Translations under genes and position numbers: made by a program
Notes under the pieces: generated by a model
Seen by the model: only the letters and a program-made list of their open reading frames with translations
What the model was told of the DNA's origin: nothing
Database searches by the model: none
Shown: one piece after another, positions 1-64,000 of the stretch
Layout: each line of letters opens with the position of its first letter
Numbering within the stretch: the stretch's first letter is position 1
Source: a virus
Taxonomy: Duplodnaviria; Caudoviricetes
Strand: one strand, 5' to 3'
Length of the DNA stretch: 64,000 bases
IMG/VR virus record: IMGVR_UViG_3300046004_002544
Location: 1,040-65,039 of that record

Positions 1-363
1 GGTGACGTTCCCCAGATCGAGTGGCCCAATGTGCCGGTCGTCGGCCCTAAGCTGGCCGACGGGAACGTCCCCTGGGGCAAGCTGCTGATCGAGCACACCG
101 GCGGCGATCAGCGCACCTTCGGTCCGGTCGGGCAGCGCCGCATGGAGCGGTGGGGTGAATTGACCTTCCAGGTTTTCGTCCCCGCCGGCAAACGCGGGCT
201 CGAGCTGGCGGGCCAGCTCGCTAAGGTCGCGCTCAACGCCTACGAGGGTTCAACTCTCGACGGCGTCCGCTTCCGCCGCGTCGGTTTGAAGGATGTGGGA
301 GTCAACGGCGCCTGGCAGCAGACGAACGTGACAGCCCACTTCGAATACGACGAGGCGGCCTGA
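1..363 (+). CDS. Tail terminator / tail-completion protein (5' end outside window)
   Basis: Frame is open from the window start. Has 'IEWPN...FQVFVPAG...WQQTNVTAHFEY', typical of tail terminators. Lies directly before the major tail gene. Confidence 0.65.
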   Translation, partial: GDVPQIEWPNVPVVGPKLADGNVPWGKLLIEHTGGDQRTFGPVGQRRMERWGELTFQVFVPAGKRGLELAGQLAKVALNAYEGSTLDGVRFRRVGLKDVGVNGAWQQTNVTAHFEYDEAA

Positions 364-384
364 CCCCTTTAGGAGGAGCCGATA

Positions 385-1863
385 ATGGGCGCCATCACCG
401 CTGACAGCAATGGCTCCGGCCTCAGGATTGCGGAGGAGACCTACGGGACCCCCGGCACCCTGCCCGGGACCCCCGTCTGGGAACCCTATGAGCCGAACAG
501 CTACGGCGACTTTGGCGGCCAGACCAAGACCACGGCGCGCACGCCGATCGCCGCCGACCGCCAGCGGCGCAAGGGCGTCGTCACGGACTTCGACGCCGTC
601 GCGGGCTTCCAGTCCGACTTCACGTCCAAGGGCATGTACACCCTGATGCAGGGCTTCATGTTCGCTGACTGGCGGGCGAAGACCAACCTGCTGCCCAGCG
701 CCGTGTCGGCCACCCTGTACACCGTCCCGTCGGGCGGCGCCGGCTTCCTGGTCAACAGCATCGCCTTCGGCGAAGGCTTCGCGGTCGCCACCAACAACGG
801 CATCCACGTTGTCACCGCTTCGGCCGGCACCACCGTCACGGCCCCCGGCCTGGCGACGGAAGCCTCGCCTCCGACTGGCGCCAAGATCACGCGCGTTGGC
901 CATCAGGGCGCCTCGGCGGACCTCACCCTGACCGTCACGGGCGGCATTCCCACCCTGGGCTCCACGGCCCTGAACTTCACGACCCTGGGTCTCATCCCGG
1001 GTGAGTGGCTGTTCATCGGCGGGGACAGCGCGGCCCTGGCGTACGCCACCGCGGCCAACAAGGGCTTTTACCGGATCAAGACGATCGCCGCCAATGCGAT
1101 CGTGTTCGACCGCTGGCCCGTCGGCGTGACGACCGACACCGGCACCGGCAAGACGATCCAGCTGTTCTTCGGCCACGTCATCAAGAACGAGTCCGACCCG
1201 GCTCTCCAGAAGCTGCGCACCTACCAGGCCGAGCGCACCCTCAACGCGACCAACATCCAGTACGTCAAGGGCTGCGCCGCGGACAAGCTGTCCATCGACG
1301 TCAAGACCGGCGACAAGATCACCGTCGACATCGGTATGGTCGGACTGGACGAGGAAGACCTCGGCGCCGCAAAGGGTGGCACCCGCCCGGCCGTCCCGGC
1401 CCAGGTGGCGTTCAACTCGTCCTCGGACTTCACCCGGCTGCGTCTCATCAACGACAGCCTGGGCAGCGACCTGGCGGTCTACCTGACCGACCTGAAGCTG
1501 GAAGTGAACAACGGGATCGTCGCGGCCAAGGCCATCGGCACCCTCGGCGGCTTCGACCTGAACGCTGCGGACTTCGCGGTTACCGGCTCCGTCGAGGCCT
1601 ACTTCGCCTCGATCGTCGCGGTGCAGCAGGTCAAGGCCAACGCTGACGTGGCCCTCGACTTCGCCCTGGTGGCGTCGGTCGGTGGCTTCGCCCTCGGCTG
1701 GTTGTTCGACATCCCGCTCATCGGCCTGGGCGACGGTCGCGTCAAGGTGGAGAAGGACAAGCCGGTGAAGCTGCCGCTGTCCATGGACGCCGCGGCCCAC
1801 CCCACCCTGAACCACACCCTCCTGGTGTGCAACTTCCCCTACCTCCCCGCCGGCGCGCTCTAA
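385..1863 (+). CDS. Major tail tube protein
   Basis: 492 aa with strong RBS (AGGAGG), Thr/Gly-rich, N-terminal 'GLRIAEETYG...WEPYEPNSYGDFGG'. Followed by a terminator and the chaperone genes. Confidence 0.8.
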   Translation: MGAITADSNGSGLRIAEETYGTPGTLPGTPVWEPYEPNSYGDFGGQTKTTARTPIAADRQRRKGVVTDFDAVAGFQSDFTSKGMYTLMQGFMFADWRAKTNLLPSAVSATLYTVPSGGAGFLVNSIAFGEGFAVATNNGIHVVTASAGTTVTAPGLATEASPPTGAKITRVGHQGASADLTLTVTGGIPTLGSTALNFTTLGLIPGEWLFIGGDSAALAYATAANKGFYRIKTIAANAIVFDRWPVGVTTDTGTGKTIQLFFGHVIKNESDPALQKLRTYQAERTLNATNIQYVKGCAADKLSIDVKTGDKITVDIGMVGLDEEDLGAAKGGTRPAVPAQVAFNSSSDFTRLRLINDSLGSDLAVYLTDLKLEVNNGIVAAKAIGTLGGFDLNAADFAVTGSVEAYFASIVAVQQVKANADVALDFALVASVGGFALGWLFDIPLIGLGDGRVKVEKDKPVKLPLSMDAAAHPTLNHTLLVCNFPYLPAGAL

Positions 1864-1887
1864 GCTTCGACGGCACCAACCAGGCAA

Positions 1888-1918
1888 GGGCCGGTCCATT
1901 CTGTGGACCGGCCCTTTT
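1888..1918 (+). terminator. Rho-independent terminator after the tail tube gene
   Basis: Hairpin AGGGCCGGTCCA-TTCTG-TGGACCGGCCCT followed by a T-tract. Confidence 0.8.
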
Positions 1919-1938
1919 CCTATACGGAGCTACAGAAC

Positions 1939-2442
1939 ATGACCACCTCGACCCCGCCGGCCATCAACAAGGCCAGCCCCTTCGCCCTGTTCGAGACGAA
2001 CACCGACCTGGAGAAGGCCGGCATCGACCTGGACTACGGCGCCTTCTATCTCACGGTCGCCCGCGCGGGCGGCAGCAACACCCGCTTTGGCGAGGTGCTG
2101 CGCGCCAAGCTGGCGCCCTACCGCCGCGCCATCGAGACCGAGACGATGGACGACGAGCTGGCCGGCCGCCTGGCGGTCGAAGCCTTCGCGGAGTCCGTCA
2201 TCACCGGCTGGGGCCGCTTCAAGGTCGACGAGGCCGGCGCCACCGTCCTGGACGCCCAGGGCAACAAGGTCCGGGTCCCGGGCAAGATGCCCTGGCGTGA
2301 CGGCTCCGAGCGGGACTTCTCGGTCGAGAATGTGACCGAGCTGTTCAAGCTGCTGCCCGACCTGGCGCGCGACGCCATGACCCAGGCCCAGCGCCAGACG
2401 CTGTTCCGGCGCACCCTGGCGGAGATCGACGGAAAAAACTAG
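1939..2442 (+). CDS. Tail assembly chaperone (lambda G-like)
   Basis: Lies between tube and tape measure genes. ATG at 1939 follows GGAG. Ends in the slippery sequence GGA AAA AAC TAG. Confidence 0.8.
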   Translation: MTTSTPPAINKASPFALFETNTDLEKAGIDLDYGAFYLTVARAGGSNTRFGEVLRAKLAPYRRAIETETMDDELAGRLAVEAFAESVITGWGRFKVDEAGATVLDAQGNKVRVPGKMPWRDGSERDFSVENVTELFKLLPDLARDAMTQAQRQTLFRRTLAEIDGKN

Positions 2443-2786
2443 CGGCGGTCCTGCTCTACACGCTGGAGCAGGGCCCGACCGAGAAGTCGATCATCAAGCA
2501 AGCCCTCCGGCGGCGCCAGGCGCTGCCGGAGGCGATTGCAGGAGCTCCCCACCTCCCGGAGCACCTGCTGGACTACTGGGAGGCCTACGATCAGCTCTCT
2601 ACCTGCCGCGCCTACATCGGGATGGCAGGTGTCCCGGCTTCGATCCCCTGGACGGCGATCGAGAAGTATGCCCGCCAACACGGGTTCACCGGCAGCTCCT
2701 TCGACGACTTAGTGACCATCGTACGGGCCATGGACGAGGCCTACCGCGACAAGGTCATCAAGGAGCTCCCGAGTGGCGACGGCTGA
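2433..2786 (+). CDS. -1 frameshift extension of the tail chaperone (lambda GT-like)
   Basis: Slippery heptamer A AAA AAC at 2433-2439. The -1 frame stays open to TGA at 2784-2786 (LAAVLLYTLEQG...YWEAYDQLSTCR...IPWTAIEKYA...) with no early start codon of its own. Confidence 0.8.
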   Translation, partial: KKLAAVLLYTLEQGPTEKSIIKQALRRRQALPEAIAGAPHLPEHLLDYWEAYDQLSTCRAYIGMAGVPASIPWTAIEKYARQHGFTGSSFDDLVTIVRAMDEAYRDKVIKELPSGDG

Positions 2787-3192
2787 ACAGTTCAGTAGGC
2801 GAATGGCGTCCCTCGGCCTTCAAGTGGCCGAGGGCGCCGACGTCGTCGTCCGAAAGGTGGCCTTGGCCGCCGACCAGGTCATCGTGATGGCCACTCCCGT
2901 CGATGAAGGCCGGGCGCGGTCCAACTGGATCGCAGCTCTCGACGCTGCCGCGGTAGGAACCGTGGAGCCGTATGCCGAGGGCGCTGCGGCGGCCAACGGG
3001 GCAATTGAACAGGCTGCCCGAGTCATCGCCGACTACGACGGTGACGTCCATTCCGAAATACACCTCACCAACAACCTCCCCTACATCGGCGAGCTCAATG
3101 ACGGGAGCTCTGCACAAGCCCCCGCAGGCTTTGTCGAGAAGGGCGTCACCGCCGCGGTGAAGGCCGTTGGTCAGGGTCTGGAGCTCAAGTAG
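2773..3192 (+). CDS. HK97 gp10-like tail-completion/neck protein
   Basis: Motifs 'TPVDEGRARSNW' and 'TNNLPYIGELNDGSSAQAPAGFV'. Confidence 0.75.
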   Translation: MATAEQFSRRMASLGLQVAEGADVVVRKVALAADQVIVMATPVDEGRARSNWIAALDAAAVGTVEPYAEGAAAANGAIEQAARVIADYDGDVHSEIHLTNNLPYIGELNDGSSAQAPAGFVEKGVTAAVKAVGQGLELK

Positions 3193-3193
3193 G

Positions 3194-6100
3194 ATGGCTG
3201 AAGCACGCATTGACGTCGTCGTCCGGGAGGACGGCAGCCGCGTCGTGAAGAGGAACCTGGAAGACGTAGGCGAGAGCGGCAAGAAGGCCGCCTTCGGCGT
3301 CGACTTCCTGAAGAAGGCCCTGGTCGGCGCTCTGGCGGGCACCGCCGTCGTCGCCATGCTCCGGTCCCTGACCAGCGCGGCGTTCGAGTTCACCGATCAG
3401 ATCACTGAGGTGTCGACCCTGGTCAACACCGCGACCTTCGACATGGACGCCCTGACCGAGGCGGCCAAGCGCCAGGCCGTGCAGTTTGGCTCCATGCCCA
3501 CCCTGCAGGCCAAGGCCCTCTACCAGATTGTCTCCGCAGGCGCCTCCGACGCGACCACGGCGACCGAGCGCTTGAACGCCGCCAACCAACTGGCCGTTGG
3601 GGGCGTGACCGATGTGCTCACGGCGGCGGACGGTCTCACCTCGGTGATGAATGCGTATGGTGCTGCCGCAGGCTCTGCCACCGATGTGACGGACGCCATG
3701 TTCACCGCCGTCAAGGCAGGCAAGACGACCATCGCCGAGCTGTCCTCCTCGCTGGGCATGGTTGCGCCGCTGGCGTCGGTCGTCGGAGTGTCCTTCGACG
3801 AGCTCACCGCGTCAGTCGCCGCCCTGACCAAGGGAGGCATGGCGACGTCGGTGGCTGTGACGGGCGTGCGAGCCATTCTGGCCGCGGTCGCCAAGCCTTC
3901 CGAGGAAGCCAAAGACCTCGCCAAGGAGCTGGGCATTGACTTCTCGGCGGCGGGTCTGAAGGCCAAGGGCTTTGCGGGCTTCCTCGAAGAGCTGACCTCC
4001 AAGACGGGCGGCAGCACCGAGAAGCTGGCCCTGCTGTTCGGCGGCGTCGAGGCCCTCGTGCCCATGCTGGCCCTGAGCGGTCAAGCCGGCGTGGACTTCT
4101 ACAACATCCTCGACCAGATGGAGAACAAGACCGGCGCCACGGCCGAGGCCTTCGAGAAGATGGCTCAAAGCCCGGGCTTCCAGCTGAACCGCGTCTTCGC
4201 AGCCATCAAGGTCGAAGCTATCGAGCTGGGCACAGGCATCGCCAAGGCCCTGGTGCCTGTCATGAAGCTGGCGGCCGACAACATGGGGAACGTCGTCGAC
4301 GTCGCCAAGCTCCTGGTCGTTGTGACTGGCGCATACATGGCGCTGATCGCCGGCAACAAGGTCCTGGGCTTTGCTGGTGAGCTGATCCGGCTGGAAAAGG
4401 CGCTCGGCGCGGCCAGCATGATGCAGGCTGTCCTCGGCGTGGCGACCAAGTTCACCACTGGCGCCTTCAACGGCCTGACCCTGGCGATCGCCGCCAACCC
4501 ACTGGGCGCGCTCCTGGTCGCTGTCACAGCGGTCATCGCGGCGTTCATCCTGTTCGGCGATCAGATCAAGATCACCTCGGACGGAGCTGTCTCCCTGAAG
4601 GATGGCTTCTTCGCCGCCCTGAGCCTGATCGGCGACATGTTCGCCGGCGTGGGGCAGTTCATCTCGAGCACCTGGGGCACGATGGTCGACTTCCTCAAGT
4701 CGAACTTTTCGGCCTTTGGCGACTGGACGGGGGACATCCTCACTGACATCCTGAACATGGCCAAGGCCGTGATTAACGGCCAGATCGGCCTGTGGGTGTT
4801 CGCGTTCAACGCGGTCAAGCTCGTCTGGAACAACTTCCCGGGGGCCATGAACCTCCTGTTTGTGTCTGTCGTGAACCTGGGCATCACGGCCGTCGAGGCC
4901 CTGGTGAACTCCTGGCAGATCGGCCTGCGTCTGATCGCTGGCCTCGTGGGCAAGCTGAGCCCCGAGCTGGCGAGCAACCTGAACAGCGCCCTGGACAAGG
5001 TGACCGTTCGCATTCCGCGGGCAAAGGCCAGCGCCGCCGGCGCCCAGTTCGGCTCCGACCTGTCGGCGGCCGCGGGTTCGGCGTTCAGCACCGACTTCGT
5101 GGGTGACGCCACCGACGCGATCATCAAGCGCGCCAGGGAGCGGGGCTCGGCCAGCGGCGCTGGAGGCGTTGTGACTGGAGCGACGGACCCGGCCGCCGCG
5201 GCGGTTGAGGACGCCACCAGCGACGCGGGCAAAGGCGGCAAGGATACCGGTCAGACCCGTGTCCAGTACCTGCAACAGCTCCGGGAAGAGACCCAGGCGG
5301 CGACCGACGTCGCCAAGGGCCTCAACTACGAGTGGCGCCAGGTCGACAGCGACATGGCGGGCATCGCGCAGAACCTGAAGGAGAACAACTGGGCGCCCCT
5401 CACGGAAGGCGAGACCCTCGCCCTGCGTGAGAAGATCAAGGCCATGTACGACGAGCAGGCCCTGCAGCAGATGCGGGATGGCATCCTGCAGGCCGCCCGT
5501 GAGCCCCAGCTTGAGTACGAGCGGCACCTCAAGGCCGCCAAGCAGCTCCTCGACGCGGGCAAGCTGAGCCTCGACGAATGGACGGACTCTGTGCAGGATG
5601 CGCGGATTGCCTTCCTGCAGACCAAGGACGACCTGGCGTCTGGCCTCGAGCTGGGCAGGCTGCAGGTTCTGAAGGAAGTCGCCGACGACGCTTCGCGGGT
5701 CGCCTCGGCCTACCGCGCCCAGTTCATGGCGGCCAATGACGGACTGCTCCAGCTGCAGGCTAACGCCGCGGCCCTGAAGCAGCTCATGATCGACGACCCC
5801 ATCAACTCGGGGAACTATGGCCGCGAGCTCCAGAACATCGCCATGGCCGCCGCCGCCCTCCGGGTTGAGATGGGCCAGGGTAGCCTCACCGATGTCATGG
5901 TGACGAGCCTCGGAGGCCTCGTGGGAGGCTTCCGCGGCGTGGCAGCCGAGCTGACCACCATCTGGGGCGACTTCAACACCAAGCTGGTGGATGGGTTCGC
6001 CGACAGCATTGGCCGGGCGATCGTGTATGGAGACGACCTCAAGGAGTCCCTGCGCGACCTGGCGCGCTCCGCCTTGTCGGAACTCATCTCCGCTCTCGTC

Positions 6101-6883
6101 AAGGTCGGTATCCAGTGGCTCATCAACAAGGCCATGGCCCTCGCGGGCATCGGAGCTACGACCGCCGCGACTGTGGCGTCTCACGCCACTACCACGGCCA
6201 GCGCCATTGGCGCTACGGCCGCAGCCACGACCGCCTCGGTCGCCGCGGGCGCTCTGACGGCCGCCGCGTGGGCGCCGGCCGCCGCTGCAGTGTCCCTCGC
6301 CTCGTTCGGTGCGAACGCCGCGCCGGCCGCCGCGGGCATCTCGCTCACCGCGGCCCTGGCGATCGCCGTGCTCGCGGCGGGCGCCGGCTTCCTGCTGGCC
6401 AAGGCGTTCCGCACGGGTGGCCCGGTCTCCGGCCCGGGCACCGGGACGTCGGACAGCATCCCTGCCTGGCTCTCGGATGGTGAGTTCGTGGTGAACGCCA
6501 ATGCGACGAGCCAGAACAGGCAGCTCCTGGAGCTCATCAACTCGGGCACTGACGTCGGAGCCATGATGGTGGCGCGGGCGTCGAATGACAACCGCTTCGC
6601 CCGCGGTGGTGGAGTGGGTCGGGCGGTCACGGTCATGCGGCCCACGTCCCAAGCGATGCCTTCCGGCGACGTCAACGTCACCATCGAGGATCACTCGCAA
6701 AAGGGCATGGACTTCGAGGTCGAGCAGGTTGGCCCTAACCAAGTGCGTATCATCGCTCGAGAGGAAGCTCGGCGCACGCTGCGCGACGAGGGCCCCGCCC
6801 TGGTCGCCGGCGAAATCAGCAACCCCAACTCGAAGACCTCCAGGGCTCTGGGTCAGCACACCAAGACGGAGAGGAAGCGGTAA
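3194..6883 (+). CDS. Tail tape measure protein
   Basis: ~1229 aa, Ala-rich and helical, with a hydrophobic middle. C-terminal 'GGPVSGPGTGTSDSIPAWLSDGEFVVNA'. Follows the chaperones. Confidence 0.92.
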   Translation: MAEARIDVVVREDGSRVVKRNLEDVGESGKKAAFGVDFLKKALVGALAGTAVVAMLRSLTSAAFEFTDQITEVSTLVNTATFDMDALTEAAKRQAVQFGSMPTLQAKALYQIVSAGASDATTATERLNAANQLAVGGVTDVLTAADGLTSVMNAYGAAAGSATDVTDAMFTAVKAGKTTIAELSSSLGMVAPLASVVGVSFDELTASVAALTKGGMATSVAVTGVRAILAAVAKPSEEAKDLAKELGIDFSAAGLKAKGFAGFLEELTSKTGGSTEKLALLFGGVEALVPMLALSGQAGVDFYNILDQMENKTGATAEAFEKMAQSPGFQLNRVFAAIKVEAIELGTGIAKALVPVMKLAADNMGNVVDVAKLLVVVTGAYMALIAGNKVLGFAGELIRLEKALGAASMMQAVLGVATKFTTGAFNGLTLAIAANPLGALLVAVTAVIAAFILFGDQIKITSDGAVSLKDGFFAALSLIGDMFAGVGQFISSTWGTMVDFLKSNFSAFGDWTGDILTDILNMAKAVINGQIGLWVFAFNAVKLVWNNFPGAMNLLFVSVVNLGITAVEALVNSWQIGLRLIAGLVGKLSPELASNLNSALDKVTVRIPRAKASAAGAQFGSDLSAAAGSAFSTDFVGDATDAIIKRARERGSASGAGGVVTGATDPAAAAVEDATSDAGKGGKDTGQTRVQYLQQLREETQAATDVAKGLNYEWRQVDSDMAGIAQNLKENNWAPLTEGETLALREKIKAMYDEQALQQMRDGILQAAREPQLEYERHLKAAKQLLDAGKLSLDEWTDSVQDARIAFLQTKDDLASGLELGRLQVLKEVADDASRVASAYRAQFMAANDGLLQLQANAAALKQLMIDDPINSGNYGRELQNIAMAAAALRVEMGQGSLTDVMVTSLGGLVGGFRGVAAELTTIWGDFNTKLVDGFADSIGRAIVYGDDLKESLRDLARSALSELISALVKVGIQWLINKAMALAGIGATTAATVASHATTTASAIGATAAATTASVAAGALTAAAWAPAAAAVSLASFGANAAPAAAGISLTAALAIAVLAAGAGFLLAKAFRTGGPVSGPGTGTSDSIPAWLSDGEFVVNANATSQNRQLLELINSGTDVGAMMVARASNDNRFARGGGVGRAVTVMRPTSQAMPSGDVNVTIEDHSQKGMDFEVEQVGPNQVRIIAREEARRTLRDEGPALVAGEISNPNSKTSRALGQHTKTERKR

Positions 6884-7249
6884 ATGGCGCTCCAGGTATG
6901 CAAGCTGGTCCCTGAGAAGGCTGGCTACACCGTGGTCGACGGCGACGGCGCCCTGCGAGTCCAGCATGAAGGACCCAGGGCGCGCTACCGTGAGGACGAC
7001 GAGGGCGACCTGGCTGATGTCAGCGTCAGCTTCCTCGTGGAGGGCGCCGGGCTTGTCTATTGGCGAGCCTTCTATCGCACTGGCACGAAGCGAGGGTCCC
7101 TCCCGTTCCTGATCGACCTGGCCATCGACGGCGCTGTGCTCACCAGGCACAAGGCATGGTTTGTCCCTGGCACCGTGAAGATGGTGTCGGCAGGCGGACT
7201 GGCATACCGGGTCACCTGCCAACTGGACGTTACCCCCGCCGCCAACTAG
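6884..7249 (+). CDS. Minor tail protein (distal tail / gpM-like), copy 1
   Basis: Directly after the tape measure gene. Shares 'RxFYRTxTKRGxLxF' with the next ORF. Confidence 0.65.
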   Translation: MALQVCKLVPEKAGYTVVDGDGALRVQHEGPRARYREDDEGDLADVSVSFLVEGAGLVYWRAFYRTGTKRGSLPFLIDLAIDGAVLTRHKAWFVPGTVKMVSAGGLAYRVTCQLDVTPAAN

Positions 7250-7255
7250 GAAGCC

Positions 7256-7666
7256 ATGACCACTCTCACGCTGCCCATCCTCCAGGACAGCTACCAGGTC
7301 GTCGACCAAAGGGTCACCCGCTCTGTCGACACCAAGGGCGGAGGACCACGTCGGCGCCTTGACCTGCTCGACGCGTCGGTGCGGGTCCTGGCGACCTGGA
7401 AGCTGTCGGCTGCCAAGTACGCAGCTCTCCGGACGTTCTACCGGACGACGACCAAGCGAGGCGCCTTGGTCTTTCAGGCGTACCTGATCCTGGACAGCTC
7501 AAGCCTCACCCTGCATGATTGCAACTTCGTGACGGGCACCTTCCGGCTGGTATCGATCGACGGCGGGACCTACACCGTGACCGCTGAGCTGGAGGCTATC
7601 CCCGCTGCGGACGACGCAGGGGCCGACGCCACCGTGATGGCTGCCTATGCGGGGACTGGATCATGA
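7256..7666 (+). CDS. Minor tail protein (distal tail / gpM-like), copy 2
   Basis: Paralogue of the previous ORF (LRTFYRTTTKRGALVF). Confidence 0.65.
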   Translation: MTTLTLPILQDSYQVVDQRVTRSVDTKGGGPRRRLDLLDASVRVLATWKLSAAKYAALRTFYRTTTKRGALVFQAYLILDSSSLTLHDCNFVTGTFRLVSIDGGTYTVTAELEAIPAADDAGADATVMAAYAGTGS

Positions 7667-8163
7667 GCGCCTACACAGAGTTCTTCCTCAACGGTCGGGC
7701 TGACGTGGCGCAGCTCGAGCTGTTGTCCATCTCGCACCCCGACTTCACGCAGGACTATCACCTGGTGCGGAACAAGGCAAGCGGCGTGACCGTGACCCTT
7801 GAGACCGCCGCCTCGCAGGCCTTTCAGTACGTACCGATGCGGATCAGCCAGATCGGCGTGCGGGACAACCTGGACTTTGGCCTGCGGGTCGACCTGGGAG
7901 ACCTGGGCGAGGTGCTGCCTCTCGAGCTCGATGCGGTGGCTACCGCAGGAGGCTTCGGCGTCAAGCCGACCGTCACCTATCGCACCTACCGCTCCGACAA
8001 CCTCACCGCCCCGCTCTTCGGGCCTGTCGTCCTCGAGGTCCCGTCCTTCGCCTTCACGGACGAGGGAGCCAGCTTCGAGGCTGAGGCGCCCAGGCTGAAC
8101 GTCAGCGCGACTGGCGAGCTGTACACCCTGGACCGCTTCCCCATGCTGAGGGGCCTGCTGTGA
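7663..8163 (+). CDS. Minor tail protein (DUF1833-like)
   Basis: 'LELLSISHPDF...Y.LVRN' and C-terminal 'TGELYTLDRFPMLRG'. Tail-tip synteny with ATGA overlap. Confidence 0.65.
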   Translation: MSAYTEFFLNGRADVAQLELLSISHPDFTQDYHLVRNKASGVTVTLETAASQAFQYVPMRISQIGVRDNLDFGLRVDLGDLGEVLPLELDAVATAGGFGVKPTVTYRTYRSDNLTAPLFGPVVLEVPSFAFTDEGASFEAEAPRLNVSATGELYTLDRFPMLRGLL

Positions 8164-8519
8164 GCCTGCCCAGCGTCGATCCGTTCCTGGACCGTGAGTA
8201 CCACCCGCGAGACTTCAACTGCCTGCACTACGCTGGCGAGGTCTGGCTGGCTGCCACGGGCGAGGACATCAGCGAGAAGCTGCGGTCCCTGCACGTCGAT
8301 CCGCGGGACAGGAAGATCAAGCGGTCGGTTGTCCGGGCCTTCACGCGGCTGGATAAGCCGCAAGACCCGTCTCTCGTCCTCATGCGCCGCCCGCGTATGG
8401 CGCCCCATGTGGGCGTCTACATTCGCGGGCGCGTCCTACACATCACCGAGCGCGGGCCGGCGTATCAGCCGCTCGACGTCGCCACGTTCGGGTTCACGTC
8501 CTGGGAGTTCTACCGATGA
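8160..8519 (+). CDS. NlpC/P60-like tail-tip assembly protein (gpK-like)
   Basis: 'FNCLHY' catalytic Cys and 'HVGVY...VLH'. Confidence 0.75.
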   Translation: MSLPSVDPFLDREYHPRDFNCLHYAGEVWLAATGEDISEKLRSLHVDPRDRKIKRSVVRAFTRLDKPQDPSLVLMRRPRMAPHVGVYIRGRVLHITERGPAYQPLDVATFGFTSWEFYR

Positions 8520-11131
8520 AGACCGTCACCCTGGCGCTGAATGCCCTGGACCCGTCCGAGTGGACGACCCACGAGGTCGAAGACATTCGGGCCTTCCTGG
8601 TGGAGCGCTTCGATGAATGGCCGGTGACCGCGCGCATCTACCACAAGCAGGTGGCTGAGGTGTGCGACGTCACGCCTACGTGCGAGGCTGACGTAGAGCG
8701 CCTCGGTGAGCTCGACGGGCCGTTCCACGTCGTGGTCTATCCGGAGGGCCCGGTGGCGATCTTTTTCGCCTTCGCGGCACTCGCCGTGGTGGCGGTGGTA
8801 GCGCTTGCCTTCATGGCCATCCCGCAGGACGTCCCAACGCCTGCGGCGCGGAACACGCAATCCAAGTCGCCCAACAACGAACTGTCGGCCCGCACCAACC
8901 GCGCTCGGCCCAATGGCCGCATCCCTGAAATCTTTGGGACCGTCCGTTCCACCCCCGACCTGGTCGCCGCCACCTATTCGGTGTTTGAGAGCAACCGCGA
9001 GGTGGAGTTCGCCTTGATGTGCATCGGCCGCGGCAGCTATGACATCTCTGACGTGCGAGACGGCGACACGCCCCTGGACGAAGTGCGCGGCGCCCGCGTG
9101 GCGTTCTACGAGCCAGGCACGTCGCCTAACTCAGGGACCCCGCAACTCTCCATTGGGGGCACCATCAACGACCCGGTGCTGACCGTTGTCCGATCAGCGT
9201 CGGTCAACGGTCAGACCCTCCATCCGCCGTCGGACCCGATTGCCCACACGGGCATGACGGTGCGAGGTCCCAACTACATCTACGCGGCCTTCTTGACTGG
9301 AGACAAGGGCAGCTTCACTGCCGACAATTTCGATGACATTCAAGTCGGCGACTCGATCACGCTCACCTCTGCGGTGTTCAGCGGCAACGATACCGGAGGT
9401 ACCCCCCGGAGCTGCACTCTGACGGGCACTTACCAGGTTATCGAAAAGGACGACACGGGCTTTGTGCCGTGGATCAGGGTTGATGACCCGACAACGATCG
9501 ACGCTGACTGGGGAGACGTCAATACCTGGTGGCCGAACGGTCACGTTTCGGGTGCCAAGGGAACAAACACCAGTGGCACGATGACCGGCCCCGACACCGA
9601 TTGGATCGGGCCGTTCTTCCTCGATGTTCCGCTCATGGAGAAGGTCTTCGTGAACGTGGTCGCTCCCAACGGCATGTTCAAGGATGACGGTGAGGACCAG
9701 TATCAAACGGCTGTGTCCTACGAGCTTGAGCTGACCCCGGTGGATGCAAGCGGCACGCCGACAGGGTCTGCAGAAACCTTTGATGGCATTGTCGTAGGGT
9801 CTGCGGTGACCCGTGATCAGAGAGCTACAACCCTGCGAGCCGAGCCGACCTTCACCGGCCGATGCAAGGCTCGCATGCGGCGAGTCACTGCTGAAGACAC
9901 CGCCTTCACCGGCACCGTGGTCGACGAAGTTAAGTGGCGCGACCTGTATGCGGTCTCGCCGGTCGACGTCCTCGACTTTGGCGACGTCACCCTGGCGCAC
10001 TCCGTCACGGTCGCTACCGAGGGAGCCTTGGCGGTCAAGGAGCGCAAGCTCAACTGCCTGGTCACCCGCCTGCTTCCGCAGCGGGTCTCCGGGTCGACCT
10101 TCACCAGCGAGCTCTATCCGACGAACAACGCCGCCGACATCATCTCGGCCATCTGCCTCGATCCCTACCTGGGCAACAGGCCGGCAAGCCAGGTTGATTT
10201 CGACAGCATCTACGACACGATCGCCGAGGTGGAGACCTACTTCGACACGCCCCTGGCCACGGAGTTCTCTTACACCTTCGACAGCGAGAACCTGTCCTTC
10301 GAGGAGACCGTCAGGATCGTGGCCGAGGCCGCGTTCTGTACGGCCTACCGACGCGGGAGCGTCATCAAGCTGTTCTTCGAGAAGGAGACGGCGGACAGCG
10401 TCCTCCTGCTCAACCACAGGAACAAGACGCCTGGCTCGGAGACGCGCACGGTGTCCTTTGGGGTGCAGAACGACCACGACGGCGTGGCGATGACCTATAT
10501 CGACCCGGTCGATGACGCCGTGGTGACCTACTACATTCCCGAGGACATGTCGGCGGTCAACCCGAAGAAGACGGACAGCCTGGGCATCCGGTCGCGTCTG
10601 CAGGCTCACTTCCACGCCTGGCGCACCTGGAACAAGCTGCGCTACCAGAACACCCTGGTGGAGTTCACTGCGACGCAGGAAGCTGACATCCTCCTGCGGG
10701 GCGAACGCGTGCTCGTGGCCGACAACACCCGGCCGGACACCCAGGACGGCCAGGTGGAGTCGCAGGCAAGCCTCGAGCTCACCCTCTCGCAACCGGTCGA
10801 CTTTACGGGCGGTGGCAAGAGCATCTTCCTCCAGCACTACGACGGGACGGTGCAGAGCATTTCGATCACCGCGGGCGGCGCAGCGAACAAGGTCGTGCTC
10901 GCCGGAGCGCCGACCCTGCCGCTCTCCCTGGACGATGAGAACTACGCCAAGGCGACCTACATGGTTGTGGGCTCGGGGGACGCCCGGTCAGCAGCCTTCC
11001 TGGTCACGGAGAAGGAGCCGGCATCGGACTTCACGGTCAAGATGCAGGCGGTCAACTACGACGACCGGTACTACGCCAACGACCAGGACTTCGCTGATGG
11101 CGTAGTCGACGAGGATGGGTTCATAATCTAG
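8516..11131 (+). CDS. Tail tip hub / host-specificity protein (gpJ-like)
   Basis: 871 aa with 'NRARPNGRIPEIFGTVRSTPDL' and C-terminal 'AVNYDDRYYAND'. Last large tail gene. Confidence 0.8.
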   Translation: MKTVTLALNALDPSEWTTHEVEDIRAFLVERFDEWPVTARIYHKQVAEVCDVTPTCEADVERLGELDGPFHVVVYPEGPVAIFFAFAALAVVAVVALAFMAIPQDVPTPAARNTQSKSPNNELSARTNRARPNGRIPEIFGTVRSTPDLVAATYSVFESNREVEFALMCIGRGSYDISDVRDGDTPLDEVRGARVAFYEPGTSPNSGTPQLSIGGTINDPVLTVVRSASVNGQTLHPPSDPIAHTGMTVRGPNYIYAAFLTGDKGSFTADNFDDIQVGDSITLTSAVFSGNDTGGTPRSCTLTGTYQVIEKDDTGFVPWIRVDDPTTIDADWGDVNTWWPNGHVSGAKGTNTSGTMTGPDTDWIGPFFLDVPLMEKVFVNVVAPNGMFKDDGEDQYQTAVSYELELTPVDASGTPTGSAETFDGIVVGSAVTRDQRATTLRAEPTFTGRCKARMRRVTAEDTAFTGTVVDEVKWRDLYAVSPVDVLDFGDVTLAHSVTVATEGALAVKERKLNCLVTRLLPQRVSGSTFTSELYPTNNAADIISAICLDPYLGNRPASQVDFDSIYDTIAEVETYFDTPLATEFSYTFDSENLSFEETVRIVAEAAFCTAYRRGSVIKLFFEKETADSVLLLNHRNKTPGSETRTVSFGVQNDHDGVAMTYIDPVDDAVVTYYIPEDMSAVNPKKTDSLGIRSRLQAHFHAWRTWNKLRYQNTLVEFTATQEADILLRGERVLVADNTRPDTQDGQVESQASLELTLSQPVDFTGGGKSIFLQHYDGTVQSISITAGGAANKVVLAGAPTLPLSLDDENYAKATYMVVGSGDARSAAFLVTEKEPASDFTVKMQAVNYDDRYYANDQDFADGVVDEDGFII

Positions 11132-11135
11132 GGCC

Positions 11136-11588
11136 ATGTCCCTAAGAGATGATCCCGCCCTCGTGCTGCGCGAAGTCCAGGCTCACATGGCCTGGTCCGG
11201 CGCGCAGGCATGCAGTTCCGAGAAACTTGCTTCCGAAGCCTTGCAGGCTGGCGCGACGGCCGATGAGGTCCGTCGCGCAGTCCTGTCAGGCGTCGACGGA
11301 GCGGCCTTTGCCCTCGAGGTAATCCTCGCGGCGCCTCGCTGGACTGCCACTCCCGAAGAGGCCGCCGAGGTGCAAGAGTGGTACGCTCGAGCGCTTGTGG
11401 AGCACAAGACCTGGGAAGAGGGCGGCAAAACTGCCCTCGCAATCATCAAGCGGTATGCCTCTGGCGTATCGCCGGCGGCCATCGGGGTTCTCCTCGACTG
11501 GGCGTTGGAGAAGGCCAAGAACCCGCGTGAGCTCGCGGCAACCCCCCAATTCAGGGCCCAGCTCCAGCGCTGCCGCCCGGAGGCATAG
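11136..11588 (+). CDS. Hypothetical protein
   Basis: 150-aa ORF that fills the gap between the tail hub and the endolysin. Confidence 0.55.
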   Translation: MSLRDDPALVLREVQAHMAWSGAQACSSEKLASEALQAGATADEVRRAVLSGVDGAAFALEVILAAPRWTATPEEAAEVQEWYARALVEHKTWEEGGKTALAIIKRYASGVSPAAIGVLLDWALEKAKNPRELAATPQFRAQLQRCRPEA

Positions 11589-11592
11589 AGAG

Positions 11593-12843
11593 ATGGACTT
11601 CATCGGAACCGGCAAGGCCGTGAGCGCCAAGGGCGTAGCGGCTGCAGCCCGCAAGATCGGATGTGACGAGGCGGCCGTCAGGGCTGTCCTGCAGGTCGAG
11701 GCCGCCGGCCGTGGCTTTGACAGTCAGAACCGCCCCAAGGCGCTCTTCGAGCCCCACAAGTTCTACAAGCACCTGGGCAAGGGCCCGAAGCGGGACCAAG
11801 CCGTCGCGTCCGGCCTGGCGTATGCCCGGTGGAAGCCTGGCAACTACCCCAAGAGCTCCTCGGGTGTCTACTCCCAGATCGAGGCGGCCTGCGCGATCGA
11901 TGAGGACGCCGCCCTGAAGTCCACCTCCTGGGGGCTCGGCCAGATCATGGGCGAGAACCACGAGGAAGCCGGCTACGCCACCGTGCAGGACTTCGTCGAG
12001 GCCTGTATGCAGGGTGAAGACCGGCAGCTGGACGACGTGGCCGACCTGATCGTGCACTGGGGCATCGCCGATGAGATGGCCCGGCAAGACTGGGCGGGCT
12101 TTGCGCGTGTCTGGAACGGCCCGGGCTACGCCAAGAACAAGTACGACGTCAAGCTGGCGTCCGCCTACTCCAAGTTCGACGCGGACCCCGAGGTCCGATC
12201 GGCGCCGCCCCCGAAGGACACCTTCGTCCCTATCGCTCAGACCGGTATGCGTGGGCCAATCGTGCAGGAGGTGCAGGAGCTACTCGTGCGGGCTGGCCAT
12301 CGCCTGCGGGTCGACGGCGACTTCGGCGAAGACACCAAGCGCGAGGTCGTGCTGTTCCAACTCGCCGCCGGCCTGAAGACCGACGGCCGCGTCGGTCCGG
12401 CGACCCTCGCCGCTCTGCGGGCAGCGCCTCCGGTGCCGGTGAGCGCCGAACGAGCTGAGCTCACCGCCGCCGACCTCAAGGCCTCCGGCTCCACTATCGT
12501 GAAGGGCGGCGACGCGATCACGAAGATCGCCGTCGGCGCCGGCGCCGCCGTGAGCGCTGCCAAGGGAGCTGAGGAGACCGGCATCCTGGATCGCGCCAAG
12601 GCAATCGGGGATCAAGCCGAGCAGGCCTCCCAGGTGGCAAGCCAGGTTGGCGAAGCCGCCACGGTCGCTTCGACGACGGTCCAGCAGGTGCACCAGGCAA
12701 CCGGAACCCTCGGGACCGCAGGGCAGCTGGTGGCCGACTACTGGTGGGTCATCGCCGTCGTCGCCCTGGTCGCCGCAGCCTACTACGCCCGCAAGATCGT
12801 CAGCGCCCGGGTCAACGACGCCCGCACGGGGAAGACACTGTGA
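11593..12843 (+). CDS. Endolysin: N-acetylmuramidase (DUF3380-like) + peptidoglycan-binding domain + C-terminal membrane segment
   Basis: 'VEAAGRGF...PKALFEPHKF...STSWGLGQIMGENH...WAGFARVWNGPGY'. PG-binding 'VDGDFGEDT...FQ...GLKTDGRVGPAT'. C-terminal TM 'YWWVIAVVALVAAAYY'. Confidence 0.88.
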   Translation: MDFIGTGKAVSAKGVAAAARKIGCDEAAVRAVLQVEAAGRGFDSQNRPKALFEPHKFYKHLGKGPKRDQAVASGLAYARWKPGNYPKSSSGVYSQIEAACAIDEDAALKSTSWGLGQIMGENHEEAGYATVQDFVEACMQGEDRQLDDVADLIVHWGIADEMARQDWAGFARVWNGPGYAKNKYDVKLASAYSKFDADPEVRSAPPPKDTFVPIAQTGMRGPIVQEVQELLVRAGHRLRVDGDFGEDTKREVVLFQLAAGLKTDGRVGPATLAALRAAPPVPVSAERAELTAADLKASGSTIVKGGDAITKIAVGAGAAVSAAKGAEETGILDRAKAIGDQAEQASQVASQVGEAATVASTTVQQVHQATGTLGTAGQLVADYWWVIAVVALVAAAYYARKIVSARVNDARTGKTL

Positions 12844-13247
12844 TCGGCGCCTTCCTCGCATTCGCCTCGCCGGCCTGGTCCGGCGTGAAGGCGGTCGGGG
12901 GCCTCGTGCTGAGGTCACGTCCGCTCCAGATCGCTCTGGCGGCGGGCGCAGGCCTGTTGCTCCTGTCCCACTTCAAGGCTGAGGCCTATCGAGACGGGCT
13001 GGCGGATGGCCGGAGTGAGTGCCGGTCATCTGCCCTCGCTGCGCAGGTCACCGCTCTCGAGGCGCAGGCCAAGGCCAGCGCCGAGATAGCGGCCAAGGCC
13101 ACAAAGCGTGCTCAGGAAGCCGAGAAGGAAGCCTCCGCGCGCCAGACCCAGGTGGAGCGCGCCGAGCGCCTCGCTGCCCTCCAGGCCAACGCCAAGGGCG
13201 TGTGCCTCACCAAGGAGACCGCCGATGCGATCCGCGCCATCCGCTAA
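12840..13247 (+). CDS. Inner-membrane spanin (Rz-like)
   Basis: GTG start overlaps the endolysin stop. N-terminal hydrophobic segment followed by an Ala-rich coiled coil. Confidence 0.7.
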   Translation: MIGAFLAFASPAWSGVKAVGGLVLRSRPLQIALAAGAGLLLLSHFKAEAYRDGLADGRSECRSSALAAQVTALEAQAKASAEIAAKATKRAQEAEKEASARQTQVERAERLAALQANAKGVCLTKETADAIRAIR

Positions 13248-13548
13248 CCTGATCCTGGGCGCCCTCCTCGTCCTGGTTGTCCTCGCTTTGCCGGGGTGCG
13301 CTACGCTCCTGGGCAGCTCAAAGCCACCGGTGACCGTTGAGCGGCAGCAACCACTTCCGGTTGTGCCGGACGACATTAAACGCTGCTTCGCCGGCGTAGT
13401 CGACCTGCCGCCCGGCGCATGGTCGGCTGAAGTCACCGGCAGCCTGCTTGCGAAGGTGCGAGCCTCGGAAATCTCCAAGACGAAGTGCGGCAAGCGCTTT
13501 CTGGAATGGTACGAGGATGTCGCCGAGAGCAGGGCCGCCGGGAGTTAG
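13225..13548 (+). CDS. Outer-membrane spanin lipoprotein (Rz1-like)
   Basis: Signal peptide ending in lipobox LPGC, Pro-rich, overlaps the i-spanin end. Confidence 0.72.
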   Translation: MRSAPSANLILGALLVLVVLALPGCATLLGSSKPPVTVERQQPLPVVPDDIKRCFAGVVDLPPGAWSAEVTGSLLAKVRASEISKTKCGKRFLEWYEDVAESRAAGS

Positions 13549-13573
13549 CAACCCAGTACGGAGCCCCGGCGCC

Positions 13574-13840
13574 ATGGTTACCCCCGACGCCTCTATCACC
13601 CCGACCAAGGAAGGCGTCACGTCCTTTCTACTTCGGCACTGGCCAATCGTCCTGGCCATCTTCGCCGTCACGGTCACGAACGTGCGGGCCGACGCCAAGA
13701 CCAATGAGCTGGAGCGCCGCGTCGTGCCCATCGAAAAGAGCATCCCCGAAACGGGCGAGCGACTGGCCAGCATCGAGACCCAGCTCGTGATCCAGACCAA
13801 GCTGCTGGATCGGATCGACAAGAAGCTAGACGATCAGTAA
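13574..13840 (+). CDS. Small membrane protein, possible holin
   Basis: Single TM (WPIVLAIFAVTV) plus coiled coil, at the end of the lysis cassette. Confidence 0.45.
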   Translation: MVTPDASITPTKEGVTSFLLRHWPIVLAIFAVTVTNVRADAKTNELERRVVPIEKSIPETGERLASIETQLVIQTKLLDRIDKKLDDQ

Positions 13841-13854
13841 GACAGGAGACGCGC

Positions 13855-15330
13855 TTGACCCAAGACCAGATGCCCGATCAGGGCCCCGTCATCGTAGTGA
13901 AGGGGCGGATCGCCTCAAGGTCCAGGGCGGTGCGGAGGCTGCCCCGCCGAGGGCAGGTTAAGCGCTACGTCCTGACGTCGGCACAGAACAACACCCACGT
14001 GCACGAAGCCGTCTGGCTGAACGTGCTGGCGATGGCAAGCCACTACAACGCCGAGGTCCTCGTGGGGACCTTCTCGTATGACCGGTCCTCCCACAAGAAG
14101 GGCTCCAAGCGGGGCACTGAGGTCGACGACGCCGGCAAGTGGTGGGACCCCCAGATCGTCGAGCATGCCTGTGACCAGCAGGTGCAGCTGGCGCCGGGCC
14201 TCATCTGGTGCGGCGAGCTGAGCATCATCCCCACCGCGGACGATCCCCTGTCGAAGCTGGAAGGCTACAACGGCCGGGCGTCCAACATCGTTCCCCACGC
14301 CAAGTTCGCCATGACCTCCGTCGCCAGCCTGGGCGATGAGGCCACCAAGTTCAACTACACGACCGGGACGGTCACCCAGCGCAACTACATCCAGATGAAG
14401 GCCGGTCTGACGGCTGAGCGCCACCATGGCTACGGCGCGCTCCTGGTCGAGGTGCTCGGCGATGGCTCCTGGTTTGTCCGCCAGCTCGAGGCTGCCGATG
14501 ACGCATCCATTCGGGACCTGGACCTGAAAGCCCAGGATGGCGAGGTCACGTCAGGCCACCCGGTCGAGTGCATCACCTGGGGCGACATCCACGTCCGGGT
14601 GATTGAACCGTCGGTGCGGGCGCTGGGCTGGGCGGCTGGTGGGATGCTGGACGTGCTCCGGCCGAGGATGCAGGTCCTGCACGACGTGGTCGACTTCCGG
14701 AGCCGCAACCACCACGAGTCACGTGACCCCCTGGCGCTCTTCGACAAGTGGCAGGACAACGCCGAGTGCGTAGCCGCCGAGGTCGCCGAGAGCGTACAGT
14801 TTCTCAACCAGGATGCCTTCAGGCCCTGGTGCGAGACCTTCATCGCCCCGTCCAACCACCATGAAGCAATGACCCGCTGGCTCAAGGAAGCGGACTGGCG
14901 CACCGATCCGGTGAACGCCCGCCTGTTCCACCGCGCCTGGCTCTGGCTGTTGGACGGCGAACGAGACGTCTACCGCCGGGCCTGCGAGGACGCCGGCGTA
15001 CAACCTGCCATCCATTTCCTGGAGACCGACGAGAGCCTGGTCATCTGCAAGGAGCACGACGGGGGCATTGAGGTTGGCATGCACGGCCACCTGGGGATAA
15101 ACGGCGCCCGCGGGAACTCCAAGGCGTTCGCCAAGCTGGGTCGCAAGAGCTCCATCGGGCACATGCACACAGCCGGCATCTATCTCGGTGTCTGGACGGC
15201 GGGCACCTCGTCGCGCATGCGCATCGGGTACAACAGAGGACCTAGCTCGTGGTCCTGGTCGCACGTCGTGCACTACCCTGAAGGGACCCGCACGATGGTC
15301 ACCATGTGGAAGGGGCGCTGGCGCGCCTAG
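13855..15330 (+). CDS. Calcineurin-like metallophosphoesterase, T5 A1-like
   Basis: 'YVLTSAQNNTHVH', 'WGDIH', 'HDVVD', 'SNHH', 'HGHLGINGARG', 'GHMH': metallophosphoesterase signatures with an A1-type N-terminus. Confidence 0.7.
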   Translation: MTQDQMPDQGPVIVVKGRIASRSRAVRRLPRRGQVKRYVLTSAQNNTHVHEAVWLNVLAMASHYNAEVLVGTFSYDRSSHKKGSKRGTEVDDAGKWWDPQIVEHACDQQVQLAPGLIWCGELSIIPTADDPLSKLEGYNGRASNIVPHAKFAMTSVASLGDEATKFNYTTGTVTQRNYIQMKAGLTAERHHGYGALLVEVLGDGSWFVRQLEAADDASIRDLDLKAQDGEVTSGHPVECITWGDIHVRVIEPSVRALGWAAGGMLDVLRPRMQVLHDVVDFRSRNHHESRDPLALFDKWQDNAECVAAEVAESVQFLNQDAFRPWCETFIAPSNHHEAMTRWLKEADWRTDPVNARLFHRAWLWLLDGERDVYRRACEDAGVQPAIHFLETDESLVICKEHDGGIEVGMHGHLGINGARGNSKAFAKLGRKSSIGHMHTAGIYLGVWTAGTSSRMRIGYNRGPSSWSWSHVVHYPEGTRTMVTMWKGRWRA

Positions 15331-15339
15331 AGGGAAAGC

Positions 15340-15415
15340 GGCCAAGGCCGCTTTTTCCCGTTTACAAGGCTGGGGACGCAGGCTACGTTGGGAGGGTCAA
15401 AAACGGAGACCCTCC
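15340..15415 (+). promoter_or_regulatory. Conserved phage promoter P1 with leader and RBS
   Basis: GGCCAAGGCC, then TTTACA (15361-66)-N17-TACGTT (15384-89), then GTCAAAAACGGAGA. Near-copies at 54573-54650 and 61320-61396. Confidence 0.75.
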
Positions 15416-16045
15416 ATGCAGACCCACCTTAACGTCCAGCACCACTTCATCACCCTTCGCGTTGGCGAGGCCAAAGGCACTCGCCTCCTGCTGACGATGA
15501 GCCACAGCGGCCAGAAAGCCTCCGCCGCCGGCGTCGAGGCGCCTCTGATGAAGCGGGCCTTCAAGGCCTTCTGCGCCCTCGAGAAGTACGTCCTCGGAAA
15601 GAGCGACGCCTACAAGAACTACGGCGAGATGATGAACAGCCTCAAGGCTCTCGCCGAGAAGGCCCCCACCATCGAGGCCTTCGTGGAAGCCATGGTGCAG
15701 CTCATCGAGGCCTCTCCGGCGGGCCAAGCACGCGCTGCAGCAGCCCCTAAGGTCCCTGAGGACATCAAGGCTAAGGCCTTGATTATCGAGGAAGTTCCCG
15801 CGCCCGCCAAAGGCTCAGGCCCCGCCCCACGGACCCGCGAAGAGCTTCAGGCCGCCTTCGACCTCGTCAAGAACAAGAAGGATTGGAAGGAACGCATTGA
15901 CCGCGTCATTCCCGCCCACATGGAAGCCGCTGTGGCGGAGGCCGTCTCGTCCTTCACCGGAACGCAAGCCTATTTCATCCCCCACAAAGACCCCACGAAA
16001 CTCATCGTGCGCGCTGCGGGCTACTACCGCGGCCCTTGCAACTAG
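15416..16045 (+). CDS. Hypothetical protein (promoter-proximal, probably early)
   Basis: ATG at 15416 after GGAG, downstream of P1. Confidence 0.7.
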   Translation: MQTHLNVQHHFITLRVGEAKGTRLLLTMSHSGQKASAAGVEAPLMKRAFKAFCALEKYVLGKSDAYKNYGEMMNSLKALAEKAPTIEAFVEAMVQLIEASPAGQARAAAAPKVPEDIKAKALIIEEVPAPAKGSGPAPRTREELQAAFDLVKNKKDWKERIDRVIPAHMEAAVAEAVSSFTGTQAYFIPHKDPTKLIVRAAGYYRGPCN

Positions 16046-16053
16046 GAGCTGAA

Positions 16054-16575
16054 ATGATACAGATTGAGCTGCGGAACATCCGCGTCAACAAGGCGCTCTC
16101 AAACGAGACGCCGTGCTACAGCGCCGACCTGTACGTCGACGGCAAACTGGCCGCGCGCGTGGGCAACCGTGGGCATGGGGGCTGCGACGAGTTCATGGAC
16201 GTCAACGCGCCCCCGAACTCAGCGGACAACTACAAGGCCATCGAGGCGCGTGTGAAGGCAGACTACCCGCCTTTGGACATGAGCGCCTACGGCATGGACC
16301 CGCTCCCCGCCAGTCTCGAGACGGTCTGCCAGGGCCTCGTCGAGGACCATCTGGCGCGCCAGGCCATGGCTCTGGCCATGCGGCGCAAGGTAGCGTTCTT
16401 CAAGGACGGCTTGCCGCCTGAGGGGCAGAAGGCGCCTCTGTTCACGTCCAAGCTGAGGCCCGCCGACACTGTGGCGAGCCTCATTGAGGTCCTCCGGACG
16501 TACCACCCCAAGGCCTACTTCCTCAACACGCTGACGCCTGAGGAGCAGTGGGAGGCCTACCAGCGGGTCAGCTAA
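16054..16575 (+). CDS. Hypothetical protein
   Basis: ATG after AGGAG. 'LSNETPCYSADLYVDGK...NRGHGG' resembles a recurrent phage early-gene family. Confidence 0.7.
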   Translation: MIQIELRNIRVNKALSNETPCYSADLYVDGKLAARVGNRGHGGCDEFMDVNAPPNSADNYKAIEARVKADYPPLDMSAYGMDPLPASLETVCQGLVEDHLARQAMALAMRRKVAFFKDGLPPEGQKAPLFTSKLRPADTVASLIEVLRTYHPKAYFLNTLTPEEQWEAYQRVS

Positions 16576-17174
16576 CCCACGATCCGGCGCGCCTTGTCCA
16601 TACAGTCGCGCCAGGCGGTGAGGGTGATGGTGTCAATCAGGCGCTGAGGCGGGCGCTGCTTGCCAATGAAGCCCTTCTGCCCGGCCTTCAGCGCCGACAC
16701 CATTCGCTGGATCAGGTCCGCCATGAAGACGTCCGCGCAGGTGTACAGGGCGCACTCCTTGCGGAGCCGCGGCCAGGGCAGTTCGTGGTCGTCCGCCAGG
16801 TCGCCGTACAGGGCGCCATCGTCGTCTGCCTCGAATTGCACATCGTGCAGTTCAAAGCGGGGCAGCTTCAGCAGCTCCAGTTCAAAGACCCGGTCGTGGG
16901 GGACCTTGCCGTGGAAGCGCAGGGCAGCCGCGTCGCCGTGGTTGTGGACCCGTGAGAACACGGCGCCGGGTTCGGTGTCAGGCGCCAGGACGATGCGCCG
17001 GCGAACCGGCGCCGAACCGTCGGCGATCAGGACGGCAGAGGCCATGAAGTGCCTCTTGCAGCCGAAACTGTCAAGCCACGCAAGCATTTCGTCACCGAAC
17101 CCGATGGAAAGCTGCTCTCCTCCCCAGTTCCCGACCTGTCCGCGCATCCGCACTCTCCAAAGCAAAAGGACCAC
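16572..17174 (-). CDS. Hypothetical protein (start uncertain)
   Basis: 200-aa ORF convergent with the previous gene. Confidence 0.45.
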   Translation of the reverse strand: MVLLLWRVRMRGQVGNWGGEQLSIGFGDEMLAWLDSFGCKRHFMASAVLIADGSAPVRRRIVLAPDTEPGAVFSRVHNHGDAAALRFHGKVPHDRVFELELLKLPRFELHDVQFEADDDGALYGDLADDHELPWPRLRKECALYTCADVFMADLIQRMVSALKAGQKGFIGKQRPPQRLIDTITLTAWRDCMDKARRIVG

Positions 17175-17234
17175 CAGGCAGCTTGCCTGATGGTCCCAAA
17201 GTGCGATGAAGGCTTGGGGCTAGACCCCAGCGTT

Positions 17235-17423
17235 CTAGCCGACGGCGTCGGGGGCGTGGCCGTGAGCTTGTTCGACCAGATTGACCAGCTCGGCCATGGA
17301 ACCCACGTCGCCCCAGTGAGGTGCGCTGTTCACGTCGTCTTCAAGACGCTTGAGCAGCAGGCGGGTGGCTTCAAGGGCCTTGGCTTTCAGTTCGTTGTAG
17401 GTCTCGACGCTCTTGGCAGACAT
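17235..17423 (-). CDS. Small hypothetical protein
   Basis: MSAKSVETYNELK..., RBS GAGGAG, downstream of promoter P2. Confidence 0.65.
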   Translation of the reverse strand: MSAKSVETYNELKAKALEATRLLLKRLEDDVNSAPHWGDVGSMAELVNLVEQAHGHAPDAVG

Positions 17424-17449
17424 GGGGTAGCTCCTCAGTTGATTTCCCC

Positions 17450-17492
17450 AATGTGCCGCATCGCCCGCGTCCTGTAAACGGGCCTTGACCAC
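17450..17492 (-). promoter_or_regulatory. Conserved phage promoter P2
   Basis: Minus strand: GGTCAAGGCCCG-TTTACA (17478-73)-N17-CACATT (17455-50). Confidence 0.65.
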
Positions 17493-17494
17493 TT

Positions 17495-19285
17495 TTATTC
17501 GCAGGACCTCCGACCGGTCGTCGGGTCCCATTCGCATGACGGCCCGGAGCCTTCCGTCTGGAGGAGCCGGCCAGCGTCCCGCAGGTCATCGGGGAAGGGC
17601 AGGTCCGCCGGTTCGAACTCCTCGCGGAAGAGGCCAGCGCGCTTTCCGTCCTTGTTGAAGGTCGTGCAGCCCTTGGCCCCGCCTTCGTAGGCCATGTCGT
17701 ACAGGCCGCAGAAGTCCTCCCAGGGCATCGAGCCGTCCACGTTGACCGTCTTCGAGACCGCGCTGTCGATGTGCCTCTGGGCCGTTGTGAGGACCCCGAT
17801 GTGCTCGACAGCCGACACCTCGCCCATGCTCGCCCGACGGCCCCTGACGTCCAGGAAGCCAAACCCGTGGTCGTACAGGGTGACCCGCTCGCGCCCGCCG
17901 TCCATGATGATCCAGCGCTCCTGGCCGTACCGGTAGACCGGCTCGATGGAGGAGCTGATGTTGTCGGCCGACAGGGAGATGGTGCCGGTCGGCGCGATCG
18001 AGGTCAGGTGGGAGTTCCGCAGGCCTTGCCGGCGGATGCGCTGCTGGACGTCAAAGTCCAGGGTGCGGAAGAACGCCCCGCGGCAGAACAGGTCGACGTC
18101 GAACAGCTCGAAGCTGCCCTTCTCGACGGCCAGGTCCGAAGAGGCGATGTAGCACTCGCGGGTGAGGCGGTGCAGGACAGCGTCTTCCATGGTCAGGAAC
18201 TCAGGCGACCCGTAGGGCAGGCCACAGGCCTCCAGGGCGTTCGCCAGGCCGGTCACACCGATGCCCATCCGGCGCTTGCTCTTGGCCTCGCGCTCCTGCT
18301 CGGGCAGCGGATACAGCGCCCGGTCGACCACGTTGTCCATGGCGCGCACGACGGAGGGCACGTCGGCCGCCAGGGCTTCCAGGTCCAGCGCATGGTGGTT
18401 GGAGCCATAGACCGGCACCAGGTAGGCAACCAGGTTGAAGGACCCGAGGAGGCAGGCGCCGAAGGGCGGCAGGGGCTGCTCGCCACAGGGGTTGGTCGCC
18501 TCGATCTCCTCGCAGTACCAGAGGTTGTTGCGCCGGTTGATCTGGTCCATGAAGAGCACGCCAGGCTCGGCCCAGTTCCAGGTCGATCGCATGACCTCGT
18601 CCCAGAGCTCGCGGGCGTCGACCGTGTCGTACACCTCGCCCTCGAACTTCAGGTCGAACGGCCGGCCGGCCGCCTTGGCCTCCATGAAGTCGTCGGTGAC
18701 CCCGATGGACATGTTGAAGCCCTGCAGCACGCCTGGCTCGTGCTTGGCGGTCACCCACTCTCGAATGTCGGGGTGCCAGATGGGCAGCACACCCATCTGG
18801 GCGCCCCGCCGGTTGCCATAGGAGCTCGTGGCGCCACAGACCCCGTCGAAGATGGGCATGAAGCTCAGGGGCCCGCCGGAGCGGCTCATGAGCTTCTTGA
18901 TGAGGGCATTCCGCGGCCTCAGGTGCCCAAACCCGTAGCCGATCCCACCGCCCATCCGCATGGTCGCGGCGGCCTGTTCGGCCCGGTGCATGATGGAGGA
19001 CTGCTCGGGGTTGTCGCGGGCGACGAAGCTGTCGGGGATGTTCCCGGACACGTAGCAGTTGTAGGGGGTGACCGCTTTGGGGCAACCCATGGCCGCCTGG
19101 ATACGGCCCGCAGGCATGAAGCGCTGGCCCAGGAGAACGTCCAGGAACCGCCCGCCGTGTCGGTCGTCGTCCTGCAGGGCGGTAGCGACACGGCGCATGG
19201 CCTGGTCGAACGTCTCGCCGGGCAGCCGGTATTTCTCGGCGTGGATGCGATCGGCGTAAGCGGTCTTTGGGCCGTGGTGGCTCAT
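17495..19285 (-). CDS. nrdJ: Ribonucleotide reductase, class II (B12-dependent)
   Basis: 'FMPAGRI', 'YNCYV', 'RRGAQMG', 'ATNPCGEQPL', 'IAPTGTIS', C-terminal Cys pair (CEWD...SCE). No beta subunit gene in the window. Confidence 0.88.
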   Translation of the reverse strand: MSHHGPKTAYADRIHAEKYRLPGETFDQAMRRVATALQDDDRHGGRFLDVLLGQRFMPAGRIQAAMGCPKAVTPYNCYVSGNIPDSFVARDNPEQSSIMHRAEQAAATMRMGGGIGYGFGHLRPRNALIKKLMSRSGGPLSFMPIFDGVCGATSSYGNRRGAQMGVLPIWHPDIREWVTAKHEPGVLQGFNMSIGVTDDFMEAKAAGRPFDLKFEGEVYDTVDARELWDEVMRSTWNWAEPGVLFMDQINRRNNLWYCEEIEATNPCGEQPLPPFGACLLGSFNLVAYLVPVYGSNHHALDLEALAADVPSVVRAMDNVVDRALYPLPEQEREAKSKRRMGIGVTGLANALEACGLPYGSPEFLTMEDAVLHRLTRECYIASSDLAVEKGSFELFDVDLFCRGAFFRTLDFDVQQRIRRQGLRNSHLTSIAPTGTISLSADNISSSIEPVYRYGQERWIIMDGGRERVTLYDHGFGFLDVRGRRASMGEVSAVEHIGVLTTAQRHIDSAVSKTVNVDGSMPWEDFCGLYDMAYEGGAKGCTTFNKDGKRAGLFREEFEPADLPFPDDLRDAGRLLQTEGSGPSCEWDPTTGRRSCE

Positions 19286-19387
19286 GTAGCTCCTCAATGG
19301 TCAGCAGGGACGGAAAAGGGCGGGGCCCGAAGGCGCCCGCCCGTGCTCTCGATGATAACTCTCTGGGAAGTCGAGTCGAGCCGACGC

Positions 19388-19636
19388 TCAGAGCCTTCCG
19401 GCTCTCCAATCGGCCCTCAGTTCTTCCAGGTCGTCGTCCGCCTCGCGGCTCTCGGCGGCGCAGTCCTCACACTCGCCATCATCCAGCTCGCCCTCGGCCA
19501 GGACGTGCTTGTTGCACCCGGAGCAGCTCCAGATGTCTTCGGAATTGTAGAGCTTGCCGCCGACCTTCACGACCAGCTCGCCCATGCCTTCGGCCTCGAG
19601 CTCGTCCACCTCGGCTTGTGTCAGTGCATCGGCCAT
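19388..19636 (-). CDS. Small acidic Zn-ribbon protein
   Basis: CSGC...CEDC. ATGA-type overlap with the upstream gene. Confidence 0.6.
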   Translation of the reverse strand: MADALTQAEVDELEAEGMGELVVKVGGKLYNSEDIWSCSGCNKHVLAEGELDDGECEDCAAESREADDDLEELRADWRAGRL

Positions 19637-20190
19637 CAGACAGTCTCCTCGGCTGCAGCCGCATCCACGGGGGATACAGAGGATCGCGGCCGCATCTGGG
19701 GGAGCGGCGGCCAGGGGTCACCGACGTCCGCAGCGTCCGAACGCATGTGGACGACGTACCACCGCAAGCAGGCGGCGGATGTGGAGGCTTCCGGGAACTC
19801 GGCGGCCAGGATGTCGAGGATGGCTCGGTAAGTCAGGCCGATCGTGTGGCCGTTCTTGTTGAGCTGGGGTTTGGAGGGGTCTTCGGGGTCCGGCACCTTG
19901 TGCAGGAGCAGCTCGTGGCTGCGGGCCTTGATGTGCCTGCCAAGCCGGTGGTTCTGGCGGCGGATCAGCTCGATCAGGCCGTCACGGGTGATGCCCCACT
20001 CGGCTTCAAGGCCGTTGTCGGCATGCTCGACCGGCTCGAACTTCTGCTGCCGGCCGGTCTCAGGGGCTTTGCCCAGGGCGTCGACGCTTGCGTTGTATGC
20101 GTCGACCTGGGAATTGTAGTGTGAGAGAAGCTGCCGGTCAGTGGCAGTTGTGGGCTTGGGCTTTGAGGGGGGCTTCTTGCTGTCTTCCAA
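19636..20190 (-). CDS. Hypothetical protein with a C-terminal 'EFPEA' helical domain
   Basis: Probable TTG start at 20190 after GGAG. Contains 'LTYRAILDILAAEFPEASTSAACLRWY'. Confidence 0.6.
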   Translation of the reverse strand: MEDSKKPPSKPKPTTATDRQLLSHYNSQVDAYNASVDALGKAPETGRQQKFEPVEHADNGLEAEWGITRDGLIELIRRQNHRLGRHIKARSHELLLHKVPDPEDPSKPQLNKNGHTIGLTYRAILDILAAEFPEASTSAACLRWYVVHMRSDAADVGDPWPPLPQMRPRSSVSPVDAAAAEETV

Positions 20191-20277
20191 GGGGCTACTC
20201 CAGGAGGCTTTCAACGGCGTGCGGCTGCACTTCACCCCCTGAGTACACTGAAGCCCAAACCTGCGTACATGCCCCTC

Positions 20278-20718
20278 CTAGACTTTTCCTGCCATTGTTG
20301 TGAGAATTGTCGACGCACTGGCATATGGGTCGATCTTGTTGAGGGCGTCCAGTTCGGTGACGGTCAGCCTGCGCTCCAGCAGGGCCTCAGAGGCCGCACC
20401 GTCCACCAGGTAGTGCCGCCGCTTACCTTCGCCCTCATAGCGGATCAGAACCCAGTGCCTGCCACCTGCCCGCGTCCGGCGGAGAGCACGTCGCACTTGG
20501 GCGGGTGTGATGTCGACCCAGGCATCTCCGCACTTGAGGACGCGGGCCACCTTCAGCTCGCACCAGAAGGTGCCGCCCCCGATACACCCCTCGACGTCCG
20601 CGGTGCCGACGGCCACGCAGTTCTCGATCCGGATGACGTCGTGATAATCGCCAAGCAGCATGCCTGGGTTGGGCTTCAGCCAGGCCCACAGAGAGGCTTC
20701 TCGGGAGCGGTCGGCCAT
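20278..20718 (-). CDS. PD-(D/E)XK nuclease, Holliday-junction resolvase / VRR-NUC-like
   Basis: 'RIEN...GTADV...FWCELK...ITPAQ'. Confidence 0.72.
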   Translation of the reverse strand: MADRSREASLWAWLKPNPGMLLGDYHDVIRIENCVAVGTADVEGCIGGGTFWCELKVARVLKCGDAWVDITPAQVRRALRRTRAGGRHWVLIRYEGEGKRRHYLVDGAASEALLERRLTVTELDALNKIDPYASASTILTTMAGKV

Positions 20719-21209
20719 CAGGTGGACCGGCGCCAGATGTCAACCGTGACGTCACCAAAGGCGAGCCTGTCAGCCGTAGCCCAGAACGGGCTGTTCTCGA
20801 GGAACGGCGTGACCGCATCAACCTGGGCACGCGAGCGGTCCATCCCCGGGTAGGGGAAGGCATGCGCATGGGCGTGGCAGATGTAGGCCTCATCCACCAG
20901 GGCATGCTCCAGGGCATCCAGGGCGATCGTCTGGCCCCCGATGAGCCAGGCGCCGGGATAGGCATGCGCAAAGCGACCGAGGGTCGTGTGGCCCAGCTGG
21001 TGTGAGAGGGTCACGACAGTCTGGCCCTTGAGGGGAGGCATGAGCGCTGCGGTCTTGCGACCAGCGCCCAGGAAGCCTGTCCCGACCTGGGTCAGCATGC
21101 GGAAGACCCGCTTGTCGTCCTTGCCGGTCCAGCGCATGTCGTCGTCAGGCCCGCGGCTGACGAACCCGTCCGCCGACACGACCATGATGAGCTTCAGTCC
21201 TTGGGGCAT
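20718..21209 (-). CDS. Dihydrofolate reductase (divergent)
   Basis: 'LIMVVSADGFV...DMRW...DKRVFR', 'GRKT...PPLKG', 'WLIGGQ'. Confidence 0.78.
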   Translation of the reverse strand: MPQGLKLIMVVSADGFVSRGPDDDMRWTGKDDKRVFRMLTQVGTGFLGAGRKTAALMPPLKGQTVVTLSHQLGHTTLGRFAHAYPGAWLIGGQTIALDALEHALVDEAYICHAHAHAFPYPGMDRSRAQVDAVTPFLENSPFWATADRLAFGDVTVDIWRRST

Positions 21210-21646
21210 TCCATCCTCGCTTGCTGGACGCCCATCTGCGACAGGAAGCCTTCGGCCTCCTGCTGCTCCGAGGCCCAGGAGCTCTCGGTGTTGATGGGCG
21301 GGGTGACCACGCGGGAAATGCCCGCACGGTGGATGACCATGGCGCACCTCAGGCACGGGGCGTCCGTCACGTAGATGGTCCAGCCTGTGACGTCGCTGCC
21401 TGCCTGGGCGATTGCGTTGTCCTCGGCGTGGAGGCTGTACCGGTTCTTGATCTCCTTGTCGAGGATCACGCCCTTGAGGGACTCCTCAAAGTCGCGGGGC
21501 AAGCCGTTATAGCCCCAGGAGACTCGCCGGCCATCAGGGGAGACCACGACGGCCCCCACCTTCTTGTTCCGGTCCTGGCTCCAGGTGGCCACCTCTAGGG
21601 CGATCCCCATCAATCTGGGGTCCCACTTCGCCGTGGAGCGGGTCAC
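21194..21646 (-). CDS. dCMP deaminase family protein
   Basis: 'KVGAVVV...GYNGLP...HAEDNAI...PCLRCA' Zn-deaminase motifs. Confidence 0.88.
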   Translation of the reverse strand: MTRSTAKWDPRLMGIALEVATWSQDRNKKVGAVVVSPDGRRVSWGYNGLPRDFEESLKGVILDKEIKNRYSLHAEDNAIAQAGSDVTGWTIYVTDAPCLRCAMVIHRAGISRVVTPPINTESSWASEQQEAEGFLSQMGVQQARMECPKD

Positions 21647-22503
21647 TTCACCACCTCCGGGCGACAGTGGTAGACCGGCTGGACGGCTTCGGTCTGCAGC
21701 TCCCTGGCCAAGGCCACGTAACCGTCTTTGTCCCGCTCGATCAGACCCAGGCTCCAGTGCGGCAGCTTGGGCGCGTCGTCGCAAGGCGTGGAGCCGAGAG
21801 CCTCCCAGGCCATCTGCATGTGCACCTCGTACAGGTGTGGGTGAGCCAGGGTCACGTGCATGACCCCGAGCTGCACACCGAGGCTGCAGGCCACAGCGTC
21901 CATCAGGAGGGCATGCCCCATGACGTCGTAGGGCAGGCCCACGAAGACGTCACTCGACCGCATGACCAGGGAGGAGTTGAGCCGCCCGTCACGGATCGAC
22001 AGGGAGAAGCCGACCGGACAGGGGACGTTCTTCTGCCCTTGGGCGCCAAGGCCGTCGGCAGCCGGGTCCCACGCTGAGACCCAGACACGCCGGTCGGTCG
22101 GGTTGGCCTCGAGCGCCTGGACCGCCAGAGCGATCTGGTCACGCCCAAAGTGACCTCGCCAGCGGTAGCCGTAGGCCCCGCGGATGGTGAACCCGTCGTC
22201 CTCCACGAAGTCATTCCAGACCGGCGCGTGCTGCTTCAGCCAGGTGACGTCGCTCGAGCCAGACAGGAACCAGGCTACCTCAGCGGCGGCCGTCTTCATG
22301 AAGGTCTTCCGGATGCCACACGTGGGCACGTGACCGTTCCGCAGGTTGAGCGTGAAGGACACCGGGTCCAGCGAGCGGATGCGCTCGCCGGTCCGCTCAT
22401 TCAGCTCGGAGTAGTCGGTCTTCAGGAGACGCATCAGCAGGGTCTCATAGGTCCCCCTGAAGAAGTACGGCGGGTTGAAGGTCGTGAGGGAGGAGCCGCT
22501 CAT
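21643..22503 (-). CDS. Thymidylate synthase homologue, possible dCMP methyltransferase
   Basis: 'YGYRWR', 'VPCP' catalytic Cys, 'RSSDVFVGLPYD' with Asp at the Asn177-equivalent position, 'HLY'. Confidence 0.85.
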   Translation of the reverse strand: MSGSSLTTFNPPYFFRGTYETLLMRLLKTDYSELNERTGERIRSLDPVSFTLNLRNGHVPTCGIRKTFMKTAAAEVAWFLSGSSDVTWLKQHAPVWNDFVEDDGFTIRGAYGYRWRGHFGRDQIALAVQALEANPTDRRVWVSAWDPAADGLGAQGQKNVPCPVGFSLSIRDGRLNSSLVMRSSDVFVGLPYDVMGHALLMDAVACSLGVQLGVMHVTLAHPHLYEVHMQMAWEALGSTPCDDAPKLPHWSLGLIERDKDGYVALARELQTEAVQPVYHCRPEVVK

Positions 22504-23465
22504 CGGGCTCGTCCCATCAGGCCCAGGCGCGCCGCCAGGGCGTCGACCTGCCTGGACAGGGCGGTGAGGTCCCCGTTGTTGTCGAGGTGGTAGTCGGCCA
22601 TCCAGGGCTCAACCGTGCAGGACTCCCGGCCTTCCGGCGAATGCCTGTCTGAGGCGTCGACCCAGACAGCGAAGTCATAGACCTGGGCGAGCTGGCAAGC
22701 CGCCCACTCGCGCCTGGCGCGGAGGCCGACGTAGATGTCCGCCTCGGAGTAGAGCAGGCGGGCGAGGCGCGTCGGGTCCTCGGCGTTGTAGCGGACGATC
22801 TCGTCGTACCAGAGAGCCCGGTGGTTGACCCGGTCATCGAAGCACTCCTCCGCGGTCTGGTAGGCTGGCAGGCCCAGCGAGGCGACGCTGGGCATGATGA
22901 TCTGCTCGGCAGCGATCATACTGGACGACTTCAGGCGCAGGCCATAGCGCTCGGCCAGCATCTCGGCCACCGTGTCCTTACCGTGGCGGGCATGGCCGAG
23001 GATCAGGACGCGAGGCTTGCGGCCGAGGACACGGGGCTTGTGCCGGCGCTCCATCTCGAGGTACAGGTCGCGGACGGATTTGCGGGGCGGGCCGCGCCGG
23101 AGGATGGCAGAGTGGTCCGGACCACGCCAGCCCTCGGGCTTAACCGCATCATGGCCAAGCGAGCCGGGCCGCTTTGACAGCGAGCCCCTGCGCTTGGCCA
23201 TGTTGGCGCGCTGGACTTCGTCCCAGTGCGCCTGCGGATCATAGGCGCCCAGCTCGAAGACGCGCCCGAGGGCGAAGTACGCCATGTCCAGGCAGGCGTC
23301 GATCTGGTCCTCGACGGTCTCGGCGTCGGCGAACTCCTGGACTTCTTCACCCATGGCGGTCAGGAACCAGGCCTTGCGGTCCGGCCCCATCATGGTCGGG
23401 ACGTCCGGGCAAGGCAGCTGCACCACCTCCCGGATGAATTGCCCCACGTCGTCAATCTGGCTCAT
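22500..23465 (-). CDS. MazG/PRA-PH-like NTP pyrophosphatase fused to a deoxynucleotide monophosphate kinase
   Basis: N-terminal 'EEVQEF...DACLDMAYF...WDEVQRANMAK...KPEGW'. C-terminal P-loop 'GHARHGKDT'. Confidence 0.78.
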   Translation of the reverse strand: MSQIDDVGQFIREVVQLPCPDVPTMMGPDRKAWFLTAMGEEVQEFADAETVEDQIDACLDMAYFALGRVFELGAYDPQAHWDEVQRANMAKRRGSLSKRPGSLGHDAVKPEGWRGPDHSAILRRGPPRKSVRDLYLEMERRHKPRVLGRKPRVLILGHARHGKDTVAEMLAERYGLRLKSSSMIAAEQIIMPSVASLGLPAYQTAEECFDDRVNHRALWYDEIVRYNAEDPTRLARLLYSEADIYVGLRARREWAACQLAQVYDFAVWVDASDRHSPEGRESCTVEPWMADYHLDNNGDLTALSRQVDALAARLGLMGRAR

Positions 23466-23527
23466 GCGTCTGCGGCTCCTAGAGATTAGAACCGGAGAGT
23501 GCAATGCCTGGAGATTACGGTCGACCG

Positions 23528-24205
23528 TTATCCTTCGAAGGGGTCGGTGCAGCCAGCGGGCAGCGTGACGATGGCGACGTCGCCCTTGACCACGTAGCCG
23601 ATGCCGTGCTCCTTCTGGAGGAGGTACAGCTGGCTCAGCAGATTGGAGCGGGTGATTGAGAACTCAGCGGTGGCCTCGTGGATGGACCTCGCGCCGTTCT
23701 CGCCGGCCATGAAGAAGGCGAGGACTTCACCACGGCGGCCGGCTCGCTTGACCGGCTTGAGGAGACCCAGCACGTCGGCCTCCTTGCCACCCGTGGACTT
23801 CGTCTCGGAGCCTGCGGCGATGGCGAGCATCGGCACCTCGACACCGAGCGCCCGCATGACCATGGCTGCCACGTCAAAGGAGCGCTGCCAGCTGTTCTGG
23901 CAGGCCTCTTCCCACTTGGCCAGCAGGTTCGCCCGGTGCCAGTCGGGTCGGAACTCATGCGGCGACCGGCACAGGCTGGCGTACTCCGCCGAGATGCGGG
24001 AGACCTGGTGCGCCTCGAAGGAATAGGGGCAGAACAGGGTGACCAGCTTGCCGCCCTTGTCGATCACAAAGACCTGACCCCAACCCAGGTGGGGGCCGTC
24101 GACAACGGACCGGTGAGCCTGGCCCTTGGCGCTCTCGCCGATCATCCAGTAGACCCTGCCGAAGAGCAAGCCGTCGGCGACTTCGACGGGGGGCTCAGCC
24201 GGCAT
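23528..24205 (-). CDS. Hypothetical protein with possible C-terminal winged helix
   Basis: 225 aa. 'RSIHEATAEFSITRSNLLSQLYLLQKEHGIGY' is HTH-like. Confidence 0.55.
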   Translation of the reverse strand: MPAEPPVEVADGLLFGRVYWMIGESAKGQAHRSVVDGPHLGWGQVFVIDKGGKLVTLFCPYSFEAHQVSRISAEYASLCRSPHEFRPDWHRANLLAKWEEACQNSWQRSFDVAAMVMRALGVEVPMLAIAAGSETKSTGGKEADVLGLLKPVKRAGRRGEVLAFFMAGENGARSIHEATAEFSITRSNLLSQLYLLQKEHGIGYVVKGDVAIVTLPAGCTDPFEG

Positions 24206-24362
24206 CGGCAGCCCCCTTTACGATCTGGCCTTCGAACTCGAGGAACTCTTCTGACGTGCAGCCGCACGACCCGCAGAGGCTTTCCACGTCGTCGTCATCC
24301 ACGACAAACGCATCAAGCAGGGCGGCAACGATTTTTGCCTGTGTCGGGGTGATCTGCAGCAT
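24195..24362 (-). CDS. Small acidic hypothetical protein
   Basis: MLQITPTQAK..., tightly coupled to both neighbours. Confidence 0.5.
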   Translation of the reverse strand: MLQITPTQAKIVAALLDAFVVDDDDVESLCGSCGCTSEEFLEFEGQIVKGAADAG

Positions 24363-24363
24363 G

Positions 24364-24603
24364 CTAGATGAGCTCCGCCATGACGAGGGGAAAGTTGAAG
24401 GGGTTGAGGTCCGTGGCCGGCGCCAGGCAGGCCCGCGCTCGGAAGAGGAGGCCTTCATGGGCAAACTCCTCGGAGACGATCGGCACGGCCCCGTGACCGA
24501 GGAAGATGGGGGTGGAGACGTCCTGCATGGGCGACGCCAAACCGGGCTCCCCGGTCGCATCGGCGAACAGGAAGGATGGCGGGGTGTGCGTGGTGAGCGG
24601 CAC
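24364..24603 (-). CDS. Small hypothetical protein
   Basis: GTG start after GGAG, downstream of promoter P8. Confidence 0.5.
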   Translation of the reverse strand: MPLTTHTPPSFLFADATGEPGLASPMQDVSTPIFLGHGAVPIVSEEFAHEGLLFRARACLAPATDLNPFNFPLVMAELI

Positions 24604-24636
24604 TAGTCGAACTCCAGGGCGGGATGCCCTCCCCTT

Positions 24637-24665
24637 ATTATAACATGGCCAAGGCCACGTGTGAA
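24637..24665 (-). promoter_or_regulatory. Promoter P8 with the GGCCTTGGCC palindrome inside the spacer
   Basis: Minus strand: TTCACA-CGTGGCCTTGGCCATGT (17 nt)-TATAAT. Confidence 0.7.
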
Positions 24666-24685
24666 CCCCTTGTCTGGAGAAAAAG

Positions 24686-24716
24686 AAAGGGCGCGGATTG
24701 CTCCGCGCCCTTCTTC
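24686..24716 (-). terminator. Rho-independent terminator
   Basis: Minus strand: GGGCGCGGA-GCAA-TCCGCGCCC-TTTCTTTTT. Confidence 0.75.
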
Positions 24717-24735
24717 CGTCGTCGATGCGCCGGCC

Positions 24736-24993
24736 CTAGCCGAGGGGGTCAGCAGCCTCTTCGGCCTTGGCCTTCTTGACGGCGCGGGCCGACGGGATCG
24801 TCGGGTCCTTCTTGCGGGCCTCGTTCCTGTACCAGCTGACGCTGGCCAGCGTGGTCTTGGCCTCGGGGAACTCGGCCTGAGCGGCTTCCAGGGCCGCCTC
24901 GTTGGTCTTGCCGGCCGCGATGGCTTCGCGGATCACGGTGCCCACGCCACGGCGCGGAGCCTTCGGTTCGGCGGTCTCGGTCTTCTCGGTCAT
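24736..24993 (-). CDS. Stand-alone 'EFPEAKT' domain protein, putative DNA-binding
   Basis: 85 aa: 'GVGTVIREAIAAGKTNEAALEAAQAEFPEAKTTLASVSWYRNEARK'. Confidence 0.75.
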   Translation of the reverse strand: MTEKTETAEPKAPRRGVGTVIREAIAAGKTNEAALEAAQAEFPEAKTTLASVSWYRNEARKKDPTIPSARAVKKAKAEEAADPLG

Positions 24994-25092
24994 GGTCTCA
25001 CCCCTTCCAGGTGCTATGCCCGTTTAGGGCGCTCAATTGCTTGCTTGAAGACCGTACGCAGGGCTGGGGCTGCGGCGAGCCCTCGCTGGACG

Positions 25093-25446
25093 TCAGCCGC
25101 CCAGCGAGCGCGACTCGTAGCAGCCAGCGCGGCGGTCCCATTTGAGGACCCGGATGGGCGCGTCAATGTCATCGACCATCTGCAGGGCGGTGAGCACAGA
25201 CACGCTGAGTGCGATGGCCACCGGGTCCCCGAGGAGCAGCAGGTGGTCCGACGTGAAGTCGAACTGCCCGAGGGCCTCCGTGAGCGTCCTACGGGCCTCC
25301 GTGAGGTCTGTCGGGAGGTTCCCGTAGCCGAGCACGCGCACGAGCTCTCCGAAGGCCCTGGCGGGCTCCAGGTCGAACTTCTCGACCCACTCGCCGCGTG
25401 GGCCTTCGCGTCTTGCCGGCGCCTGTACCACGAAAACCCTGCTCAT
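25093..25446 (-). CDS. Hypothetical protein
   Basis: 117 aa with 'DHLLLLGDPV...LKWDRR', ATGA coupling to the upstream gene. Confidence 0.65.
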   Translation of the reverse strand: MSRVFVVQAPARREGPRGEWVEKFDLEPARAFGELVRVLGYGNLPTDLTEARRTLTEALGQFDFTSDHLLLLGDPVAIALSVSVLTALQMVDDIDAPIRVLKWDRRAGCYESRSLGG

Positions 25447-25871
25447 CTCACCAGCTCCAAATAGCTACGCGCCAGCTTGTCAAACACCTCGTCTGGCCAG
25501 CTGCCCTTCGCCAGATTATATGCCCAGCAAACCAGGCGCACGTTGCCCTCGATGTACCCAAGCTCGTTGTCGATGCGGTCGAGGCTTGGGGCCCAGGGGT
25601 TTTTGTCAGGCCCATCCCACTCAGTGGACAGCGGCAGGCCAGTGACCGAGCAGACCATGGGAGCTATGAGCTCCTCAACCCGCTCGAGGGTTAGGGTGCA
25701 CTCGTGGCCCCTGCGCCTGGCGTTCTTCTGGCAGGCTGCAAATATGGCGTAGTGTGGCTTGGCTTTTCGACGGCGTTTATGCCAGGCAAGCAGACGCTCA
25801 CGATTTGCAGGATCGCGCTGCCAGGCTGCCGAGGTGGCGCGTTTCTTGGCTGCTCGCTCTTCGTCAGTCAT
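25443..25871 (-). CDS. HNH-like homing endonuclease
   Basis: 'CSVTGLPL...PSLDRIDNELGYIEGNVRLVCWAYNLAKG'. Appears less GC3-biased than its neighbours. Confidence 0.75.
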   Translation of the reverse strand: MTDEERAAKKRATSAAWQRDPANRERLLAWHKRRRKAKPHYAIFAACQKNARRRGHECTLTLERVEELIAPMVCSVTGLPLSTEWDGPDKNPWAPSLDRIDNELGYIEGNVRLVCWAYNLAKGSWPDEVFDKLARSYLELVR

Positions 25872-27358
25872 TTCACCAGCTTTAGATATTCTCGGAGACC
25901 ATCGCCAGTAAGGAAGTGGGTGGTGACAATTTTCCCATCCTGGTCGGCCAGTATCTTCTCATCCACAGTGCCGTTCGCCGCCAGGTCACAGACGCCTATG
26001 TTGCGCCCCCCGACCTGTGTGCAGCGCTCATCGGACTGACGCCGGCCAATCAGGTCACCGTGGTCGTGGCTGTAGTGGATGATGTAGCTACCGGCGCTGA
26101 AGTCCAGCCCCTGGCCACATGCCTTGCGGTTGGCCACCATGGCGGTGACCGACGGGTCAGTCTGGAAGGCGTCCTCGTTGCGGGCGCGGTCAGCCTGCTT
26201 GGTGCCGCCGTAATAGTCGACGGCCTTGATGCCTTCCGCAGCCAGGCGCTCAAGCACCCGACGGATGTCCTCCCGGAACCGGCACCAGATGATGACCTTG
26301 CCACCCGCCAGGCGCACCTCGTCCACCATCCGGTTCAGACGCGGGTTCTTGTCTGGGGGGATCAGGTCGTGGACCACGCCGTCCTCGTCGACCGTCCAGC
26401 CCGACGCCACCTGCTGCAGCCGGGAGATGAGCACTCCGCCTTCGGCCTCTCCGAGCATCTCGCCGCTGTCCAGGCGTACCAGGCCGCCACGCACCAGGTC
26501 GTTGTAGACCCGCTTCTGCTGGCCAGTCAGGTCGAAGGTCTCGAGGGCCGAGACCAGTCGGGGCATATCGTCCACCTCGTCCCGGTAGACGTATGAGGTG
26601 AGCGCGGCCATCCGATCGCGCAGCTCCTCGAGATTGCGGTAGTCGACCAGTTTCGGGATCGTCCGCTGAACCCGGTAGCCCTGGCGGTTCTTGACCCAAA
26701 TCTGGCTCTCTTCCCACTCGCCGTAGCGCTTCTCGAACTCCTCGTAGGTCTTGAACCCCAGGCAGCCTTTGCCCAGCAGCTCGTACTGCGCCCAGGCGTG
26801 GAAGGGGGAGTTGTCCACCATCGTCCCGGACAGGTTGCGCCGGACAACGGCCTTGGGGGCGATGTAGGTGCGGGCGTAGCGGGATCGCTTGGACCCTGGC
26901 CGACGCATGTCGTGGGTCTCGTCCACGATCAGCATGAAGCGCCTGCGCTTCATGAAGGCTCGAATGTACTCCTTGGGGCGCTTAAGGCCCACGCCCTCGA
27001 AGTTGACGCAGAACCAGGCCAGGCCAGGCGCCTTGAGCAGGTCGCCAAACCGGCGGTCGTACTCGACGTTCCAAGCCTGCTCGGAGTTCCAGGCCATGGC
27101 CGTGTATTGAGTGCCCTCCCAGGAGTGAAGGGGGAGCTGCTTCCGCGGCCAGTTGGCATGGACGTTGTTGGGGGCTAGGAGAAGGACCCCGTCAATGCGG
27201 CCCTGGGCGTGCAGGTAGCAGGCCAGGTCGATCATCGCTTTGGTCTTGCCGGTGCGCATCTGCCAATGCAGGGCGCGTGCCGGGTCGTCCCGATGGAGCT
27301 CGAACTCCCGGTCCTGGTGGGCCCAATTTGGGTGCCTGAACCGGGAGCTCCAGTCCAT
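25868..27358 (-). CDS. Superfamily 2 (SNF2-like) DNA helicase
   Basis: Walker A 'MRTGKT', Walker B 'DETH', 'LSGT', C-terminal 'GQGLDF...QSDER'. Confidence 0.88.
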   Translation of the reverse strand: MDWSSRFRHPNWAHQDREFELHRDDPARALHWQMRTGKTKAMIDLACYLHAQGRIDGVLLLAPNNVHANWPRKQLPLHSWEGTQYTAMAWNSEQAWNVEYDRRFGDLLKAPGLAWFCVNFEGVGLKRPKEYIRAFMKRRRFMLIVDETHDMRRPGSKRSRYARTYIAPKAVVRRNLSGTMVDNSPFHAWAQYELLGKGCLGFKTYEEFEKRYGEWEESQIWVKNRQGYRVQRTIPKLVDYRNLEELRDRMAALTSYVYRDEVDDMPRLVSALETFDLTGQQKRVYNDLVRGGLVRLDSGEMLGEAEGGVLISRLQQVASGWTVDEDGVVHDLIPPDKNPRLNRMVDEVRLAGGKVIIWCRFREDIRRVLERLAAEGIKAVDYYGGTKQADRARNEDAFQTDPSVTAMVANRKACGQGLDFSAGSYIIHYSHDHGDLIGRRQSDERCTQVGGRNIGVCDLAANGTVDEKILADQDGKIVTTHFLTGDGLREYLKLVK

Positions 27359-27363
27359 GTGGG

Positions 27364-27915
27364 CTAGAAGCCCATGGCCGCGACGGCGACCTCGACGCCG
27401 GCGGGGGGCTCGTGGCCGCAGGCCAGGACCGCCTTGACCGATCCGCTCAGCAGGATGGCCTTGCCGCGCAGGTGGGTCGGGACGCGCTGGCGGGGCTTGG
27501 AGAAGAACCGGGCGGCGCGCTTGCCGTTGGTCATCGCCTGGCCAGGCAGGTATCCGTCCGCCTGGTAGACCGCATCGATGATCGCGGGCGGCACATCGGT
27601 GACGTACCCGGGCAGCTGAGCGACGAAGCGGGCGACCGTCTCGTCGTGGGCCTCGAGGCGGATGTTCTCGCCGCGGACACGGCGCGGCTTGTAGGCGAAG
27701 CCAGGGTTGGCCTTCTCGTAGGCCCGGCGCTCACGCTTGGTCAGCGGCACCTGGTCGGCCAGGGCGCGGAGGCCCTTGTGGGTGGCGACCAGGTGGCGGT
27801 TCGGGCCGACGGCGACCTTGAGGGCGCGCTCGATGCGGGCCTTGAGGCCCGGGTCCTTGGCTTCCAGGGCGCGGAGCTCGGCGGCGGTCAGGCGGGTGGC
27901 TTCGGTCGTTTGCAT
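27364..27915 (-). CDS. Hypothetical basic protein
   Basis: MQTTEATR... with strong GC3 bias, between polymerase and helicase. Confidence 0.65.
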   Translation of the reverse strand: MQTTEATRLTAAELRALEAKDPGLKARIERALKVAVGPNRHLVATHKGLRALADQVPLTKRERRAYEKANPGFAYKPRRVRGENIRLEAHDETVARFVAQLPGYVTDVPPAIIDAVYQADGYLPGQAMTNGKRAARFFSKPRQRVPTHLRGKAILLSGSVKAVLACGHEPPAGVEVAVAAMGF

Positions 27916-27932
27916 GTCTCTCTCGCTCTCTT

Positions 27933-30242
27933 CTATTTGCGGTAGCGCTTGCCGCGCCACCCCTCGGCCGCCACAGGGCAACCAGCCGCCCAACCCGGGG
28001 TTCGGGACATGAGCTCTTCAAACTCATCCACGCTGCCGACTCCCTCGTCGACCTCAGCGATCAGCTCGTCGTGGACTGAGAGGATGACGTCGTAGATGCC
28101 ACTCTCATCCGCCTCGAGCATCGCCTCGGCCATCAGGTCGCGGGCGGTAGCTTGGGTGATGTTCTCTACCAGTTTGCCCCCGTAGGTGTCCTGGACGCAC
28201 CATTGCTTGGAGAGCGCGTCGACACCCATGAACAGCAGGACCGGCTTCTCGGAGCCCCAGGGGGTCTTTTTCAGCACCAGGCGCGGGTCGCAGTAGTGCA
28301 GGGCGCGGCCGGATGGCAGGTAGCACTTCAGGAAGCGGCCTTCCACGCGGAAGGTCACCCTGCCGAGCTCGCTGCGAACCTCACGGCCAGGGGAGCGGAC
28401 GGCGGCCACGGCGGCGGCTTCTACGTCCTCCCACATTTGGGCGACTGAGGCGTACTTGGCCCGGTAGACGTCCACGATGTGCTTCATGAGCACCAGCTCG
28501 TGCTTGACCTCGTCGAAGACCAGGTCGTTCTTGGTCAGGCGGACCCGGCGCTGGGCGCCGACTTTGCGGGAGTTTGCCGCAGCGCCTTCCTGGCGCTCAG
28601 GCCAGTAGTATTTATCCAGGTAGGCCGCCAGCTCGGCCCACTTAGGTCCAACGATCCGCCGGCACTGCTCCTCCGTGAAGGTGATCTTGTACTTCCGGCA
28701 CGTGAGCAGGAAGGTGACGAAGCCCATGCCAAACCCGAGGCCCAGGATGGCCTGCTTGCCAAGCTGCCGCTCATCCGGGTGCTTGCCCTTGATGACCTTG
28801 TAGCCATAGATGCCCGTCGCCATGTCGCAATAGATGCAGTCGCCGGACCGGAAGACCTCGAGAGCCTCTTCCTCGCCGGCCAACCACATGACCACACGCG
28901 CCTCGATGGCCGCGTAGTCTGCGACGATCAGGTCTCGACCCTCCGAGGCCATGATGAGCCCGCGGAGCGCCTCCGACAGCAGGCCTATCGCCTCGCCGTA
29001 CAGGGCGCGGATGATTTCGATCTCGCCGGTCAGGATCGTGGAGCAGGCGAGCTCCATATCCTTGATGGTGCCACGCGGGAAGTTGTGAGGCTGGAGGCCC
29101 TTGCCCGACCAGCGCCCGGTCGAGGCGCCGTGGTACATCATCATGTCGCGGATGCGCCCATCGGCGGCCGCGTAGGCCAGGCAGGCCTTGTACTTGGCCG
29201 TCGAGGTGCGGTTCACCTCGCGCACGATCTTGATGACCCTGTGCAGGTCCGCCCGCAGACCAGGCTTGGCCAGGAAGGTGTCCAGCGTGGGCCCCTGCGT
29301 GTCTGGCAGGTCGACGCCCTGGCTTGCAAGCCACAGCTTCACGCCGCTGCGCTGAGAGGCTTTCTCCACTGCGCCGCCGGTGATCGCCTCCAGCTCGCGG
29401 TTCAACCTGGCCGTCTCTCGATCGACGATCCGAAGCGCGGTCTTGGCCATCTTCACGTCGACCCGCACACCGCGCAGGTTCATGGCCTGGTCCATCGCCC
29501 AGATGCGGGACTCGAGGGGGCTCAGGTCAGGCAGGACAGCGCTCAGGCCATGCTCGGAGTCCACGTCGGTGCCACAGTAGGAGAAGAGCTTGCCCAGCTC
29601 CTCGGGGTCCTCGTGCCACAGGAGGCCGTGCTCGAAGTCGTAGCCCAGGTCGGAGAGCTGCCTGTAGGCGTCCAGGTCCGCGCTCTCTTCCCAGGCCTTG
29701 ATGAGCGCCGCCTCGGCCTTCTTGGGCTTGCGAGGCTTGCAGACCTTGAGCATGATCCGCCGGCCTTCGTTGTCCTTCTGGACCTCGAGGCCGAGCGCGG
29801 CGCAGGCAGCGCCAAGGGAGCGGGGCAGGGAGTGTGCGGAGGCCTTGGCCGCCGAGCAGCGCCAGGCCTCTTCCGGAACCGCAGGCCAGCCGTACCGAGC
29901 CACGCAGATGTTGGTCCAGATAGACCGCTCAAAGAAAGCGTTGTGGGCCTCGATGAGGCCACCCAGGGCGAGCCAGACGAACAGGTCGTCCAGGACGTCG
30001 CGGCCTTCCTCAGGAATGCCTAGCCTTGGATATGCGGGGTGCCAGCCGCGTGCAGCTGGCCAATGGGGGAGCCTGACATACAGGCACATCAACTGCGTGG
30101 TCGGGTGCTGGCTGTACTTCCAGGCCCCTTCCTTGAGGATGTCACAGGCCGACCGGGTCTCGAAGTCGACCGTCGCGCGGGGTTCGTTCTCAGAGGCGGG
30201 GCGCGTGCCGACCGATCCGAGCAAGTCTGTCTTGAGGCTCAT
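27933..30242 (-). CDS. DNA polymerase, family A (SPO2-type), with 3'-5' exonuclease
   Basis: Exo motifs 'DFETRS' and 'AHNAFFER'. Motif A 'DYAAIEARV', motif B 'RQLGKQAILGLGFG', motif C 'VHDE'. Confidence 0.93.
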   Translation of the reverse strand: MSLKTDLLGSVGTRPASENEPRATVDFETRSACDILKEGAWKYSQHPTTQLMCLYVRLPHWPAARGWHPAYPRLGIPEEGRDVLDDLFVWLALGGLIEAHNAFFERSIWTNICVARYGWPAVPEEAWRCSAAKASAHSLPRSLGAACAALGLEVQKDNEGRRIMLKVCKPRKPKKAEAALIKAWEESADLDAYRQLSDLGYDFEHGLLWHEDPEELGKLFSYCGTDVDSEHGLSAVLPDLSPLESRIWAMDQAMNLRGVRVDVKMAKTALRIVDRETARLNRELEAITGGAVEKASQRSGVKLWLASQGVDLPDTQGPTLDTFLAKPGLRADLHRVIKIVREVNRTSTAKYKACLAYAAADGRIRDMMMYHGASTGRWSGKGLQPHNFPRGTIKDMELACSTILTGEIEIIRALYGEAIGLLSEALRGLIMASEGRDLIVADYAAIEARVVMWLAGEEEALEVFRSGDCIYCDMATGIYGYKVIKGKHPDERQLGKQAILGLGFGMGFVTFLLTCRKYKITFTEEQCRRIVGPKWAELAAYLDKYYWPERQEGAAANSRKVGAQRRVRLTKNDLVFDEVKHELVLMKHIVDVYRAKYASVAQMWEDVEAAAVAAVRSPGREVRSELGRVTFRVEGRFLKCYLPSGRALHYCDPRLVLKKTPWGSEKPVLLFMGVDALSKQWCVQDTYGGKLVENITQATARDLMAEAMLEADESGIYDVILSVHDELIAEVDEGVGSVDEFEELMSRTPGWAAGCPVAAEGWRGKRYRK

Positions 30243-30281
30243 GGGGTGAAGGGTGCCATAGCTCCCTTCACCCCTCGACCC

Positions 30282-30551
30282 TTAGTCGACCTTGTTGACG
30301 GTCGTGCTGGCCTTGAAGAAGCCGCCGACGAAGCCGAGGAAGGCGCCCAGCTGCCAGACCTTGATGCCGGTCACGCCCAGGGCGGCGAGCACGGTGGTGA
30401 TGGTGTTGGTGAAGAACAGACCCACGATCCAGCCGGCGAAGGCGCCGAGAGCGGTGCCGGCCAGAACGGCGAGCAGGAGGAGGGCGGCGATGGAAGCGAC
30501 CGCGCCGATGCCGAGGGCGGCGATGGCGAACACGTTGGACTTGATGGACAT
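30282..30551 (-). CDS. Small hydrophobic membrane protein
   Basis: 89 aa, 2-3 predicted TM segments. Confidence 0.7.
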   Translation of the reverse strand: MSIKSNVFAIAALGIGAVASIAALLLLAVLAGTALGAFAGWIVGLFFTNTITTVLAALGVTGIKVWQLGAFLGFVGGFFKASTTVNKVD

Positions 30552-30611
30552 TTCTGTCTCCCAGGTTGCAGACTCCTGGAGCGTACCCCTAGCCGGCTGC
30601 CTGGGGTCCCA

Positions 30612-31085
30612 TCACTTGGAAGGCAGCGCAGGCCTGCCCTGGCAGCGGGTCAAGTCTGACCCAGGCGTCGGCGCCTGCGCTCCCAGCCGGATAGCCCGAC
30701 AGGAAAACAGGTAGCCGGTCGCCTCGAGGTCCGCCCTGGTGCGCAAGTCGGGGTGCCGGTTGTCGGCTACCCAGCGGCCGTCGACGACCAGGACAGTGTG
30801 CCAGAGGCCCAGCTCGGTCACGACGATCCAGACCTGCATGCGCTGCCGCCCGACGCCGACCTGCTCCAGGAGGGCCATCTTCTCGAGGACCAGGTCCTCG
30901 CAGTCACCCTGCCAGCCCTGGCGTGACGCCCGAGCCCAGGTATCCGCTCCTGGCCGGTCCTCGCGCCTGATGGCGCGGGCCTCTACGTAGTCGTGCACCT
31001 GCTCCGCGGCGTCTCGCACCGCGAAGGGGTTGCTTGAGTCGACCGCGGCGATCGTGGCCAAGGCCATCAAAGCGGCTACCAGCAT
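30612..31085 (-). CDS. Secreted transglutaminase-like cysteine protease (BTLCP/C93, LapG-like)
   Basis: Signal-like N-terminus MLVAALMALATIAA. 'DTW...GDCED...K...L', 'HTVLVV...VADN' give a Cys-His-Asp triad. Confidence 0.75.
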   Translation of the reverse strand: MLVAALMALATIAAVDSSNPFAVRDAAEQVHDYVEARAIRREDRPGADTWARASRQGWQGDCEDLVLEKMALLEQVGVGRQRMQVWIVVTELGLWHTVLVVDGRWVADNRHPDLRTRADLEATGYLFSCRAIRLGAQAPTPGSDLTRCQGRPALPSK

Positions 31086-31086
31086 G

Positions 31087-31425
31087 TCAGTCCTCGTCCT
31101 CTTCTTCAGGGGCGCACTCGTCGCACTGAGGCTCCCCACCCTCGTTGTCCTCGCCGGCTTCGGACTGCTCGCACCACCACCCGCAGCACGTGCAGAGGAA
31201 GACTTCCTGGTCGATTGCGTCGCAGAAGGCCTGATCGGTCTCCAGCTCAGGATGCCCGATCCGCTCCAGGACGTCCAGCAAGTTGTGTTGGCACTGGCCA
31301 CGCAGCTCCTCAGCCACGTGGGCGGCGACGTCCACCAGCTCCTCGGGCGGGCCATTCCAGCCCGCCCGTTCTACCAGCCGGAGGCGGATGCCATCCGCCT
31401 CCTTGACAGCCCACCAGGTTGACAT
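31087..31425 (-). CDS. Zn-ribbon hypothetical protein
   Basis: 'FLCTCCGWWCE...CDEC'. Confidence 0.65.
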   Translation of the reverse strand: MSTWWAVKEADGIRLRLVERAGWNGPPEELVDVAAHVAEELRGQCQHNLLDVLERIGHPELETDQAFCDAIDQEVFLCTCCGWWCEQSEAGEDNEGGEPQCDECAPEEEDED

Positions 31426-32816
31426 CAGTCCTCCTCAGGCCCGTAGAGGTCCTTTTCGACCGCGTCCACGTCGTCCGGGTCGGTCTCGGTGTCGTCCGGC
31501 TCGTCATCGTCCTCCGGGCGGTCGGGGGCCGGCGTCGGCTCGTTTGCGGCCTGCAGGGCAACGGACATATCCTGCAGCTCGCCAGCCAGGGCTTCAGCCT
31601 CGGGGGTGAAGCGGATGGCCTTGCGGTCCATGCCCTCCAGGCGGGCTCTGACGTCATCCAACATGCGCCCGGCGCCCAGGGTGAAGACCTCCTGGAAGTC
31701 CGGCTCGTCGCCCCAGTTGCGGGTATCGGGCAGGGTGGCGACGGCCGTATCAACCGTCTTGCTGACCAGCTCCAGGGTCGCCTCGCGGACGTCCTGGTGT
31801 TCCAGCAGGAGGCGGACGGCCGCTCGGTCCAGGAGGCCCTGGCCGCCGCCGTAGGTGTTGTCCAGCTGCGGGATGAGCGGATCGAGGCGCGCCAGGCGCT
31901 CGAGGGGCATCTCGCCGGACAGGGACAGGCGGACGATCTCGTCGTACCGGTGGGCGAGGTTCATGAGCGGCTTGCGCAGCTCCTGCTCGCGGGCCAGGGT
32001 CGCCGCCCACTTGTCCTTGTCGATGTAGGACTCGATCTGGTCGGAGACCAGCTGGTCGATGACCTGCGGCTGGAGGGCGTCCAGTTCCCACGACTCGTTG
32101 CCGTGCAGGGTCTGGTAGCCCTCAAAGCGGCTGTCCTGCTGCTTGGCCGGGTTCGGGGGCGGGCCGTACTGCTCGACCTGGTCCATGTTGAGGGCCACGC
32201 GGACGACCTCGACGCCCATGCGGGCGAACAGGGCGAGGCGTGCGCCGTTGTCGCGGGTCATGTCGATGCCGCTGGGGTCGTGGTCCCCGAGGTGGATCAG
32301 CACAGGGCGCTTGCCCTCGGCGATGGCCTTCTCGAAGCGCCGGCCAGCGCGCCAGGCCTCGGAGGCCGACAGGTAGCCCTTGCAGGCCATGTACGGCGAG
32401 CGCCAGCGGTTGGCTGGCCGCGAGATGACGCCCTCGAGGGCGGACTTCTCGACCCAGCTCTCGAGGTAGACGTCCTGGTCGCGCCACGGGTTGAGCCGGA
32501 TCACGCGCTCGATGCCCTTCAGCACGTTGCGGGGGTCGTCCTCGTGGCCGTGCAGGAGGCACTGGCGCCCGCGGTCCTCGATGGCGTACCAGTCGATCTC
32601 GCCGACCTCACGGGCGTCCGTGATGATCCGGCCCAGCCGCTTGTATTCCTTCTCGGTGTTGGCGATCAGGTTGCGGGAGACGAACTGGTAATAGAGCTGC
32701 CGGAGGGTCAGCACGTAGCCGGCCTCGTCGTACTCGGCGAGAATGAGCTTGGCCTGCTCGACGGTGGCGCGGGCCTTGCCGTTGAACCGCTGCTCGCGGT
32801 AGGCGATGAGAGGCAT
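31425..32816 (-). CDS. TOPRIM-domain protein (topoisomerase VI-A / DUF2399-like)
   Basis: 'TLRQLYYQFV', 'WVEKSAL', 'KGYLS', 'LGDHDPSGIDM', 'WELDAL'. Confidence 0.75.
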   Translation of the reverse strand: MPLIAYREQRFNGKARATVEQAKLILAEYDEAGYVLTLRQLYYQFVSRNLIANTEKEYKRLGRIITDAREVGEIDWYAIEDRGRQCLLHGHEDDPRNVLKGIERVIRLNPWRDQDVYLESWVEKSALEGVISRPANRWRSPYMACKGYLSASEAWRAGRRFEKAIAEGKRPVLIHLGDHDPSGIDMTRDNGARLALFARMGVEVVRVALNMDQVEQYGPPPNPAKQQDSRFEGYQTLHGNESWELDALQPQVIDQLVSDQIESYIDKDKWAATLAREQELRKPLMNLAHRYDEIVRLSLSGEMPLERLARLDPLIPQLDNTYGGGQGLLDRAAVRLLLEHQDVREATLELVSKTVDTAVATLPDTRNWGDEPDFQEVFTLGAGRMLDDVRARLEGMDRKAIRFTPEAEALAGELQDMSVALQAANEPTPAPDRPEDDDEPDDTETDPDDVDAVEKDLYGPEED

Positions 32817-32827
32817 TTCTTGTTCTC

Positions 32828-33211
32828 CTATGCCCGAACCTGGACGACGCCGCTGCGGTACAGCCAGGCCTCGAGCTTCTTGCAGCCCAGCTGACGCTTG
32901 GCCTCCAGCATGTGCTGTCCGCGACGGCCGATCTGGGCCAACGGGACTTCGATGTAGAGAGCCCCATCGATCTTCCGCTGCCACTTGTAGGCGAACGGCT
33001 GGTCGGCGTCGAAGGTGCCTCGCATGGACACCAGTATGGTTCCGACCACAGGGTCATCGCTGACGGTGGCGAAGGTCACGCCTCTGCGAACCATCTCAGA
33101 GGCCATGGGGCCGCGAATGCGGAACCATACATGCGTCGGCAGGTCTGAGCCGTGGGTCCGGCGGAAGCCGAAGCTGGCGTGGCAACGAGCCACAATTGTC
33201 TTCTTGGTCAT
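32828..33211 (-). CDS. Hypothetical protein
   Basis: MTKKTIVAR... after GGAG. Confidence 0.55.
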   Translation of the reverse strand: MTKKTIVARCHASFGFRRTHGSDLPTHVWFRIRGPMASEMVRRGVTFATVSDDPVVGTILVSMRGTFDADQPFAYKWQRKIDGALYIEVPLAQIGRRGQHMLEAKRQLGCKKLEAWLYRSGVVQVRA

Positions 33212-33396
33212 GTCTGTGTCTCCATCTTGAGGGGCATTCCGCACATGAAGCTGCGGGCGACGATGATCCAGCCAGTGCCAATGCGGTGGAAGCCGATGAC
33301 GTTGGGCTGGCTGACTGCGAACTTGCGGGGCGGGATGACCGCAGGCGGGGAGGGCGGAGCCCTCCCCGGGAACAGTTGGACGACGTTCTCAGCCAT
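33208..33396 (-). CDS. Small hypothetical protein
   Basis: MAENVVQLFP..., coupled to both neighbours. Confidence 0.4.
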   Translation of the reverse strand: MAENVVQLFPGRAPPSPPAVIPPRKFAVSQPNVIGFHRIGTGWIIVARSFMCGMPLKMETQT

Positions 33397-33397
33397 C

Positions 33398-34489
33398 CTA
33401 CTTGGTCCGCATCTTGGTCGCCTCGACGTCCTCAACCCAACCCTCGGGGTCAGCCCGCATGCAGTTGGCGACTTGGCCGACGAGGCGGAGGGAGAGGTTG
33501 TAGAAGCGGGCTTGGTGCTCCGTGACGAAGTCGAGGACCTCCTCGCTCTGTTCGAAGGTGAGGCCGAAGTTCTTGACCAGCATGCCGTTCTCGCCTTCGG
33601 CGACCTGACGGATGCGGATCATGAAGTCGCGCTTGGTCCGCAGGGTGAGGCACAGGTACATGGAGCGGTCGATGAGGGCCTTGAAGTGCTCGGCCATCTT
33701 GTTCTGCTTGAGGATTTCCGCCTCGAAGTCGATGTTCGTGAGGAAGATCACGTGGCCTTGATAGTCGAAGGACTTGTCAATGCCGTACTCCTCGAGCCAC
33801 TGAGCCTCCTTGCGCCACGACAGGCGACGCTCCTTGCCACTGTCGAGGGCGGCCTTGAGGAGGTTGAGGCAGACCTCGTCGCGGAAGATTTCGTCGAGGT
33901 CGTCGAGGACGAGGACGCCGCCCTTGCGGGTGTACCAGAGGGCTTGGTAGAGGCCCACAGCGGTGATGCTGCCACTGATGATGTCGTAGAAGCGCGCCGC
34001 CTTCTTTTCGTCGGTGGGCACGTCTTCTTCCTTGTCATAGGCGGCGCCGTCGACGCCCATGATGACTTGCTGCATGAGGTCGCCCATCTCGTCGATGGCC
34101 TCGCGGATGGTGTGCGACTTGCCAAGGCCCGGGGGGCCGCTGACGATGAGCGAGGGCAGCTGGCCCTTGACAAGGCGGCGTGCCATGCGCCCGAGAGCGT
34201 TGTAGCGGACGTTGATGCGCGCCTTGGCTTCCTCGAGGGTCTCGACGTCCTCGTCAGCCTCAGGGAGGGAGGCCCACGTGAGGGCCTGCGCTCCAGCGGC
34301 AGAGCCGCCAGCCATCGGCATGCCGAGGGCAATCTGGCTCTTGAGGCGCGACTTGATGGACGAGACGCTGGCCGGCGTAGTGGACGCCTGCGGGAACTTC
34401 TGGCGGACGTAGAGGGCGATCGCCTCGTTGCCCATGTTGGGGTCTTTCTGCAGGCACTCAAGGACTGCATTCTGGATTTCGTTCGCCAC
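33398..34489 (-). CDS. AAA+ ATPase with an N-terminal 'KFPQAST' helical domain
   Basis: Walker A 'GPPGLGKS', Walker B 'VLVLDD', 'NLLKAALDS', 'IFLTN'. Confidence 0.8.
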   Translation of the reverse strand: MANEIQNAVLECLQKDPNMGNEAIALYVRQKFPQASTTPASVSSIKSRLKSQIALGMPMAGGSAAGAQALTWASLPEADEDVETLEEAKARINVRYNALGRMARRLVKGQLPSLIVSGPPGLGKSHTIREAIDEMGDLMQQVIMGVDGAAYDKEEDVPTDEKKAARFYDIISGSITAVGLYQALWYTRKGGVLVLDDLDEIFRDEVCLNLLKAALDSGKERRLSWRKEAQWLEEYGIDKSFDYQGHVIFLTNIDFEAEILKQNKMAEHFKALIDRSMYLCLTLRTKRDFMIRIRQVAEGENGMLVKNFGLTFEQSEEVLDFVTEHQARFYNLSLRLVGQVANCMRADPEGWVEDVEATKMRTK

Positions 34490-34535
34490 TGTCTAACTCC
34501 GTGTGGGTGTAGGCGTCTCGCCCGTCGATTTCCCC

Positions 34536-34586
34536 AGTATGCCCTGCTCCCAGCAGCTTGCAAACGGGCAAAACGCAGCCAAGGCC
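34536..34586 (-). promoter_or_regulatory. Conserved phage promoter P3
   Basis: Minus strand: GGCCTTGGCTGCGTTTTGCCCG-TTTGCA-N17-CATACT. Confidence 0.72.
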
Positions 34587-34617
34587 ATTTTGCTGGTCGC
34601 TCTATATAGGGGGCCTG

Positions 34618-34652
34618 AAAAGGCTGAGGCCTCGGATTGCTCCGAGGCCCCT
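34618..34652 (-). terminator. Terminator downstream of the tmRNA
   Basis: Minus strand: GGCCTCGGA-GCAA-TCCGAGGCC-TCAGCCTTTTC. Confidence 0.65.
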
Positions 34653-34989
34653 TCTGTTCCGAGGCCCGCCAGGGGCCCGAGTAGCTGTAGGAGGTCTACA
34701 GCTGGCGCATTACGCGGCCAGCGGGAGTTCCTGAGCCACCACGACTTGGTTGTCGTTGGCAGTTGTGGTTTTTGGGGATAACGCGCCCAGCGGTCGCCCT
34801 CAACGTCATCTACCCTTGCCCGTCGATGCTGATCGCCCCCATCATGACCGCACCGCCCGCTTCAGATACAGGCAGCTCGCTCGGACCGCCTGCGGGCCCT
34901 TTCGGGTCCGCGCCGGTGCGGTCATGGTGGAGGCGCCGGGAATCGCACCCGGGTCCGGAACAAAGTCAGACTGGTCTCAAACAGTCGAC
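34653..34989 (-). ncRNA. ssrA: Circularly permuted (two-piece) tmRNA, tag (A)ANDNQVVVAQELPLAA
   Basis: Minus strand: T-arm CCGGG-TGCGATT-CCCGG plus CGCCTCC-ACCA (ends 34925). An 84-nt intervening segment is closed by a 13-bp inverted repeat. The 5' acceptor strand GGGGGCG starts at 34840 and gives a G3-U70 pair. Tag ORF is 34760-34710 after AACT. Outer ends are estimates. Confidence 0.93.
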
Positions 34990-34995
34990 TTCTCC

Positions 34996-35024
34996 CTTAT
35001 GCGCGATCGCGCCTGGCGCGTAAA
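34996..35024 (-). promoter_or_regulatory. Promoter P4 for the tmRNA
   Basis: TTTACG-N17-CATAAG, preceded by TTTTGCGTTTTGGGCG like the other family members. Confidence 0.65.
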
Positions 35025-35036
35025 CGCCCAAAACGC

Positions 35037-35068
35037 AAAAGGCCCCGGAGTTTCCTCCGGGGCCTTCC
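35037..35068 (-). terminator. Terminator after the SSB gene
   Basis: Minus strand: AGGCCCCGGAG-GAAA-CTCCGGGGCCT-TTT. Confidence 0.75.
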
Positions 35069-35122
35069 ATGCGGCCGGCAACAGTGGGCAGGGACATACC
35101 CGTGCTGCCTGGGCAGCAGTCG

Positions 35123-35686
35123 TTACGCCAGGGGGTCGTCGCCTTCCGCCCAGCGGTCGTCGATGTCGTCCTCGGCGAAGTCGTCGGACGCATCCGTCCG
35201 GCTGTCGAGGCGATCGCCGTCCTTCACCTTCTGCAGGTTCTGCAGCCCGAAGGCCACGCCCTTCCCCTTGTTGTCGTAGGAGTAGCAGGTGATCGTCGCC
35301 CGGGCGTAGCAGCCCGGGTAGAACTCGTCCGCGTCCGTGATCGGCGTGCGATCGCGGTCGATGAGGCCGGGCCGCATCTTGGACGAGAGGTTGGCGAACA
35401 TCGTGCCGTCGCCGTAGCCGCCCAGGTCGGCCTTTTCGGCGCCGTCCCGGATCGCGCGCTTGAAGTTGCCGGGGAGGTCCGACATCTTCTTCTTGAAGCG
35501 CTCGAGGCTGACCTCGTCGGCCAGGTCGATCATGCCCTGCCAGAGCTCCTTCTCCTTGGGCGTGAAGAGCCCGGGGGTCCAGATGGCGGCGACGCTGAAC
35601 TTGGGCGCGGAGCCCTCGAACGACTTCGCCTCGAAGACGGCGGGGAACGAGACCCGGAAGACCGGGGTGACAACCTTCTTGACCAT
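35123..35686 (-). CDS. Single-stranded DNA-binding protein (DUF2815 / T7 gp2.5-like)
   Basis: 'RVSFPAVFE', 'FYPGCYARA', 'KGVAFGLQNLQKVKDGDRL', acidic tail. Confidence 0.85.
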   Translation of the reverse strand: MVKKVVTPVFRVSFPAVFEAKSFEGSAPKFSVAAIWTPGLFTPKEKELWQGMIDLADEVSLERFKKKMSDLPGNFKRAIRDGAEKADLGGYGDGTMFANLSSKMRPGLIDRDRTPITDADEFYPGCYARATITCYSYDNKGKGVAFGLQNLQKVKDGDRLDSRTDASDDFAEDDIDDRWAEGDDPLA

Positions 35687-35774
35687 ATCTCACTCGCTTT
35701 GCTAGTTTGGGTCTCTCCAGGCCGGATGGCCAGGAGCCTCTCTTAATGCCAGATCATGGGAGCGATCCGGCCCG

Positions 35775-36065
35775 TCAGTCGGCCCTGAGGCCGACACCCT
35801 GGACCAGGGAGCGGAAGCGCCCCCTGGCGTTGGGCCTGTCCACCACGGTCGCCCAGGGGCAGTCCGCCAGTGCAGTCTTGAACGCTGCTGCCGGCGCAGG
35901 GCGGTGGCCCTCTGCCTGGCACCACAGCGAGTAGTCGCGCCACAGGAGGCGCAGCGGGACAACCAGGGTGGGCCCGAGGGCACACCGGACGCCGACCCAC
36001 AGCCTGACCTGCGCGGCCGATCGCTCGGCCTCCGTGGCCCCTGCGTGGATGCGGAGAGGCGTCAT
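35775..36065 (-). CDS. Small hypothetical protein (primase C-terminal winged-helix-like)
   Basis: 'LWRDYSLWCQAEGHRP...F...L...GVGL'. Confidence 0.5.
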   Translation of the reverse strand: MTPLRIHAGATEAERSAAQVRLWVGVRCALGPTLVVPLRLLWRDYSLWCQAEGHRPAPAAAFKTALADCPWATVVDRPNARGRFRSLVQGVGLRAD

Positions 36066-37444
36066 TCCGCGACGTCCTCCTCGGGCAGGTCGTCCTCAAA
36101 GTCCGCGGTGGGGTCCCACGGAACCGCTGGCCGCGGATCGCTGTCAGGCGCCATGGTGATCTTGCCCACGCCCTTGACAGCGAGCGGGGCCTTCTCCCAC
36201 TCGTCGGGACCGTCTGGGTCCTTCTTCTTGGCCTTCGGGACCTTGACGCCGGCGACCAGCTTCTTGAGCTCCTTGTCCAGCTTTTCGATCTTGGCCGGAC
36301 CGAGGAGCTTGGGCTCGGAGTACAGGGCTTCCTTGTCGACGCCGGCTGCGGTGGCGGCTTCCACGACCGCTGCCTCGTCGACCGCCCAGACGCGGTTGGC
36401 CTTGCCTTGGACCAGCTTGTAGCCGGGCACAGGCAAGCCCTGCTTCAGACGCCGGTCGCCCAGGGTCTTGGCGGCCTTCACCAGGCCGTCCAGGAAGGGC
36501 GCCCACTCGAGCACCTGGCGCAGTCGGTCCAGGGAGCTGGGGTCCAGCTCGTCGAGGGACAGCTCGAGCGCCTGCGGGTCATCAGAGAAGTCGGCCAAGG
36601 CCACCTCCTGAGCCTTCCACAGGGCGCCAGGGCAGGTGGCCTTGGCAGGGCAGAACTGGCACTGCTCGTGACCGGCCTCCAGGTAGGTGCCGGCCCAGTC
36701 CAGGTACTCGGTCTCGTCCTGGCAATTGCTCAGGGCGTCGCGGGCTTCCTCGACCCGGTCGGCGGCGGCGCCCAGCTTGTCGGCGAATTGGCGGAGCTCG
36801 TCCTTGCTGATCCGCCACCGCCGGACCGGGCCGTCTTGGTGGGGACAGCGTGGCTGGACGATGACGACCTCGACCTCCTCGAACAGCCAGTCCACCTCCT
36901 GGGCCATGCCCAGGGCGTAGTACAGACCCTGGGTATTGCCCTCGACCTCAACCGGGACCCCCTGGCCGTGCTTGTAGTCCACGACGCGGAGGAGGCCCAG
37001 GAACTGGTAGATCGTGGCGTCGGAGGTCCCGAACATGCCCGGGCGGAGCCATTCGAGGGAGAAGCGCCGCTCGACGAAGAGCTCGGCGCCGTCACACTCG
37101 GCGAGCATCTCGCGTATGACACCGAGATAGACGTCCACGGCATAGGTCATGTCGTGGTCGACCGGGTAGAAGCCCGACGCCTGGGGAGCCTTGCCCGGCT
37201 CGTACCAGACCTCGCTCTCCATGCCGTCCTCGTACTGGATCGTCCAGCCGAGGTAGTGGGTTGAGCTCTCGTGGCCCTCCAGCAGACAGCGCTCGCCCAA
37301 GGCGTGGGCGGCGGTGCCCTGGTCGGCGGCGGTCGAGGAGTTGTTGCGCTGGCTCTCGGGGAGCTTCGCGGTGAGGGGGATGGACCCCGGGCAGGCGATG
37401 AAGCGCTTGGACCCGGAGGCCGACAGGATTGCGTGAGCGGCCAT
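36062..37444 (-). CDS. Cas4-like PD-(D/E)XK exonuclease (DUF2800)
   Basis: 'HAILSASGSKRFIACPGS', 'GTAAH', 'FGTSD...DYKHG', 'QGLYYALG', 'CQFCPAKATC'. Confidence 0.85.
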   Translation of the reverse strand: MAAHAILSASGSKRFIACPGSIPLTAKLPESQRNNSSTAADQGTAAHALGERCLLEGHESSTHYLGWTIQYEDGMESEVWYEPGKAPQASGFYPVDHDMTYAVDVYLGVIREMLAECDGAELFVERRFSLEWLRPGMFGTSDATIYQFLGLLRVVDYKHGQGVPVEVEGNTQGLYYALGMAQEVDWLFEEVEVVIVQPRCPHQDGPVRRWRISKDELRQFADKLGAAADRVEEARDALSNCQDETEYLDWAGTYLEAGHEQCQFCPAKATCPGALWKAQEVALADFSDDPQALELSLDELDPSSLDRLRQVLEWAPFLDGLVKAAKTLGDRRLKQGLPVPGYKLVQGKANRVWAVDEAAVVEAATAAGVDKEALYSEPKLLGPAKIEKLDKELKKLVAGVKVPKAKKKDPDGPDEWEKAPLAVKGVGKITMAPDSDPRPAVPWDPTADFEDDLPEEDVAE

Positions 37445-37761
37445 CAGTACCAGCCTCGCAGAGCGCCACCGACCTTGCGCCAGTCGGACTGGAAGCGGAG
37501 ACGCCAGCCCTTGCGCAGGGTGCCGCGCCAGGGCCAGAACCACTGCCCAGGTTGGCGTTGGATGATGGACTGGGTCGTCAGCTCGACGGACCAGAGACGG
37601 GGACTCTCCTCGCCTTCGGCGGCGAGGCGGCTCATCGGCACCAGGCCAAAGGACAGGAAGTGCCCCTCCTGTCGGCGCCAGTCCCGCCCAAAGGCGAGCC
37701 AGAAGAAGTTGTCGAGGTGCAGGCGCAGCTCGAGCTGGTTGGGATCGCGCTTCCGCGCCAT
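37444..37761 (-). CDS. Hypothetical Trp-rich protein
   Basis: 105 aa with TGATG coupling to the exonuclease gene. Confidence 0.45.
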   Translation of the reverse strand: MARKRDPNQLELRLHLDNFFWLAFGRDWRRQEGHFLSFGLVPMSRLAAEGEESPRLWSVELTTQSIIQRQPGQWFWPWRGTLRKGWRLRFQSDWRKVGGALRGWY

Positions 37762-37818
37762 TTGCTCACTCTCTCGCTCGAAGGCGGGCGGCGCCGTGCT
37801 TGGCGCCGCCCGTAGTCG

Positions 37819-38130
37819 TCAGGCCTTGGAGGCCTTCTCCAGTGCTGCGGCCGCCGTTGAAGCGTTCGCGGCGACGCCGGCGTACAGGTTGCCGGCCTCG
37901 ATGTGCGCCCGGATGCGGGCGGCCGAGTGCGCAGCCATCTGCTGGGCGACCGCCAGGTCCGAAGCCGCGGCCTCGGCGATGGCGGAGACCGTCTGGTTGT
38001 GCCGCGTGCTCTCCCGGGCAGTGATCCGGGCGTAGCGGGCATTGGAGCGCTTGCGACGCTCCATCAGGGTCGTCGGCGACGTGCTGTCGCCGGACAAGCC
38101 CCTGATGTAGGCGAGGATGCTTTTCAGCAT
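37819..38130 (-). CDS. Hypothetical Ala-rich protein
   Basis: 103 aa with an upstream AAAGGA. High GC3. Confidence 0.55.
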   Translation of the reverse strand: MLKSILAYIRGLSGDSTSPTTLMERRKRSNARYARITARESTRHNQTVSAIAEAAASDLAVAQQMAAHSAARIRAHIEAGNLYAGVAANASTAAAALEKASKA

Positions 38131-38173
38131 GCGGGTTGGTGGTCCTTTCTGATCGGGGGCTGCCGGGATACGC

Positions 38174-38629
38174 TTACTTGACGTCGGCCAGGACGGCGGC
38201 GTACTGGTCGGGCTTCAGGCCGGCCAGGCTGTCCGTGCCGTACTTCTTCAGCACCTCCAGCATGGCGGCCGAGCCCTCGATGTCCCGGTAGTTCTTGAGA
38301 GCGGTGCGCACCTGGTCGACCGTGACCTCGCTGGCGTCAGCGGGCTTTTCCTCGAGCGGGTCAGCGGCCGGCTCGGGTTCGACGACCGTCTCGACGACCG
38401 GTTCGGGTTCGGGCTCAACCTTGGGCTCGGGCGCCGCCGGCTTGTCCTTGGTCGTGGCAGCCGCCTTGGGCTTCTGCTCGGTCGTCTTGGGCGCCATCTT
38501 GGCCGGCTCGGCGGCCGGCTCACCGGAGATGGTGATCGTGGCGACGCCGTTTTCGGCGATCTTCTCCAGCGCCGCGGCGATCCGCTCACTGTTCGTGGCG
38601 ATGGTCGCCAGGTCCTTCTCGATGCTCAT
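38174..38629 (-). CDS. Hypothetical protein (usual companion of DUF2800/DUF2815 genes)
   Basis: 'MSIEKDL', Pro/Glu linker, C-terminal 'VLKKYG...LAGLKPDQYAAVL'. Confidence 0.7.
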   Translation of the reverse strand: MSIEKDLATIATNSERIAAALEKIAENGVATITISGEPAAEPAKMAPKTTEQKPKAAATTKDKPAAPEPKVEPEPEPVVETVVEPEPAADPLEEKPADASEVTVDQVRTALKNYRDIEGSAAMLEVLKKYGTDSLAGLKPDQYAAVLADVK

Positions 38630-38805
38630 TCTCTCTCGCTCCTGTGGCCCCGCAGGACGCGGCGGCTTGGATGTGGAATTGGGAGGATGCCCTGAGCCCT
38701 GTCCCTCCGCCGCCGTCGTTGTGCAATGCACCGGGATGCGGACGACGGTCGCCGGGCCTTAGAAGAGCACGACACATGAGCGACACGAGTTCCGAGGAGT
38801 GAGCC

Positions 38806-39156
38806 TTGAAGAAGACAAAGATACCTGGCCCCAAGCCCGGCTACAAGAAGCCACCGCCAAAGCCGAAGGACCGGATGCAGAAGACCATCCGCCTCGACCA
38901 CGAGCTGGCTGAGCGCGCCGAAGCCCGCGCCCTGGAAGAGACCCTCCGCCTGGGCGTCGAGGTCTGCTTCTCGGACCTGGTGCGCCGGGGCCTTGAGCTG
39001 GTGATCGCGCAGGGCCTGCCGCCCATGCGTAGAGAGATGCGTCCCTGTGACCTGGTGCGATCGCCGGTCGAAGGGTGCAGCTTCTGTACGCGGTGCTCCA
39101 AAACCGTGAACGCGAGCGACACGTGCCCGCGTGACGGAGAGGCGGTGCCCCTTTGA
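38806..39156 (+). CDS. Ribbon-helix-helix-like regulator with Cys-rich tail
   Basis: 'KTIRLDHELAERA...SDLVRRGL' and CxxCxxC. Divergent from the replication arm. Confidence 0.55.
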   Translation: MKKTKIPGPKPGYKKPPPKPKDRMQKTIRLDHELAERAEARALEETLRLGVEVCFSDLVRRGLELVIAQGLPPMRREMRPCDLVRSPVEGCSFCTRCSKTVNASDTCPRDGEAVPL

Positions 39157-41585
39157 GTAGCCGCAAACTGTGGGACTTCAGGCCCGAGCTGCTGGCCGCC
39201 TACCGGGCCACGGGCTACGAGCTCATCCCTCTCCACGCACCCGACGCGGTCGACGCCAAGGGCCGATCCGTAGGCAAGGCGCCTGTCGGTCGCGGCTGGC
39301 GAGCAACACCTCGCCTCTCCGTCGAGGAGGCGCGTGCGCACATGCAGGCCGGCCAGAACATCGGCGTCCGGATGCGTGACACCGACCTGGTCGTCGACGT
39401 CGATCCGCGCAACTTCGCCGACGGAGATGACCCGCTCGAGCGCCTCGGTCGCGACCTGGGCATCGACCTGACCGGCTACCCGACCGTCATCACCGGCTCG
39501 GGCGGCAAGCACATCTATATGCGGAAGCCCGAGGACGCTGTCCTGCGGGATACCCTGGAGGCGTACCAAGGCGTCGAGTTCAAGACCCTCGGGCGCCAGG
39601 TCGTGGCCGCCGGATCGGTGCACCCCTCCGCAGAGCGCCCGTACGTCTGGGATGATGACCCCCTGGCCGTCCCCCTCAAGGACGCCCCGATGGCCCCCGA
39701 GGCGCTGATCGAACTGGCCCGCAGGCCAGGTCGGATGGCGGCGGTGGACGCCGGTGACCGCACACCCGAGGAACTGGCCGCCATGCTGGACGGGCTCGAC
39801 CCGACCCAGTACCGCGACCACTCCGCCTGGCTGGACCTGATGATGGCCTGCCACCACGCGACTGCAGGCGAAGCGCGGGACGAGTGGATCGAGTGGTCGA
39901 CCAGCGACCCGCAGTACGCAGGAGACGCCTGGATCATCGGGCGCCGGTGGGACAGCCTGCACGCCGACCAGTTCGGGCGTCGGATCACAGAGAAGACGCT
40001 CTTCAAGGCGCTCGTCACCGCTGGCCGCCAGGACCTCCTGCCCCGCACCGCTGCAGAGGACGACTTCCCCGAGGACCTCGAGGAGGTGCAGGACGGCGAC
40101 GAGGCCGACCTGCTGGAGATGCTCGCCCTGTTGCCCGACGGCGATCCGGCGAACGGTCCCCTCGAGAAGATGAACGCCATGGGCTACGCGGCGGTCAACG
40201 AGAATGGGGTCTTCCGCGTCTACCGCCAGCGCATGGACTACACGTGGGAGGGCGGCCCCCGGATGTATTGGGAGACGCAGCGCAAGGGCGACTTCCTCGA
40301 CATCCTCTCCAACGTCCGCATCCAGAAGACCAAGGGCGACAAGGTCCAGGTCGTGCCGCTCGCTGGCGAGTGGCTCAAGTGGGGCGGGCGCACCAGCTAC
40401 GACGGGGTCGCCTTCGACCCGGGCAATCGCATCCCAAGGAGCGCAAAGGTCTTGAACCTGTGGACAGACTGGGCCGTAGAGCCTAAGAAGGGAGACTGGT
40501 CGCTCCTGCAGAAGCTGCTCCTCGAGGGCCTCTGTGACGGCGACCGCGAGTCCTACGAATACGTGCTGGACTGGTCGGCCTACATGATCCAGCACCCTGA
40601 CAAGCAGGCCGAAGTGGCCGTGGTCTTCAAGGGCGCGAAGGGCACCGGCAAGGGCACCTACTTCCGGGCCCTGGGCCACCTGGCTGGCCGGCACGGCATG
40701 CACATCTCGAGCCAGCACCACTTCACCAACCACTTCAACGCCCACCTCAGGGACTGTGTGTTCCTGTTCGCCGACGAGGCGATGTGGGCCGGCGACAAGC
40801 GTGCTGAGGGCGAGCTGAAGCGCCTCATCACCGAACCCACCATCCTGTTCGAGGCGAAGGGCAAGGACGCGGTCACGGGTAGGAACATGCTGCACGTGGC
40901 CATGGCCTCGAACGAGGACTGGGTCATCCCCGCCTCGATGGAAGACGAACGCCGCTTCGCGGTCTTCGAGGTGGGCACGGGCTTCCGTGGCAACCGGGCA
41001 TTCTTTGACGCCCTGTACGCCCAGATGGACTCCGGGGGATACGCCGCCCTGCTGTTCGACCTGAAGACCCGGAAGCTGGGCGACTTCCACCCGCGCTCAC
41101 GCATCCCCCAGACCCACGCCCTCGCCCAGCAGAAACTGCAGAGCCTGGACAGTTGGGACTCCTGGTGGTACGACTGCCTGTGCCGGGGTGACCTGGGCCA
41201 CGACGTCAAGCCAGCTGAAGGCCGGTGGGACGACCCGGACCCGACGTCCTCCTGCAAGATGATCGTCGACGACCTCAAGGCCAGCCTGGAGGAGCACCTC
41301 CGCAAGGTCGGCGACAGGTACTTCGGGCGCCGGTCGATGGACACGACCATGGGGCAGCGCATGTCTCGCCGGGTCCCGACTGGCCTGCGCAAGTGGCGGA
41401 TCAAGGCGCCTGACGACCGCATGGACCTCAAGGCCGACAGCTCTGGCCGGGTCTATGCCTACCAGCTGCCGACCCTCGCCGAATGCCGGGCGATGTTTGA
41501 GAACCAGGTGGGCTCCAAGCTGCCCTGGGATGCCTCGGTCGAGGTCGAGGCGATGGACCTGGACATCAACGTACTGGAGGACTGA
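39153..41585 (+). CDS. Primase-polymerase / PriCT-2 / SF3 helicase fusion
   Basis: Prim-Pol 'NIGVR...VVDVDPRN...TGSGGKHIY'. PriCT-2 'WLDLMMACH...WIEWS...RWDS'. Walker A 'GAKGTGKGT', Walker B 'FADE'. Confidence 0.88.
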   Translation: MSSRKLWDFRPELLAAYRATGYELIPLHAPDAVDAKGRSVGKAPVGRGWRATPRLSVEEARAHMQAGQNIGVRMRDTDLVVDVDPRNFADGDDPLERLGRDLGIDLTGYPTVITGSGGKHIYMRKPEDAVLRDTLEAYQGVEFKTLGRQVVAAGSVHPSAERPYVWDDDPLAVPLKDAPMAPEALIELARRPGRMAAVDAGDRTPEELAAMLDGLDPTQYRDHSAWLDLMMACHHATAGEARDEWIEWSTSDPQYAGDAWIIGRRWDSLHADQFGRRITEKTLFKALVTAGRQDLLPRTAAEDDFPEDLEEVQDGDEADLLEMLALLPDGDPANGPLEKMNAMGYAAVNENGVFRVYRQRMDYTWEGGPRMYWETQRKGDFLDILSNVRIQKTKGDKVQVVPLAGEWLKWGGRTSYDGVAFDPGNRIPRSAKVLNLWTDWAVEPKKGDWSLLQKLLLEGLCDGDRESYEYVLDWSAYMIQHPDKQAEVAVVFKGAKGTGKGTYFRALGHLAGRHGMHISSQHHFTNHFNAHLRDCVFLFADEAMWAGDKRAEGELKRLITEPTILFEAKGKDAVTGRNMLHVAMASNEDWVIPASMEDERRFAVFEVGTGFRGNRAFFDALYAQMDSGGYAALLFDLKTRKLGDFHPRSRIPQTHALAQQKLQSLDSWDSWWYDCLCRGDLGHDVKPAEGRWDDPDPTSSCKMIVDDLKASLEEHLRKVGDRYFGRRSMDTTMGQRMSRRVPTGLRKWRIKAPDDRMDLKADSSGRVYAYQLPTLAECRAMFENQVGSKLPWDASVEVEAMDLDINVLED

Positions 41586-41938
41586 TGCCCAAACTGCTGA
41601 ACAAGCGGTTCGACTTCCCGACCCCAGGCTGCGTGGACATCATGCGGCCTGGGATATGGGGCAACCCGTTCGAGGTCGGCAAGGGCTATACCCGCGAGCA
41701 GGCCATCGCCAAGCACCGCTCCTGGATGCACTCGAACAAGGAGCGCCTGGCGCGCCTGGGCGAGCTCGAGGGCCGGGACCTGATGTGCTGCTGTGCCCCC
41801 AAGCCCTGTCACGGGCAAAACCTCCTGGACCTCCTGGCGGACAGGGCCCTGGGCATCGGGGTCTTTGACCCTGATCCAGCCGAACGAGAAAAAGCGGCCT
41901 TGGCCGCACTTTTCAGGTATACGCCTGCGGGCAAGTAG
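41585..41938 (+). CDS. DUF4326-like protein
   Basis: 'IMRPGIWGNPF...ELEGRDLMCCCAPKPCHG'. Confidence 0.75.
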   Translation: MPKLLNKRFDFPTPGCVDIMRPGIWGNPFEVGKGYTREQAIAKHRSWMHSNKERLARLGELEGRDLMCCCAPKPCHGQNLLDLLADRALGIGVFDPDPAEREKAALAALFRYTPAGK

Positions 41939-41946
41939 GCCATATT
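41894..41946 (+). promoter_or_regulatory. Conserved phage promoter P5
   Basis: GCGGCCTTGGCCGC, then TATACG (41918-23)-N17-CATATT (41941-46). Confidence 0.65.
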
Positions 41947-42074
41947 GGGTTGTCACCGGCGTCCTTAGGGGGTCGGGTCCCCTCGCGAACTTACCCTGGT
42001 CCGGGTCCTACATAGGCTGCGAGCTAGTTTTGGCGCAAGGACGCCGGTGACACCCAACCAGACAGGAGCTACCC

Positions 42075-42257
42075 ATGTTCGTCGTCACCTACCTCTCCGG
42101 AGCCACAGATTTTTGGCTTCGCAGCACAGTCTGGACTTCGGCCCGCGAGCGCGCCACCGAGTTCGAGACCCGGGAGGCCGCTCAAGCCGCCCTCGACAAG
42201 GCCAAGCAGTTCATGAAGGCCTCCGTCTACAAGCAGTCCCGCATCGTGGAGGTCTGA
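42075..42257 (+). CDS. Small hypothetical protein
   Basis: 60 aa with RBS AGGAG. Confidence 0.65.
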   Translation: MFVVTYLSGATDFWLRSTVWTSARERATEFETREAAQAALDKAKQFMKASVYKQSRIVEV

Positions 42258-42260
42258 GCC

Positions 42261-42416
42261 ATGGCCGTCCGCTTTGACATCCGCGGAGATGACTACGAAG
42301 GATGGGTAGTGCTCAAGAACGGCCAGCGGATCAGTCCGCCTGAGCGCCTCCCCTCTGAAGAGGCCGCCATTAAGTGGCTCGAGGAGTTTTCGGGGCGCAC
42401 GTTCAGCGCTCTCTAA
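42261..42416 (+). CDS. Small hypothetical protein (51 aa, below the ORF-track cut-off)
   Basis: MAVRFDIRGDDYEGWVVLKNG... after GGAGG. Confidence 0.55.
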   Translation: MAVRFDIRGDDYEGWVVLKNGQRISPPERLPSEEAAIKWLEEFSGRTFSAL

Positions 42417-42843
42417 CCACACAACGAACTGAGGCCCCGGGATCACTCTCGGGGCCCAAGGAGACAGACATCATGGACGACGTCCTTAAATGCACGATCG
42501 CCGACGCTTCTGACGCGATGGCTTGGATTGACTATCTGCACCAGCGTGGCTGGCTGTTCCATTTCGAGGACAGCGTTGACTCCATAGGGTGGGATTGCGA
42601 AGTCCCTCCCACCGAGGAGGAGTGTGTCGCCCTCGAAGAGCGCCGTCAAGAGCTGTGGCTCTACGAGATGGACAACTCCGGTTGGGGCGCCTACTTGGAC
42701 CTGTGGGGCTACTCAGGCGCCAAGATCGGCATCTACGTGCTCGTCGACGGCGTGCTCTATTATGCCGAGGACGACGGCACGGCCACGATGGATGAGCCTT
42801 ACAGGCCGTAAGCCTTACCACACAACGAACTGAGGCCCCGGGA
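42416..42843 (+). repeat. 27-bp direct repeat pair with hairpins flanking one gene
   Basis: ACCACACAACGAACTGAGGCCCCGGGA at 42416-42442 and 42817-42843. Confidence 0.9.
42473..42811 (+). CDS. Acidic hypothetical protein
   Basis: MDDVLKC... after AAGGAG, between the direct repeats. Confidence 0.65.
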   Translation: MDDVLKCTIADASDAMAWIDYLHQRGWLFHFEDSVDSIGWDCEVPPTEEECVALEERRQELWLYEMDNSGWGAYLDLWGYSGAKIGIYVLVDGVLYYAEDDGTATMDEPYRP

Positions 42844-42901
42844 GCGATCCCGGGGCCTCTTTCTTTACGCCGTGGTGTCTTCGGTGACTGGCCGCTAGGC
42901 G

Positions 42902-44005
42902 TTAGCCGACCAGCTCCGCCAGGCGCGCCTGCAGGCCGGCGAGTTCCGGGGCGTAGCGGCTGAGCATCTCCTCGCGGATGCGGGCTTCGGCGTTGGCCCG
43001 CACCTGAGCGATCTCACGGCGGATCAGCGAGGCCGTTTCGGCCCGACGGCGGGCTTCCTCGGCGCGGGCGACATAGGCGGTCGTGTCGACGCGCTGGACG
43101 GTCCACTTGGTCGAGCCGGTGACCATGGACAGGTCGGCGTCGATCTCGCGGACGGTCACCAGCTTCAGGCCGCCGTAGGGGCTGTCCACCACCAGGCGAT
43201 CGCCGACGGCGACGCTGCCCTCGTGCAGGTACTGGTAGCGCTTCGGAGCGCCGTTCTCGTCGAAGGTCACGCGGACGAGCTTGGAGCTCGCGGTCAGGTC
43301 GGTACGTTTGGCCATGGTCGTCTGGTCTTCCGTGTTGCGCAGGACGCACCTGCAGTTGGGATTGGGATTGAGGCTGCGCCAGTTGACCGGGGGCAGCGGG
43401 TTGAGCTCGTCTCGGGTGTACCTGTACGACGAGAGGTACTTAGCGGCGTCGGCCAGGGTGATGTAGGAGTCACCGTCGTCCCACCGCTTCTCGGCGAACC
43501 GCTCGCGGGTCATGCGCTCGTAGCGGGCGCGCTCAGCCGGACTGAACCGCCGTGAGGCCATGCTTTGGATCATGTTCAGCAGGGCGACGTATCGCCGTTG
43601 CTGGCACCGGTGGGAAGCGCTCGCCACCGCCTGGGCCAGACGGCTCAGGTCACCGCCGGCCATGTCGGCGTAGTAGTTGAGGGAATAGTTCCGCCAGTCG
43701 ATGTCCAGCAGGGGCTGGTGACCGCGAAGCTTGATGGGCAGATTGCAGTCCGCCAGGCACCACAGCACCCGCTTGTCCTTGGACCAGCCGGTGGACATGT
43801 TCACGCCCAGGCGCTTCATCTCGTCCCGATCCGCGGGCGAGAAGATGATGATCTTTTCCAGCACGACGTGCTCCTGTCTTTCCGATGATTGGAGAGTGTC
43901 GCACTCCCAGACTTCGTCATCCCAGCGTTGGAGATACAGGTCTCTAAAGAGCTGAGAGCTCATGCCCTGTATGACGTTTTCAACGAGCCGTCCGCCGTAT
44001 GCCAT
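42902..44005 (-). CDS. Hypothetical protein (possible internal start MAKRTDL at 43316)
   Basis: ATG after GGAGG, continuous 367-aa frame. Confidence 0.55.
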   Translation of the reverse strand: MAYGGRLVENVIQGMSSQLFRDLYLQRWDDEVWECDTLQSSERQEHVVLEKIIIFSPADRDEMKRLGVNMSTGWSKDKRVLWCLADCNLPIKLRGHQPLLDIDWRNYSLNYYADMAGGDLSRLAQAVASASHRCQQRRYVALLNMIQSMASRRFSPAERARYERMTRERFAEKRWDDGDSYITLADAAKYLSSYRYTRDELNPLPPVNWRSLNPNPNCRCVLRNTEDQTTMAKRTDLTASSKLVRVTFDENGAPKRYQYLHEGSVAVGDRLVVDSPYGGLKLVTVREIDADLSMVTGSTKWTVQRVDTTAYVARAEEARRRAETASLIRREIAQVRANAEARIREEMLSRYAPELAGLQARLAELVG

Positions 44006-44130
44006 GCTAACCTCCCACGATCCAGCGCCCAACACGCCGCCAGGTCTTACGGACCAGGCGATCGGCGCCGGTCCACGAGCGCCACAGCACCACGAGGGCA
44101 CCGAGGCTGATGAGTACGACGCCCTCCAAG

Positions 44131-44382
44131 CTAGGCGGGCTCTCGGCGGCTGAACTGGTGACAGTCCGCGCCAAACCAGGGCGCCACGGTTAAGCCCACG
44201 CGGGGACAGCGCTCGATGCTGTGGGTTGCGTCCATAGCCACTGTGGTGGAGAGCGGCGCCGACAGGTCGGGCAGGTCGCTCTCAGGCAGGGAGACCGCAG
44301 AGCACAGGGCACAGCATGGGCCATCTCGATACCTGGCCATGGCCGCAAGTATGGGCGCCAGGAAGTCCTCGTCACTGGCCAT
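44131..44382 (-). CDS. Small Cys-rich hypothetical protein
   Basis: 'CCALC...C...DCHQF'. Confidence 0.45.
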   Translation of the reverse strand: MASDEDFLAPILAAMARYRDGPCCALCSAVSLPESDLPDLSAPLSTTVAMDATHSIERCPRVGLTVAPWFGADCHQFSRREPA

Positions 44383-44608
44383 CGAGCACGACCAGCTTGG
44401 CGCAGGGCACGACGACCTGGATCAAGGCGCACATAGGCGTCAGGTCCAGCATCTTGGCGATGTGGGCAGCGCAGGCCTTGTCGGCCTTCTGGCGCTCGTG
44501 CGGGTAGTCCATGTCGGACCGCTGCTGGGTCTCGAACAGGTGGAACACGGTGACGCCTCGGAGACCGCAGGCCTCCTCGAGGGGCACGTCGAGCCGGTAC
44601 TTGGTCAT
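44372..44608 (-). CDS. Small hypothetical protein
   Basis: MTKYRLDV..., coupled to its neighbours. Confidence 0.45.
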   Translation of the reverse strand: MTKYRLDVPLEEACGLRGVTVFHLFETQQRSDMDYPHERQKADKACAAHIAKMLDLTPMCALIQVVVPCAKLVVLDGQ

Positions 44609-44708
44609 CCTGCGAGCACCTTGCTTGCCAGGTAGACGGTCGCCAGGGCGACCAGGATCAGGACCACAATGGGGCCTGGGTTCGGGGGACCATACCCAAC
44701 CTGGGCGC

Positions 44709-45299
44709 TCATCCGTCCCACCGTCCGACCGGATCGATCCTCGAGGCCGGCACAGCCATCTCAGCGCGCCGCTTGACGAGCGCAAAGGCCGGCGGGCCAC
44801 GGAAGCCCCAGGTGGGCTTTTCGCCGGCCCAGCGGGCTCGCAGGTAGGTGCGGTACGCCTCGTGCACCGAGGGCCAGGTGGAATAGTCGAGGCCCTTGGA
44901 GACGTTGCGGGCGCGGTTGACGAAGCCAGGCGCCAGCCTGCCGGTCTTGGTGTAGTCAGGCAGCCTCCATCGGATGAGCTCCGGGTCGGGAAAGAGACCC
45001 ATCATCAGGCCGGCGGCGCCCACTGTCAGCCCGCGGAGCCGGCCCTCGGTGACCAGTGCGTTCCCGTGCTCGAGCAGCCAGCGGTAGCAGGACAGATCGG
45101 AGACAGCCCATCGCACGAGCTCCTGGCCAGAGGGCGGGCGCTTGTACAGGGCATTGGCATCGGCGTAGCGGTCGCCGAGGGTCTCGCGCACGGCGGCGGA
45201 GAGCAGCTGGGCTGTCTCGACGGCCATCTTCCGGACCCTCGCATCGTCCAGCGCGCGGGCGCAGGTGACTGGGTCAGCGTCGGAGGCAAAGATGTTCAT
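44709..45299 (-). CDS. Pyrimidine-dimer DNA glycosylase family protein (DenV-related)
   Basis: 'MNIF..D.DPV.CARALDD.RV.KM.VETAQLLS' and 'AYRTYL...W'. Confidence 0.72.
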   Translation of the reverse strand: MNIFASDADPVTCARALDDARVRKMAVETAQLLSAAVRETLGDRYADANALYKRPPSGQELVRWAVSDLSCYRWLLEHGNALVTEGRLRGLTVGAAGLMMGLFPDPELIRWRLPDYTKTGRLAPGFVNRARNVSKGLDYSTWPSVHEAYRTYLRARWAGEKPTWGFRGPPAFALVKRRAEMAVPASRIDPVGRWDG

Positions 45300-45622
45300 G
45301 CCTCGTCGTCCCGGCGCATTTCCATCAGCTCACGATGGCCGATGGCTTCGAGGCCGACCAGCCAGGCGCCGACCATGGCGATGTGGAAGCCAGAGCGCCC
45401 ACGCAGGCGCCACAGCCAGCCAGTTTGCTTTGGGCGGTTGAGGTCGTGGTGCTCGGGGTAAATGCCCATCAGCCACAGCCCAATGGCCATCATGCTGTGG
45501 CCGAGAACCTGGGCCGGAGCGTTGAAGAACGTGAGCTTAGGGATTACGACGTAGGTCGGCTCGCCGGCCAGACGGCGCTCCTCCAAGTCTGGGGGCGACG
45601 GGATCAGGTCCATGAGTGGCAT
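45296..45622 (-). CDS. Hypothetical protein
   Basis: MPLMDLIP..., ATGA overlap with the glycosylase gene. Confidence 0.45.
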   Translation of the reverse strand: MPLMDLIPSPPDLEERRLAGEPTYVVIPKLTFFNAPAQVLGHSMMAIGLWLMGIYPEHHDLNRPKQTGWLWRLRGRSGFHIAMVGAWLVGLEAIGHRELMEMRRDDEA

Positions 45623-45702
45623 CGGCAGCAGCCTCGCAGCAGGGGTTGATAATGGGAGAATGCTCCAGACTTTGGGAGTGAGGACCCAGCGTTCGGCCAG
45701 GT

Positions 45703-46140
45703 CCGTCCAACTGTCCAACCTCCGGAGCCTCTTTCGCTCCCCCTATATAGAGCGATCCGTCCAACCTGTCCTACCTATGCAGCCGCTTAGATGCCGAGGT
45801 TGGACGGACTTTTATGCAGCGAAATCAGCGAGTTGGCTGCTCGCCGTCCGACTGTCTTACCTGTCTGACCTGAAATTGATGCATGTATGTGCATGAGCGC
45901 ATGATGCGAGAGCGTGTGCACATGCACGAACAATTTAGCCTTATAGGTTAGACAGTAGGACGGATTGTTGATAAGTGTATGAAATATAAAGAAAATACGG
46001 CGTCCAACCTCCGGAACTCCTAGCCTCCGAGGTTGGACAAAATCGTCGGAGGTTGGACGGACCGACTTCCAGGCTGGACACAAGTGGCTGAAAATGCTGC
46101 ACAAATCGCATTTTCCTGGGGAAATCAGAGGTTGGACGGA
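45703..46140. repeat. Cluster of GTCCAAC(CTC)/GAGGTTGGAC repeats around an AT-rich core; candidate origin or pac region
   Basis: At least 8 copies in both orientations (45703, 45713, 45757, 45796, 46002, 46029, 46049, 46128). AT-rich stretch at ~45930-46000. Sits at a switch in gene direction. Confidence 0.75.
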
Positions 46141-46309
46141 TTTTCGCTTGGGTAATGCGGCTCTCAAGCCCGCGTGGATTACCCGCGATATTCCTCAAAG
46201 CCTGCGCGAGGCTCCAGGCTGCCTTCGTGTGCGTGCGCGCGAAGCCGGTTTGCCAGTGTACATTGCCCGCGAGCCAGGGCATGGTGCTTGGACATACAGG
46301 AGACTGGGA

Positions 46310-46559
46310 TATGCAGAAACACGAGAGAGCCTTTCTTGCCAGCGCGGCTGCTGAGGCTGCCAGGCATGGGGCGACGGTCAAGTACGTCGGCAACGGGAGC
46401 AAAGGCCACCCGATGTTCGAGGTGACGCTGGGCACGCAGAGCGAGAAACTGGTCTGCTCCAGCAGCCCCCGCTCCGGCGAGGAGGAGGCTAGGAACTTCG
46501 CCCGCCAGCAGTGCCGCCGAGCGTGCGCCAGGCTGGCAGCGAAAAATAATCCAAGCTAG
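46310..46559 (+). CDS. Small basic hypothetical protein
   Basis: MQKHERAFL...'KGHP...CSSSPR', loosely HicA-like. Confidence 0.45.
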
Positions 46560-46657
46560 GGGGTTCGCAGGCCCCAAGAAGCAGGCTAGGATACACAGGC
46601 AGGCCCCAGCAGTCCTCCCACACCAACGTGGGAGGAGAGGGGGCCGGAGATACAGAC

Positions 46658-47239
46658 ATGTCCAAGATCGAGACGGCCAAGGGCCTCACCGCCATCGCCC
46701 TCAATCCCTCGAACCCGGCCAAGCAGCGCCTCGACGCGCTCCTCGAGGCCTCCAAGCTGCGCGCCGAGATGAAGGTGGGCTGGCAGCGTCTCACCCCCGA
46801 CGGCGGTCCGGTCGTGAGCGCGGTCCTCGAGGCCGAGCTGCGGCGACTGGTCGCCAAGGACGAGCAGGCCGACAAGGCCCTCGATGAAATCCCCGCCGAC
46901 GTCGAGGCCCTCATCAGCGACGGCAACGACGACGAGCCCGAGGGCAACGAACTGGCGGACGCCGGCGACCCGCCTCCGGGCATCGGGGTTCCCGTCGAGA
47001 CCACCCCCAAGCGCAAGCCCAAGGCGGACGCCAAGCCCAAGGACAGCGAGCGGGGCAAGATCAGCGCCCTCGTGCGTGAACTGCTGCTCGGCACCGACCT
47101 CCCCTACGCCGACATCGTGTCCCGCGTCAAGGCCGAGCACCCCGAGGCCAAGACCACGGCCCGGTCCGTCGCCAGCGTCGCCAGCGACCTCCGCACGGCC
47201 GGCCAGGCCGTGTCCGTCCGCCGGGCGCCCGCCAAATGA
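46658..47239 (+). CDS. Hypothetical protein with a C-terminal 'EHPEAKT' domain
   Basis: 'KISALVRELLLGTDLPYADIVSRVKAEHPEAKTTARSVASVASDLR'. Confidence 0.72.
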   Translation: MSKIETAKGLTAIALNPSNPAKQRLDALLEASKLRAEMKVGWQRLTPDGGPVVSAVLEAELRRLVAKDEQADKALDEIPADVEALISDGNDDEPEGNELADAGDPPPGIGVPVETTPKRKPKADAKPKDSERGKISALVRELLLGTDLPYADIVSRVKAEHPEAKTTARSVASVASDLRTAGQAVSVRRAPAK

Positions 47240-47493
47240 GGCGCCAAGTCCTCATGTTCGTCGTCGCGCTGGCGGTAGCCGGCGCGGGGGCGACCGCCAG
47301 CGTGCTGCTCGAGCGGGAAGCCGACCGTAAGATCGAGGACGCTGCCTTTGAGCGGGGCCGCACGGAAGGTATGTGTTGGACCTTCCGCAAGATGGTGACC
47401 TCGCCAGCCCTCCGGAATACCGAGTGGGCTTCGCATCCTGCCTCGAAGAAGGTCATCGAGGCCTGCGACCACGAGAAGGCGGGTCTCCTGTGA
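47236..47493 (+). CDS. Small exported or membrane protein
   Basis: N-terminal hydrophobic segment, ATGA coupling. Confidence 0.55.
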   Translation: MRRQVLMFVVALAVAGAGATASVLLEREADRKIEDAAFERGRTEGMCWTFRKMVTSPALRNTEWASHPASKKVIEACDHEKAGLL

Positions 47494-47726
47494 GGCCGGC
47501 GGAGCTCACGCCTGAGCAGGCCGAGACCAAGCAGCGCTGGCTGGCCCTCTTGGGGGACCGCTCCATCGGGGCGCCTCCGACGGGCAGCTACCTGCCCTGT
47601 GAGCGCCACCAGGCCTCGCCCAGCGACTGCCAGGTGACCATCCTGGATTTCGTCCTGTGCGCAGCCGGGGCGATCGTGGCTGGCGTCGCCATCTACCTGG
47701 CGACCGTGGTAGTCTTCAGCCTCTAG
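47490..47726 (+). CDS. Small membrane protein
   Basis: GTGA overlap, C-terminal TM. Confidence 0.5.
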   Translation: MRPAELTPEQAETKQRWLALLGDRSIGAPPTGSYLPCERHQASPSDCQVTILDFVLCAAGAIVAGVAIYLATVVVFSL

Positions 47727-47822
47727 GCCGGCACCTCGGCCAGGCTGGTCGCCTCGCACTGAGAGACCTGAAGGCCCACCCGCTGGCGTGCGGGTGGGCC
47801 AGCGCGGCGCTAGGGTCCAAGC

Positions 47823-48467
47823 ATGCCCACGTCAAAGGAATGGCCCGTAACCGAGGAAGACCTCGACCTGCTAGCCGACGAGGCTCTCGGGCCTGAGCCC
47901 GATATTGCCCCTTCAGACGACTTCGTGCGCTCCGGCCCCGAGGAAGAGGGCTACGAGCACACCATCCTGCACGCCAGGCAGCGCGCCAAGCGCCTGGCGG
48001 CCATCCCCTCCGTCCGAGACGCCCTGTCCAAGCGCCGCAAGCGCGCCTTCCTGATGGCCATCGCCACCGAGGGCAACCTGGCCCTTGCCTGTGCTGCGGC
48101 CGGCTGGACTGTCCCCGTCGCCAAGTCCGCCAGGAAGGGCGACCCGGAGTTCGCGGCCCAGTGGGACGCCGCCCTGGAGAACAGCAAGAGCCTCCTGGAG
48201 GCAGAGGCCAGGCGCCGCGGCGTCCACGGCGTCAAGGAGCCCGTCTTCCACAAGGGCATGGTCGTCGGGCACATCACCAAATACTCCGATGGCCTCCTGA
48301 CAACCCTGCTCCGGGCCGAGCTGCCCGAGAAGTACGGGAACAAGGTCGACATGACCGTGCAGAGCAAGGGCGGCGTCCTGGTCGTCCCTGCGGCACCCTC
48401 CAAGGACGAGTGGGAAGCCCGGGCAGGAGCCGGGCAGGCCAAGTTCAGGGAAGCCACGGAGGGCTAG
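47823..48467 (+). CDS. terS: Terminase small subunit
   Basis: 'KRAFL...GNL..AC...DPEFAAQWDAA...LEAEARRRGVHG...KYSDGLLTTLLRAELPEKY'. Confidence 0.78.
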   Translation: MPTSKEWPVTEEDLDLLADEALGPEPDIAPSDDFVRSGPEEEGYEHTILHARQRAKRLAAIPSVRDALSKRRKRAFLMAIATEGNLALACAAAGWTVPVAKSARKGDPEFAAQWDAALENSKSLLEAEARRRGVHGVKEPVFHKGMVVGHITKYSDGLLTTLLRAELPEKYGNKVDMTVQSKGGVLVVPAAPSKDEWEARAGAGQAKFREATEG

Positions 48468-48471
48468 ACGG

Positions 48472-49008
48472 ATGAGGATCAGCATCGATCGCACGGACAG
48501 GGCTTACGACCTGGCCAAGGCCAAGAAAGTCGCCCAGGTCACCCTGGACGGCAAGAAGGTCGCCGCCGTGACCGCCGACGACGAGGAAGGCCTGGTCCGG
48601 TACTACCTCCAGGACCCCCAGACCGGCAGCCTGATCCAGGGCGGAGACGGCCAGCCCCAGGTCATCGAGGCCCGGGGCAAGGTCGTCATCGAGATGCGCA
48701 AGGACGACCGAGCCTGGTCCAAGGACAACGTCCGGGAGACCAAGGTGGAGGTCGGGCGCCAGCAGGATGGCTCGGTCCACGTCCTGGTCCACTCCTGGGC
48801 GCGGCCTGGGGCCATCAAGCGGGTGAAGATCGAGGGCGACATGCCCACCGGTCACGCCCTGGTGCAGAAGGTCGGGATCGCCGCAGGCCATGGGGCTGAG
48901 CTGCTGTGCGAGCAGTTTGGCGACCGGCTGGACCCAGGCGAGTGCGCCAGGGCCGCCATGGAACAGGCCTCCATGATGATCGCCGACGAGCGCGCCACCC
49001 GTCACTGA
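48472..49008 (+). CDS. Hypothetical protein
   Basis: 178 aa, high GC3, follows terS. Confidence 0.65.
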   Translation: MRISIDRTDRAYDLAKAKKVAQVTLDGKKVAAVTADDEEGLVRYYLQDPQTGSLIQGGDGQPQVIEARGKVVIEMRKDDRAWSKDNVRETKVEVGRQQDGSVHVLVHSWARPGAIKRVKIEGDMPTGHALVQKVGIAAGHGAELLCEQFGDRLDPGECARAAMEQASMMIADERATRH

Positions 49009-49046
49009 CGGCCCGCGGGCCTCCCGCCGTACGGCATCCGTCGGCG

Positions 49047-49412
49047 ATGGCAAGGACTCCCCGCTACGACATCCAACTGGACGCAGGAGCTGTCTGGGAC
49101 GCCGACTTCAGGCCCAAGCGGGCCGGAGTCGCATGGTCCTGGGTCGGCTACAGCGCGTCCCTGATCGTTCTCGGCGAGGACGGTAGCACGCTGCTCGAGC
49201 TCACCGCCGAGAACGGCGTGACGCCGACCACGGCTGCCCTGTACGTGCCCGACGATCGTGTCTGCGTCCGGCTGACCGAGGTGCAGACCCTGGCCCTCCA
49301 CGCGGTCACCGGGCCCAAGACCTGGCAGCTCGACTACACCGACACAACCGGCAGGGAGAGGCGCCTCGTGGCAGGCGCCCTGACGTCCCGCCGCGGCAAG
49401 CAGGGGCTGTAG
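49047..49412 (+). CDS. Putative virion fibre-attachment protein
   Basis: Beta-rich. 'YDIQLDAGA...LLELT.ENG...RLT..QT...RLVAG' resembles fibre adaptor domains. Confidence 0.5.
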   Translation: MARTPRYDIQLDAGAVWDADFRPKRAGVAWSWVGYSASLIVLGEDGSTLLELTAENGVTPTTAALYVPDDRVCVRLTEVQTLALHAVTGPKTWQLDYTDTTGRERRLVAGALTSRRGKQGL

Positions 49413-49413
49413 C

Positions 49414-49860
49414 ATGGCAGACGACGTTCTCGAGATCATCCGCGACGGCACCGCCGAGGCAACCCTGGAGGTGCTCATCCCCGGGCCTGCCGCTGGCCAG
49501 GCCGGCCGATCGGTTCGGGTCCCCATCTTCTTCCCCGGCGCCTACCTCGTCAACGAGTGCCTGTACGTCCTGGAAGTCCCGGACGACTGCACCCTGTCCG
49601 AGCTGCTGAGCGAATGCGGGAGCCTGGTGGCCCCCACGACGGACTTCGTGGTGGCGATCCGCAAGTCCACGGACAACACCACGGACCCTCTCCTGGGCAC
49701 CACCTGGGGCACTTTCACGGTCCTAGCGGGCGAACGCGCTGGCTCCGCTGATTGGCCCGATGGCGCACTGGTGGCCGGTAACGTGCTCGCCTTCATCGCC
49801 CCAGGGACCCTGGACGCGACCCAGGCGGGCTTCTTCGCAACCCTGAGGGGCACCACCTAG
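49414..49860 (+). CDS. Putative virion structural protein
   Basis: Beta-rich 148 aa in the fibre-like cluster. Confidence 0.5.
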   Translation: MADDVLEIIRDGTAEATLEVLIPGPAAGQAGRSVRVPIFFPGAYLVNECLYVLEVPDDCTLSELLSECGSLVAPTTDFVVAIRKSTDNTTDPLLGTTWGTFTVLAGERAGSADWPDGALVAGNVLAFIAPGTLDATQAGFFATLRGTT

Positions 49861-50265
49861 ATGGCCATCCAGCTCTCCGTCTCCGCGCGGAACAACCGCC
49901 AGGACAGCATTGAGACGACCGTCGGTACGGCGCCCAAGCTGCAACTGCGCACCGGCGCCCCGCCGGCCAACTGTGCGGCGGCCGATAGCGGGACGCTGAT
50001 CTGCGAGATCACCCTGCCCTCCGACTGGGCCGCCGCCGCATCGGCTGGCGCCAAGGCCAAGTCGGGCACCTGGCAGGGCACCGCGGTCGCGGCCGGCGTC
50101 GTCGCCCACTTCCGTCTCAAGGACAGCGCCGGCACGACCTGCCACATGCAGGGCACCGTGACGGACACCGGCGGCGGTGGTGACGCGACGATCGACAACG
50201 ACGACGTCAATACCGGCCAGGTCATCACGGTGACCAGCTGGACCACCACCGATGCGAACGCCTAG
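49861..50265 (+). CDS. Putative fibre/filament subunit
   Basis: 134 aa, Thr/Gly/Ala-rich with strong codon bias. 'GTLICEITL...FRLKD...GTV...GGGD...GQVITVTSW'. Confidence 0.6.
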   Translation: MAIQLSVSARNNRQDSIETTVGTAPKLQLRTGAPPANCAAADSGTLICEITLPSDWAAAASAGAKAKSGTWQGTAVAAGVVAHFRLKDSAGTTCHMQGTVTDTGGGGDATIDNDDVNTGQVITVTSWTTTDANA

Positions 50266-50273
50266 GAGGGCAC

Positions 50274-50456
50274 ATGAACGTCTCCCGTAAGATGGAGCTG
50301 CTCTCGGCGTCGCTCGAGAGCATCATCACCCACTCCGACGAGGACGGCGCGGTCCGCAAGGCCGCCCTGGACAACGTCATCGCCTCGTGCGAAGCGGGCA
50401 AGACCCGCGTCGACGCCGAGGTCACCGCCAAGATCGCGGCCCTCACCGAGGGCTAG
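50274..50456 (+). CDS. Small helical protein
   Basis: 60 aa with RBS AGGAGG. Confidence 0.6.
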   Translation: MNVSRKMELLSASLESIITHSDEDGAVRKAALDNVIASCEAGKTRVDAEVTAKIAALTEG

Positions 50457-50473
50457 CCCTCCAGGGAGGCCTC

Positions 50474-52390
50474 ATGGCCGGCCGCAGCATTGTAGGCAAC
50501 CACATCGCCGGCGGCGGCAGCGGGGTCACCGCGGTGGAAAGCTACGCCACTCTCGGCTTGGCGACGCTTGGAGCAAGCGTCGCTGAGACGGAGGCGCGAA
50601 TTGGCGTCGCCGGCTGGTTCGAGCGCTTTGGTGCGCTTTACAGCTCAAACTCCAGCGCCACCCGCCAGATTGGCCTATACGTCAACGGCGTAAGGGCAGC
50701 TGAGTGGACCGGGATCACGGGCTCAGGCGCTGGGGCCTTTGTCGACAGCGCCCAGTCAGTTGCCCCCGTGGCGGTCGTCGCTGATGACTACGTGTCTCTC
50801 AGCCGGCGCAACTTGCTGGGTAACGCTACCTGGCGAGCTCAGTGGGCGGTGTTCCGAGCCGCCACCTCCTGCACGATCGCTGTGGCAGGTATCAGTAGCG
50901 GGCTGCCGTTCTCTTCGTCCAGTACAAGCCGCTCGTTCGGCGTCATAGGCCACCAAGCGGTCTACACCGACAACAACACCCTCTCTGAGACGGAGTTCCC
51001 AGACGGGGGCACCGCCCGGGCGCCCTTTATCCATGTGGCGACCAATGCCAATTCCGACACCACGGTCATTGAGCTGTACGCCGACGGCGTCGCCACTGGC
51101 TTCAAACTCGACGTGCCAGCCGGGTACACGGGCATGTTTGCCCCATCCGTCTCTCCCTACACCGTAGCCGACGGAGCCAAGCTTCGCTGGCGCGTGACGA
51201 AGGGGGCCGGCGGGTCCACCTTCTCTTGGACCTTCATTGGCTTCACGCTGGAGCATGCGTCCAACAAGTCCCTGCTGGCCGTTCGCTTTGGCGCCGGCGC
51301 CAACCGGACCGGCACGGCGACTGTGCACTACGTGCCCCTCATCAACCGGGGCCTGTTCACCACCACCGTCGAAGCCGACGTGGTTATGAAGCTGGGCTTT
51401 GCAGGGCGTCTGTCCCTGCTCAAGGTGCTGACCGCAGCCCCAGCCTATGACTGCGTTATCACCCTGCGAAAGAACGGGGTGGACACAGCCCTGACGGTGA
51501 CCCGAGCCAACGGCGCTGCCCAAGGCTGGACCGAAGACGCCTCAAACACCGTGGACTTCGGCCCTGAGGACGAGCTGAGCCTCTCGGTGGTGGGCGGCAC
51601 CTCGGGCAACTGCCAGTTCCACTGCATCCAGATGACCCTGGAGGACCTGTCGAACGACGCCGCGGCGACGATCACCCTGGGCGACATGACCGGGGCGGGA
51701 ACGATCACGGCGGATCAAGGAGTCGTCCTGGCGCAGACCCTGGGGAGCATGCTCCTGACGAGCACGGCGACGAACGCCATCTCGGCCGCCCTGGCGCAGA
51801 CCCTGGGCAGCATCTCTCTGGGCTCGGCCATCATCGCGGCCCCCCTGACCGCCACCCTGGCAAAGACCCTGGGCGCTGTGACCCTATCCGCTCAGGCGAC
51901 CCTGGGCCAGAACGTGGCCTTGGCCAAGACCCTCGGAGCTGCGACCCTGGCTTCGGCCATGGGTGCGCCCCTGAACGTTGTCCTGGCGCAGACCCTGGGC
52001 AGCATCGCCCTGGCTGGCGTCGCCACCGCGGGCGATCGGGTCACCTTGGCAAAGACCCTGGGCGCTGCAACCCTGGCCGCCCAGGCAACTGTGGACCAAG
52101 GTCTCACCCTGGTGCGTACCCTGGGCGCTGTGACCCTGGCGGCGCAAGCCTCGACGCCCGTGGGCGCCGTGCTGTCAGCGGTCCTGGCGCCGATGGTGCT
52201 CTCGGGAGCGGTCAGCTCGCCTTTGGCGGCCAGCCTGGCCAAAACCCTGGGCGCCATGACCCTCCTGGGCTCCGCACAGGCCCCTCTGTCGGCCACCCTG
52301 GTCAAGACCCTAGGCGGACTGCTCCTGGGCGCCACGGTGCGTCTGGAGCGGACGTACCGGCGTCGCTACCTCTCCTGGCTGGTCTACTAG
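50474..52390 (+). CDS. Putative receptor-binding fibre protein with C-terminal 21-aa repeats
   Basis: N-terminal beta domains with weaker codon bias, then ~10 repeats of L(A/V)(Q/K/R)TLG at a 21-22 aa period. Confidence 0.65.
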   Translation: MAGRSIVGNHIAGGGSGVTAVESYATLGLATLGASVAETEARIGVAGWFERFGALYSSNSSATRQIGLYVNGVRAAEWTGITGSGAGAFVDSAQSVAPVAVVADDYVSLSRRNLLGNATWRAQWAVFRAATSCTIAVAGISSGLPFSSSSTSRSFGVIGHQAVYTDNNTLSETEFPDGGTARAPFIHVATNANSDTTVIELYADGVATGFKLDVPAGYTGMFAPSVSPYTVADGAKLRWRVTKGAGGSTFSWTFIGFTLEHASNKSLLAVRFGAGANRTGTATVHYVPLINRGLFTTTVEADVVMKLGFAGRLSLLKVLTAAPAYDCVITLRKNGVDTALTVTRANGAAQGWTEDASNTVDFGPEDELSLSVVGGTSGNCQFHCIQMTLEDLSNDAAATITLGDMTGAGTITADQGVVLAQTLGSMLLTSTATNAISAALAQTLGSISLGSAIIAAPLTATLAKTLGAVTLSAQATLGQNVALAKTLGAATLASAMGAPLNVVLAQTLGSIALAGVATAGDRVTLAKTLGAATLAAQATVDQGLTLVRTLGAVTLAAQASTPVGAVLSAVLAPMVLSGAVSSPLAASLAKTLGAMTLLGSAQAPLSATLVKTLGGLLLGATVRLERTYRRRYLSWLVY

Positions 52391-52397
52391 TGCCAGG

Positions 52398-53882
52398 ATG
52401 TCGCTGCAGGACCTAGAGACCAAACCCAAGATCGTGCTCGGCCCTGATGGCCAGGAGCTGGAACAGGTCTGGAAGCCCCAGGAGGGCTCCCAGGAGCTGT
52501 TCCTGACCTGCCCAGTGTTCGAGTGCCTGTACGAAGGCACCCGCGGCCCAGGCAAGACCGATGCCCTGCTCATGGACTTCGCCCAGGGCGTCGGCAGGGG
52601 CTACGGGCCGGAGTGGCGCGGCGTCCTGTTCCGCAAGACCTACCCCGAGCTCGCCGACGTGGTCGCAAAGACCCAGAAGTGGTTCCGCCGCATCTTCCCA
52701 GGCGCCGAGTTCAACAAGTCCGACTACACCTGGACCTTCCCCGACGGTGAGCAGCTCCTCCTGCGACACGCCAAGACGGTCGACGACTACTGGAAGTACC
52801 ACGGCCACGCCTATCCCTGGATCGGCTGGGAGGAGCTCACCAACTGGGCGGACGACGCCCTGTACCGCAAGATGATGTCCTGCTGCCGCTCGACCAATCC
52901 GAGCATCCCCAGGAAGTACCGAGCGACCTGCAACCCCTACGGCGTTGGCCACAACTGGGTCAAGCGGCGCTTCCGCCTGCCCCACAGCCGCGGCGTCATC
53001 ATCAAGGACTCGGTCGACCAGGACGGCAACCCCGAGCCCTGGCGCGTCCCGATCCATGGCTCGCTCCACGAGAACCGCATCCTCCTGGACGCCGACCCCG
53101 AGTACATCATGCGCCTGCGGGCTTCGGCTCGCAACAGGGCTGAGCTGCGTGCCTGGCTTGAGGGAGCGTGGGACATCGTCGCCGGCGGCATGCTGGACGA
53201 CGTCTGGGAGCCGAAGGTGCACGTCGTGGCGCCCTTCCGGGTGCCCCGCACCTGGCGCGTCGACCGGTCCTTTGACTGGGGCTCGAGCCACCCCTTCAGC
53301 GTGGGCTGGTGGGCGGAGAGCGACGGGACGGACGTCATCTACCCCGACGGGACGGTCAGGAAGACCGTGCGCGGCGACCTGTACCGCATCCATGAGTGGT
53401 ATGGCTGCTCGCCGAGGGAGCCGAACGTCGGCCTCAACATGCTGGCCGCCGACGTGGCCACAGGCATCGTGGCGCGCGAAGCAGCCATGCTCGAGAGCGG
53501 CCTCATCTCCACGCGGGTCAACCCCGGGCCAGCCGACAGCGCGATCAGGTCGAGCGACAACGGCCCCTCGGTCGAGCGGGACATGCAGTCCAAGGGCGTC
53601 GTGTGGACGATGGCCGACAAGGGCCCGGGCTCACGTGTGCAAGGTTGGGAACAGCTGCGCAAGCTGCTCAAGGGGGCGATCCCTGAGGAGGGCAAGCCCC
53701 GCGAGCACCGCGGGATGTTCTTCTTTCGGACCTGCGAGAACTCGATCCAGCTGCTACCCGTCCTGCCTCGGGACGACAAGAACCTAGACGACGTCGACAC
53801 CGATGCGGAAGACCACATCGGTGACGAGGTGCGCTACAAGGCCCGCGGCGAGCGCAAGGCGGTCAAGCAGACCGACTTCTAG
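52398..53882 (+). CDS. terL: Terminase large subunit
   Basis: 'WKPQEGSQ', Walker A 'GTRGPGKT', Walker B 'IGWEE', 'ATCNPYG', nuclease 'FDWG' and 'EDHIGDEVRY'. Confidence 0.93.
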   Translation: MSLQDLETKPKIVLGPDGQELEQVWKPQEGSQELFLTCPVFECLYEGTRGPGKTDALLMDFAQGVGRGYGPEWRGVLFRKTYPELADVVAKTQKWFRRIFPGAEFNKSDYTWTFPDGEQLLLRHAKTVDDYWKYHGHAYPWIGWEELTNWADDALYRKMMSCCRSTNPSIPRKYRATCNPYGVGHNWVKRRFRLPHSRGVIIKDSVDQDGNPEPWRVPIHGSLHENRILLDADPEYIMRLRASARNRAELRAWLEGAWDIVAGGMLDDVWEPKVHVVAPFRVPRTWRVDRSFDWGSSHPFSVGWWAESDGTDVIYPDGTVRKTVRGDLYRIHEWYGCSPREPNVGLNMLAADVATGIVAREAAMLESGLISTRVNPGPADSAIRSSDNGPSVERDMQSKGVVWTMADKGPGSRVQGWEQLRKLLKGAIPEEGKPREHRGMFFFRTCENSIQLLPVLPRDDKNLDDVDTDAEDHIGDEVRYKARGERKAVKQTDF

Positions 53883-54082
53883 AGCAGGTAGGTCTCCGCC
53901 CACGAGGCGACGGGCGCCGGCCACGGTTCGTCCGTGCGCAGCGGGTCGCAGGGCATGCGCGTGTTGAGGACAAGGTCCGCAGCCATCCCATAGATGTCAA
54001 CGGCGGCGGGGCGTGAGATCACGCTCGTGGGGTCGTCGTAGTAGCCCTCGACGAGGGCGAGGACTTCTTTGCGTTCAGCCAT
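53879..54082 (-). CDS. Small hypothetical protein (antisense cassette)
   Basis: MAERKEVL... after AAGGA. Confidence 0.5.
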   Translation of the reverse strand: MAERKEVLALVEGYYDDPTSVISRPAAVDIYGMAADLVLNTRMPCDPLRTDEPWPAPVASWAETYLL

Positions 54083-54083
54083 T

Positions 54084-54389
54084 TCAGCTTTCCTTGATCT
54101 TGAGCAGGACCCGTTGAGCGGTCTGCGGAGTGGCGGGGAGGTAGACGAGGTCCATGTAGGGCGCGACGTAGACCTGTGCGCCCTCAGCAATGTTCTTGAG
54201 GGGCATGCGGACGTCACGGCCAGAGGCCTTGATGTGGCCAATCATGGCGTTGAGCGCCCGTTGGACGTGGGGCCCATCAGCGTGCGAGCGGTCCATCATG
54301 CGGACCTTGCCGCCGGGAACGCAGACCTGCTCGCTAGGAAACAGTCTGATCCCCTTGGGGGTGTAGCGGGCGTAGATGAAGATGGCCAT
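54084..54389 (-). CDS. Small hypothetical protein (antisense cassette)
   Basis: 101 aa, middle gene of the P6 unit. Confidence 0.55.
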   Translation of the reverse strand: MAIFIYARYTPKGIRLFPSEQVCVPGGKVRMMDRSHADGPHVQRALNAMIGHIKASGRDVRMPLKNIAEGAQVYVAPYMDLVYLPATPQTAQRVLLKIKES

Positions 54390-54398
54390 GAGGGCCCC

Positions 54399-54572
54399 CT
54401 AGGCGACGTGGATGTTGATCTTTTCGAAGGGGAAATCTTGCCCCGGGTAGGCCTTTTCAAGGGCGGCCTTGGCGCTGTCGTATTGAGCGAGCAGGCTGGT
54501 GGCCCACGAGTCAAAAGTCGTCTCAAAGTGCTCGCCCGAGGGGGCGGTGTAAGTGGCAGTGACGCGGTTCAT
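54399..54572 (-). CDS. Small hypothetical protein (57 aa, first gene after P6)
   Basis: MNRVTATYTAPSGEHFETTF... right after the conserved leader. Confidence 0.6.
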   Translation of the reverse strand: MNRVTATYTAPSGEHFETTFDSWATSLLAQYDSAKAALEKAYPGQDFPFEKINIHVA

Positions 54573-54650
54573 AGGGTCTCTCCGTTTTTGACTTTCCCAG
54601 TATGCGCCTGCGTCCCAGGATCGTAAACAGAAAAAACGCGGCCAAGGCCA
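54573..54650 (-). promoter_or_regulatory. Conserved phage promoter P6 with leader
   Basis: Minus strand: GGCCTTGGCCGCGTTTTTTCTG-TTTACG-N17-CATACT-GGGAAAGTCAAAAACGGAGAGACCCT-ATG. Confidence 0.8.
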
Positions 54651-54723
54651 CTTTAGGAACGACGGCCCGCACTGGCTACTCGCGCGCGTACCCTCGGCTC
54701 CATCCTATCCATCGGAGGCCGCC

Positions 54724-56319
54724 TTGGCACGGTACGAGAACAGCGACAGCGGCAAGCCCGGGAAGCCCTACCAGGCGCAGGCCGTAGACGACGCGGTGGC
54801 CAAGCCCTCCCCTGTCCACGACGCCATGTGCAAGCGCTGGGCGGTCATCCGCACCGTGCTCGGTGGAACCGAGGCCATGCGGGACGCGGGCAAAGACATG
54901 CTGCCCATGCATCCCTATGAGAGTGAGGATGCCTGGAAGAGCCGCCGCGACGGCGCGGTCCTCGACAACTACACCAGGCGCACCCTGGACACACTCGTGG
55001 GCAAAGCCTTCCGCGAGCCGCCGGCTCCAGGCGACGACGTCCCGGAGGTCCTGCTCACCTTCCTTGAGGACGTCGACGGTGAGGGCACCGGCTTCGCGAC
55101 CTTCTCACGCGGGTATTTCCGCAGCGGCGTGCGGGACGCGGTGGCCTACCTCCTGGTCGACCACACGGCCGCCCAACCCCGTGAAGATGGCCAGCCCCGC
55201 ACCAAGGCGGATGACGCCAGGGACGGTCTGAGGCCCTTCTGGCGCGTGATCGACGGGGTCGACATGATCGGCCCACCCCAGATGGTCATGCAAGGTGGGC
55301 AACTCCGGCCTGTGCTCGTCCGCTTCCGCGATGACGAGCTGCAGCCCGATGGCGACTTCGGCGAGAAGCTGGTCGAGCGTGTCAAGGTCCTGCGCCCTGG
55401 CTCCTGGGAGGTCTGGGAGAAGCAGGCGGGCACCAAGGGCGCCAAGCCCAAGTGGGTCCTGGCCGATGGTGGGTCCACCTCCCTGGACTTCATCCCCCTC
55501 ATCCAGTTCTACACCGACAAGGAGGGCATCGGCGAAGGCCGGCCGCCGCTCCTCGACCTGGCTCACATGAACGTGCGCCACTGGGTCTCGACGGCTGACC
55601 AGAACAACATTCTCACGGTCTCCCGCTTCCCCATGCTCGCCGTGTCCGGCGTGCAGAGCGACGAGAACGGGACGGGCGCCGGCCAGATCGTCATCGGTCC
55701 GCGCAAGCTGCTCACCACCGCCGACCCGCAGGCGAAAATCTACTTCGTCGAGCACACCGGCTCCGCGGTCAACTCCGGCAAGGACGACCTCGAGCGGCTC
55801 GAGGAGCGGATGAGCTCCTACGGCGCCGAGTTCCTGACCAAGAAGACCGGGACGCAGTCGGCGACCGGTCGCGCCCTGGACGGCGCCGAGGCCATCAGCC
55901 AGCTGCAGGCCTGGGGCCTTGACTTCAAGGACGCCCTCGAGTTGGCCCTCAAGTACACGGGCATCTATCTCGGCCTCAAAGGCGAGAATGAAGCCGGCAC
56001 AATCGAGTTCGAGGTCGACCAGGACGTGGACGTGTCCGAGCCCGCTGAGCTGGGCTCGCTGGACGCGGCCCGCACCCGCAAGGACATCAGCCGCAAGGCC
56101 TGGGCCGCGGAGATGAAGCGCCGCGGCATCCTCTCCGAGGAGTACGACGTCGACGACGACCAGGAAGAGATCGACCAGGAGGCTCCGCCTCCGGGCACGG
56201 GTCTCGACGGCATGGTCGGTCCCGATGGGACTGTACAGGAGAAGCCACTGGCGGCTGAGGGTGACCCGGCCAAGAAGCCAAAGACGAAGCCGGGCGCCGA
56301 GAAGCCGCCCAAGGAGTGA
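54724..56319 (+). CDS. Portal protein (DUF4055-like)
   Basis: 'GGTEAMRDAG...LP', 'PPLLDLAHMNVRHW...D'. Lies between terL and the MuF gene. Confidence 0.88.
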   Translation: MARYENSDSGKPGKPYQAQAVDDAVAKPSPVHDAMCKRWAVIRTVLGGTEAMRDAGKDMLPMHPYESEDAWKSRRDGAVLDNYTRRTLDTLVGKAFREPPAPGDDVPEVLLTFLEDVDGEGTGFATFSRGYFRSGVRDAVAYLLVDHTAAQPREDGQPRTKADDARDGLRPFWRVIDGVDMIGPPQMVMQGGQLRPVLVRFRDDELQPDGDFGEKLVERVKVLRPGSWEVWEKQAGTKGAKPKWVLADGGSTSLDFIPLIQFYTDKEGIGEGRPPLLDLAHMNVRHWVSTADQNNILTVSRFPMLAVSGVQSDENGTGAGQIVIGPRKLLTTADPQAKIYFVEHTGSAVNSGKDDLERLEERMSSYGAEFLTKKTGTQSATGRALDGAEAISQLQAWGLDFKDALELALKYTGIYLGLKGENEAGTIEFEVDQDVDVSEPAELGSLDAARTRKDISRKAWAAEMKRRGILSEEYDVDDDQEEIDQEAPPPGTGLDGMVGPDGTVQEKPLAAEGDPAKKPKTKPGAEKPPKE

Positions 56320-56327
56320 GGCGGTAG

Positions 56328-59300
56328 ATGGCAACGGCCAACCAGAAGCTCTACGAGGCGGCTCTCCGCCACCAGGTCCACCTGCTGCGCTTCTCGGAGG
56401 GTCAGGCTGACAGTGTGCTCAGGCTCCTCGCCGAGACCGAGCTGGACCTCCTGGAGCGGATCACGGGCGCCTTCGCAGCCGGCAAGGACGCCTCGAGGCT
56501 CGAGAGCATCCTGGCCTCCGTACTCAAGCGCCGCGCCCAGGTCTACCAGGCGATCGGCAAGGAGCTGACCGAGCAGCTGAAGGGCCTCGCTGAGGCCGAA
56601 GCTGCCTGGGAGGCTGCAGCCCTGACTGGCTCCGTGCCGATCAAGCTGAACCTGGCGTCCGTTCCCCTCGAGTCAGTACTGGCTGCCGCCGGCACCCCCA
56701 TAAACGGGGTGCCGCTGGAGGGCTGGCTCAACAACATCGGGTCCTCTGAGGCCACTCGCCTGCAGCAGGTCGTCTCCCTGGCGATTGTCCAAGGTCAGAC
56801 CATCGACCAGCTGGCGTCGGCGATCCGAGGCACCGCGAAGGCGAACTTCGAGGATGGCATCCTGGCGGTGTCCCGCAGGAACGCCCAGGCGCTCGCCCGC
56901 ACAGCGGTGAGCCACGTGTCAAACCAGGCCCGTGAGAGTGTCTGGAACGCCAACAAGGACATCGTGAGAGCCCTGCGGTGGACGTCAACCCTGGACGGCC
57001 GCACCTCCAGCATCTGCCAGGCGCGCGATGGCCACCTGACCCCCGTCGGCGACTCGATCCTCCCGCCGTCGGAGCAGCCCCTGTCGCCTGCGGGCGCCCG
57101 CCCGCCGGCGCACTTCCAGTGCCGATCGGTCATGGTCGCTGTGCTCGATGGCGTCGCCATCGCGGGCGACCGGCCCTTCGTGGCCGATGAGCGCACCCGC
57201 GCCAAGCGGGAGAGCGCCTTCCGCGAGGAAGCCAAGAAGCGCGGCGTTCCAATCCAGCAGGTCCGCAAGGAGTGGGCCGACAAGAACGTGGGCCAGGTGC
57301 CCTCGAGCACGTCCTACTCCGAGTGGATGAAGGGCCAGCCGAAGGCCTTCCAGGATGAGGTCCTGGGCAAGGCCCGCGCCGACCTGTTCCGCAGCGGGCT
57401 CCCGCTCGAGCGGTTCGTCGACGCGTCGGGTCGGAAGCTGACGCTCGAGCAGCTCCGCGCCGAGCTGGCCGGCGACGCTCTGAACGTCCTGCAACCTGCC
57501 GTCGGGCTGAAGGCCAAGGGCCTGCTCATGGCCGGCGCTGCGCCCGAGGACATCATCAAGGCCCTCAAGGCTGAGTTCCCCGACGCCAAGACGTCCCTGG
57601 CGTCGCTGGCCACCTACAAGTCCGAGCTCAAGAAGGCCGGCCTGCTGCCCGATCCGGGGCAGTCCATGAACCTGATCCAGATGCAGAACGTGCCTGGGTA
57701 CAGCACGGCCTACGCCATGGAGGCCCTGGAGAAGACCCTGCCCAAGGGCATCACCTCGGCGATCGGGGGCAAGTGGGGCCAGGTCGTCGGTGACCTCCAG
57801 GGCCACCCTGGCGCGTATGCCCACTACAAGCCGGGCATCGGTGTCCAGCTGTCCGACGCCAAGATCAAGACCCTGTCGCCTCTGCAGGCGCAGCAGGTCA
57901 TGGCCCACGAGCTGTCCCACCTCCTGCACAAGGAGCATGACCTCGTCCTCGGAGCCGAGGACATGCAGGCCATGTGGGCGAAGGCGAAGGCCATGCCGCC
58001 CGAGCTGAAGAAGCTGTATGGCTACTACCTGGCGCACCCGGACGAGCTGTGGGCTGAGGTGCTCGGCCAGGCGCTCAAGCCCGGCCCGCTGACTTCCCAG
58101 GGCATCGACGCCAAGGCCTTCAAGAGCTTCTTCGCTGCCTACATCGAAGAAGCCCAGATCGTGGCCAAGGCCAAGTTCCCTGACGCCCCGCCCTACATGC
58201 CTGGCGCCCCGGGAGGCGTCATCCCAGGCATGGGTGAGATGGCCGGCAAGCCGACGTCGATCGGCGCCTTTGCCAAGGCGCTCCTCAAGCAGGGCATGTC
58301 GGACGACCTGGTCCTGGCCGCCGTCAAGGCGGAGTTCCCAGAGGCCAAGACAGGCATCAACTCCATCAAGAGCTACAAGTCCGAGCTCAAGAAGGCCGAG
58401 GCCCTGGCTATCGGTAAGCCTGGCCCGGTCGTGCATGCGGTCGTGGACGCCGAAGTGCCGGCGCCGTCCGTTGTGGCGCCCCCGCCAGCTGCCCCGGTCC
58501 TGGCGGACTACGCCAAGATGAGCGTGGTGGACCTGGTCGACAAGCTCCTGGCTGGTCCGGGCCTGGTCGGCCTGGGGCCGATGAAAATCACGGGCAGTAT
58601 CACTGCCTCGAAGGCCATCAAGAAGGCCGCGGCGGTGCTCTTCAAGGCAGGCTTGAAGACCGAGACGGTCGAGCAGGCTTTGGCCCTGAAGTTCAAAGGC
58701 ACGCCGGCTGCACCGTATGTCCCGAAGAAGAACAGCCTGGCGTCGCTGAAGTCCGCGCTCAAGAAGGACGGGCTATTCCTGGACAGCAATCCCCTCGAGC
58801 CCCTGAAGGCCACCGACCTGGGCTACACGCAGATGCTGCCTGAGCCGAAGCTGTGGGGCAAGCCGCTCGGTCCCTTCGCCACGCAGGCTGTCGCCAAGGC
58901 GGAAAGCATCATCTTCCAGGGTGGCAACTGGGATGAGGTCGAAGGCGCCCTCAAGCTCATGCAGTTCGGCACCGGTGCTTGGAACCCCGAGGGCGGCAAA
59001 GACCTGTTCGACCTCGCCTGGTACAAGGTGAAGACCGGCAAGGCCGTTAAGCCTGGCGTGACCGCCGCGCACAAACAGGCGTTCTCCTACGAGGCGCCCA
59101 AGCCGTTGCGCCTGGCGACTACCCCGCGCGAAGGCCAGCCGCCGCCGCCCAGGTTCAGCGAGACCGACCGCAACGGGGCCATTCGTGTGATGACCCAGGA
59201 GTCGGGAATGGACACTCGCGGGCTGGCGCCTTTGAACGCCAAGCAGTCCGCCGCGGGTCTCGAGCAGCTGACTGCCGAGGAGTACTCGGCCATCCGCATG

Positions 59301-59717
59301 TACACCGGGGGCCATTATGGCAACCTGAATAGGCGCCTGCGTGGTGGAGAGTTTGCAAACAACCCGCACCTTCAGGCGTACGTCGACGCCGCCTTGCACG
59401 GGCTGAGGAAGATGCCCAAGCACGTGGGCTGGGTCAACCGAGGCATGAGCATCTACGGTGACGACATCGCCAAGCTCCGCGCCAGGTATGTCCCTGGCGC
59501 AATCGTGGAAGAGCACGCGTTCATCTCCACGTCAACGGCAAGCGGCTTCAGTGGCAACGTGCGACTGCGCATCCTGTCCAAAACGGGGGTAGACGTTGCC
59601 CCCTATAGCCGGCACTCTAGCGAGATGGAAGTCCTCCTCGGCCCTGGCACGCGACTTCGCGTGACGAGTGTTGAAGGCACCGGCGACCGCATGACAATCA
59701 CGATGGAGGAGGTCTAG
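56328..59717 (+). CDS. MuF-type head morphogenesis protein fused to 3 EFPEAKT domains, a zincin motif and a C-terminal ADP-ribosyltransferase
   Basis: MuF 'ALARTA...WTSTLDGRTSSICQARDG...PPAHFQCRS'. Zincin 'HELSH...ELWAE'. ART 'AIRMYTG..Y..LN..LR', 'NRG', 'FISTS', 'EMEVLL'. Confidence 0.88.
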   Translation: MATANQKLYEAALRHQVHLLRFSEGQADSVLRLLAETELDLLERITGAFAAGKDASRLESILASVLKRRAQVYQAIGKELTEQLKGLAEAEAAWEAAALTGSVPIKLNLASVPLESVLAAAGTPINGVPLEGWLNNIGSSEATRLQQVVSLAIVQGQTIDQLASAIRGTAKANFEDGILAVSRRNAQALARTAVSHVSNQARESVWNANKDIVRALRWTSTLDGRTSSICQARDGHLTPVGDSILPPSEQPLSPAGARPPAHFQCRSVMVAVLDGVAIAGDRPFVADERTRAKRESAFREEAKKRGVPIQQVRKEWADKNVGQVPSSTSYSEWMKGQPKAFQDEVLGKARADLFRSGLPLERFVDASGRKLTLEQLRAELAGDALNVLQPAVGLKAKGLLMAGAAPEDIIKALKAEFPDAKTSLASLATYKSELKKAGLLPDPGQSMNLIQMQNVPGYSTAYAMEALEKTLPKGITSAIGGKWGQVVGDLQGHPGAYAHYKPGIGVQLSDAKIKTLSPLQAQQVMAHELSHLLHKEHDLVLGAEDMQAMWAKAKAMPPELKKLYGYYLAHPDELWAEVLGQALKPGPLTSQGIDAKAFKSFFAAYIEEAQIVAKAKFPDAPPYMPGAPGGVIPGMGEMAGKPTSIGAFAKALLKQGMSDDLVLAAVKAEFPEAKTGINSIKSYKSELKKAEALAIGKPGPVVHAVVDAEVPAPSVVAPPPAAPVLADYAKMSVVDLVDKLLAGPGLVGLGPMKITGSITASKAIKKAAAVLFKAGLKTETVEQALALKFKGTPAAPYVPKKNSLASLKSALKKDGLFLDSNPLEPLKATDLGYTQMLPEPKLWGKPLGPFATQAVAKAESIIFQGGNWDEVEGALKLMQFGTGAWNPEGGKDLFDLAWYKVKTGKAVKPGVTAAHKQAFSYEAPKPLRLATTPREGQPPPPRFSETDRNGAIRVMTQESGMDTRGLAPLNAKQSAAGLEQLTAEEYSAIRMYTGGHYGNLNRRLRGGEFANNPHLQAYVDAALHGLRKMPKHVGWVNRGMSIYGDDIAKLRARYVPGAIVEEHAFISTSTASGFSGNVRLRILSKTGVDVAPYSRHSSEMEVLLGPGTRLRVTSVEGTGDRMTITMEEV

Positions 59718-60001
59718 TGCCCCCGGAGTTTGAAGACAGGGACGTGACGTCGGACGGCTGGGCCGAGAAGACGAACTTCCTCCCGGGCATTGACCTGGAT
59801 CAGCCAGGCCCCGAGCTGCGCTACCAGCTGCTCCAGGGCAAGGTCTTCACCCTGCAGCTCTTCCCCTCAGGGGCTGTAGCGCGGGGCGAGATCGCTCCGA
59901 AGGAGCTCGCGGCGCTGATCCAAACCGATCCGACCGAAGACGGTTGGTACCACCCCGACGGCAGGTTCCTGGGCGATGAGCCTGGGCTGTCGATCGACTG
60001 A
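59717..60001 (+). CDS. Small acidic protein, candidate immunity protein for the ART
   Basis: 94 aa, start overlaps the ART stop (TAGTG). Confidence 0.5.
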   Translation: MPPEFEDRDVTSDGWAEKTNFLPGIDLDQPGPELRYQLLQGKVFTLQLFPSGAVARGEIAPKELAALIQTDPTEDGWYHPDGRFLGDEPGLSID

Positions 60002-60082
60002 ACACCATACAGGGCCGAACGCGCGACGCCAAGGCCAGCCTAAGGGACCCGTGATGGGCCCTAGAATGTGAGACGCAACGAC

Positions 60083-60874
60083 ATGGAATGGGACTTCACG
60101 ACCAACGGCGAGATCGACGCCGACACCTACGCCAAGGCGCCTGAAAAGCTGCGTGGCGCCTACGAGGAGCGTGACGGCAAGTACGTCATTTCCGAAACCG
60201 CCCGCGGCCTGGTGGAGTCCATCACCGGCCTGTCCGGCGCCCTGAAGAATGAGCGCAAGGTCACCGGCACGCTGCGCGGCCAGAAGGACGCCACGGCGGT
60301 CTTCCAGGAGCTGTTCGGCGACGACGTGACCGACGCCGAGACCGCCAAGGCCAAGGCCAAGGAGCTCCGCGACGCCGCGGCCGCCAACGCCAAGGTCGAC
60401 CCGGCCAAGATCAAGGCTGACATCGAGCGGACCTTCGCGACCGAACGCGAAGAGCTGAACGGCAAGGTCGGCAAGATGGAGGGCACGCTCTCCAAGCACC
60501 TTGTCGACAACGCCGCCGTGCAGGCGCTGGCCGCCGCCAAGGGGTCGACCACGCTCCTGCTCCCGCACATCCGGAACAGCGTGAAGGTCGTGGCCGACGG
60601 CGACGACTACGTGGTCCGCGTGCTGGACTCGCAGGGCGACTACCGTGGTGACGGCAAGGGCGGCTTCATGAGCGTCGAGGACCTCGTCGCCGAGCTCAAG
60701 AACTCCAAGGAGTTCGCGCCGGCGTTCGAGAGCGACGGCATGTCGGGCAGCGAGACCCGCACGGGCGTTCGCCCGGGCGAGACCCGCCGTGGGCCCCCGG
60801 GGCAGACGAAGCGCGACGACATGAGCCCCACGCAGATGCTGCAGGCGGGCCTCGAGGCACGTCGCCGCCGCTAA
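60083..60874 (+). CDS. Capsid scaffolding protein
   Basis: Coiled-coil and charged, 'GLSGALKNER...APAFE...SGS', upstream of the capsid gene. Alternative GTG start at 60068. Confidence 0.75.
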   Translation: MEWDFTTNGEIDADTYAKAPEKLRGAYEERDGKYVISETARGLVESITGLSGALKNERKVTGTLRGQKDATAVFQELFGDDVTDAETAKAKAKELRDAAAANAKVDPAKIKADIERTFATEREELNGKVGKMEGTLSKHLVDNAAVQALAAAKGSTTLLLPHIRNSVKVVADGDDYVVRVLDSQGDYRGDGKGGFMSVEDLVAELKNSKEFAPAFESDGMSGSETRTGVRPGETRRGPPGQTKRDDMSPTQMLQAGLEARRRR

Positions 60875-60900
60875 GGCGCGGGCCTACAAGCCAGAACGGA

Positions 60901-60932
60901 AAAGGGGCGGTCCTTGCGGGCCGCCCCTTCTT
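60901..60932. terminator. Bidirectional terminator
   Basis: AAAGGGGCGGTCC-TTGC-GGGCCGCCCCTTCTT between convergent genes. Confidence 0.75.
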
Positions 60933-60936
60933 CGTA

Positions 60937-61134
60937 TCAAAACTGCCTCAGCAGTCGGTCCGCCCTCGAGGGGTGGCCCGTGACGCTTTCGCGCCGTTCT
61001 CGAGGCGGTGGCGGCACGAGACGCCTCATGGGCGTCGTGGGGTCACCAAGCTGGAACAGCGCATTGGTCGGCTGATAGGCCGGCGTGGGGCGAACGGCGC
61101 GGGCGCCGTTGCCAAAGTACTCTGTCTTTGCCAT
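60937..61134 (-). CDS. Small basic hypothetical protein (antisense cassette)
   Basis: 65-aa ORF downstream of P7. Weak RBS. Confidence 0.35.
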   Translation of the reverse strand: MAKTEYFGNGARAVRPTPAYQPTNALFQLGDPTTPMRRLVPPPPRERRESVTGHPSRADRLLRQF

Positions 61135-61169
61135 AAAGGCTTGCCCTTTTGAAAAAGGGCAGTGGGCTA

Positions 61170-61319
61170 CTAGCCCACCGCCCGGTCAATTTCCTCAATC
61201 AGCTCTGCAACGGATTTTTGCCCGTAGGCAATGTCCAGCAGGATATTCATGAGCTCCTGGCGGCTGAAGTCCAAAAGAACTTCAACAGCGTTGAAACGAT
61301 CGGCGTTGGGACGGTCCAT
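61170..61319 (-). CDS. Small hypothetical protein (49 aa, first gene after P7)
   Basis: MDRPNADRFNAVEVLLDF... right after the conserved leader. Confidence 0.6.
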   Translation of the reverse strand: MDRPNADRFNAVEVLLDFSRQELMNILLDIAYGQKSVAELIEEIDRAVG

Positions 61320-61396
61320 AGGGTCTCTCCGTTTTTGACCTTCCCAGTATGTGCCCGCGCTCCAGGGTCGTAAACAGGGAAAACACGGCCAAGGCC
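61320..61396 (-). promoter_or_regulatory. Conserved phage promoter P7 with leader
   Basis: Minus strand: GGCCTTGGCCGTGTTTTCCCTG-TTTACG-N17-CATACT-GGGAAGGTCAAAAACGGAGAGACCCT-ATG. Confidence 0.8.
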
Positions 61397-61577
61397 ATTT
61401 TCTTTAGCGCCCGCGAGCGCTGGCTCCCCCGCATGGGACCCCACGGCATGGATGCTCTCGACAGTTGCTGAGGCTCGAGCGTGATGCGAGAGGCCAGTCA
61501 GCAGCTCGACGGCTCCTGGGACGCGCGACGCCGACCTGGCCTTCTCCCCACGTCATCGCAACCACCAGGAGGGCCCA

Positions 61578-62498
61578 ATGGCCTCAGTTACCCTCGCGGA
61601 GTCGGCCAAGCTGTCGCAGGACATGCTCATCGCCGGCGTCATCGCGAACGTCATCACCGTCAACCAGATGTACGAGATGATCCCCTTCGACGGGATCACC
61701 GGCAACTCGCTCGCCTACAACCGCGAGAACGTCCTCGGCGATACCCAGGTCCTGGGCGTCGGCGGCACGATCACCGCCAAGGCCGCCGCGACCTTCACGA
61801 AGGTCAACAGCGACCTGACCACGATCATCGGCGACGCCGAGGTCAACGGCCTGATCCAGGCGACCCGCTCGAACGTCGTGAGCCAGGAGGCCACCCAGGT
61901 CGCCTCCAAGGCGAAGTCGGCCGGCCGGCAGTTCCAGGACATGTTCGTCAACGGCACCGGCGCCAGCGACCAGTTCCCCGGGCTGATCCAGCTCTGCCCG
62001 GCTGGCCAGACCCTGTCCGGCCAGCCGACCGACGGTGAGGCCCTGAGCTTCACCCGGATGGACGAGCTGCTCGACCGGGTTATCGCCAAGGACGGCCAGG
62101 TCGACTTCCTGATGTTCAACAGCCGCACGCTCCGGTCCTACAAGGCCCTGGTGCGCGGCCTGGGCGGCATCACGGCGGACGACGTCTACGAGATGCCGTC
62201 GGGCCGGAAGATTATCGCCTACTCGGGCGTCCCGATCTTCCGGAACGACTGGGTCCCGATCAACCAGACCAAGGGCTCGACCACGACCGCGACGACCATC
62301 TTCGCGGGCTGCTGGGATGACGGCTCCCAGAAGGTCGGCATCACCGGCATCACTGCCGAGGAGAGCGCCGGCCTGGTGGTCGAGGACGTCGGCATCAGCC
62401 AGACCAAGGACGAGCGGATCACGCGCGTCAAGTGGTACGTCGGCATGGCCCTCTTCTCGGAGAAGGCCCTGGCGATGGCTCCGGGCATCACCAACTAG
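61578..62498 (+). CDS. Major capsid protein (HK97 fold)
   Basis: 306 aa with RBS AGGAGG and extreme codon bias. 'VTLAESAKL...PFDGITGNSLAYNRE...GVPIFRNDW...RVKWY'. Confidence 0.92.
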   Translation: MASVTLAESAKLSQDMLIAGVIANVITVNQMYEMIPFDGITGNSLAYNRENVLGDTQVLGVGGTITAKAAATFTKVNSDLTTIIGDAEVNGLIQATRSNVVSQEATQVASKAKSAGRQFQDMFVNGTGASDQFPGLIQLCPAGQTLSGQPTDGEALSFTRMDELLDRVIAKDGQVDFLMFNSRTLRSYKALVRGLGGITADDVYEMPSGRKIIAYSGVPIFRNDWVPINQTKGSTTTATTIFAGCWDDGSQKVGITGITAEESAGLVVEDVGISQTKDERITRVKWYVGMALFSEKALAMAPGITN

Positions 62499-62594
62499 GG
62501 TCATCAACGGCCCTGCGTTCTAGGCGCCGGCCGTCCCACCCCGGGGCGGCCGGCGTTTCTACATCCCTCCAGGCTCTAAAGGAGCACCGTCCAC

Positions 62595-63155
62595 ATGGCT
62601 CGCAAGCCCTACATCCTCCGCCGCCCGGCCACCAAGGCCCTGAACAACGTGACTGCCCTGGCCGTCTTCGCCGAGGACGCCGCGCAGGCCAAGGCGATCG
62701 CCAACGACTACGCCCCGCAGGACGTCCTCGACGCCTGGTCGAACGTCACCCCGGTCGAGATCACCTCGGCCGTCAACACCTGGGTCGGCTGGACGTTCAA
62801 CGCCCGCGTCCGCGCCGTGACGACCGGCGCCATCATCGCCGACGTCGCCGTGACCGCCGACGCCACGACTGACACGATCGACGAGATCGGTGCGGCCCTG
62901 GTCACCGCTCTGAACGCCACGACCATCAACAACGCCTCGTACGCCTCGAACGTCCTGACGCTCGCGGCGATCGCGGATGACATCGGCACTGCCACCGTCG
63001 AGGTGTCCGCCACCGGCCCGGGCGGTCGCGTCATCCCGGGTATCTGGGGCGCGGTTGTGCACCAGGGTATCGCCGGCGCCGCCCTCACCGCGGCCATGCC
63101 GGCCGACGCCGACATCGCCCCGGTCGTCGTGGCCGTGAGCGACGGCAGCTTCTAA
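62595..63155 (+). CDS. Putative capsid decoration / virion protein
   Basis: Ala/Thr-rich 186 aa after the capsid gene, highly biased codons. Confidence 0.6.
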   Translation: MARKPYILRRPATKALNNVTALAVFAEDAAQAKAIANDYAPQDVLDAWSNVTPVEITSAVNTWVGWTFNARVRAVTTGAIIADVAVTADATTDTIDEIGAALVTALNATTINNASYASNVLTLAAIADDIGTATVEVSATGPGGRVIPGIWGAVVHQGIAGAALTAAMPADADIAPVVVAVSDGSF

Positions 63156-63178
63156 GCCAAGCTGCCACTTAGCCAGTT

Positions 63179-63214
63179 GGGCCCGCGGAGCAATCCGCGG
63201 GCCCTTTTGCTTTT
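63179..63214 (+). terminator. Rho-independent terminator
   Basis: GGGCCCGCGGA-GCAA-TCCGCGGGCCC-TTTT. Confidence 0.8.
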
Positions 63215-63288
63215 GGGCACCAATGGTCTTTAACCGCCAGACGCAAGGGCATGGTCCAAGCACCATTCCCAGGAGAGACCCTCAAGCC

Positions 63289-63900
63289 ATGTCCTACAAG
63301 TTTGTCCTCGTCGGCCCGCGCGCCGGCTCCACCATCGTCCTCGGAGCGTACGACTTCGTCGAAGGCGTTCACACCATGCCCACCCGCGAGGGCATCGAAC
63401 CCGGCCCGAAGGACGCCAAGCTGCTGGGTGACTACCTGGCGAAGACCCACAACGCCTTCCCCGCCGGGTCCGACGAGCTGAAGGCCGCCCAGGTCATCTG
63501 GGATGCCCGCGGAAAACCGGCCAAGGCCACTGAACCGGCGCCCGTCGAGCCTGTCGTCGAGCCTGTCGTCGAGCCTGTCGTCGAGCCTGTCGTCGAGCCT
63601 GTCGTCGAGCCTGTCGTCGAGCCTGTCGTCGTGCAGGGCACGGCGGTCGAGCCGGCCGCCCCTGCGGGCGAAGTCACCCCGGCCACTCGCCAGACCATCT
63701 CGGCCGTCCGCGACGCGCTGACCAAGCTGGACCCGGCGGACGACTCCCACTGGACCGACCGCGGGCTCCCGTCGGTGCAGGCCGTGCGACAGATTGCCGG
63801 CAACGACAGCGTGAGCCGCGCCGACATCGAGCAGGCTGCCCCGAAGCTGGACCGCGCCGCGGCCCAGAAAGCCAAGGACGAGGCTGACCCCCTCGCCTAA
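63289..63900 (+). CDS. Head-associated hypothetical protein with an EPVV linker
   Basis: MSYKFVLVG..., C-terminal 'LDPADDSHWT..GLP.V...VSRADI'. Confidence 0.7.
   Translation: MSYKFVLVGPRAGSTIVLGAYDFVEGVHTMPTREGIEPGPKDAKLLGDYLAKTHNAFPAGSDELKAAQVIWDARGKPAKATEPAPVEPVVEPVVEPVVEPVVEPVVEPVVEPVVVQGTAVEPAAPAGEVTPATRQTISAVRDALTKLDPADDSHWTDRGLPSVQAVRQIAGNDSVSRADIEQAAPKLDRAAAQKAKDEADPLA
63547..63630 (+). repeat. Perfect 12-bp tandem repeat x7 (GAGCCTGTCGTC, encoding EPVV)
   Basis: Read directly from the sequence. Confidence 0.95.
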
Positions 63901-63915
63901 TCTGGAGAACTAGTC

Positions 63916-64000
63916 ATGGCCCTCATCGTCCAAACCTATCCCACTGTGACGGCGGGGGCCAACGGCTACGTCTCCCTGGTAGAGCTCAAGGCCTACCTTT
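63916..64000 (+). CDS. Head-tail adaptor (DnaT-like), truncated by the window end
   Basis: 'MALIVQ...GANGYVSLVELKAYL'. Confidence 0.65.
   Translation, partial: MALIVQTYPTVTAGANGYVSLVELKAYL

Follow-up and report, generated by a model that had tools for sequence, protein, structure and literature searches.

What does a short domain do that one phage carries on several otherwise unrelated proteins? The question is raised by the window, the 64,000-nt stretch of viral DNA analysed here, which comes from a complete 65-kb phage genome in which a domain of ∼55 amino acid residues was found in six clear copies and one diverged copy, distributed over five proteins. The copies, the fold and the distribution of the domain were computed; the ligand is what we infer, and the reading put forward here, with a probability of roughly 45%, is that the domain tethers its carriers to DNA or nucleic acid.

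Copies of the domain in the phage genome

The first-pass annotation of the window had claimed seven copies in five unrelated proteins, one of them degenerate. A six-frame scan with the pattern [FHYW]P.A[KSRT]T recovered all six copies quoted there in the genes named for them, and the two further matches were chance hits in non-coding frames. In a leave-one-out analysis, a profile of five copies had to recover the sixth among 889 six-frame ORFs. All six were recovered (E = 1.9e-13, 1.2e-12, 1.7e-8, 1.4e-12, 4.3e-5 and 2.7e-7), and the top unrelated ORF gave E = 0.58 or worse. The pairwise identity among the copies was 19–44%. When the domains were masked, the five carrier proteins had no mutual similarity (best E = 1.6), which bears out the description of the carriers as unrelated. 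Exactly six profile matches were found in the entire 65,039-bp genome, and a search across 60 roughly called genes found no copies beyond the known carriers.

The seventh, degenerate copy lies third in the MuF protein described below. It was not significant against the HMM (E = 0.6–18) and weak by single-sequence hhalign (E = 0.019 and 0.0021). Once it was profiled from 12 MuF homologues, profile–profile comparison gave a probability of 96.1% (E = 3.1e-9, 49 columns), which upholds it as a copy; MuF copies 1 and 2 reached 99.6% each.

Carrier proteins

The smallest carrier (P0003, 24736–24993, minus strand) is a stand-alone protein of 85 amino acid residues. Its domain (24799–24966, residues 10–65) is followed by a Lys/Ala-rich tail and then by a conserved C-terminal tip, ADPL[GD]. 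The gene of its counterpart was located directly 3′ of the DNA helicase gene in all five related phages examined. P0005 (19636–20235, minus strand; 199 residues from a GTG start, 184 in the public gene call) carries the domain at its C-terminus (19726–19893, residues 115–170), and this copy is the sole acidic one in the genome (pI 5.1).

The third carrier, P0004 (33398–34489, minus strand), is an AAA+ ATPase of 363 residues (phrog_1250) that begins with the domain (34325–34489, residues 1–55). A GGAG sequence precedes its GTG start by 7 nt. The public gene call gives 345 residues from an ATG, with which helix 1 of the domain would be lost. Weak ORC/Cdc6, RFC and IstB-like matches were obtained for the ATPase, and no sequence relative of it was found in the PDB. 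The fourth carrier, P0002 (46628–47239, plus strand), has 203 residues from a GTG, or 193 from the ATG at 46658, with a C-terminal domain (47039–47209, residues 138–194); its gene is flanked by an iteron-like cluster on one side and by the small terminase gene on the other.

The largest carrier, P0001 (56328–59717, plus strand; 1129 residues), is a MuF head protein of the SPP1 gp7-like kind, to which an HExxH region and, at the C-terminus, an ADP-ribosyltransferase are fused. It scored 46.7 bits against Pfam Phage_Mu_F (cut-off 29.6), 42.4 bits against ADPrib_exo_Tox (cut-off 23.4) and 42.2 against TIGR01641 (cut-off 39.65), and it matched phrog_21789 with E = 4.9e-280. Membership of the XopAI family was rejected (equivalog score 47, cut-off 300). 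The domain copies, all on the plus strand, were located at 57480–57647 (residues 385–440), at 58239–58406 (residues 638–693) and, for the diverged copy with a 5-residue insertion in the helix 2–3 loop, at 58614–58775 (residues ∼763–816). A half-remnant of a fourth copy is possible at 58881–58973 (residues ∼852–882), where helices 1–2 only were matched (probability ∼50%, E = 1.6e-4).

Proteins of the MuF-ADP-ribosyltransferase type have been proposed to travel inside the phage head and to be expelled along with the DNA (Jamet et al. 2017, PMC5576092; Iyer et al. 2017, PMC5512222). P0001 resembles the MuF ‘toxin’ proteins in these accounts in its N-terminal MuF domain and C-terminal ADP-ribosyltransferase. 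The Ct_MAD of Jamet et al. takes its definition from the C-terminal portion of COG2369 (PMC5576092).

Predicted fold, charge and conservation

The AlphaFold2 model of the domain is a three-helix bundle (pLDDT 85.8, pTM 0.66) with predicted helices at domain residues 8–17, 22–32 and 40–53. Helices 2 and 3 are joined by the F-P-x-A-K-T stretch, a loop of 7 residues that is strongly conserved (F33 83%, P34 98%, A36 86%, T38 94%). Conservation continues around helix 3, with T/S39 at 84%, S42 at 73%, R/K47 at 92% and R/K51 at 97%; Trp45, counted among the surface positions, is conserved at 65%. The domain is basic, with a median pI of 9.7 and a pI of 9 or more in 176 of 214 instances. A homodimer prediction with two copies scored 0.00 against a mark of 0.42 and gave no answer.

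Foldseek found no significant fold match in the PDB (all E > 2), although HTH DNA binders made up over half of the matches listed, themselves not significant. The best geometric match was the HTH of Mos1 transposase (TM 0.69–0.71, rmsd 1.7 Å over 46–47 of 56 residues), followed by MuA, LuxR/FixJ-type proteins, Fur/PerR, sigma region 4, StbA and CI-NTD; HTH_48 and FUR were also among the structure matches from the Atlas. No HTH model in Pfam or NCBIfam matched the domain, and PDB sequence searches returned nothing below E = 0.027. The first-pass description of a three-helix, HTH-like module used genome-wide thus agrees with the model, with the Foldseek matches and with the copy numbers in relatives given below.

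As compared with tri-helical HTH domains (the N-terminal HTH of Mos1, LuxR/FixJ- and Fur/PerR-type), the geometry is similar (TM 0.5–0.7, rmsd 1.7–2.8 Å). Both are basic, have a polar or basic third helix and occur as add-ons to enzymes and ATPases. They differ in that the domain has the conserved 7-residue F-P-x-A-K-T loop rather than a short Gly-containing turn, and in that its DNA binding is putative.

Family and distribution

The copies belong to an uncharacterised domain family whose carriers were found only in phages and virus-like contigs. The family comprises 1417 cluster representatives at E ≤ 1e-3, in many architectures. Pfam and NCBIfam contain no family matching the domain, and the available text of the MuF-toxin (PMC5576092) and polyvalent-protein (PMC5512222) descriptions does not mention it, in keeping with the earlier remark that no such system had been described. 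Eight PHROGs, all of unknown function, matched the domain (38698, 17205, 34102, 17767, 16873, 21513, 35736 and 37268). All five window proteins match at least one of them over the domain, the AAA+ ATPase via phrog_21789, the MuF family containing the domain (E = 0.0012).

Atlas clusters carrying the domain were 80–100% viral, and the hosts of the carrier phages are alpha-, beta- and gammaproteobacteria. Related phages have 2–6 copies each, and single proteins with tandem arrays of 2–4 copies occur. Many small members have Lys/Ala/Pro-rich tails or an N-terminal ribbon-helix-helix (RHH) domain, the latter in 3 of 101 small members. The first-pass annotation had called the small proteins regulators, a role for which the analysis yielded no support. 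When longer, fused relatives of P0003 were sought, none were found; with the family profile, the search for fused forms returned mainly MuF-ADP-ribosyltransferase proteins and unnamed small proteins. In isolated phages, the RHH fusion P0161 was matched over its domain part alone; the one exception was a record from Achromobacter (H47), which matched 87% of the query at 38% identity. Neither the context of the RHH fusions nor two divergent members were found in IMG/VR. In cellular genomes, the P0003 peptide patterns revealed no relative, and the two exact matches to AEFPEAKTT in species-representative genomes were both chance, without the domain.

A possible nucleic-acid tether and its alternatives

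Many different proteins have acquired the domain by shuffling. In the most likely reading, it would serve as a generic tether through which every carrier gains an affinity for nucleic acid, probably for the phage’s own DNA. The carriers served in this genome would be P0003 in the DNA polymerase–helicase operon, P0005 beside nucleotide-metabolism genes, the initiator- or loader-like AAA+ ATPase, the protein adjoining the small terminase and, with three copies, the head-internal MuF-ADP-ribosyltransferase. The contacts would be made by the conserved Ser/Thr where helix 3 begins and by the Arg/Lys further along this helix.

The HTH-like geometry, the basic charge and the polar conservation of helix 3 count for a DNA tether. 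So do the Lys/Ala/Pro-rich tails or RHH domains of small members and the DNA-related context, namely the helicase neighbour, the AAA+ partner and SPP1 gp7, the model MuF protein, which is termed a ‘DNA-binding protein’ in the title of Stiege 2003 (cited in PMC6316719 and PMC5576092). Against it, small three-helix bundles in general tend to resemble HTH domains, the predicted helix 2–3 loop of 7 residues exceeds the classic HTH turn, and the P0005 copy is acidic. Fusions to RHH domains or Lys-rich tails would also be expected if the tail bound DNA and the domain bound protein, as in SPO1 Gp27, and the surface residues, nearly invariant over hundreds of families, would suit a single unchanging protein partner no less than the DNA backbone.

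Such a partner is the substance of the main rival explanation, which we consider rather unlikely: the domain would be a protein-docking handle on one conserved hub, e.g., the RNA polymerase of the host or part of the replisome. The ejected ADP-ribosyltransferase, the ATPase and the small proteins would then all converge on one machine, in the manner of the Gp27 C-terminal domain or of T4 Alt, which targets RNA polymerase. In the published description of SPO1 Gp27, DNA is bound by a Lys-rich disordered region and RNA polymerase by a small folded helical domain (Yu et al. 2026, NAR, PMC13401047); this C-terminal domain consists of two helices by NMR and binds the beta subunit (PMC13401047). The layout of the small members is comparable, Gp27 too being a small phage protein in which a Lys-rich disordered region is joined to a compact helical domain, which in Gp27 acts as a tether. 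The RHH fusions and the strong surface conservation, including Trp45, also favour docking, and RNA polymerase is reported to be ribosylated by T4 Alt (PMC5512222). However, kinship with Gp27 was rejected, the hhalign probability being 0.1% and 0.5–1.2% against Gp27 residues 111–155. Gp27 matches PHROGs 13400, 13880, 9647 and 12391, none of which is shared with the domain, and only Rho_N, weakly, in Pfam; its C-terminal domain has two helices, whereas three are predicted here. Moreover, with alpha-, beta- and gammaproteobacterial hosts, docking would demand a protein that is highly conserved.

Two readings concern the MuF protein and the multiplicity of copies. The domain may be a tag that targets proteins into the head via MuF or the portal, or a passive spacer between MuF enzymatic domains. 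Three copies do lie between functional domains of the head-internal protein, and some phages have a MuF gene that is divided in two precisely at a domain boundary (P0068, P0118). We nevertheless judge this very improbable: most carriers sit in replication and nucleotide-metabolism modules, a passive spacer would not retain near-invariant polar residues, and the annotation of PaMx28, which does use the label ‘virion structural protein’ for some proteins, lists gp46, gp47 and gp56, its small proteins with the domain, as ‘hypothetical protein’. Least probable of the readings is a self-association or condensate module, whose copies would bind each other and so join the five proteins and the MuF repeats in one complex; the tandem arrays and the several carriers per genome would suit it, but a conserved face so strongly basic disfavours the pairing of like with like.

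If the domain is a DNA tether or a hub tether, it provides a starting point for understanding several ‘hypothetical’ proteins in each genome of a widespread phage group with hosts in Pseudomonas, Xanthomonas, Stenotrophomonas, Achromobacter and the roseobacter group; phages of Pseudomonas aeruginosa and Stenotrophomonas maltophilia are among those studied for therapy. A tether would also reveal where the ejected ADP-ribosyltransferase acts. Either way, a well-defined family of 1417 clusters is missing from Pfam and NCBIfam.

The thymidylate-synthase homologue and 5-methylcytosine

A thymidylate-synthase homologue is encoded at 21643–22503 (minus strand). It keeps the catalytic Cys (VPCP) and has an Asp (PYDVMGH) where thymidylate synthases in the PDB have an Asn (PFNIASY). 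The Asn we take to specify dUMP, and the Asp form to be the Xp12-type enzyme, presumably acting on dCMP. The Asp was invariant in six of six related phages, and the homologue shares 53% identity with its Xp12 counterpart, which has the same Asp. The window phage has a replication and nucleotide cassette in common with the Xp12/PaMx74 group of Xanthomonas and Pseudomonas phages, and Xp12 carries the domain on its MuF-ADP-ribosyltransferase and on a ‘TolA protein’. The DNA of Xp12 and PaMx74 contains 5-methylcytosine, according to a preprint (10.1101/2024.12.05.627091).

A new observation is that the domain travels with the Asp-type homologue. All 21 of the viral contigs selected for the Asp-type enzyme had the domain, as against 0 of 40 with the canonical enzyme, a co-occurrence that is confounded by shared ancestry; the domain accompanies the Asp-type gene, often as its neighbour, even where the enzyme is of a different lineage. 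The enzymes of the carrier phages suggest methylated-cytosine DNA, and the co-occurrence lends indirect support to the earlier suggestion that the domain reads modified DNA. Recognition of the phage’s own 5-methylcytosine DNA would explain both the upkeep of the domain on several proteins per genome and its pairing with the Asp-type homologue across enzyme lineages; we regard it as improbable. Replication proteins, the AAA+ loader and the ejected MuF-ADP-ribosyltransferase would then tell phage from host DNA, or the domain may coat incoming DNA against modification-dependent restriction. If true, the domain would be a new reader of methylated DNA, remarkable for its small size, with relevance to how phages recognise their own DNA and potential use as a tool.

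DNA motifs

The first-pass annotation had offered two motifs as a DNA site shared by the carriers, and neither was linked to the domain. GAGGTTGGAC is a local iteron-like cluster; clusters of GGTTGGACGG-like repeats were not conserved among the relatives, of which RcRudolph alone had something similar, a GGTCGGACGG trio. GGCCWWGGCC did not track the domain, the counts in five relatives being 4, 22, 12, 7 and 1 for the motif and 6, 5, 3, 5 and 2 for domain copies. In this genome the motif occurs 25 times (0.69 expected). All 17 occurrences inside roughly called genes are in a single codon phase (xxG GCC WWG GCC, Ala-Lys/Met/Leu-Ala), a number above anything that 1000 codon shuffles produced (mean 2.4, maximum 8).

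Recurrence of the Domain in the Window

The parent IMG/VR record (65,039 bp), of which the window represents bases 1040-65039, was 100% complete according to CheckV, and the G+C content of the window was ~66%. The closer relatives of this phage were the Roseobacter phages RDJL Phi1/Phi2, the Ruegeria phage Tedan and the Rhodobacter phages RcRudolph/RcSimone-Hastad, and the more distant ones were siphophages of Xanthomonas, Pseudomonas, Stenotrophomonas and Achromobacter, among them Xoo-sp2 of the Mesyanzhinovviridae.

The first-pass annotation had claimed seven copies of an 'EFPEAKT' domain in five unrelated proteins. All six quoted copies were located inside real genes by a six-frame motif scan, and in leave-one-out searches of 889 six-frame ORFs, a five-copy profile retrieved the sixth with E from 1.9e-13 to 4.3e-5, the top unrelated ORF having E 0.58 or worse. 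Pairwise identity among the copies was 19-44%. When the domains were masked, no similarity was shared by the five carriers (best E 1.6). In the whole genome the profile gave six matches and none beyond, and no further copy was found in 60 roughly called genes. The third copy of the MuF protein was non-significant by HMM (E 0.6-18), and likewise as a single sequence; when a profile of 12 MuF homologues was compared with a 214-instance domain profile, this stretch matched with a probability of 96.1% (E 3.1e-9). The claim was therefore correct, with six copies found by HMM profile, the seventh by profile-profile comparison, and carriers that are dissimilar once masked. A half-copy is a possibility at residues ~852-882 of the MuF protein (probability about 50%).

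The Five Carriers

The stand-alone carrier, P0003 (24736..24993, minus strand), is a protein of 85 amino acid residues. In P0003 (C-terminus at window 24736-24780) and its homologues P0006-P0034, the Lys/Ala-rich tail is variable and leads into a conserved acidic end, ADPL[G/D/A], which we take to resemble a short docking motif of the SSB C-terminal kind. P0005 (19636..20235, minus strand) has ribonucleotide reductase, DHFR, dCMP deaminase and thymidylate-synthase-like genes as neighbours, and P0002 (46628..47239, plus strand) has the small terminase gene on one side and a cluster of iteron-like repeats on the other. P0004 (33398..34489, minus strand) belongs to the AAA+ ATPases (phrog_1250), and gave weak ORC/Cdc6, RFC and IstB-like matches; its N-terminal domain is complete from a GTG start with a GGAG Shine-Dalgarno sequence 7 nt upstream. 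The public ATG gene call (345 aa) loses helix 1 of this domain (window 34435-34489).

P0001 (56328..59717, plus strand) is a MuF/SPP1-gp7 head protein that also carries an HExxH stretch and, at its C-terminus, an ADP-ribosyltransferase. The HExxH stretch (HELSH; window 57771-57938, aa ~482-537) comes after domain copy 1 and before copy 2, and its matches to Peptidase_M48 (20.0 vs 20.3 bits) and PhageMetallopep were sub-threshold. Given this stretch and these matches, the ejected P0001 may also be a metallopeptidase, a candidate role suggested by sequence.

The Domain Family and Its Genomic Position

No Pfam or NCBIfam model matched the domain in the window proteins, and 101 small family members gave no recurrent match to these libraries (best family at most 4/101, below threshold); eight PHROGs matched, all of unknown function. 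Within the family libraries and a non-exhaustive literature search the domain was undescribed. The copies aligned significantly, and the wider HMM search that had been suggested yielded 1417 cluster representatives at E <= 1e-3 with the six-copy profile (1.84 billion searched), 196 of them at E <= 1e-10. Architectures were compared in a set of 181, comprising the best 150 of the 1417, the remainder of 30 earlier relatives and the window's own proteins. The domain was stand-alone (<=110 aa) in 63, C-terminal in 48, N-terminal in 22, internal in MuF-like proteins in 16, and present as one to three copies in other small forms in 32. Its partner domains were for the most part unknown; those recognised were MuF, ART, an M48-/M85-like peptidase, three ribbon-helix-helix domains, one glutaredoxin and one sugar isomerase. 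Atlas neighbours were viral clusters named 'hypothetical protein', and BFVD fold matches were family members only, among them the Xp12 MuF-ART and the RDJL Phi1 AAA+ protein. In the small metagenomic proteins P0078, P0146 and P0161, a CopG-like ribbon-helix-helix is N-terminal to the domain; an Atlas structure row pointed to a similarly shaped CopG cluster, the members of which are mostly bacterial.

Five related phages carried 6, 5, 3, 5 and 2 copies. The DNA polymerase-helicase block ended with a small domain protein in all five relatives and in the window; the gene was immediately 3' of the helicase in four relatives, and one or two small genes intervened in RcRudolph and the window. This gene is followed by an annotated terminator in PaMx28. 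The block of thymidylate-synthase, deaminase and DHFR genes had additional carriers on its downstream side.

Predicted Structure and Function

AlphaFold2 (101 sequences) predicted helices at positions 8-17, 22-32 and 40-53 (pLDDT 85.8, pTM 0.66), and the full-length P0003 model agreed with this domain model. A PDB sequence search gave nothing better than E 0.027, and Foldseek gave no PDB match better than E 2. HTH DNA binders of the tri-helical type made up more than half of the Foldseek rows listed, and the Mos1 transposase HTH came closest in geometry (TM 0.69-0.71, rmsd 1.7 A, 46-47 residues). The three-helix, HTH-like module proposed earlier was recovered as three predicted helices with HTH-like rows listed, none significant; the HTH resemblance of the predicted fold is a lead only, since a small bundle of three helices will always look like an HTH.

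In the set of 214 instances, conservation was seen at buried positions, in the loop F33-P34-x-A36-K37-T38 and at polar residues on and around helix 3 (T38 94%, T/S39 84%, S42 73%, R/K47 92%, R/K51 97%). The median pI was 9.7, with pI >= 9 in 176/214 instances; the P0005 copy is acidic. Our tentative reading is that the domain is a nucleic-acid tether, probably for DNA (probability roughly 45%). The main rival, docking on a protein hub, appears rather less probable; it would follow a real phage design, since SPO1 Gp27 joins a Lys-rich DNA-binding tail to a small helical RNAP-binding domain (PMC13401047). Self-association, capsid targeting and a passive spacer role have little support. Kinship with Gp27 itself was rejected, given no detectable similarity to the domain and matches to different PHROGs; Gp27 has two helices, whereas three are predicted in the domain.

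Possible Link to Cytosine Modification

The thymidylate-synthase homologue of the window (21643..22503, minus strand) retained the catalytic Cys; in place of the Asn of solved thymidylate synthases (PFNIASY) it carried Asp (PYDVMGH), and this Asp was invariant in 6/6 relatives. Asn at this position specifies dUMP, and Asp goes with dCMP-acting enzymes. The homologue was 53% identical to that of Xp12, and its dCMP deaminase, DHFR and MazG-like neighbours (window 21194-21784, 20718-21356 and 22500-23504) were as in Xp12/PaMx74. According to a preprint (10.1101/2024.12.05.627091), C is wholly replaced by 5mC in Xp12 and PaMx74, and the Xp12 homologue produces 5-methyl-dCMP. Judging from these genes, the DNA of the window phage probably contains C5-modified cytosine.

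Among 50,697 phage records, P0003 matched 75 and the enzyme clade 74, with identical genus tallies save one Achromobacter record. A thymidylate-synthase homologue was present in 29 of 34 IMG/VR contigs with the domain motif, including 19/19 that were at least 90% complete; the five contigs without one were 29-53% complete. All 29 homologues were Asp-type. The domain was found in 21/21 contigs picked solely by the Asp-clade motif and in 0/40 control contigs picked by the canonical Asn motif, many of them fragments and one locus left out. These counts are confounded by relatedness, because most Asp-type contigs have one replication cassette in common. Evidence beyond inheritance comes only from four distant cases among the 29 (G008, G009, G021 and G031), in which the enzyme is canonical-looking (LPPC[HP] motif) yet Asp-type; in 4/4, the enzyme gene is preceded on its own strand, within ~700 nt, by a domain-bearing ORF.

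DNA Motifs

GGCCWWGGCC occurred 25 times in the whole window against 0.69 expected (for example, at 1524, 13067, 13091, 24763 and 58163). Within roughly called genes, 17/17 copies were in a single codon phase (Ala-Lys/Met/Leu-Ala, TTG Leu codon included), still above a codon shuffle (mean 2.4). The motif was also enriched in relatives; RcRudolph had 22 copies, all GGCCATGGCC, and 0 of the reversed control pattern. At window 45700-46145, an iteron-like cluster of ~ten AGGTTGGACGGA-type repeats in both orientations separates the leftward early from the rightward late genes, with P0002 just downstream, and may be an origin or operator region. In RcRudolph, a similar GGTCGGACGG trio was observed near its counterpart.

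Follow-up and report, generated by a model that had tools for sequence, protein, structure and literature searches.

Does the cluster of overlapping genes at positions 20718-23465 (minus strand) of the window, the 64,000-nucleotide stretch of viral DNA analysed here, equip a phage to build its DNA with 5-methylcytosine (5mC), or does it serve mainly the supply of thymidine nucleotides, the synthesis of another modified cytosine or ordinary dTMP production? We favour a pathway of the type known from Xanthomonas phage Xp12, by which 5mC would be built into the phage DNA, and assign this reading a probability of roughly 75% on the strength of sequence comparison.

The phage is uncultured and siphovirus-like, and is represented by a metagenome contig (lake and wastewater) whose 65 kb IMG/VR virus record is rated complete by CheckV. 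A megablast search of the window returned no nucleotide matches. At the protein level, its DNA polymerase and thymidylate synthase (TS) homologue share ~50-54% identity with their counterparts in three phages, Xp12 (Xanthomonas), PaMx74 (Pseudomonas) and RcSimone-Hastad (Rhodobacter), the family-A DNA polymerase being nearest to this phage group (54% to Rhodobacter phages, 51% to Xp12). Protein identities to Xp12 overall are only ~35-55%, and the phage is a distant relative of Xp12.

Layout and conservation of the cassette

Four overlapping genes were identified in the cluster, encoding a fusion of a MazG-like and a kinase domain, the TS homologue, a dCMP-family deaminase and a divergent dihydrofolate reductase (DHFR) (Table 1). 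The start of the fusion gene was taken as the ATG at 23465, which has AGGAG upstream. Its stop codon and the TS start have ATGA (22500-22503) in common, the TS stop and the GTG start of the deaminase have GTGA (21643-21646) in common with GGAGG upstream, the DHFR ATG (21209) lies 16 nt within the deaminase gene, and a single nucleotide (20718) is shared by the DHFR stop and the ATG that follows. Because start and stop codons overlap, this arrangement suggests that the genes are expressed jointly. At the end of the overlapping run lies a gene for a predicted resolvase with a motif (E32, D41, E54-x-K56) invariant in 26 sequences, a model pLDDT of 91.6 and RecU/PrfA and Hjc resolvases as best Foldseek matches (E 6e-4); it is probably a neighbour outside the nucleotide pathway. 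Downstream, on the same strand, lies a ribonucleotide reductase gene, which we regard as context in terms of deoxynucleotide supply and which has a counterpart in the same position in RcSimone-Hastad.

Table 1. Features of the nucleotide cassette and its neighbours, in window coordinates.
Feature	Position	Strand	Details
MazG-like (PRA-PH, all-alpha) NTP pyrophosphohydrolase domain	23091..23465	-	residues ~1-125 of the 321-aa fusion; Pfam PF01503
P-loop nucleotide-kinase domain and stop codon	22500..23018	-	fusion residues ~150-321; candidate 5-methyl-dCMP kinase; Foldseek
TS homologue, predicted deoxycytidylate C5-methyltransferase (5mdCMP synthase)	21643..22503	-	286 aa; PF00303
dCMP-family zinc deaminase, predicted 5-methyl-dC-nucleotide deaminase	21194..21646	-	150 aa, GTG start; PF00383
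Divergent dihydrofolate reductase	20718..21209	-	163 aa; PHROG 13578
RecU/Hjc-like PD-(D/E)XK Holliday-junction resolvase	20278..20718	-	invariant motif, Foldseek
Single-chain ribonucleotide reductase	17495..19297	-	Pfam Ribonuc_red_lgC, E 3.6e-94

The order MazG, TS, deaminase, DHFR, resolvase is common to the window, Xp12, RcSimone-Hastad and PaMx74, with the cassette (MazG/PRA-PH, then TS, deaminase and DHFR) on one strand beside a helicase and the family-A polymerase. Among 48 related IMG/VR loci, eight of which have truncated flanks, MazG was found in 44, the deaminase (after TS) in 43, DHFR in 37 and a resolvase homologue in 42. All four cassette genes recur together in 33 of these loci, so that a chance assembly is excluded. 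The MazG-kinase fusion was present in 19 of the 48 loci and in at least 100 protein clusters.

Thymidylate synthase homologue

The TS homologue matches Pfam Thymidylat_synt (PF00303) with 146.5 bits (E 1.1e-42; cut-off 24.3), and its top TS match in the PDB has an E value of 3.1e-29. Residues 182-193 read RSSDVFVGLPYD, ending in Asp193 (codon GAC at 21925-21927), and residues 161-163 read PCP, in which Cys162 is the equivalent of the catalytic Cys146; opposite these stretches, solved TS structures show RSADLFLGVPFN and PCH in the HMMER alignment. Pro163 and Asp193 therefore take the place of His147 and Asn177 (E. coli numbering, used for TS from here on), while the catalytic and phosphate- or base-handling set (R21, E58, W80, Y94, R126, R127, C146) is kept, as are R166, S167, D169, H207 and Y209. 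Eleven of these twelve tabulated positions are invariant among the 48 relatives, the exception being R127, where 31 have Arg and 17 have Gln. In an eLife study (PMC8670742), the two residues linked most strongly to modified DNA are reported to be those at positions 177 and 147.

At positions 143, 147, 169 and 177 the enzyme carries N/P/D/D, as do its homologues in Xp12, PaMx74 and RcSimone-Hastad, compared to D/T/D/D in T4 gp42 and L/H/D/N in E. coli ThyA. The same four residues were read in 45 of the 48 related loci, and the Pro147 and Asp177 pair in 159 rows of a 193-row alignment made up of the relatives, the window and five named references. The TS homologue is 52-54% identical to the enzymes of the same three phages (53% to Xp12) and groups with them in two trees: a FastTree of 183 rows, in a 74-row clade (support 93), and a quick IQ-TREE of 42 rows, in a 16-row clade (SH-aLRT 91), both supports being short of the 95 star level. 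T4 gp42, which has a very long branch, and E. coli ThyA fall outside the clade in both trees. The sequence statements of the earlier note on the Asp codon and on PCP for PCH all hold, the translational coupling that it claimed is borne out by the ATGA, GTGA and 16-nt junctions, and a phylogeny against Xp12-type enzymes, which it had named as a check, has now been run and places the enzyme with Xp12.

On these grounds the TS homologue is predicted to be an Xp12-type deoxycytidylate C5-methyltransferase. Two other assignments were rejected: a canonical ThyA methylating dUMP is ruled against by Asp for Asn177 and Pro for His147, and a dCMP hydroxymethylase of the T4 gp42 type by the non-acidic Asn143 and the position of gp42 outside the clade. 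A study in NAR 2026 ties a bulky hydrophobic residue at position 143 to methyl products and an acidic one to hydroxymethyl products, and D169N to 5-hydroxy-dCMP synthases. The non-acidic Asn143 and retained Asp169 separate the window enzyme from both hydroxymethylases and 5-hydroxy-dCMP synthases; Asn143 also departs from the rule given there for methyl products, so that it is the identity with Xp12, and not this rule, that underlies the methyl call. Searches of the 65-kb record for a second PF00303 match, for ThyX and for a C5 DNA methyltransferase found none of these.

Pyrophosphatase, kinase, deaminase and dihydrofolate reductase

Over 117 aa, the MazG domain of the fusion (PF01503, PRA-PH/MazG, E 4.7e-8) shows 48% identity to the MazG-like protein whose gene immediately precedes that of the TS in Xp12, and the acidic metal ligands of the window domain (E40, E41, E44, D56, D60) are invariant in 41 homologues. 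In the AlphaFold model (pLDDT 91.5), the top Foldseek match of this domain is DR2231, a MazG-like dUTP pyrophosphatase (E 1.6e-5), and hhalign detected no significant relation of the fusion to the T4 dCTPase gp56. The P-loop domain that follows has the Walker A motif GHARHGKDT and the fold of a P-loop NMP kinase, with dephospho-CoA, adenylate-kinase-related and phosphomevalonate kinases as Foldseek matches (E ~1e-3). Its nearest ESM Atlas clusters are viral proteins named "deoxynucleotide monophosphate kinase family protein" (score 0.95), and the match to PHROG 139 (dNMP kinase) is confined to the P-loop. No Pfam family, DNMK (PF21448) included, was reached at threshold; a homologue of the domain, P0176, scored 24.5 bits against the DNMK cut-off of 27.1, and hhalign with T4 gp1 gave a 22-column local match at 31% probability. 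A search at E 1e-3 with the domain matched no Xp12 or Pamexvirus record. The domain is proposed as a candidate 5-methyl-dCMP (5-methylpyrimidine dNMP) kinase, but it may simply be a thymidylate-type kinase, since the same family is also found fused to ThyX-type synthases.

The deaminase (Pfam dCMP_cyt_deam_1, PF00383, E 5.5e-20) is a single-domain enzyme in cis with an Asp177 TS, with intact zinc-site motifs HAE and PCxxC. Its best solved relative is 7FH4, the deaminase of chlorovirus PBCV-1 (E 1.3e-16), which preprint 10.1101/2024.12.05.627091 also names as the nearest structure for mSCD-B5, a deaminase selective for 5mC. The same preprint states that mSCD-B5 turns 5-methyl-dCTP into dTTP, with 99% of 5mdCTP compared to 4% of dCTP deaminated in 30 min and no detectable activity on 5mdCMP. 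By analogy with this enzyme, the window deaminase is predicted to supply dTTP from 5-methyl-dC nucleotides. Selectivity for 5mC among cassette deaminases is described there as polyphyletic, with 34 of 194 soluble candidates clearly selective, and is therefore not readable from homology. The preprint also finds a TS gene within 3 kb of 104 of the 149 deaminases on modified contigs, compared to 17 of the 277 on unmodified ones, and lists PRA-PH among the top co-located domains.

A Pfam scan of the DHFR gene product gave no match, and its single sequence resembled solved DHFRs weakly (E 0.03). It matches PHROG 13578 (dihydrofolate reductase) with an E value of 2.5e-37, is 41% identical to the Xp12 protein, and in a profile of 24 cassette homologues DHFR accounts for the best 60 of 110 PDB matches (best E 5.5e-11). 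Expression of a member of the same DHFR family, from phage AXL1, is reported in PMC9206674 to raise the trimethoprim MIC of E. coli to >256 ug/mL, compared to <1 for the empty vector. As the record holds neither another PF00303 protein nor ThyX, a phage DHFR pays off only if the TS homologue yields dihydrofolate.

Proposed pathway and alternative readings

In the pathway that we propose, the MazG-like domain would hydrolyse dCTP to dCMP, emptying the dCTP pool and feeding the next enzyme. The TS homologue, by homology to the assayed Xp12 enzyme, would methylate dCMP at C5 by transferring and reducing the one-carbon unit supplied by methylene-tetrahydrofolate, giving 5-methyl-dCMP and dihydrofolate, and the latter would be recycled by the DHFR, whose family is functional in AXL1. 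The fused P-loop kinase may then phosphorylate 5-methyl-dCMP, the weakest step of the scheme, with a host NDP kinase completing 5-methyl-dCTP, which the phage family-A DNA polymerase would build in for dCTP. Part of the 5-methyl-dC nucleotide pool, probably as triphosphate, would be converted by the deaminase into dTTP, as suggested by mSCD-B5; if so, the phage would need no dUMP-dependent thymidylate synthase. The preprint (10.1101/2024.12.05.627091) reports that 5mdC was formed in E. coli, with T4 gp1, by the Xp12 TS homologue and by five of seven homologues from metaviromes, that cytosine is fully replaced by 5mC in Xp12 and PaMx74, and that for Xp12 both incorporation and deamination to a thymidine nucleotide are proposed. 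The Xp12-like route through 5-methyl-dCMP put forward in the earlier note gains support from the TS identity, N/P/D/D, the shared clade and the gene order. Of its deamination branch, the conversion to a thymidine nucleotide is likewise supported, but mSCD-B5 suggests that the step would occur at the triphosphate rather than at 5mdCMP; the label "dNMP kinase" in the note reflects resemblance in fold and family only. If the pathway operates, it should protect the phage against cytosine-dependent restriction.

The same enzymes could be mainly or only a route to thymidine nucleotides, running from dCTP through dCMP, 5-methyl-dCMP and 5-methyl-dCTP to dTTP, with virion cytosine all or mostly unmodified or partly substituted. 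The deaminase is a near-constant partner of the TS (43 of 48 loci), the genome has no other thymidylate synthase, the homologue mSCD-B5 is described as efficient at converting 5mdCTP to dTTP, and the degree of substitution is not measurable from sequence. Nevertheless we consider this unlikely: in the two cultured relatives with stated data, Xp12 and PaMx74, cytosine is said to be entirely replaced, a pyrophosphatase domain fused to a kinase fits active removal of dCTP, and of 31 restriction enzymes only five cut the DNA of the relative AXL1, which withstands most of those whose recognition sites contain G/C.

Another C5 product of the TS homologue, either 5-hydroxymethyl-dCMP as made by T4 gp42 or 5-hydroxy-dCMP as in RB69, with that base or a derivative in the genome, is very unlikely. 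Asp177 selects cytosine only and leaves the product open, the bulky hydrophobic residue at position 143 tied to methyl products in NAR 2026 is missing, and two of the seven tested Asp177 homologues gave no 5mdC in the assay of the preprint; on the other hand, Asn143 is that of the assayed Xp12 methylase and not the Asp/Glu of hydroxymethylases, D169 is kept where that study gives D169N for 5-hydroxy-dCMP synthases, gp42 lies outside the clade, a conserved DHFR is sensible only for reductive methyl transfer, and no glycosyltransferase or Tet/JBP-like enzyme was found in 37 ORFs scanned (Pfam and/or PHROGs). Most doubtful of all is an ordinary dTMP operon in unmodified DNA, in which the deaminase would turn dCMP into dUMP, the TS methylate dUMP, the MazG domain act as dUTPase beside a thymidylate kinase, and the DHFR recycle folate. 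Thymidylate synthesis does offer a canonical equivalent of each domain, DR2231, which the MazG domain resembles, hydrolyses dUTP, the kinase family also occurs fused to ThyX, and public annotations of relatives name the gene "thymidylate synthase". Yet Asn177-to-Asp is reported in PMC8670742 to switch preference from dUMP to dCMP, His147 is replaced as well, the closest assayed relative yields 5mdC according to the preprint, and the frequency of the Pro147 and Asp177 pair (159 of 193 rows) marks a fixed family trait and no sporadic variant.

Comparison with known systems

The cassette is a further example of the known 5mC strategy of Xp12 and not a new mechanism. In Xp12 (MT664984) it has the same order and strand and is flanked by the helicase/polymerase block and the late genes; beyond the TS, which has a similar C-terminal PEV(V/I)x tail, identities are 48% for the MazG domain, 37% for the deaminase and 41% for DHFR, and a 16-nt overlap between the deaminase and DHFR genes is common to the two phages. 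The Xp12 MazG-like protein (257 aa), however, lacks the kinase domain, and only its first ~117 aa align to the window fusion; in addition, the window has a single-chain ribonucleotide reductase beside the cassette, whereas a class Ia enzyme of two subunits is described for the related AXL1. The kinase-bearing form is found in Rhodobacter phages RcSimone-Hastad and RcRudolph and in Roseobacter phages RDJL Phi 1 and Phi 2, where, as in the window, the gene for a MazG-kinase fusion immediately precedes that for a Pro147/Asp177 TS, and genes for deaminase, DHFR and nuclease come next. The RcSimone-Hastad fusion is longer (400 aa compared to 321 aa), its record names the TS gene "ThyX-like thymidylate synthase", and the terms "methylcytosine" and "restriction" are both absent from the RcSimone-Hastad paper; the sources consulted made no reference to modified DNA in any of these phages. 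The deaminase is likened by description only to mSCD-B5 (10.1101/2024.12.05.627091), a single-domain enzyme of 154 aa compared to 150 aa, likewise closest to 7FH4, whose metavirome cassette is in cis with an Asp177 TS, has PRA-PH and a family-A polymerase near and is said to resemble those of Xp12 and PaMx74.

The T4 pathway, consisting of gp56 dCTPase, gp42 dCMP hydroxymethylase, gp1 dNMP kinase, cd deaminase and frd DHFR, shares the logic of removing dCTP, modifying dCMP by a TS-fold enzyme with Asp at 177 and phosphorylating the product by a phage-encoded kinase expected to leave dCMP alone. It differs from the window cassette in yielding a hydroxymethyl instead of a methyl product, in the Asp143 and Thr147 of gp42, and in its scattered, unfused genes; T4 also has a true thymidylate synthase. 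Finally, a single Asn177-to-Asp change is enough to make a dCMP methylase out of a dUMP methylase. This change is naturally present in the window enzyme, and beyond it the natural family also replaces His147, Gln165, Trp83 and Asp205 and has a C-terminal tail of its own.

Organisation of the cassette and its genomic context

The source record is linear, comprises 65,039 bp and was rated complete by CheckV; the window corresponds to its positions 1040-65039 and has a G+C content of about 66%. The cassette genes form one minus-strand run in which starts and stops overlap, and the replication module includes, in addition to a family-A DNA polymerase, an SNF2 helicase, a DUF2800/Cas4-like nuclease, a Prim-Pol, an Enc34-type SSB and a topoisomerase-like protein.

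Features of the window discussed in the text, with positions in the window
Feature	Position	Strand	Remarks
Small protein, predicted RecU/Hjc-like	20718-20278	-	146 aa; ATG overlaps the DHFR stop by 1 nt
DHFR	21209-20718	-	163 aa; start 16 nt within the deaminase gene
Deaminase	21646-21194	-	150 aa; GTG start, GTGA common with the TS stop
TS homologue	22503-21643	-	286 aa; ATGA common to its start and the fusion stop
Codon of Asp193 (GAC)	21925-21927		position 177 in E. coli ThyA numbering
Codon of Asn159	22027-22029		position 143 in E. coli ThyA numbering
MazG-kinase fusion	23465-22500	-	321 aa; ATG start with AGGAG ahead
Kinase domain of the fusion	22503-23018	-
225-aa protein	23528-24205	-	phrog_11422, E 1.8e-57
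Endonuclease VII/HNH-like gene	25443-25871	-	phrog_3322, E 6.5e-34
Family-A DNA polymerase	27933-30242
BTLCP protein	30612-31355	-	Pfam E 1e-8

Three further genes were observed in this part of the genome. The 225-aa protein encoded directly upstream of the fusion gene gave no Pfam match, and its homologues precede the cassette in 39 of the 48 related IMG/VR loci as well as in Xp12, PaMx74 and RcSimone-Hastad; it may or may not be part of the pathway. The endonuclease VII/HNH-like gene is flanked by a Pam3_gp32-like gene and the SNF2 helicase gene, each of which it overlaps by a few bases, and the replication module also contains a bacterial transglutaminase-like cysteine protease (BTLCP).

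The small protein downstream of DHFR carries a motif (E32, D41, E54-x-K56) that is invariant in 26 sequences. Its structural model (pLDDT 91.6; best Foldseek match E 6e-4) identifies it as a predicted RecU/Hjc-like PD-(D/E)XK Holliday-junction resolvase. A role as cytosine-DNA-specific nuclease, like T4 EndoIV, was dropped after the fold search returned a RecU/Hjc-type junction resolvase. The PHROG family label of this protein, "DNA helicase", looks wrong.

Residues and phylogeny of the TS homologue

The TS homologue matches the Pfam family Thymidylat_synt with 146.5 bits. An earlier note had read from the sequence the motif RSSDVFVGLPYD, with its Asp codon at 21925-21927, and PCP in place of PCH, and all of these readings were confirmed: the motif occupies residues 182-193, with the Asp as residue 193, and PCP residues 161-163. 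In solved thymidylate synthases the aligned stretches are RSADLFLGVPFN and PCH. Of all TS residues, those at positions 177 and 147 have been reported to show the strongest association with metavirome contigs carrying modified cytosine, and the change of Asn177 to Asp is restated in the same paper as a switch of preference from dUMP to dCMP (PMC8670742, eLife 2021).

An alignment of 193 sequences was made with MAFFT (fast settings), comprising the window, Xp12, PaMx74, RcSimone-Hastad, the 48 IMG/VR loci, 139 cluster representatives, E. coli ThyA and T4 gp42. The representatives were the best 150 obtained by searching exhaustively with HMMER (E <=1e-3 for 12,107 proteins, <=1e-30 for 132), minus 11 of less than 200 aa. 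In E. coli numbering, the window enzyme retains R21, E58, W80, Y94, R126, R127, C146, R166, S167, D169, H207 and Y209, and differs from E. coli ThyA by H147 to Pro, N177 to Asp, Q165 to Met, W83 to Phe and D205 to His. The same five positions are changed in Xp12, PaMx74 and RcSimone-Hastad, where residue 165 is Leu instead of Met, and 159 of the 193 rows carry the Pro147/Asp177 pair. The signature at positions 143/147/169/177 is N/P/D/D in the window, Xp12, PaMx74, RcSimone-Hastad and 45 of the 48 loci, as compared to D/T/D/D in T4 gp42 and L/H/D/N in E. coli ThyA. Among the 48 related homologues, R127, the second Arg of the RR pair, is replaced by Gln in 17, while the other tabulated catalytic positions are invariant.

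An acidic residue at position 143 has been described as a mark of hydroxymethylases, this position being bulky and hydrophobic in ThyA and in methyl-forming enzymes, and D169N as a mark of 5-hydroxy-dCMP synthases (PMC13326640, NAR 2026). The window enzyme has neither the acidic residue nor D169N. Asn143 is a trait of the Xp12-type clade, the assayed Xp12 methylase included, and, judging from the alignment, a two-state rule for this position (hydrophobic versus acidic) does not cover the Xp12-type family. Because the Asn of the window enzyme also differs from the hydrophobic residue found in ThyA, it is on identity with the assayed Xp12 enzyme that the methyl assignment is based.

The comparison with Xp12-type enzymes suggested in the earlier note was carried out with two trees, and both place the window enzyme in the Xp12 clade. 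With FastTree (183 rows, representatives restricted to 240-340 aa) it groups with two of the IMG/VR loci, L008 and L009 (support 97), within a 74-row clade (support 93) containing Xp12, PaMx74 and RcSimone-Hastad. For a selection of 42 rows, IQ-TREE in quick mode recovered a 16-row clade with the same three phages (SH-aLRT 91). T4 gp42, on a very long branch, and E. coli ThyA fall outside the window clade in both trees. Since the supporting branches lie below the 95 star level, this placement, although good, is not certain.

Related phages and occurrence

Relatives of the cassette are visible at the protein level only, as no nucleotide match to the 3.2-kb region was obtained by megablast in the phage collection. 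The TS protein matched 3,644 phage records, every one at less than 60% identity, and the best matches belong to one group: Xanthomonas phages Mallos, DoCa10, DoCa5 and Xp12 (53% identity), Pseudomonas phages PaMx74, PaMx28, AAT-1 and ZQG1, Stenotrophomonas phages DLP4, AXL1 and A1432, Janthinobacterium phage Donnerlittchen, a Variovorax phage, and Rhodobacter phages RcRudolph and RcSimone-Hastad. The DNA polymerase points to the same group (54% identity to the Rhodobacter phages, 51% to Xp12). In the annotations of Xp12, RcSimone-Hastad and PaMx74 the gene order is shared with the window: polymerase, helicase, a few small genes, MazG-like protein, TS, deaminase, DHFR and small protein.

Scanning IMG/VR with a four-sequence TS alignment yielded the 48 further loci, while the single TS protein retrieved one distant giant-virus locus (24% identity). 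According to local tblastn with the window proteins, the MazG domain is matched in 44 of these loci, the deaminase in 43, the small downstream protein in 42 and DHFR in 37, with TS, MazG, deaminase and DHFR all together in 33; these counts are lower bounds, because flanks are incomplete in 8 of the 48. The window sequence was present as assembled contigs in 12 listed metagenome runs, none of them RNA, which represent lake water and wastewater and belong to 9 studies; two of these runs may be its own source sample.

The MazG-kinase fusion

The N-terminal domain of the fusion matches PRA-PH/MazG in Pfam (E 4.7e-8), and its first ~117 residues share 48% identity with the MazG-like protein of Xp12, beyond which the two do not align. 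An AlphaFold model built with 41 homologues (pLDDT 91.5) showed structural matches of the N-terminal domain to the MazG-like dUTP pyrophosphatase DR2231 (E 1.6e-5), and of the C-terminal domain to dephospho-CoA, adenylate-kinase-related and phosphomevalonate kinases (E ~1e-3). Pfam gave nothing meaningful for the isolated kinase domain, the DNMK family not being reached, and in the ESM Atlas the clusters closest to it (score 0.95) are viral families named "deoxynucleotide monophosphate kinase". We read the C-terminal domain as a phage dNMP kinase, whose substrates would be 5-methylpyrimidine nucleotides. Activities of a 5-methyl-dCMP kinase and a 5-methyl-dCTP deaminase were reported for Xp12-infected cells in 1982. 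In hhalign, the fusion profile aligned with T4 gp1 over a short C-terminal motif (22 columns, probability 31%) and with T4 gp56 at a probability of 0.5%; we do not class the kinase as a homologue of gp1 or the MazG domain as one of gp56.

Searched against phage records, the kinase domain gave no match in Xp12 or the Pamexviruses; in RcSimone-Hastad, RcRudolph and the RDJL roseophages it is likewise fused to MazG. It occurs in 21 of the 48 IMG/VR loci, in 19 of them in frame with MazG, once as a separate gene and once with an incomplete flank and no MazG match. A search of a 5.8-billion-protein collection with the fusion gave 511 matches at E <=1e-3; the fusion is common, as most of the best 120 of these extend over more than 90% of the query, and many are encoded by contigs of ~60-65 kb. 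The kinase-fused architecture is a widespread sub-variant and not peculiar to the window genome. One full-length homologue (P0182) is named by its sources as a Brucella abortus hypothetical protein, but its contig of 60,583 bp has a size typical of this phage group and may be phage DNA within a bacterial assembly. The kinase family pairs with both kinds of thymidylate synthase: in N4-like roseophages it coincides with features labelled "thymidylate synthase", and a 480-aa viral Atlas cluster joins it to ThyX (PF02511).

Deaminase and DHFR

The deaminase belongs to dCMP_cyt_deam_1 (Pfam E 5.5e-20), and its best solved relative is the PBCV-1 deaminase 7FH4 (E 1.3e-16). This chlorovirus enzyme is also the closest structure reported for mSCD-B5, a 154-aa 5mC-selective metavirome deaminase whose contig neighbourhood resembles those of Xp12 and PaMx74 (10.1101/2024.12.05.627091). 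According to that preprint, mSCD-B5 deaminated 99% of 5mdCTP versus 4% of dCTP in 30 min, its activity on dCMP or 5mdCMP was undetectable, and such enzymes were proposed to convert 5mdCTP into dTTP, removing the need for a second thymidylate synthase. Selectivity for 5mC was described as polyphyletic, 34 of 194 soluble candidates being clearly selective. Deaminase genes were located within 3 kb of a TS gene in 104 of 149 cases on modified contigs versus 17 of 277 on unmodified ones, with PRA-PH and family-A polymerase domains among their commonest neighbours (10.1101/2024.12.05.627091).

Pfam gave no match for the window DHFR, the sequence of which is too divergent, but it was assigned to PHROG 13578 "dihydrofolate reductase" (E 2.5e-37), and a profile of 24 cassette homologues had DHFR in the best 60 of 110 matched PDB rows (best E 5.5e-11). 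The cassette DHFR of AXL1 is a working DHFR, since with it E. coli reached a trimethoprim MIC above 256 ug/mL, as compared to less than 1 ug/mL otherwise (PMC9206674).

Proposed pathway and alternatives

The MazG domain would convert dCTP into dCMP, which the TS homologue, given its homology to an assayed enzyme, is predicted to methylate to 5-methyl-dCMP, with DHFR, of a family shown to be functional, regenerating tetrahydrofolate from dihydrofolate. The fused kinase would then phosphorylate 5-methyl-dCMP to the diphosphate, which is the weakest step, and the phage polymerase would incorporate the 5-methyl-dC nucleotide. Part of the 5-methyl-dCTP pool may be turned into dTTP by the deaminase, by homology to mSCD-B5 and bearing in mind that selectivity is polyphyletic. 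The 5-methyl-dCMP pathway put forward in the earlier note is thus supported by the Xp12-type signature, the clade and the gene order; its deamination branch, drawn there from the monophosphate to dTMP, probably acts on the triphosphate instead, by analogy with mSCD-B5. We assign the Xp12-type 5mC pathway as a whole a probability of about 75%.

The genome contains a single PF00303 match, and searches of it revealed neither ThyX nor a C5 DNA methyltransferase, so that a phage DHFR is sensible only if the Asp177 enzyme releases dihydrofolate; this favours reductive methylation over hydroxymethylation. It is improbable, then, that the TS homologue makes a different C5 product, even though Asp177 is shared with T4 gp42. 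A Tet_JBP search gave no match but is uninformative, its control likewise being undetected in every genome. Slightly less probable still is an ordinary dUMP pathway, as the enzyme departs from ThyA at positions 147 and 177. By sequence-level tests of membership, the cassette belongs in every respect to the Xp12-type system and to neither the T4-type hydroxymethylases nor canonical ThyA.

The same chemistry could also serve thymidine synthesis only, or lead to partial substitution, a reading in keeping with the proposed dTTP route and one that we consider unlikely, if less so than the other two. Full incorporation, as in the preferred Xp12-type pathway, has precedents: the preprint states that 5mC wholly replaces C in Xp12 and PaMx74. 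In the same preprint, the Xp12 TS homologue and five of seven metavirome homologues made 5mdC in E. coli with T4 gp1 (10.1101/2024.12.05.627091).

Implications and comparison with known systems

Reading two residues of a "thymidylate synthase" gene and checking its neighbourhood led to a supported pathway prediction. Annotations of such genomes wrongly give an ordinary thymidylate synthase, in one case even a "ThyX-like" one. DNA of such phages is predicted to resist many restriction enzymes, that of AXL1 having been cut by only 5 of 31 (PMC9206674), and may behave oddly in methylation-aware sequencing. The class of the cassette deaminases has been reported to be in use for direct methylome sequencing, and the MazG-kinase fusion represents a compact candidate enzyme pair for producing 5-methyl-dCTP in vivo without T4 gp1.

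We tentatively propose, at somewhat less than even odds, that phages with the kinase-fused cassette form a large set not recognised as such, with full 5mC substitution and with Proteobacteria of fresh and marine waters as hosts, and with the fusion as a two-ended gatekeeper, one end destroying dCTP and the other phosphorylating the methylated product only. If so, the set would take in the cultured phages RcSimone-Hastad, RcRudolph, RDJL Phi 1 and RDJL Phi 2, for which our literature search found no report of modified DNA, and with the fused kinase a phage 5-methyl-dCMP kinase could for the first time be assigned to a gene, no Xp12 gene matching this domain.

On present comparisons, the cassette is a fairly divergent addition to the known Xp12-type 5mC group that leaves the understanding of the mechanism unchanged, and the MazG-kinase fusion appears to be its sole clear difference from the Xp12 cassette.

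Follow-up and report, generated by a model that had tools for sequence, protein, structure and literature searches.

The DNA between an SSB gene and an AAA-ATPase gene of a phage record raised the question of whether it encodes a complete two-piece tmRNA, where such a gene would have come from, and what it could do for the phage. The stretch analyzed in this study (the window, 64 kb) comprises bases 1040-65039 of a 65,039-nt IMG/VR virus record that is rated 100% complete. In all likelihood, the locus carries a genuine and probably functional alphaproteobacterial two-piece ssrA gene, which would form a self-contained accessory cassette in the DNA-replication module of a virulent siphovirus. 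The identity and architecture of the gene, its phage context, and its presence or absence among relatives were observed directly.

Structural and lysis genes identified in the record include those encoding a tape measure protein, tail proteins, an endolysin, the large terminase, the portal and a head morphogenesis protein, and a ribonucleotide reductase gene was also found. Judged from its gene content, the record is a tailed phage. The phage is of freshwater origin and is a YuA-like siphovirus. The replication module around the tmRNA gene comprises genes for an SNF2 helicase, PolA, a topoisomerase-like protein, an AAA-ATPase, an Enc34-type SSB, a DUF2800/Cas4 exonuclease and a primase-polymerase. 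The tmRNA gene is located between the SSB and AAA-ATPase genes, on the same strand as both:

35123..35686, minus strand: Enc34 / Gp2.5-like SSB, upstream neighbor (phrog_112, 5.4e-45; PF10991, 6.4e-41)
33398..34489, minus strand: AAA-ATPase, downstream neighbor (phrog_1250, 1.5e-84)

Among cultured phages, RcSimone-Hastad (MW677525) and RcRudolph (OP009285), which infect Rhodobacter capsulatus and form cluster RcG, come closest. Because 30 of the 57 heuristic ORFs of the window match RcSimone-Hastad, in colinear order and with a median identity of 52%, the alphaproteobacterial host proposed in the preliminary description of this DNA is plausible. RcG phages are reported to have YuA-like prolate heads (PMC8601537, PMC9753621), and RcSimone-Hastad is reported to be virulent, with lysogeny genes and lysogens absent (PMC8601537).

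ARAGORN called a permuted tmRNA at 34619-35019 on the minus strand, with the tag ANDNQVVVAQELPLAA, and this was its sole gene call in the 64-kb window, which thus contained no tRNA gene by this program. Two Rfam models matched over their full lengths, RF04321 (tmRNA_permuted) with 83.7 bits against a gathering threshold of 47, and RF01849 (alpha_tmRNA) with 56.5 bits, just above its gathering threshold of 50. These were the sole Rfam matches across the 64 kb, and no riboswitch was among them. The preliminary description, made from the letters alone, had proposed a phage-encoded, circularly permuted two-piece tmRNA with the ssrA architecture of Alphaproteobacteria, and had named ARAGORN and the Rfam alpha_tmRNA model as checks; the permuted call and the scores above threshold for both models bear out the first part, and the RF01849 match bears out the second. 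The elements of the gene are as follows, in the order of the minus strand:

34925..34990, minus strand: acceptor piece, from the sequence, ARAGORN, the Rfam alignment and a parser; its 5' boundary is approximate
within 34925..34990, minus strand: P2 3' strand, in the acceptor piece, from the Rfam alignment
34952-34936, minus strand: T-arm CCGGG-UGCGAUU-CCCGG, a 5-bp stem with a 7-nt loop, read in the sequence
34935-34929, minus strand: acceptor 3' strand CGCCUCC, with the discriminator A next
34927-34925, minus strand: encoded CCA, read in the sequence
34841..34924, minus strand: intervening segment, 84 nt, presumably lost on maturation
34926-34914 and 34855-34843, minus strand: perfect 13-bp inverted repeat, CAUGACCGCACCG and CGGUGCGGUCAUG, read in the sequence
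34620..34840, minus strand: coding piece, from the sequence, ARAGORN and Rfam
34840-34834, minus strand: acceptor 5' strand GGGGGCG, which opens the coding piece
within 34620..34840, minus strand: the AUCGACGG element, the P2 5' strand, the resume codon, the tag frame, a 3' hairpin with the GGAACAGAA loop, and a terminator-like hairpin
34710..34760, minus strand: tag frame GCC...UAA, encoding ANDNQVVVAQELPLAA followed by a stop, from ARAGORN and the alignment to both Rfam models

The order of the two pieces is permuted, with the acceptor piece and its CCA end at 34925 lying upstream of the coding piece, which begins with GGGGGCG at 34840. Reading of the minus strand placed the T-arm, the CGCCUCC strand and the CCA end exactly where the preliminary description had located them, and confirmed that the coding piece supplies the other strand of a 7-bp acceptor stem, which includes G3:U70; this stem was also found by the parser and formed in the folds. 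The T-loop UGCGAUU is a variant with G at the position where tRNAs have U55, and the UCGACGG element is directly legible in the sequence. In the RF04321 alignment the inner P2 helix (UGU-U-CCG with CGG-GCA) pairs canonically, and the outer P2 helices contain non-canonical pairs. An unconstrained cofold of the two presumed mature pieces reproduced the acceptor stem and paired the P2 strand elsewhere than in the canonical structure. The resume codon GCC at 34760 and the stop codon UAA at 34712-34710 enclose a tag of 16 codons with the canonical ANDN start and an LAA end, and ARAGORN returned the same resume codon and tag as had been read by eye earlier.

Candidate transcription signals were found on both sides of the gene:

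35030..35064, minus strand: intrinsic terminator GGCCCCGGAG-GAAA-CUCCGGGGCC followed by UUUUGCGUUUU, read in the sequence; strong, and absent from the list of the terminator scan
34996..35024, minus strand: candidate promoter TTTACG-N17-CATAAG (TTTACG 35024-35019; CATAAG 35001-34996), from sequence only
34618..34651, minus strand: terminator-like hairpin GGGGCCUCGGA-GCAA-UCCGAGGCCUC (hairpin 34649-34628), then AGCC and UUUU, from the sequence and the cofold

The terminator at 35064-35030, which was missing from the preliminary description, immediately follows the SSB gene and precedes the tmRNA gene. The proposal that the gene has its own promoter stood only in part, since both hexamers and their spacing are present, but they match 8 of 12 consensus positions and a promoter scan by consensus of the region 33300-36200 returned 0 sites. 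The same is true of the proposed downstream terminator, of which the hairpin is present, but its U run is just UUUU after a 4-nt spacer and the terminator scan listed the hairpin at 34628-34649 on the plus strand only.

The intervening segment is a further conspicuous element of the precursor. Its length of 84 nt and its closure by a perfect 13-bp repeat agree in coordinates and pairing with what had been described. In the fold, the 13-bp closing stem stacks onto the acceptor stem over a 2x2 internal loop, and acceptor stem and intervening segment together form one long helix of -67.6 kcal/mol (z = -6.71), with 0 of 200 shuffled sequences as stable. A closing stem is retained with different letters in three lineages, namely the window, the RcG phages and an unrelated phage type described below (L040). 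Of 113 viral copies, 30 had a long stem-closed intervening segment, as opposed to 0 of 30 bacterial ones, the latter being the best BLAST matches and thus a biased set.

The variability of the locus was assessed by aligning public Logan contigs from four runs, as assembled contigs only, to 33400-36100; two of the four runs are labelled RNA-Seq cDNA, a label which is a guess, and one of them is probably DNA. In a separate lake-water run (X3), a 2,295-nt contig spans 33400-35250, including the tmRNA gene, with 1 difference. In two wastewater runs of one study (X4 and X6), one contig each joins 34612 to 35124 with 79 other letters between. This relative differs by about 3% in the AAA-ATPase gene (30 differences over 1,073 nt in X4), i.e. 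it is about 97% identical, and it delimits the following feature:

34613..35123, minus strand: accessory cassette, 511 nt, absent from the X4/X6 relative

The 511-nt segment begins at the stop codon of the SSB gene and ends shortly beyond the downstream hairpin, and all four elements, from the upstream terminator and the candidate promoter to the tmRNA gene and its hairpin, lie inside it. Because the gap takes in this entire unit, the cassette appears to be self-contained and to be present or missing as a whole in close relatives. The tmRNA gene is evidently dispensable, since the relative that is about 97% identical does without the cassette, and ARAGORN found a tmRNA in 0 of 11 more distant IMG/VR loci that share the exonuclease, all at no more than 36% identity. 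A phage "moron" is an independent transcription unit that is located between two conserved genes and that close relatives may either carry or lack. The cassette fits this definition with respect to its upstream terminator, its downstream hairpin and its variable presence, the promoter being a candidate only.

The same contigs bear on the concern that a bacterial ssrA gene was misjoined into the phage contig. The record is a metagenome assembly, and unrelated tmRNA fragments of the same samples stack in large numbers on a 33-nt T-arm stretch. However, the X3 contig comes from another run and spans both junctions, the G+C content is uniform across the tmRNA region, and finished genomes of cultured relatives carry a tmRNA in the same module, all of which makes an assembly chimera exceedingly improbable.

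Comparison with bacterial ssrA genes addressed the origin of the gene. An exact 32-nt word from the T-arm and acceptor strand was found at 12 loci in 185,579 species genomes, most of which are one-piece tmRNAs of Elusimicrobia. BLAST returned a match in 247 of 401 evenly drawn Alphaproteobacteria genomes; two genomes in this tally carry an unpublished flag, and no conclusion rests on them. All 150 BLAST matches listed were 31-49 nt long and fell within positions 39-92 of the 361-nt query, that is, in the T-arm/acceptor part, and the best among the listed Alphaproteobacteria matches scored 60.8 bits. Near-identity to a chromosomal ssrA gene, which had been named beforehand as evidence against a tmRNA of the phage itself, was not found, and at most 49 nt were shared among the listed bacterial matches. 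Since the 32-nt word occurs at only 12 loci and the bacterial matches are short, the tmRNA of the window does not seem to be a recent copy from a host.

These results also weigh on the possibility that the gene is the phage half of an att site in ssrA, or host DNA brought along by imprecise excision. Genes for tmRNA are common integration sites, and prophages are reported to carry ssrA fragments (PMC4383910, PMC9004378). An att-site remnant is nevertheless largely refuted and very improbable, because the gene is complete and not a 3' fragment, neither a tyrosine integrase (PF00589) nor a resolvase (PF00239) was found in the record, a virulent lifestyle is reported for the cultured relative RcSimone-Hastad (PMC8601537), and the similarity to sampled bacterial ssrA genes spans no more than 49 nt among the matches listed. 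The preliminary description had likewise seen no integrase and had argued against an att remnant.

The tmRNA of the window nevertheless shares its general design with the two-piece tmRNA of Alphaproteobacteria of the Caulobacter type (Keiler, Shapiro and Williams 2000, as cited in PMC9004378). As in the bacterial molecule, the acceptor piece comes first, the tag is of the form ANDN...AA, the acceptor stem contains G3:U70, and the conserved AACAGAA loop is located near the 3' end. It differs in its score on RF01849, which was 238.7 bits for a bacterial example and 56.5 for the window, and in its T-loop, which is GGCGGUA in 23 of the 30 best bacterial matches and UGCGAUU in the window. In the same 30 matches, which are a biased sample, the intervening segment is 5-60 nt long with at most 6 uninterrupted pairs, in contrast to 84 nt with a 13-bp stem in the window.

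Cultured relatives provided a comparison within the same type of phage. RcSimone-Hastad and RcRudolph both encode a permuted tmRNA with the tag ANDNVRMDAQALAA, located between the HIRAN and topoisomerase genes and in the same module as that of the window, downstream of the SSB homologue. A third phage of the RcG type, the IMG/VR contig L107, has a permuted tmRNA with the RcG tag, and in all three phages the gene is flanked at a distance by the SSB and topoisomerase-like genes. On RF04321 these three tmRNAs scored 99.5-108.7 bits, and on RF01849 90.8-97.7 bits. The gene is annotated in neither GenBank record of the two cultured phages, and in that of RcRudolph a hypothetical protein is annotated over the gene; the word "tmRNA" was not found in the text of PMC8601537, and in that of PMC9753621 it occurred within one reference title only.

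The RcG tmRNAs resemble that of the window in being permuted and alpha-type, and in having the same acceptor stem, an ANDN...LAA tag and a position in a module that extends from SSB to a topoisomerase-like gene. They differ in the intervening segment (97-98 nt with a 14-bp stem, compared to 84 nt with a 13-bp stem), in the junction (HIRAN/tmRNA/topoisomerase, compared to SSB/tmRNA/AAA-ATPase) and in the tag (ANDNVRMDAQALAA compared to ANDNQVVVAQELPLAA), and the BLAST alignment between them covers just 47 nt. The AAA-ATPase of the window is 59% identical to RcG AAA-ATPases, which are located elsewhere in the RcG genomes. In a tree of 83 permuted tmRNAs, in which bacteria were represented by the 30 best BLAST matches and thus by a biased sample, the window was joined with the L040 type (95/89), and both branches are long and compositionally odd. 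An AU test did not reject a clade of the window with the RcG tmRNAs (p = 0.353). The gene of the window may be either the RcG gene in a much diverged form or one that entered the same module separately.

The tmRNA could alternatively be a neutral passenger, captured intact from a host or another phage, conferring no benefit and heading for loss. In favor of this, the cassette is absent from the relative that is about 97% identical, ARAGORN found no tmRNA in any of the 11 more distant relatives, and the promoter is weak by consensus. However, the diverged RcG phages and L107 (median protein identity 52%) retain a tmRNA in the same module, and the copy in the window, far from all sampled bacterial copies, has kept its precursor stem and all features of the tRNA-like domain (TLD), and its tag frame is still open. 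The preservation of structure despite strong sequence divergence suggests long-term purifying selection, and we consider a neutral passenger improbable.

The closest sequences to the tmRNA of the window were found in the IMG/VR contigs L040, L073 and L178; another copy of this kind lies in L146, a 9.7-kb contig that belongs to a MAG bin. The tmRNA of the L040 type is 77.6% identical to that of the window over 143 nt, which include the T-arm, the intervening segment and the 5' part of the coding piece, and its intervening segment is also 84 nt long and its T-loop the same. This tmRNA is carried by an unrelated phage, which has genes for a P22-like portal, Terminase_3 and HNH and no proteins in common with the window. 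The L040-type tmRNA lacks 26 nt ahead of the tag, and a frame read by eye, without an ARAGORN call, opens with GUG (VNDNHFQPSALAA). A 23-nt pattern specific to this lineage occurred in IMG/VR only in L040, L073 and L178, and in the metagenome collection in 3 contigs with 23-24 nt matched; no host candidate emerged from the pattern in either collection.

It is conceivable, if rather unlikely, that the tmRNA of the window belongs to a phage-adapted ssrA lineage that moves between unrelated phages as a small cassette and is not captured anew from each host. This scenario would fit the occurrence of the closest copy, with an intervening segment of equal length, in a P22-like phage, as well as the restriction of similarity to the T-arm (among 401 Alphaproteobacteria genomes by BLAST and, for the 32-nt word, in 185,579 species genomes). 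It would also fit the frequency of long stem-closed segments among viral copies (30 of 113, compared to none of the 30 best bacterial matches). If it is true, the altered T-loop, the long double-stranded precursor stem and the divergent middle of the tag would be adaptations, which could, for example, evade a nuclease or adaptor that the host uses on its own tmRNA, or shift which proteases see the tag.

As for the function of the gene, we infer its transcription, processing, charging, tagging and benefit from the arrangement of its elements. With a terminator upstream and a terminator-like hairpin downstream, the cassette would be transcribed alone, and in the folded precursor the 7-bp acceptor stem would continue into the 13-bp stem that closes the intervening segment. 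Host enzymes would excise the 84-nt segment, by RNase P cleavage at the 5' GGGG and tRNA-type 3' trimming to the encoded CCA, and the two pieces would remain base-paired. The host AlaRS would charge the molecule via G3:U70, and the host SmpB and EF-Tu would deliver it to stalled ribosomes; in agreement with the preliminary description, which had seen no smpB gene, PF01668 (SmpB) was not found in the record. Ribosomes would resume on GCC and append ANDNQVVVAQELPLAA, whose C-terminal LAA would mark the product for proteolysis of the ClpXP type. The phage would probably benefit from more capacity for ribosome rescue while host and phage mRNAs are degraded, and this benefit would be conditional, because the near-identical relative manages without the gene. 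The roles put forward in the preliminary description, counter-defense and a retuning of proteolysis, are conjectural.

Alternatively, the phage RNA could act as a decoy or inhibitor that titrates host SmpB or occupies stalled ribosomes, and thereby blocks or redirects trans-translation in the host. A decoy role has been proposed for mycobacteriophage DS6A, whose tmRNA consists of the TLD only, and a TLD-like molecule was reported to inhibit tmRNA strongly, perhaps through titration of SmpB (Hudson et al. 2014, PMC4131195). The phage of the window has no SmpB gene of its own, and the TLD is the best-conserved part of its tmRNA, the remainder having diverged. However, the coding piece is retained in full: its resume codon is present, its frame of 16 codons is intact, with the ANDN start and the LAA end, and a stop follows. 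Intact tags are also found in the RcG phages, in L040 and in 73 of the 119 IMG/VR copies considered below. A decoy would not need an intact tag frame, which disfavors a pure decoy and makes this explanation quite improbable.

Literature text searches returned no paper that tests what phage-borne tmRNAs do. The tmRNA found unannotated in two cultured virulent R. capsulatus phages is a practical handle on this question, and phages with and without the cassette form a natural near-isogenic pair in the environment. Rescue, decoy and counter-defense roles could thus be distinguished in a tractable alphaproteobacterial system, because both the cultured RcG phages and this pair exist.

Phage-borne two-piece tmRNAs are already known in many aquatic phages, and the window adds another. 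Buchholz et al. (2022) reported a tmRNA in 402 of 18,146 phage genomes, with 133 unique forms, of which 53 were two-piece by ARAGORN, 50 of these 53 from aquatic samples (PMC9004378). In IMG/VR, a degenerate alpha-type acceptor word occurred in at least 119 stretches, and ARAGORN called 73 of these 119 as permuted tmRNAs; their tags came in 35 versions, almost all of which follow the ANDN...AA pattern. The rarity of two-piece phage tmRNAs implied in the preliminary description is contradicted by both the published forms and these contigs. What this study adds are the unannotated tmRNAs of RcG phages, the relative of about 97% identity that lacks the cassette, the absence of a long match among the sampled bacterial ssrA genes, and the closest copy in a P22-like phage.

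The two-piece tmRNAs reported for the OM43 phage Melnitz, pelagimyophages and cyanophages (PMC9004378) resemble that of the window in being complete, permuted and alpha-type, and in occurring in aquatic phages without an integrase. The phages described there are T4-like myophages, and in some of them the 3' domain of ssrA contains a glutamine riboswitch; the phage of the window, in contrast, is a YuA-like siphovirus, and the window is riboswitch-free by Rfam. A tmRNA has also been reported for Sphingobium phage Lacusarx (PMC5648845).

Scores near those of the window were obtained for two further phages, Caulobacter phage CcrColossus (JX100810; 83.8 bits on RF04321 and 53.5 on RF01849), in which the tmRNA is unannotated, and Brevundimonas phage vB_BgoS-Bajun (ON529858; 87.9 and 57.4 bits), in which it is annotated and was called as permuted by ARAGORN. 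These are phages of 200-330 kb in which the tmRNA lies among tRNA genes, unlike the tRNA-less phage of the window, and their similarity to the window is confined to 32-167 nt.

Permuted tmRNA genes were located in both cultured Rhodobacter capsulatus phages related to the window phage, RcSimone-Hastad and RcRudolph, in the Caulobacter phage CcrColossus and in contigs of a P22-like phage unrelated to the window phage, and a similar layout was found in two further contigs.

Permuted tmRNA and tmRNA-like loci
L004, 2930-3265 (OP009285, 49133-49468): permuted tmRNA, RcRudolph
L003, 2942-3355: permuted tmRNA, RcSimone-Hastad (MW677525)
L184, 523-906 (about 132328-132711 of JX100810): permuted alpha-type tmRNA, CcrColossus
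L040, 8172-8406; L073, 5226-5460; L178, 35-174; L146, 3342-3481: permuted tmRNA, P22-like phage
L138, 714-793; L139, 4785-4863: T-arm/acceptor word identical to that of the window, then GGGGGCG

Neither GenBank record of the two Rhodobacter phages carries an annotation for the permuted tmRNA, and in the RcRudolph record a CDS for a 'hypothetical protein' (RCRUDOLPH_61), which is probably a spurious call, overlaps the tmRNA gene on the same strand. The CcrColossus tmRNA, flanked by tRNA-Cys and tRNA-Met, is likewise absent from the annotation of JX100810; it was not called by ARAGORN, and scored 83.8 bits with the Rfam tmRNA_permuted model (RF04321) and 53.5 bits with the alpha_tmRNA model (RF01849).

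The tmRNA of the P22-like phage, also without an ARAGORN call, scored 64.5 bits with RF04321. Its tag frame, VNDNHFQPSALAA as read by eye, opens with GUG, not an alanine codon, indicating either an unusual resume codon or a true resume point elsewhere. In L138 and L139, which were binned as Candidatus Saccharibacteria, 28-29 nt separate the T-arm/acceptor word from the downstream GGGGGCG, a layout that resembles that of a permuted tmRNA, and ARAGORN made no call at either locus. These may be phage contigs or may represent a permuted lineage so far unreported.

The intervening segment between the two pieces had a median length of 67 nt (range 8-215) in the IMG/VR viral copies, with at least 11 uninterrupted closing pairs in 30 of 113, whereas in 30 copies from Alphaproteobacteria genomes the median was 37 nt (range 5-60) and none had more than 6. 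Viral segments thus look longer and more often stem-closed than bacterial ones, a contrast to be taken only as a lead because both samples were picked for similarity to the window.

Free cofolding of the two presumed mature pieces of the window tmRNA predicted a perfect 7-bp pairing of UGUUCCG, just 5' of the T-arm, with CGGAACA in the 3'-hairpin loop that carries the conserved AACAGAA sequence (34955-34961 with 34652-34660), which would compete with the canonical P2 pairing between the pieces. By eye, the equivalent pairing was weaker in L040 and was not found in the two Rhodobacter phages; it may be due to chance, or may be a tertiary contact linking both pieces.

The AAA-ATPase gene adjoining the window tmRNA (33398-34489) has 59% identity to the AAA-ATPases of the Rhodobacter phages, in whose genomes it lies about 10 kb distant, past the primase, so the replication module has been rearranged around the tmRNA slot.
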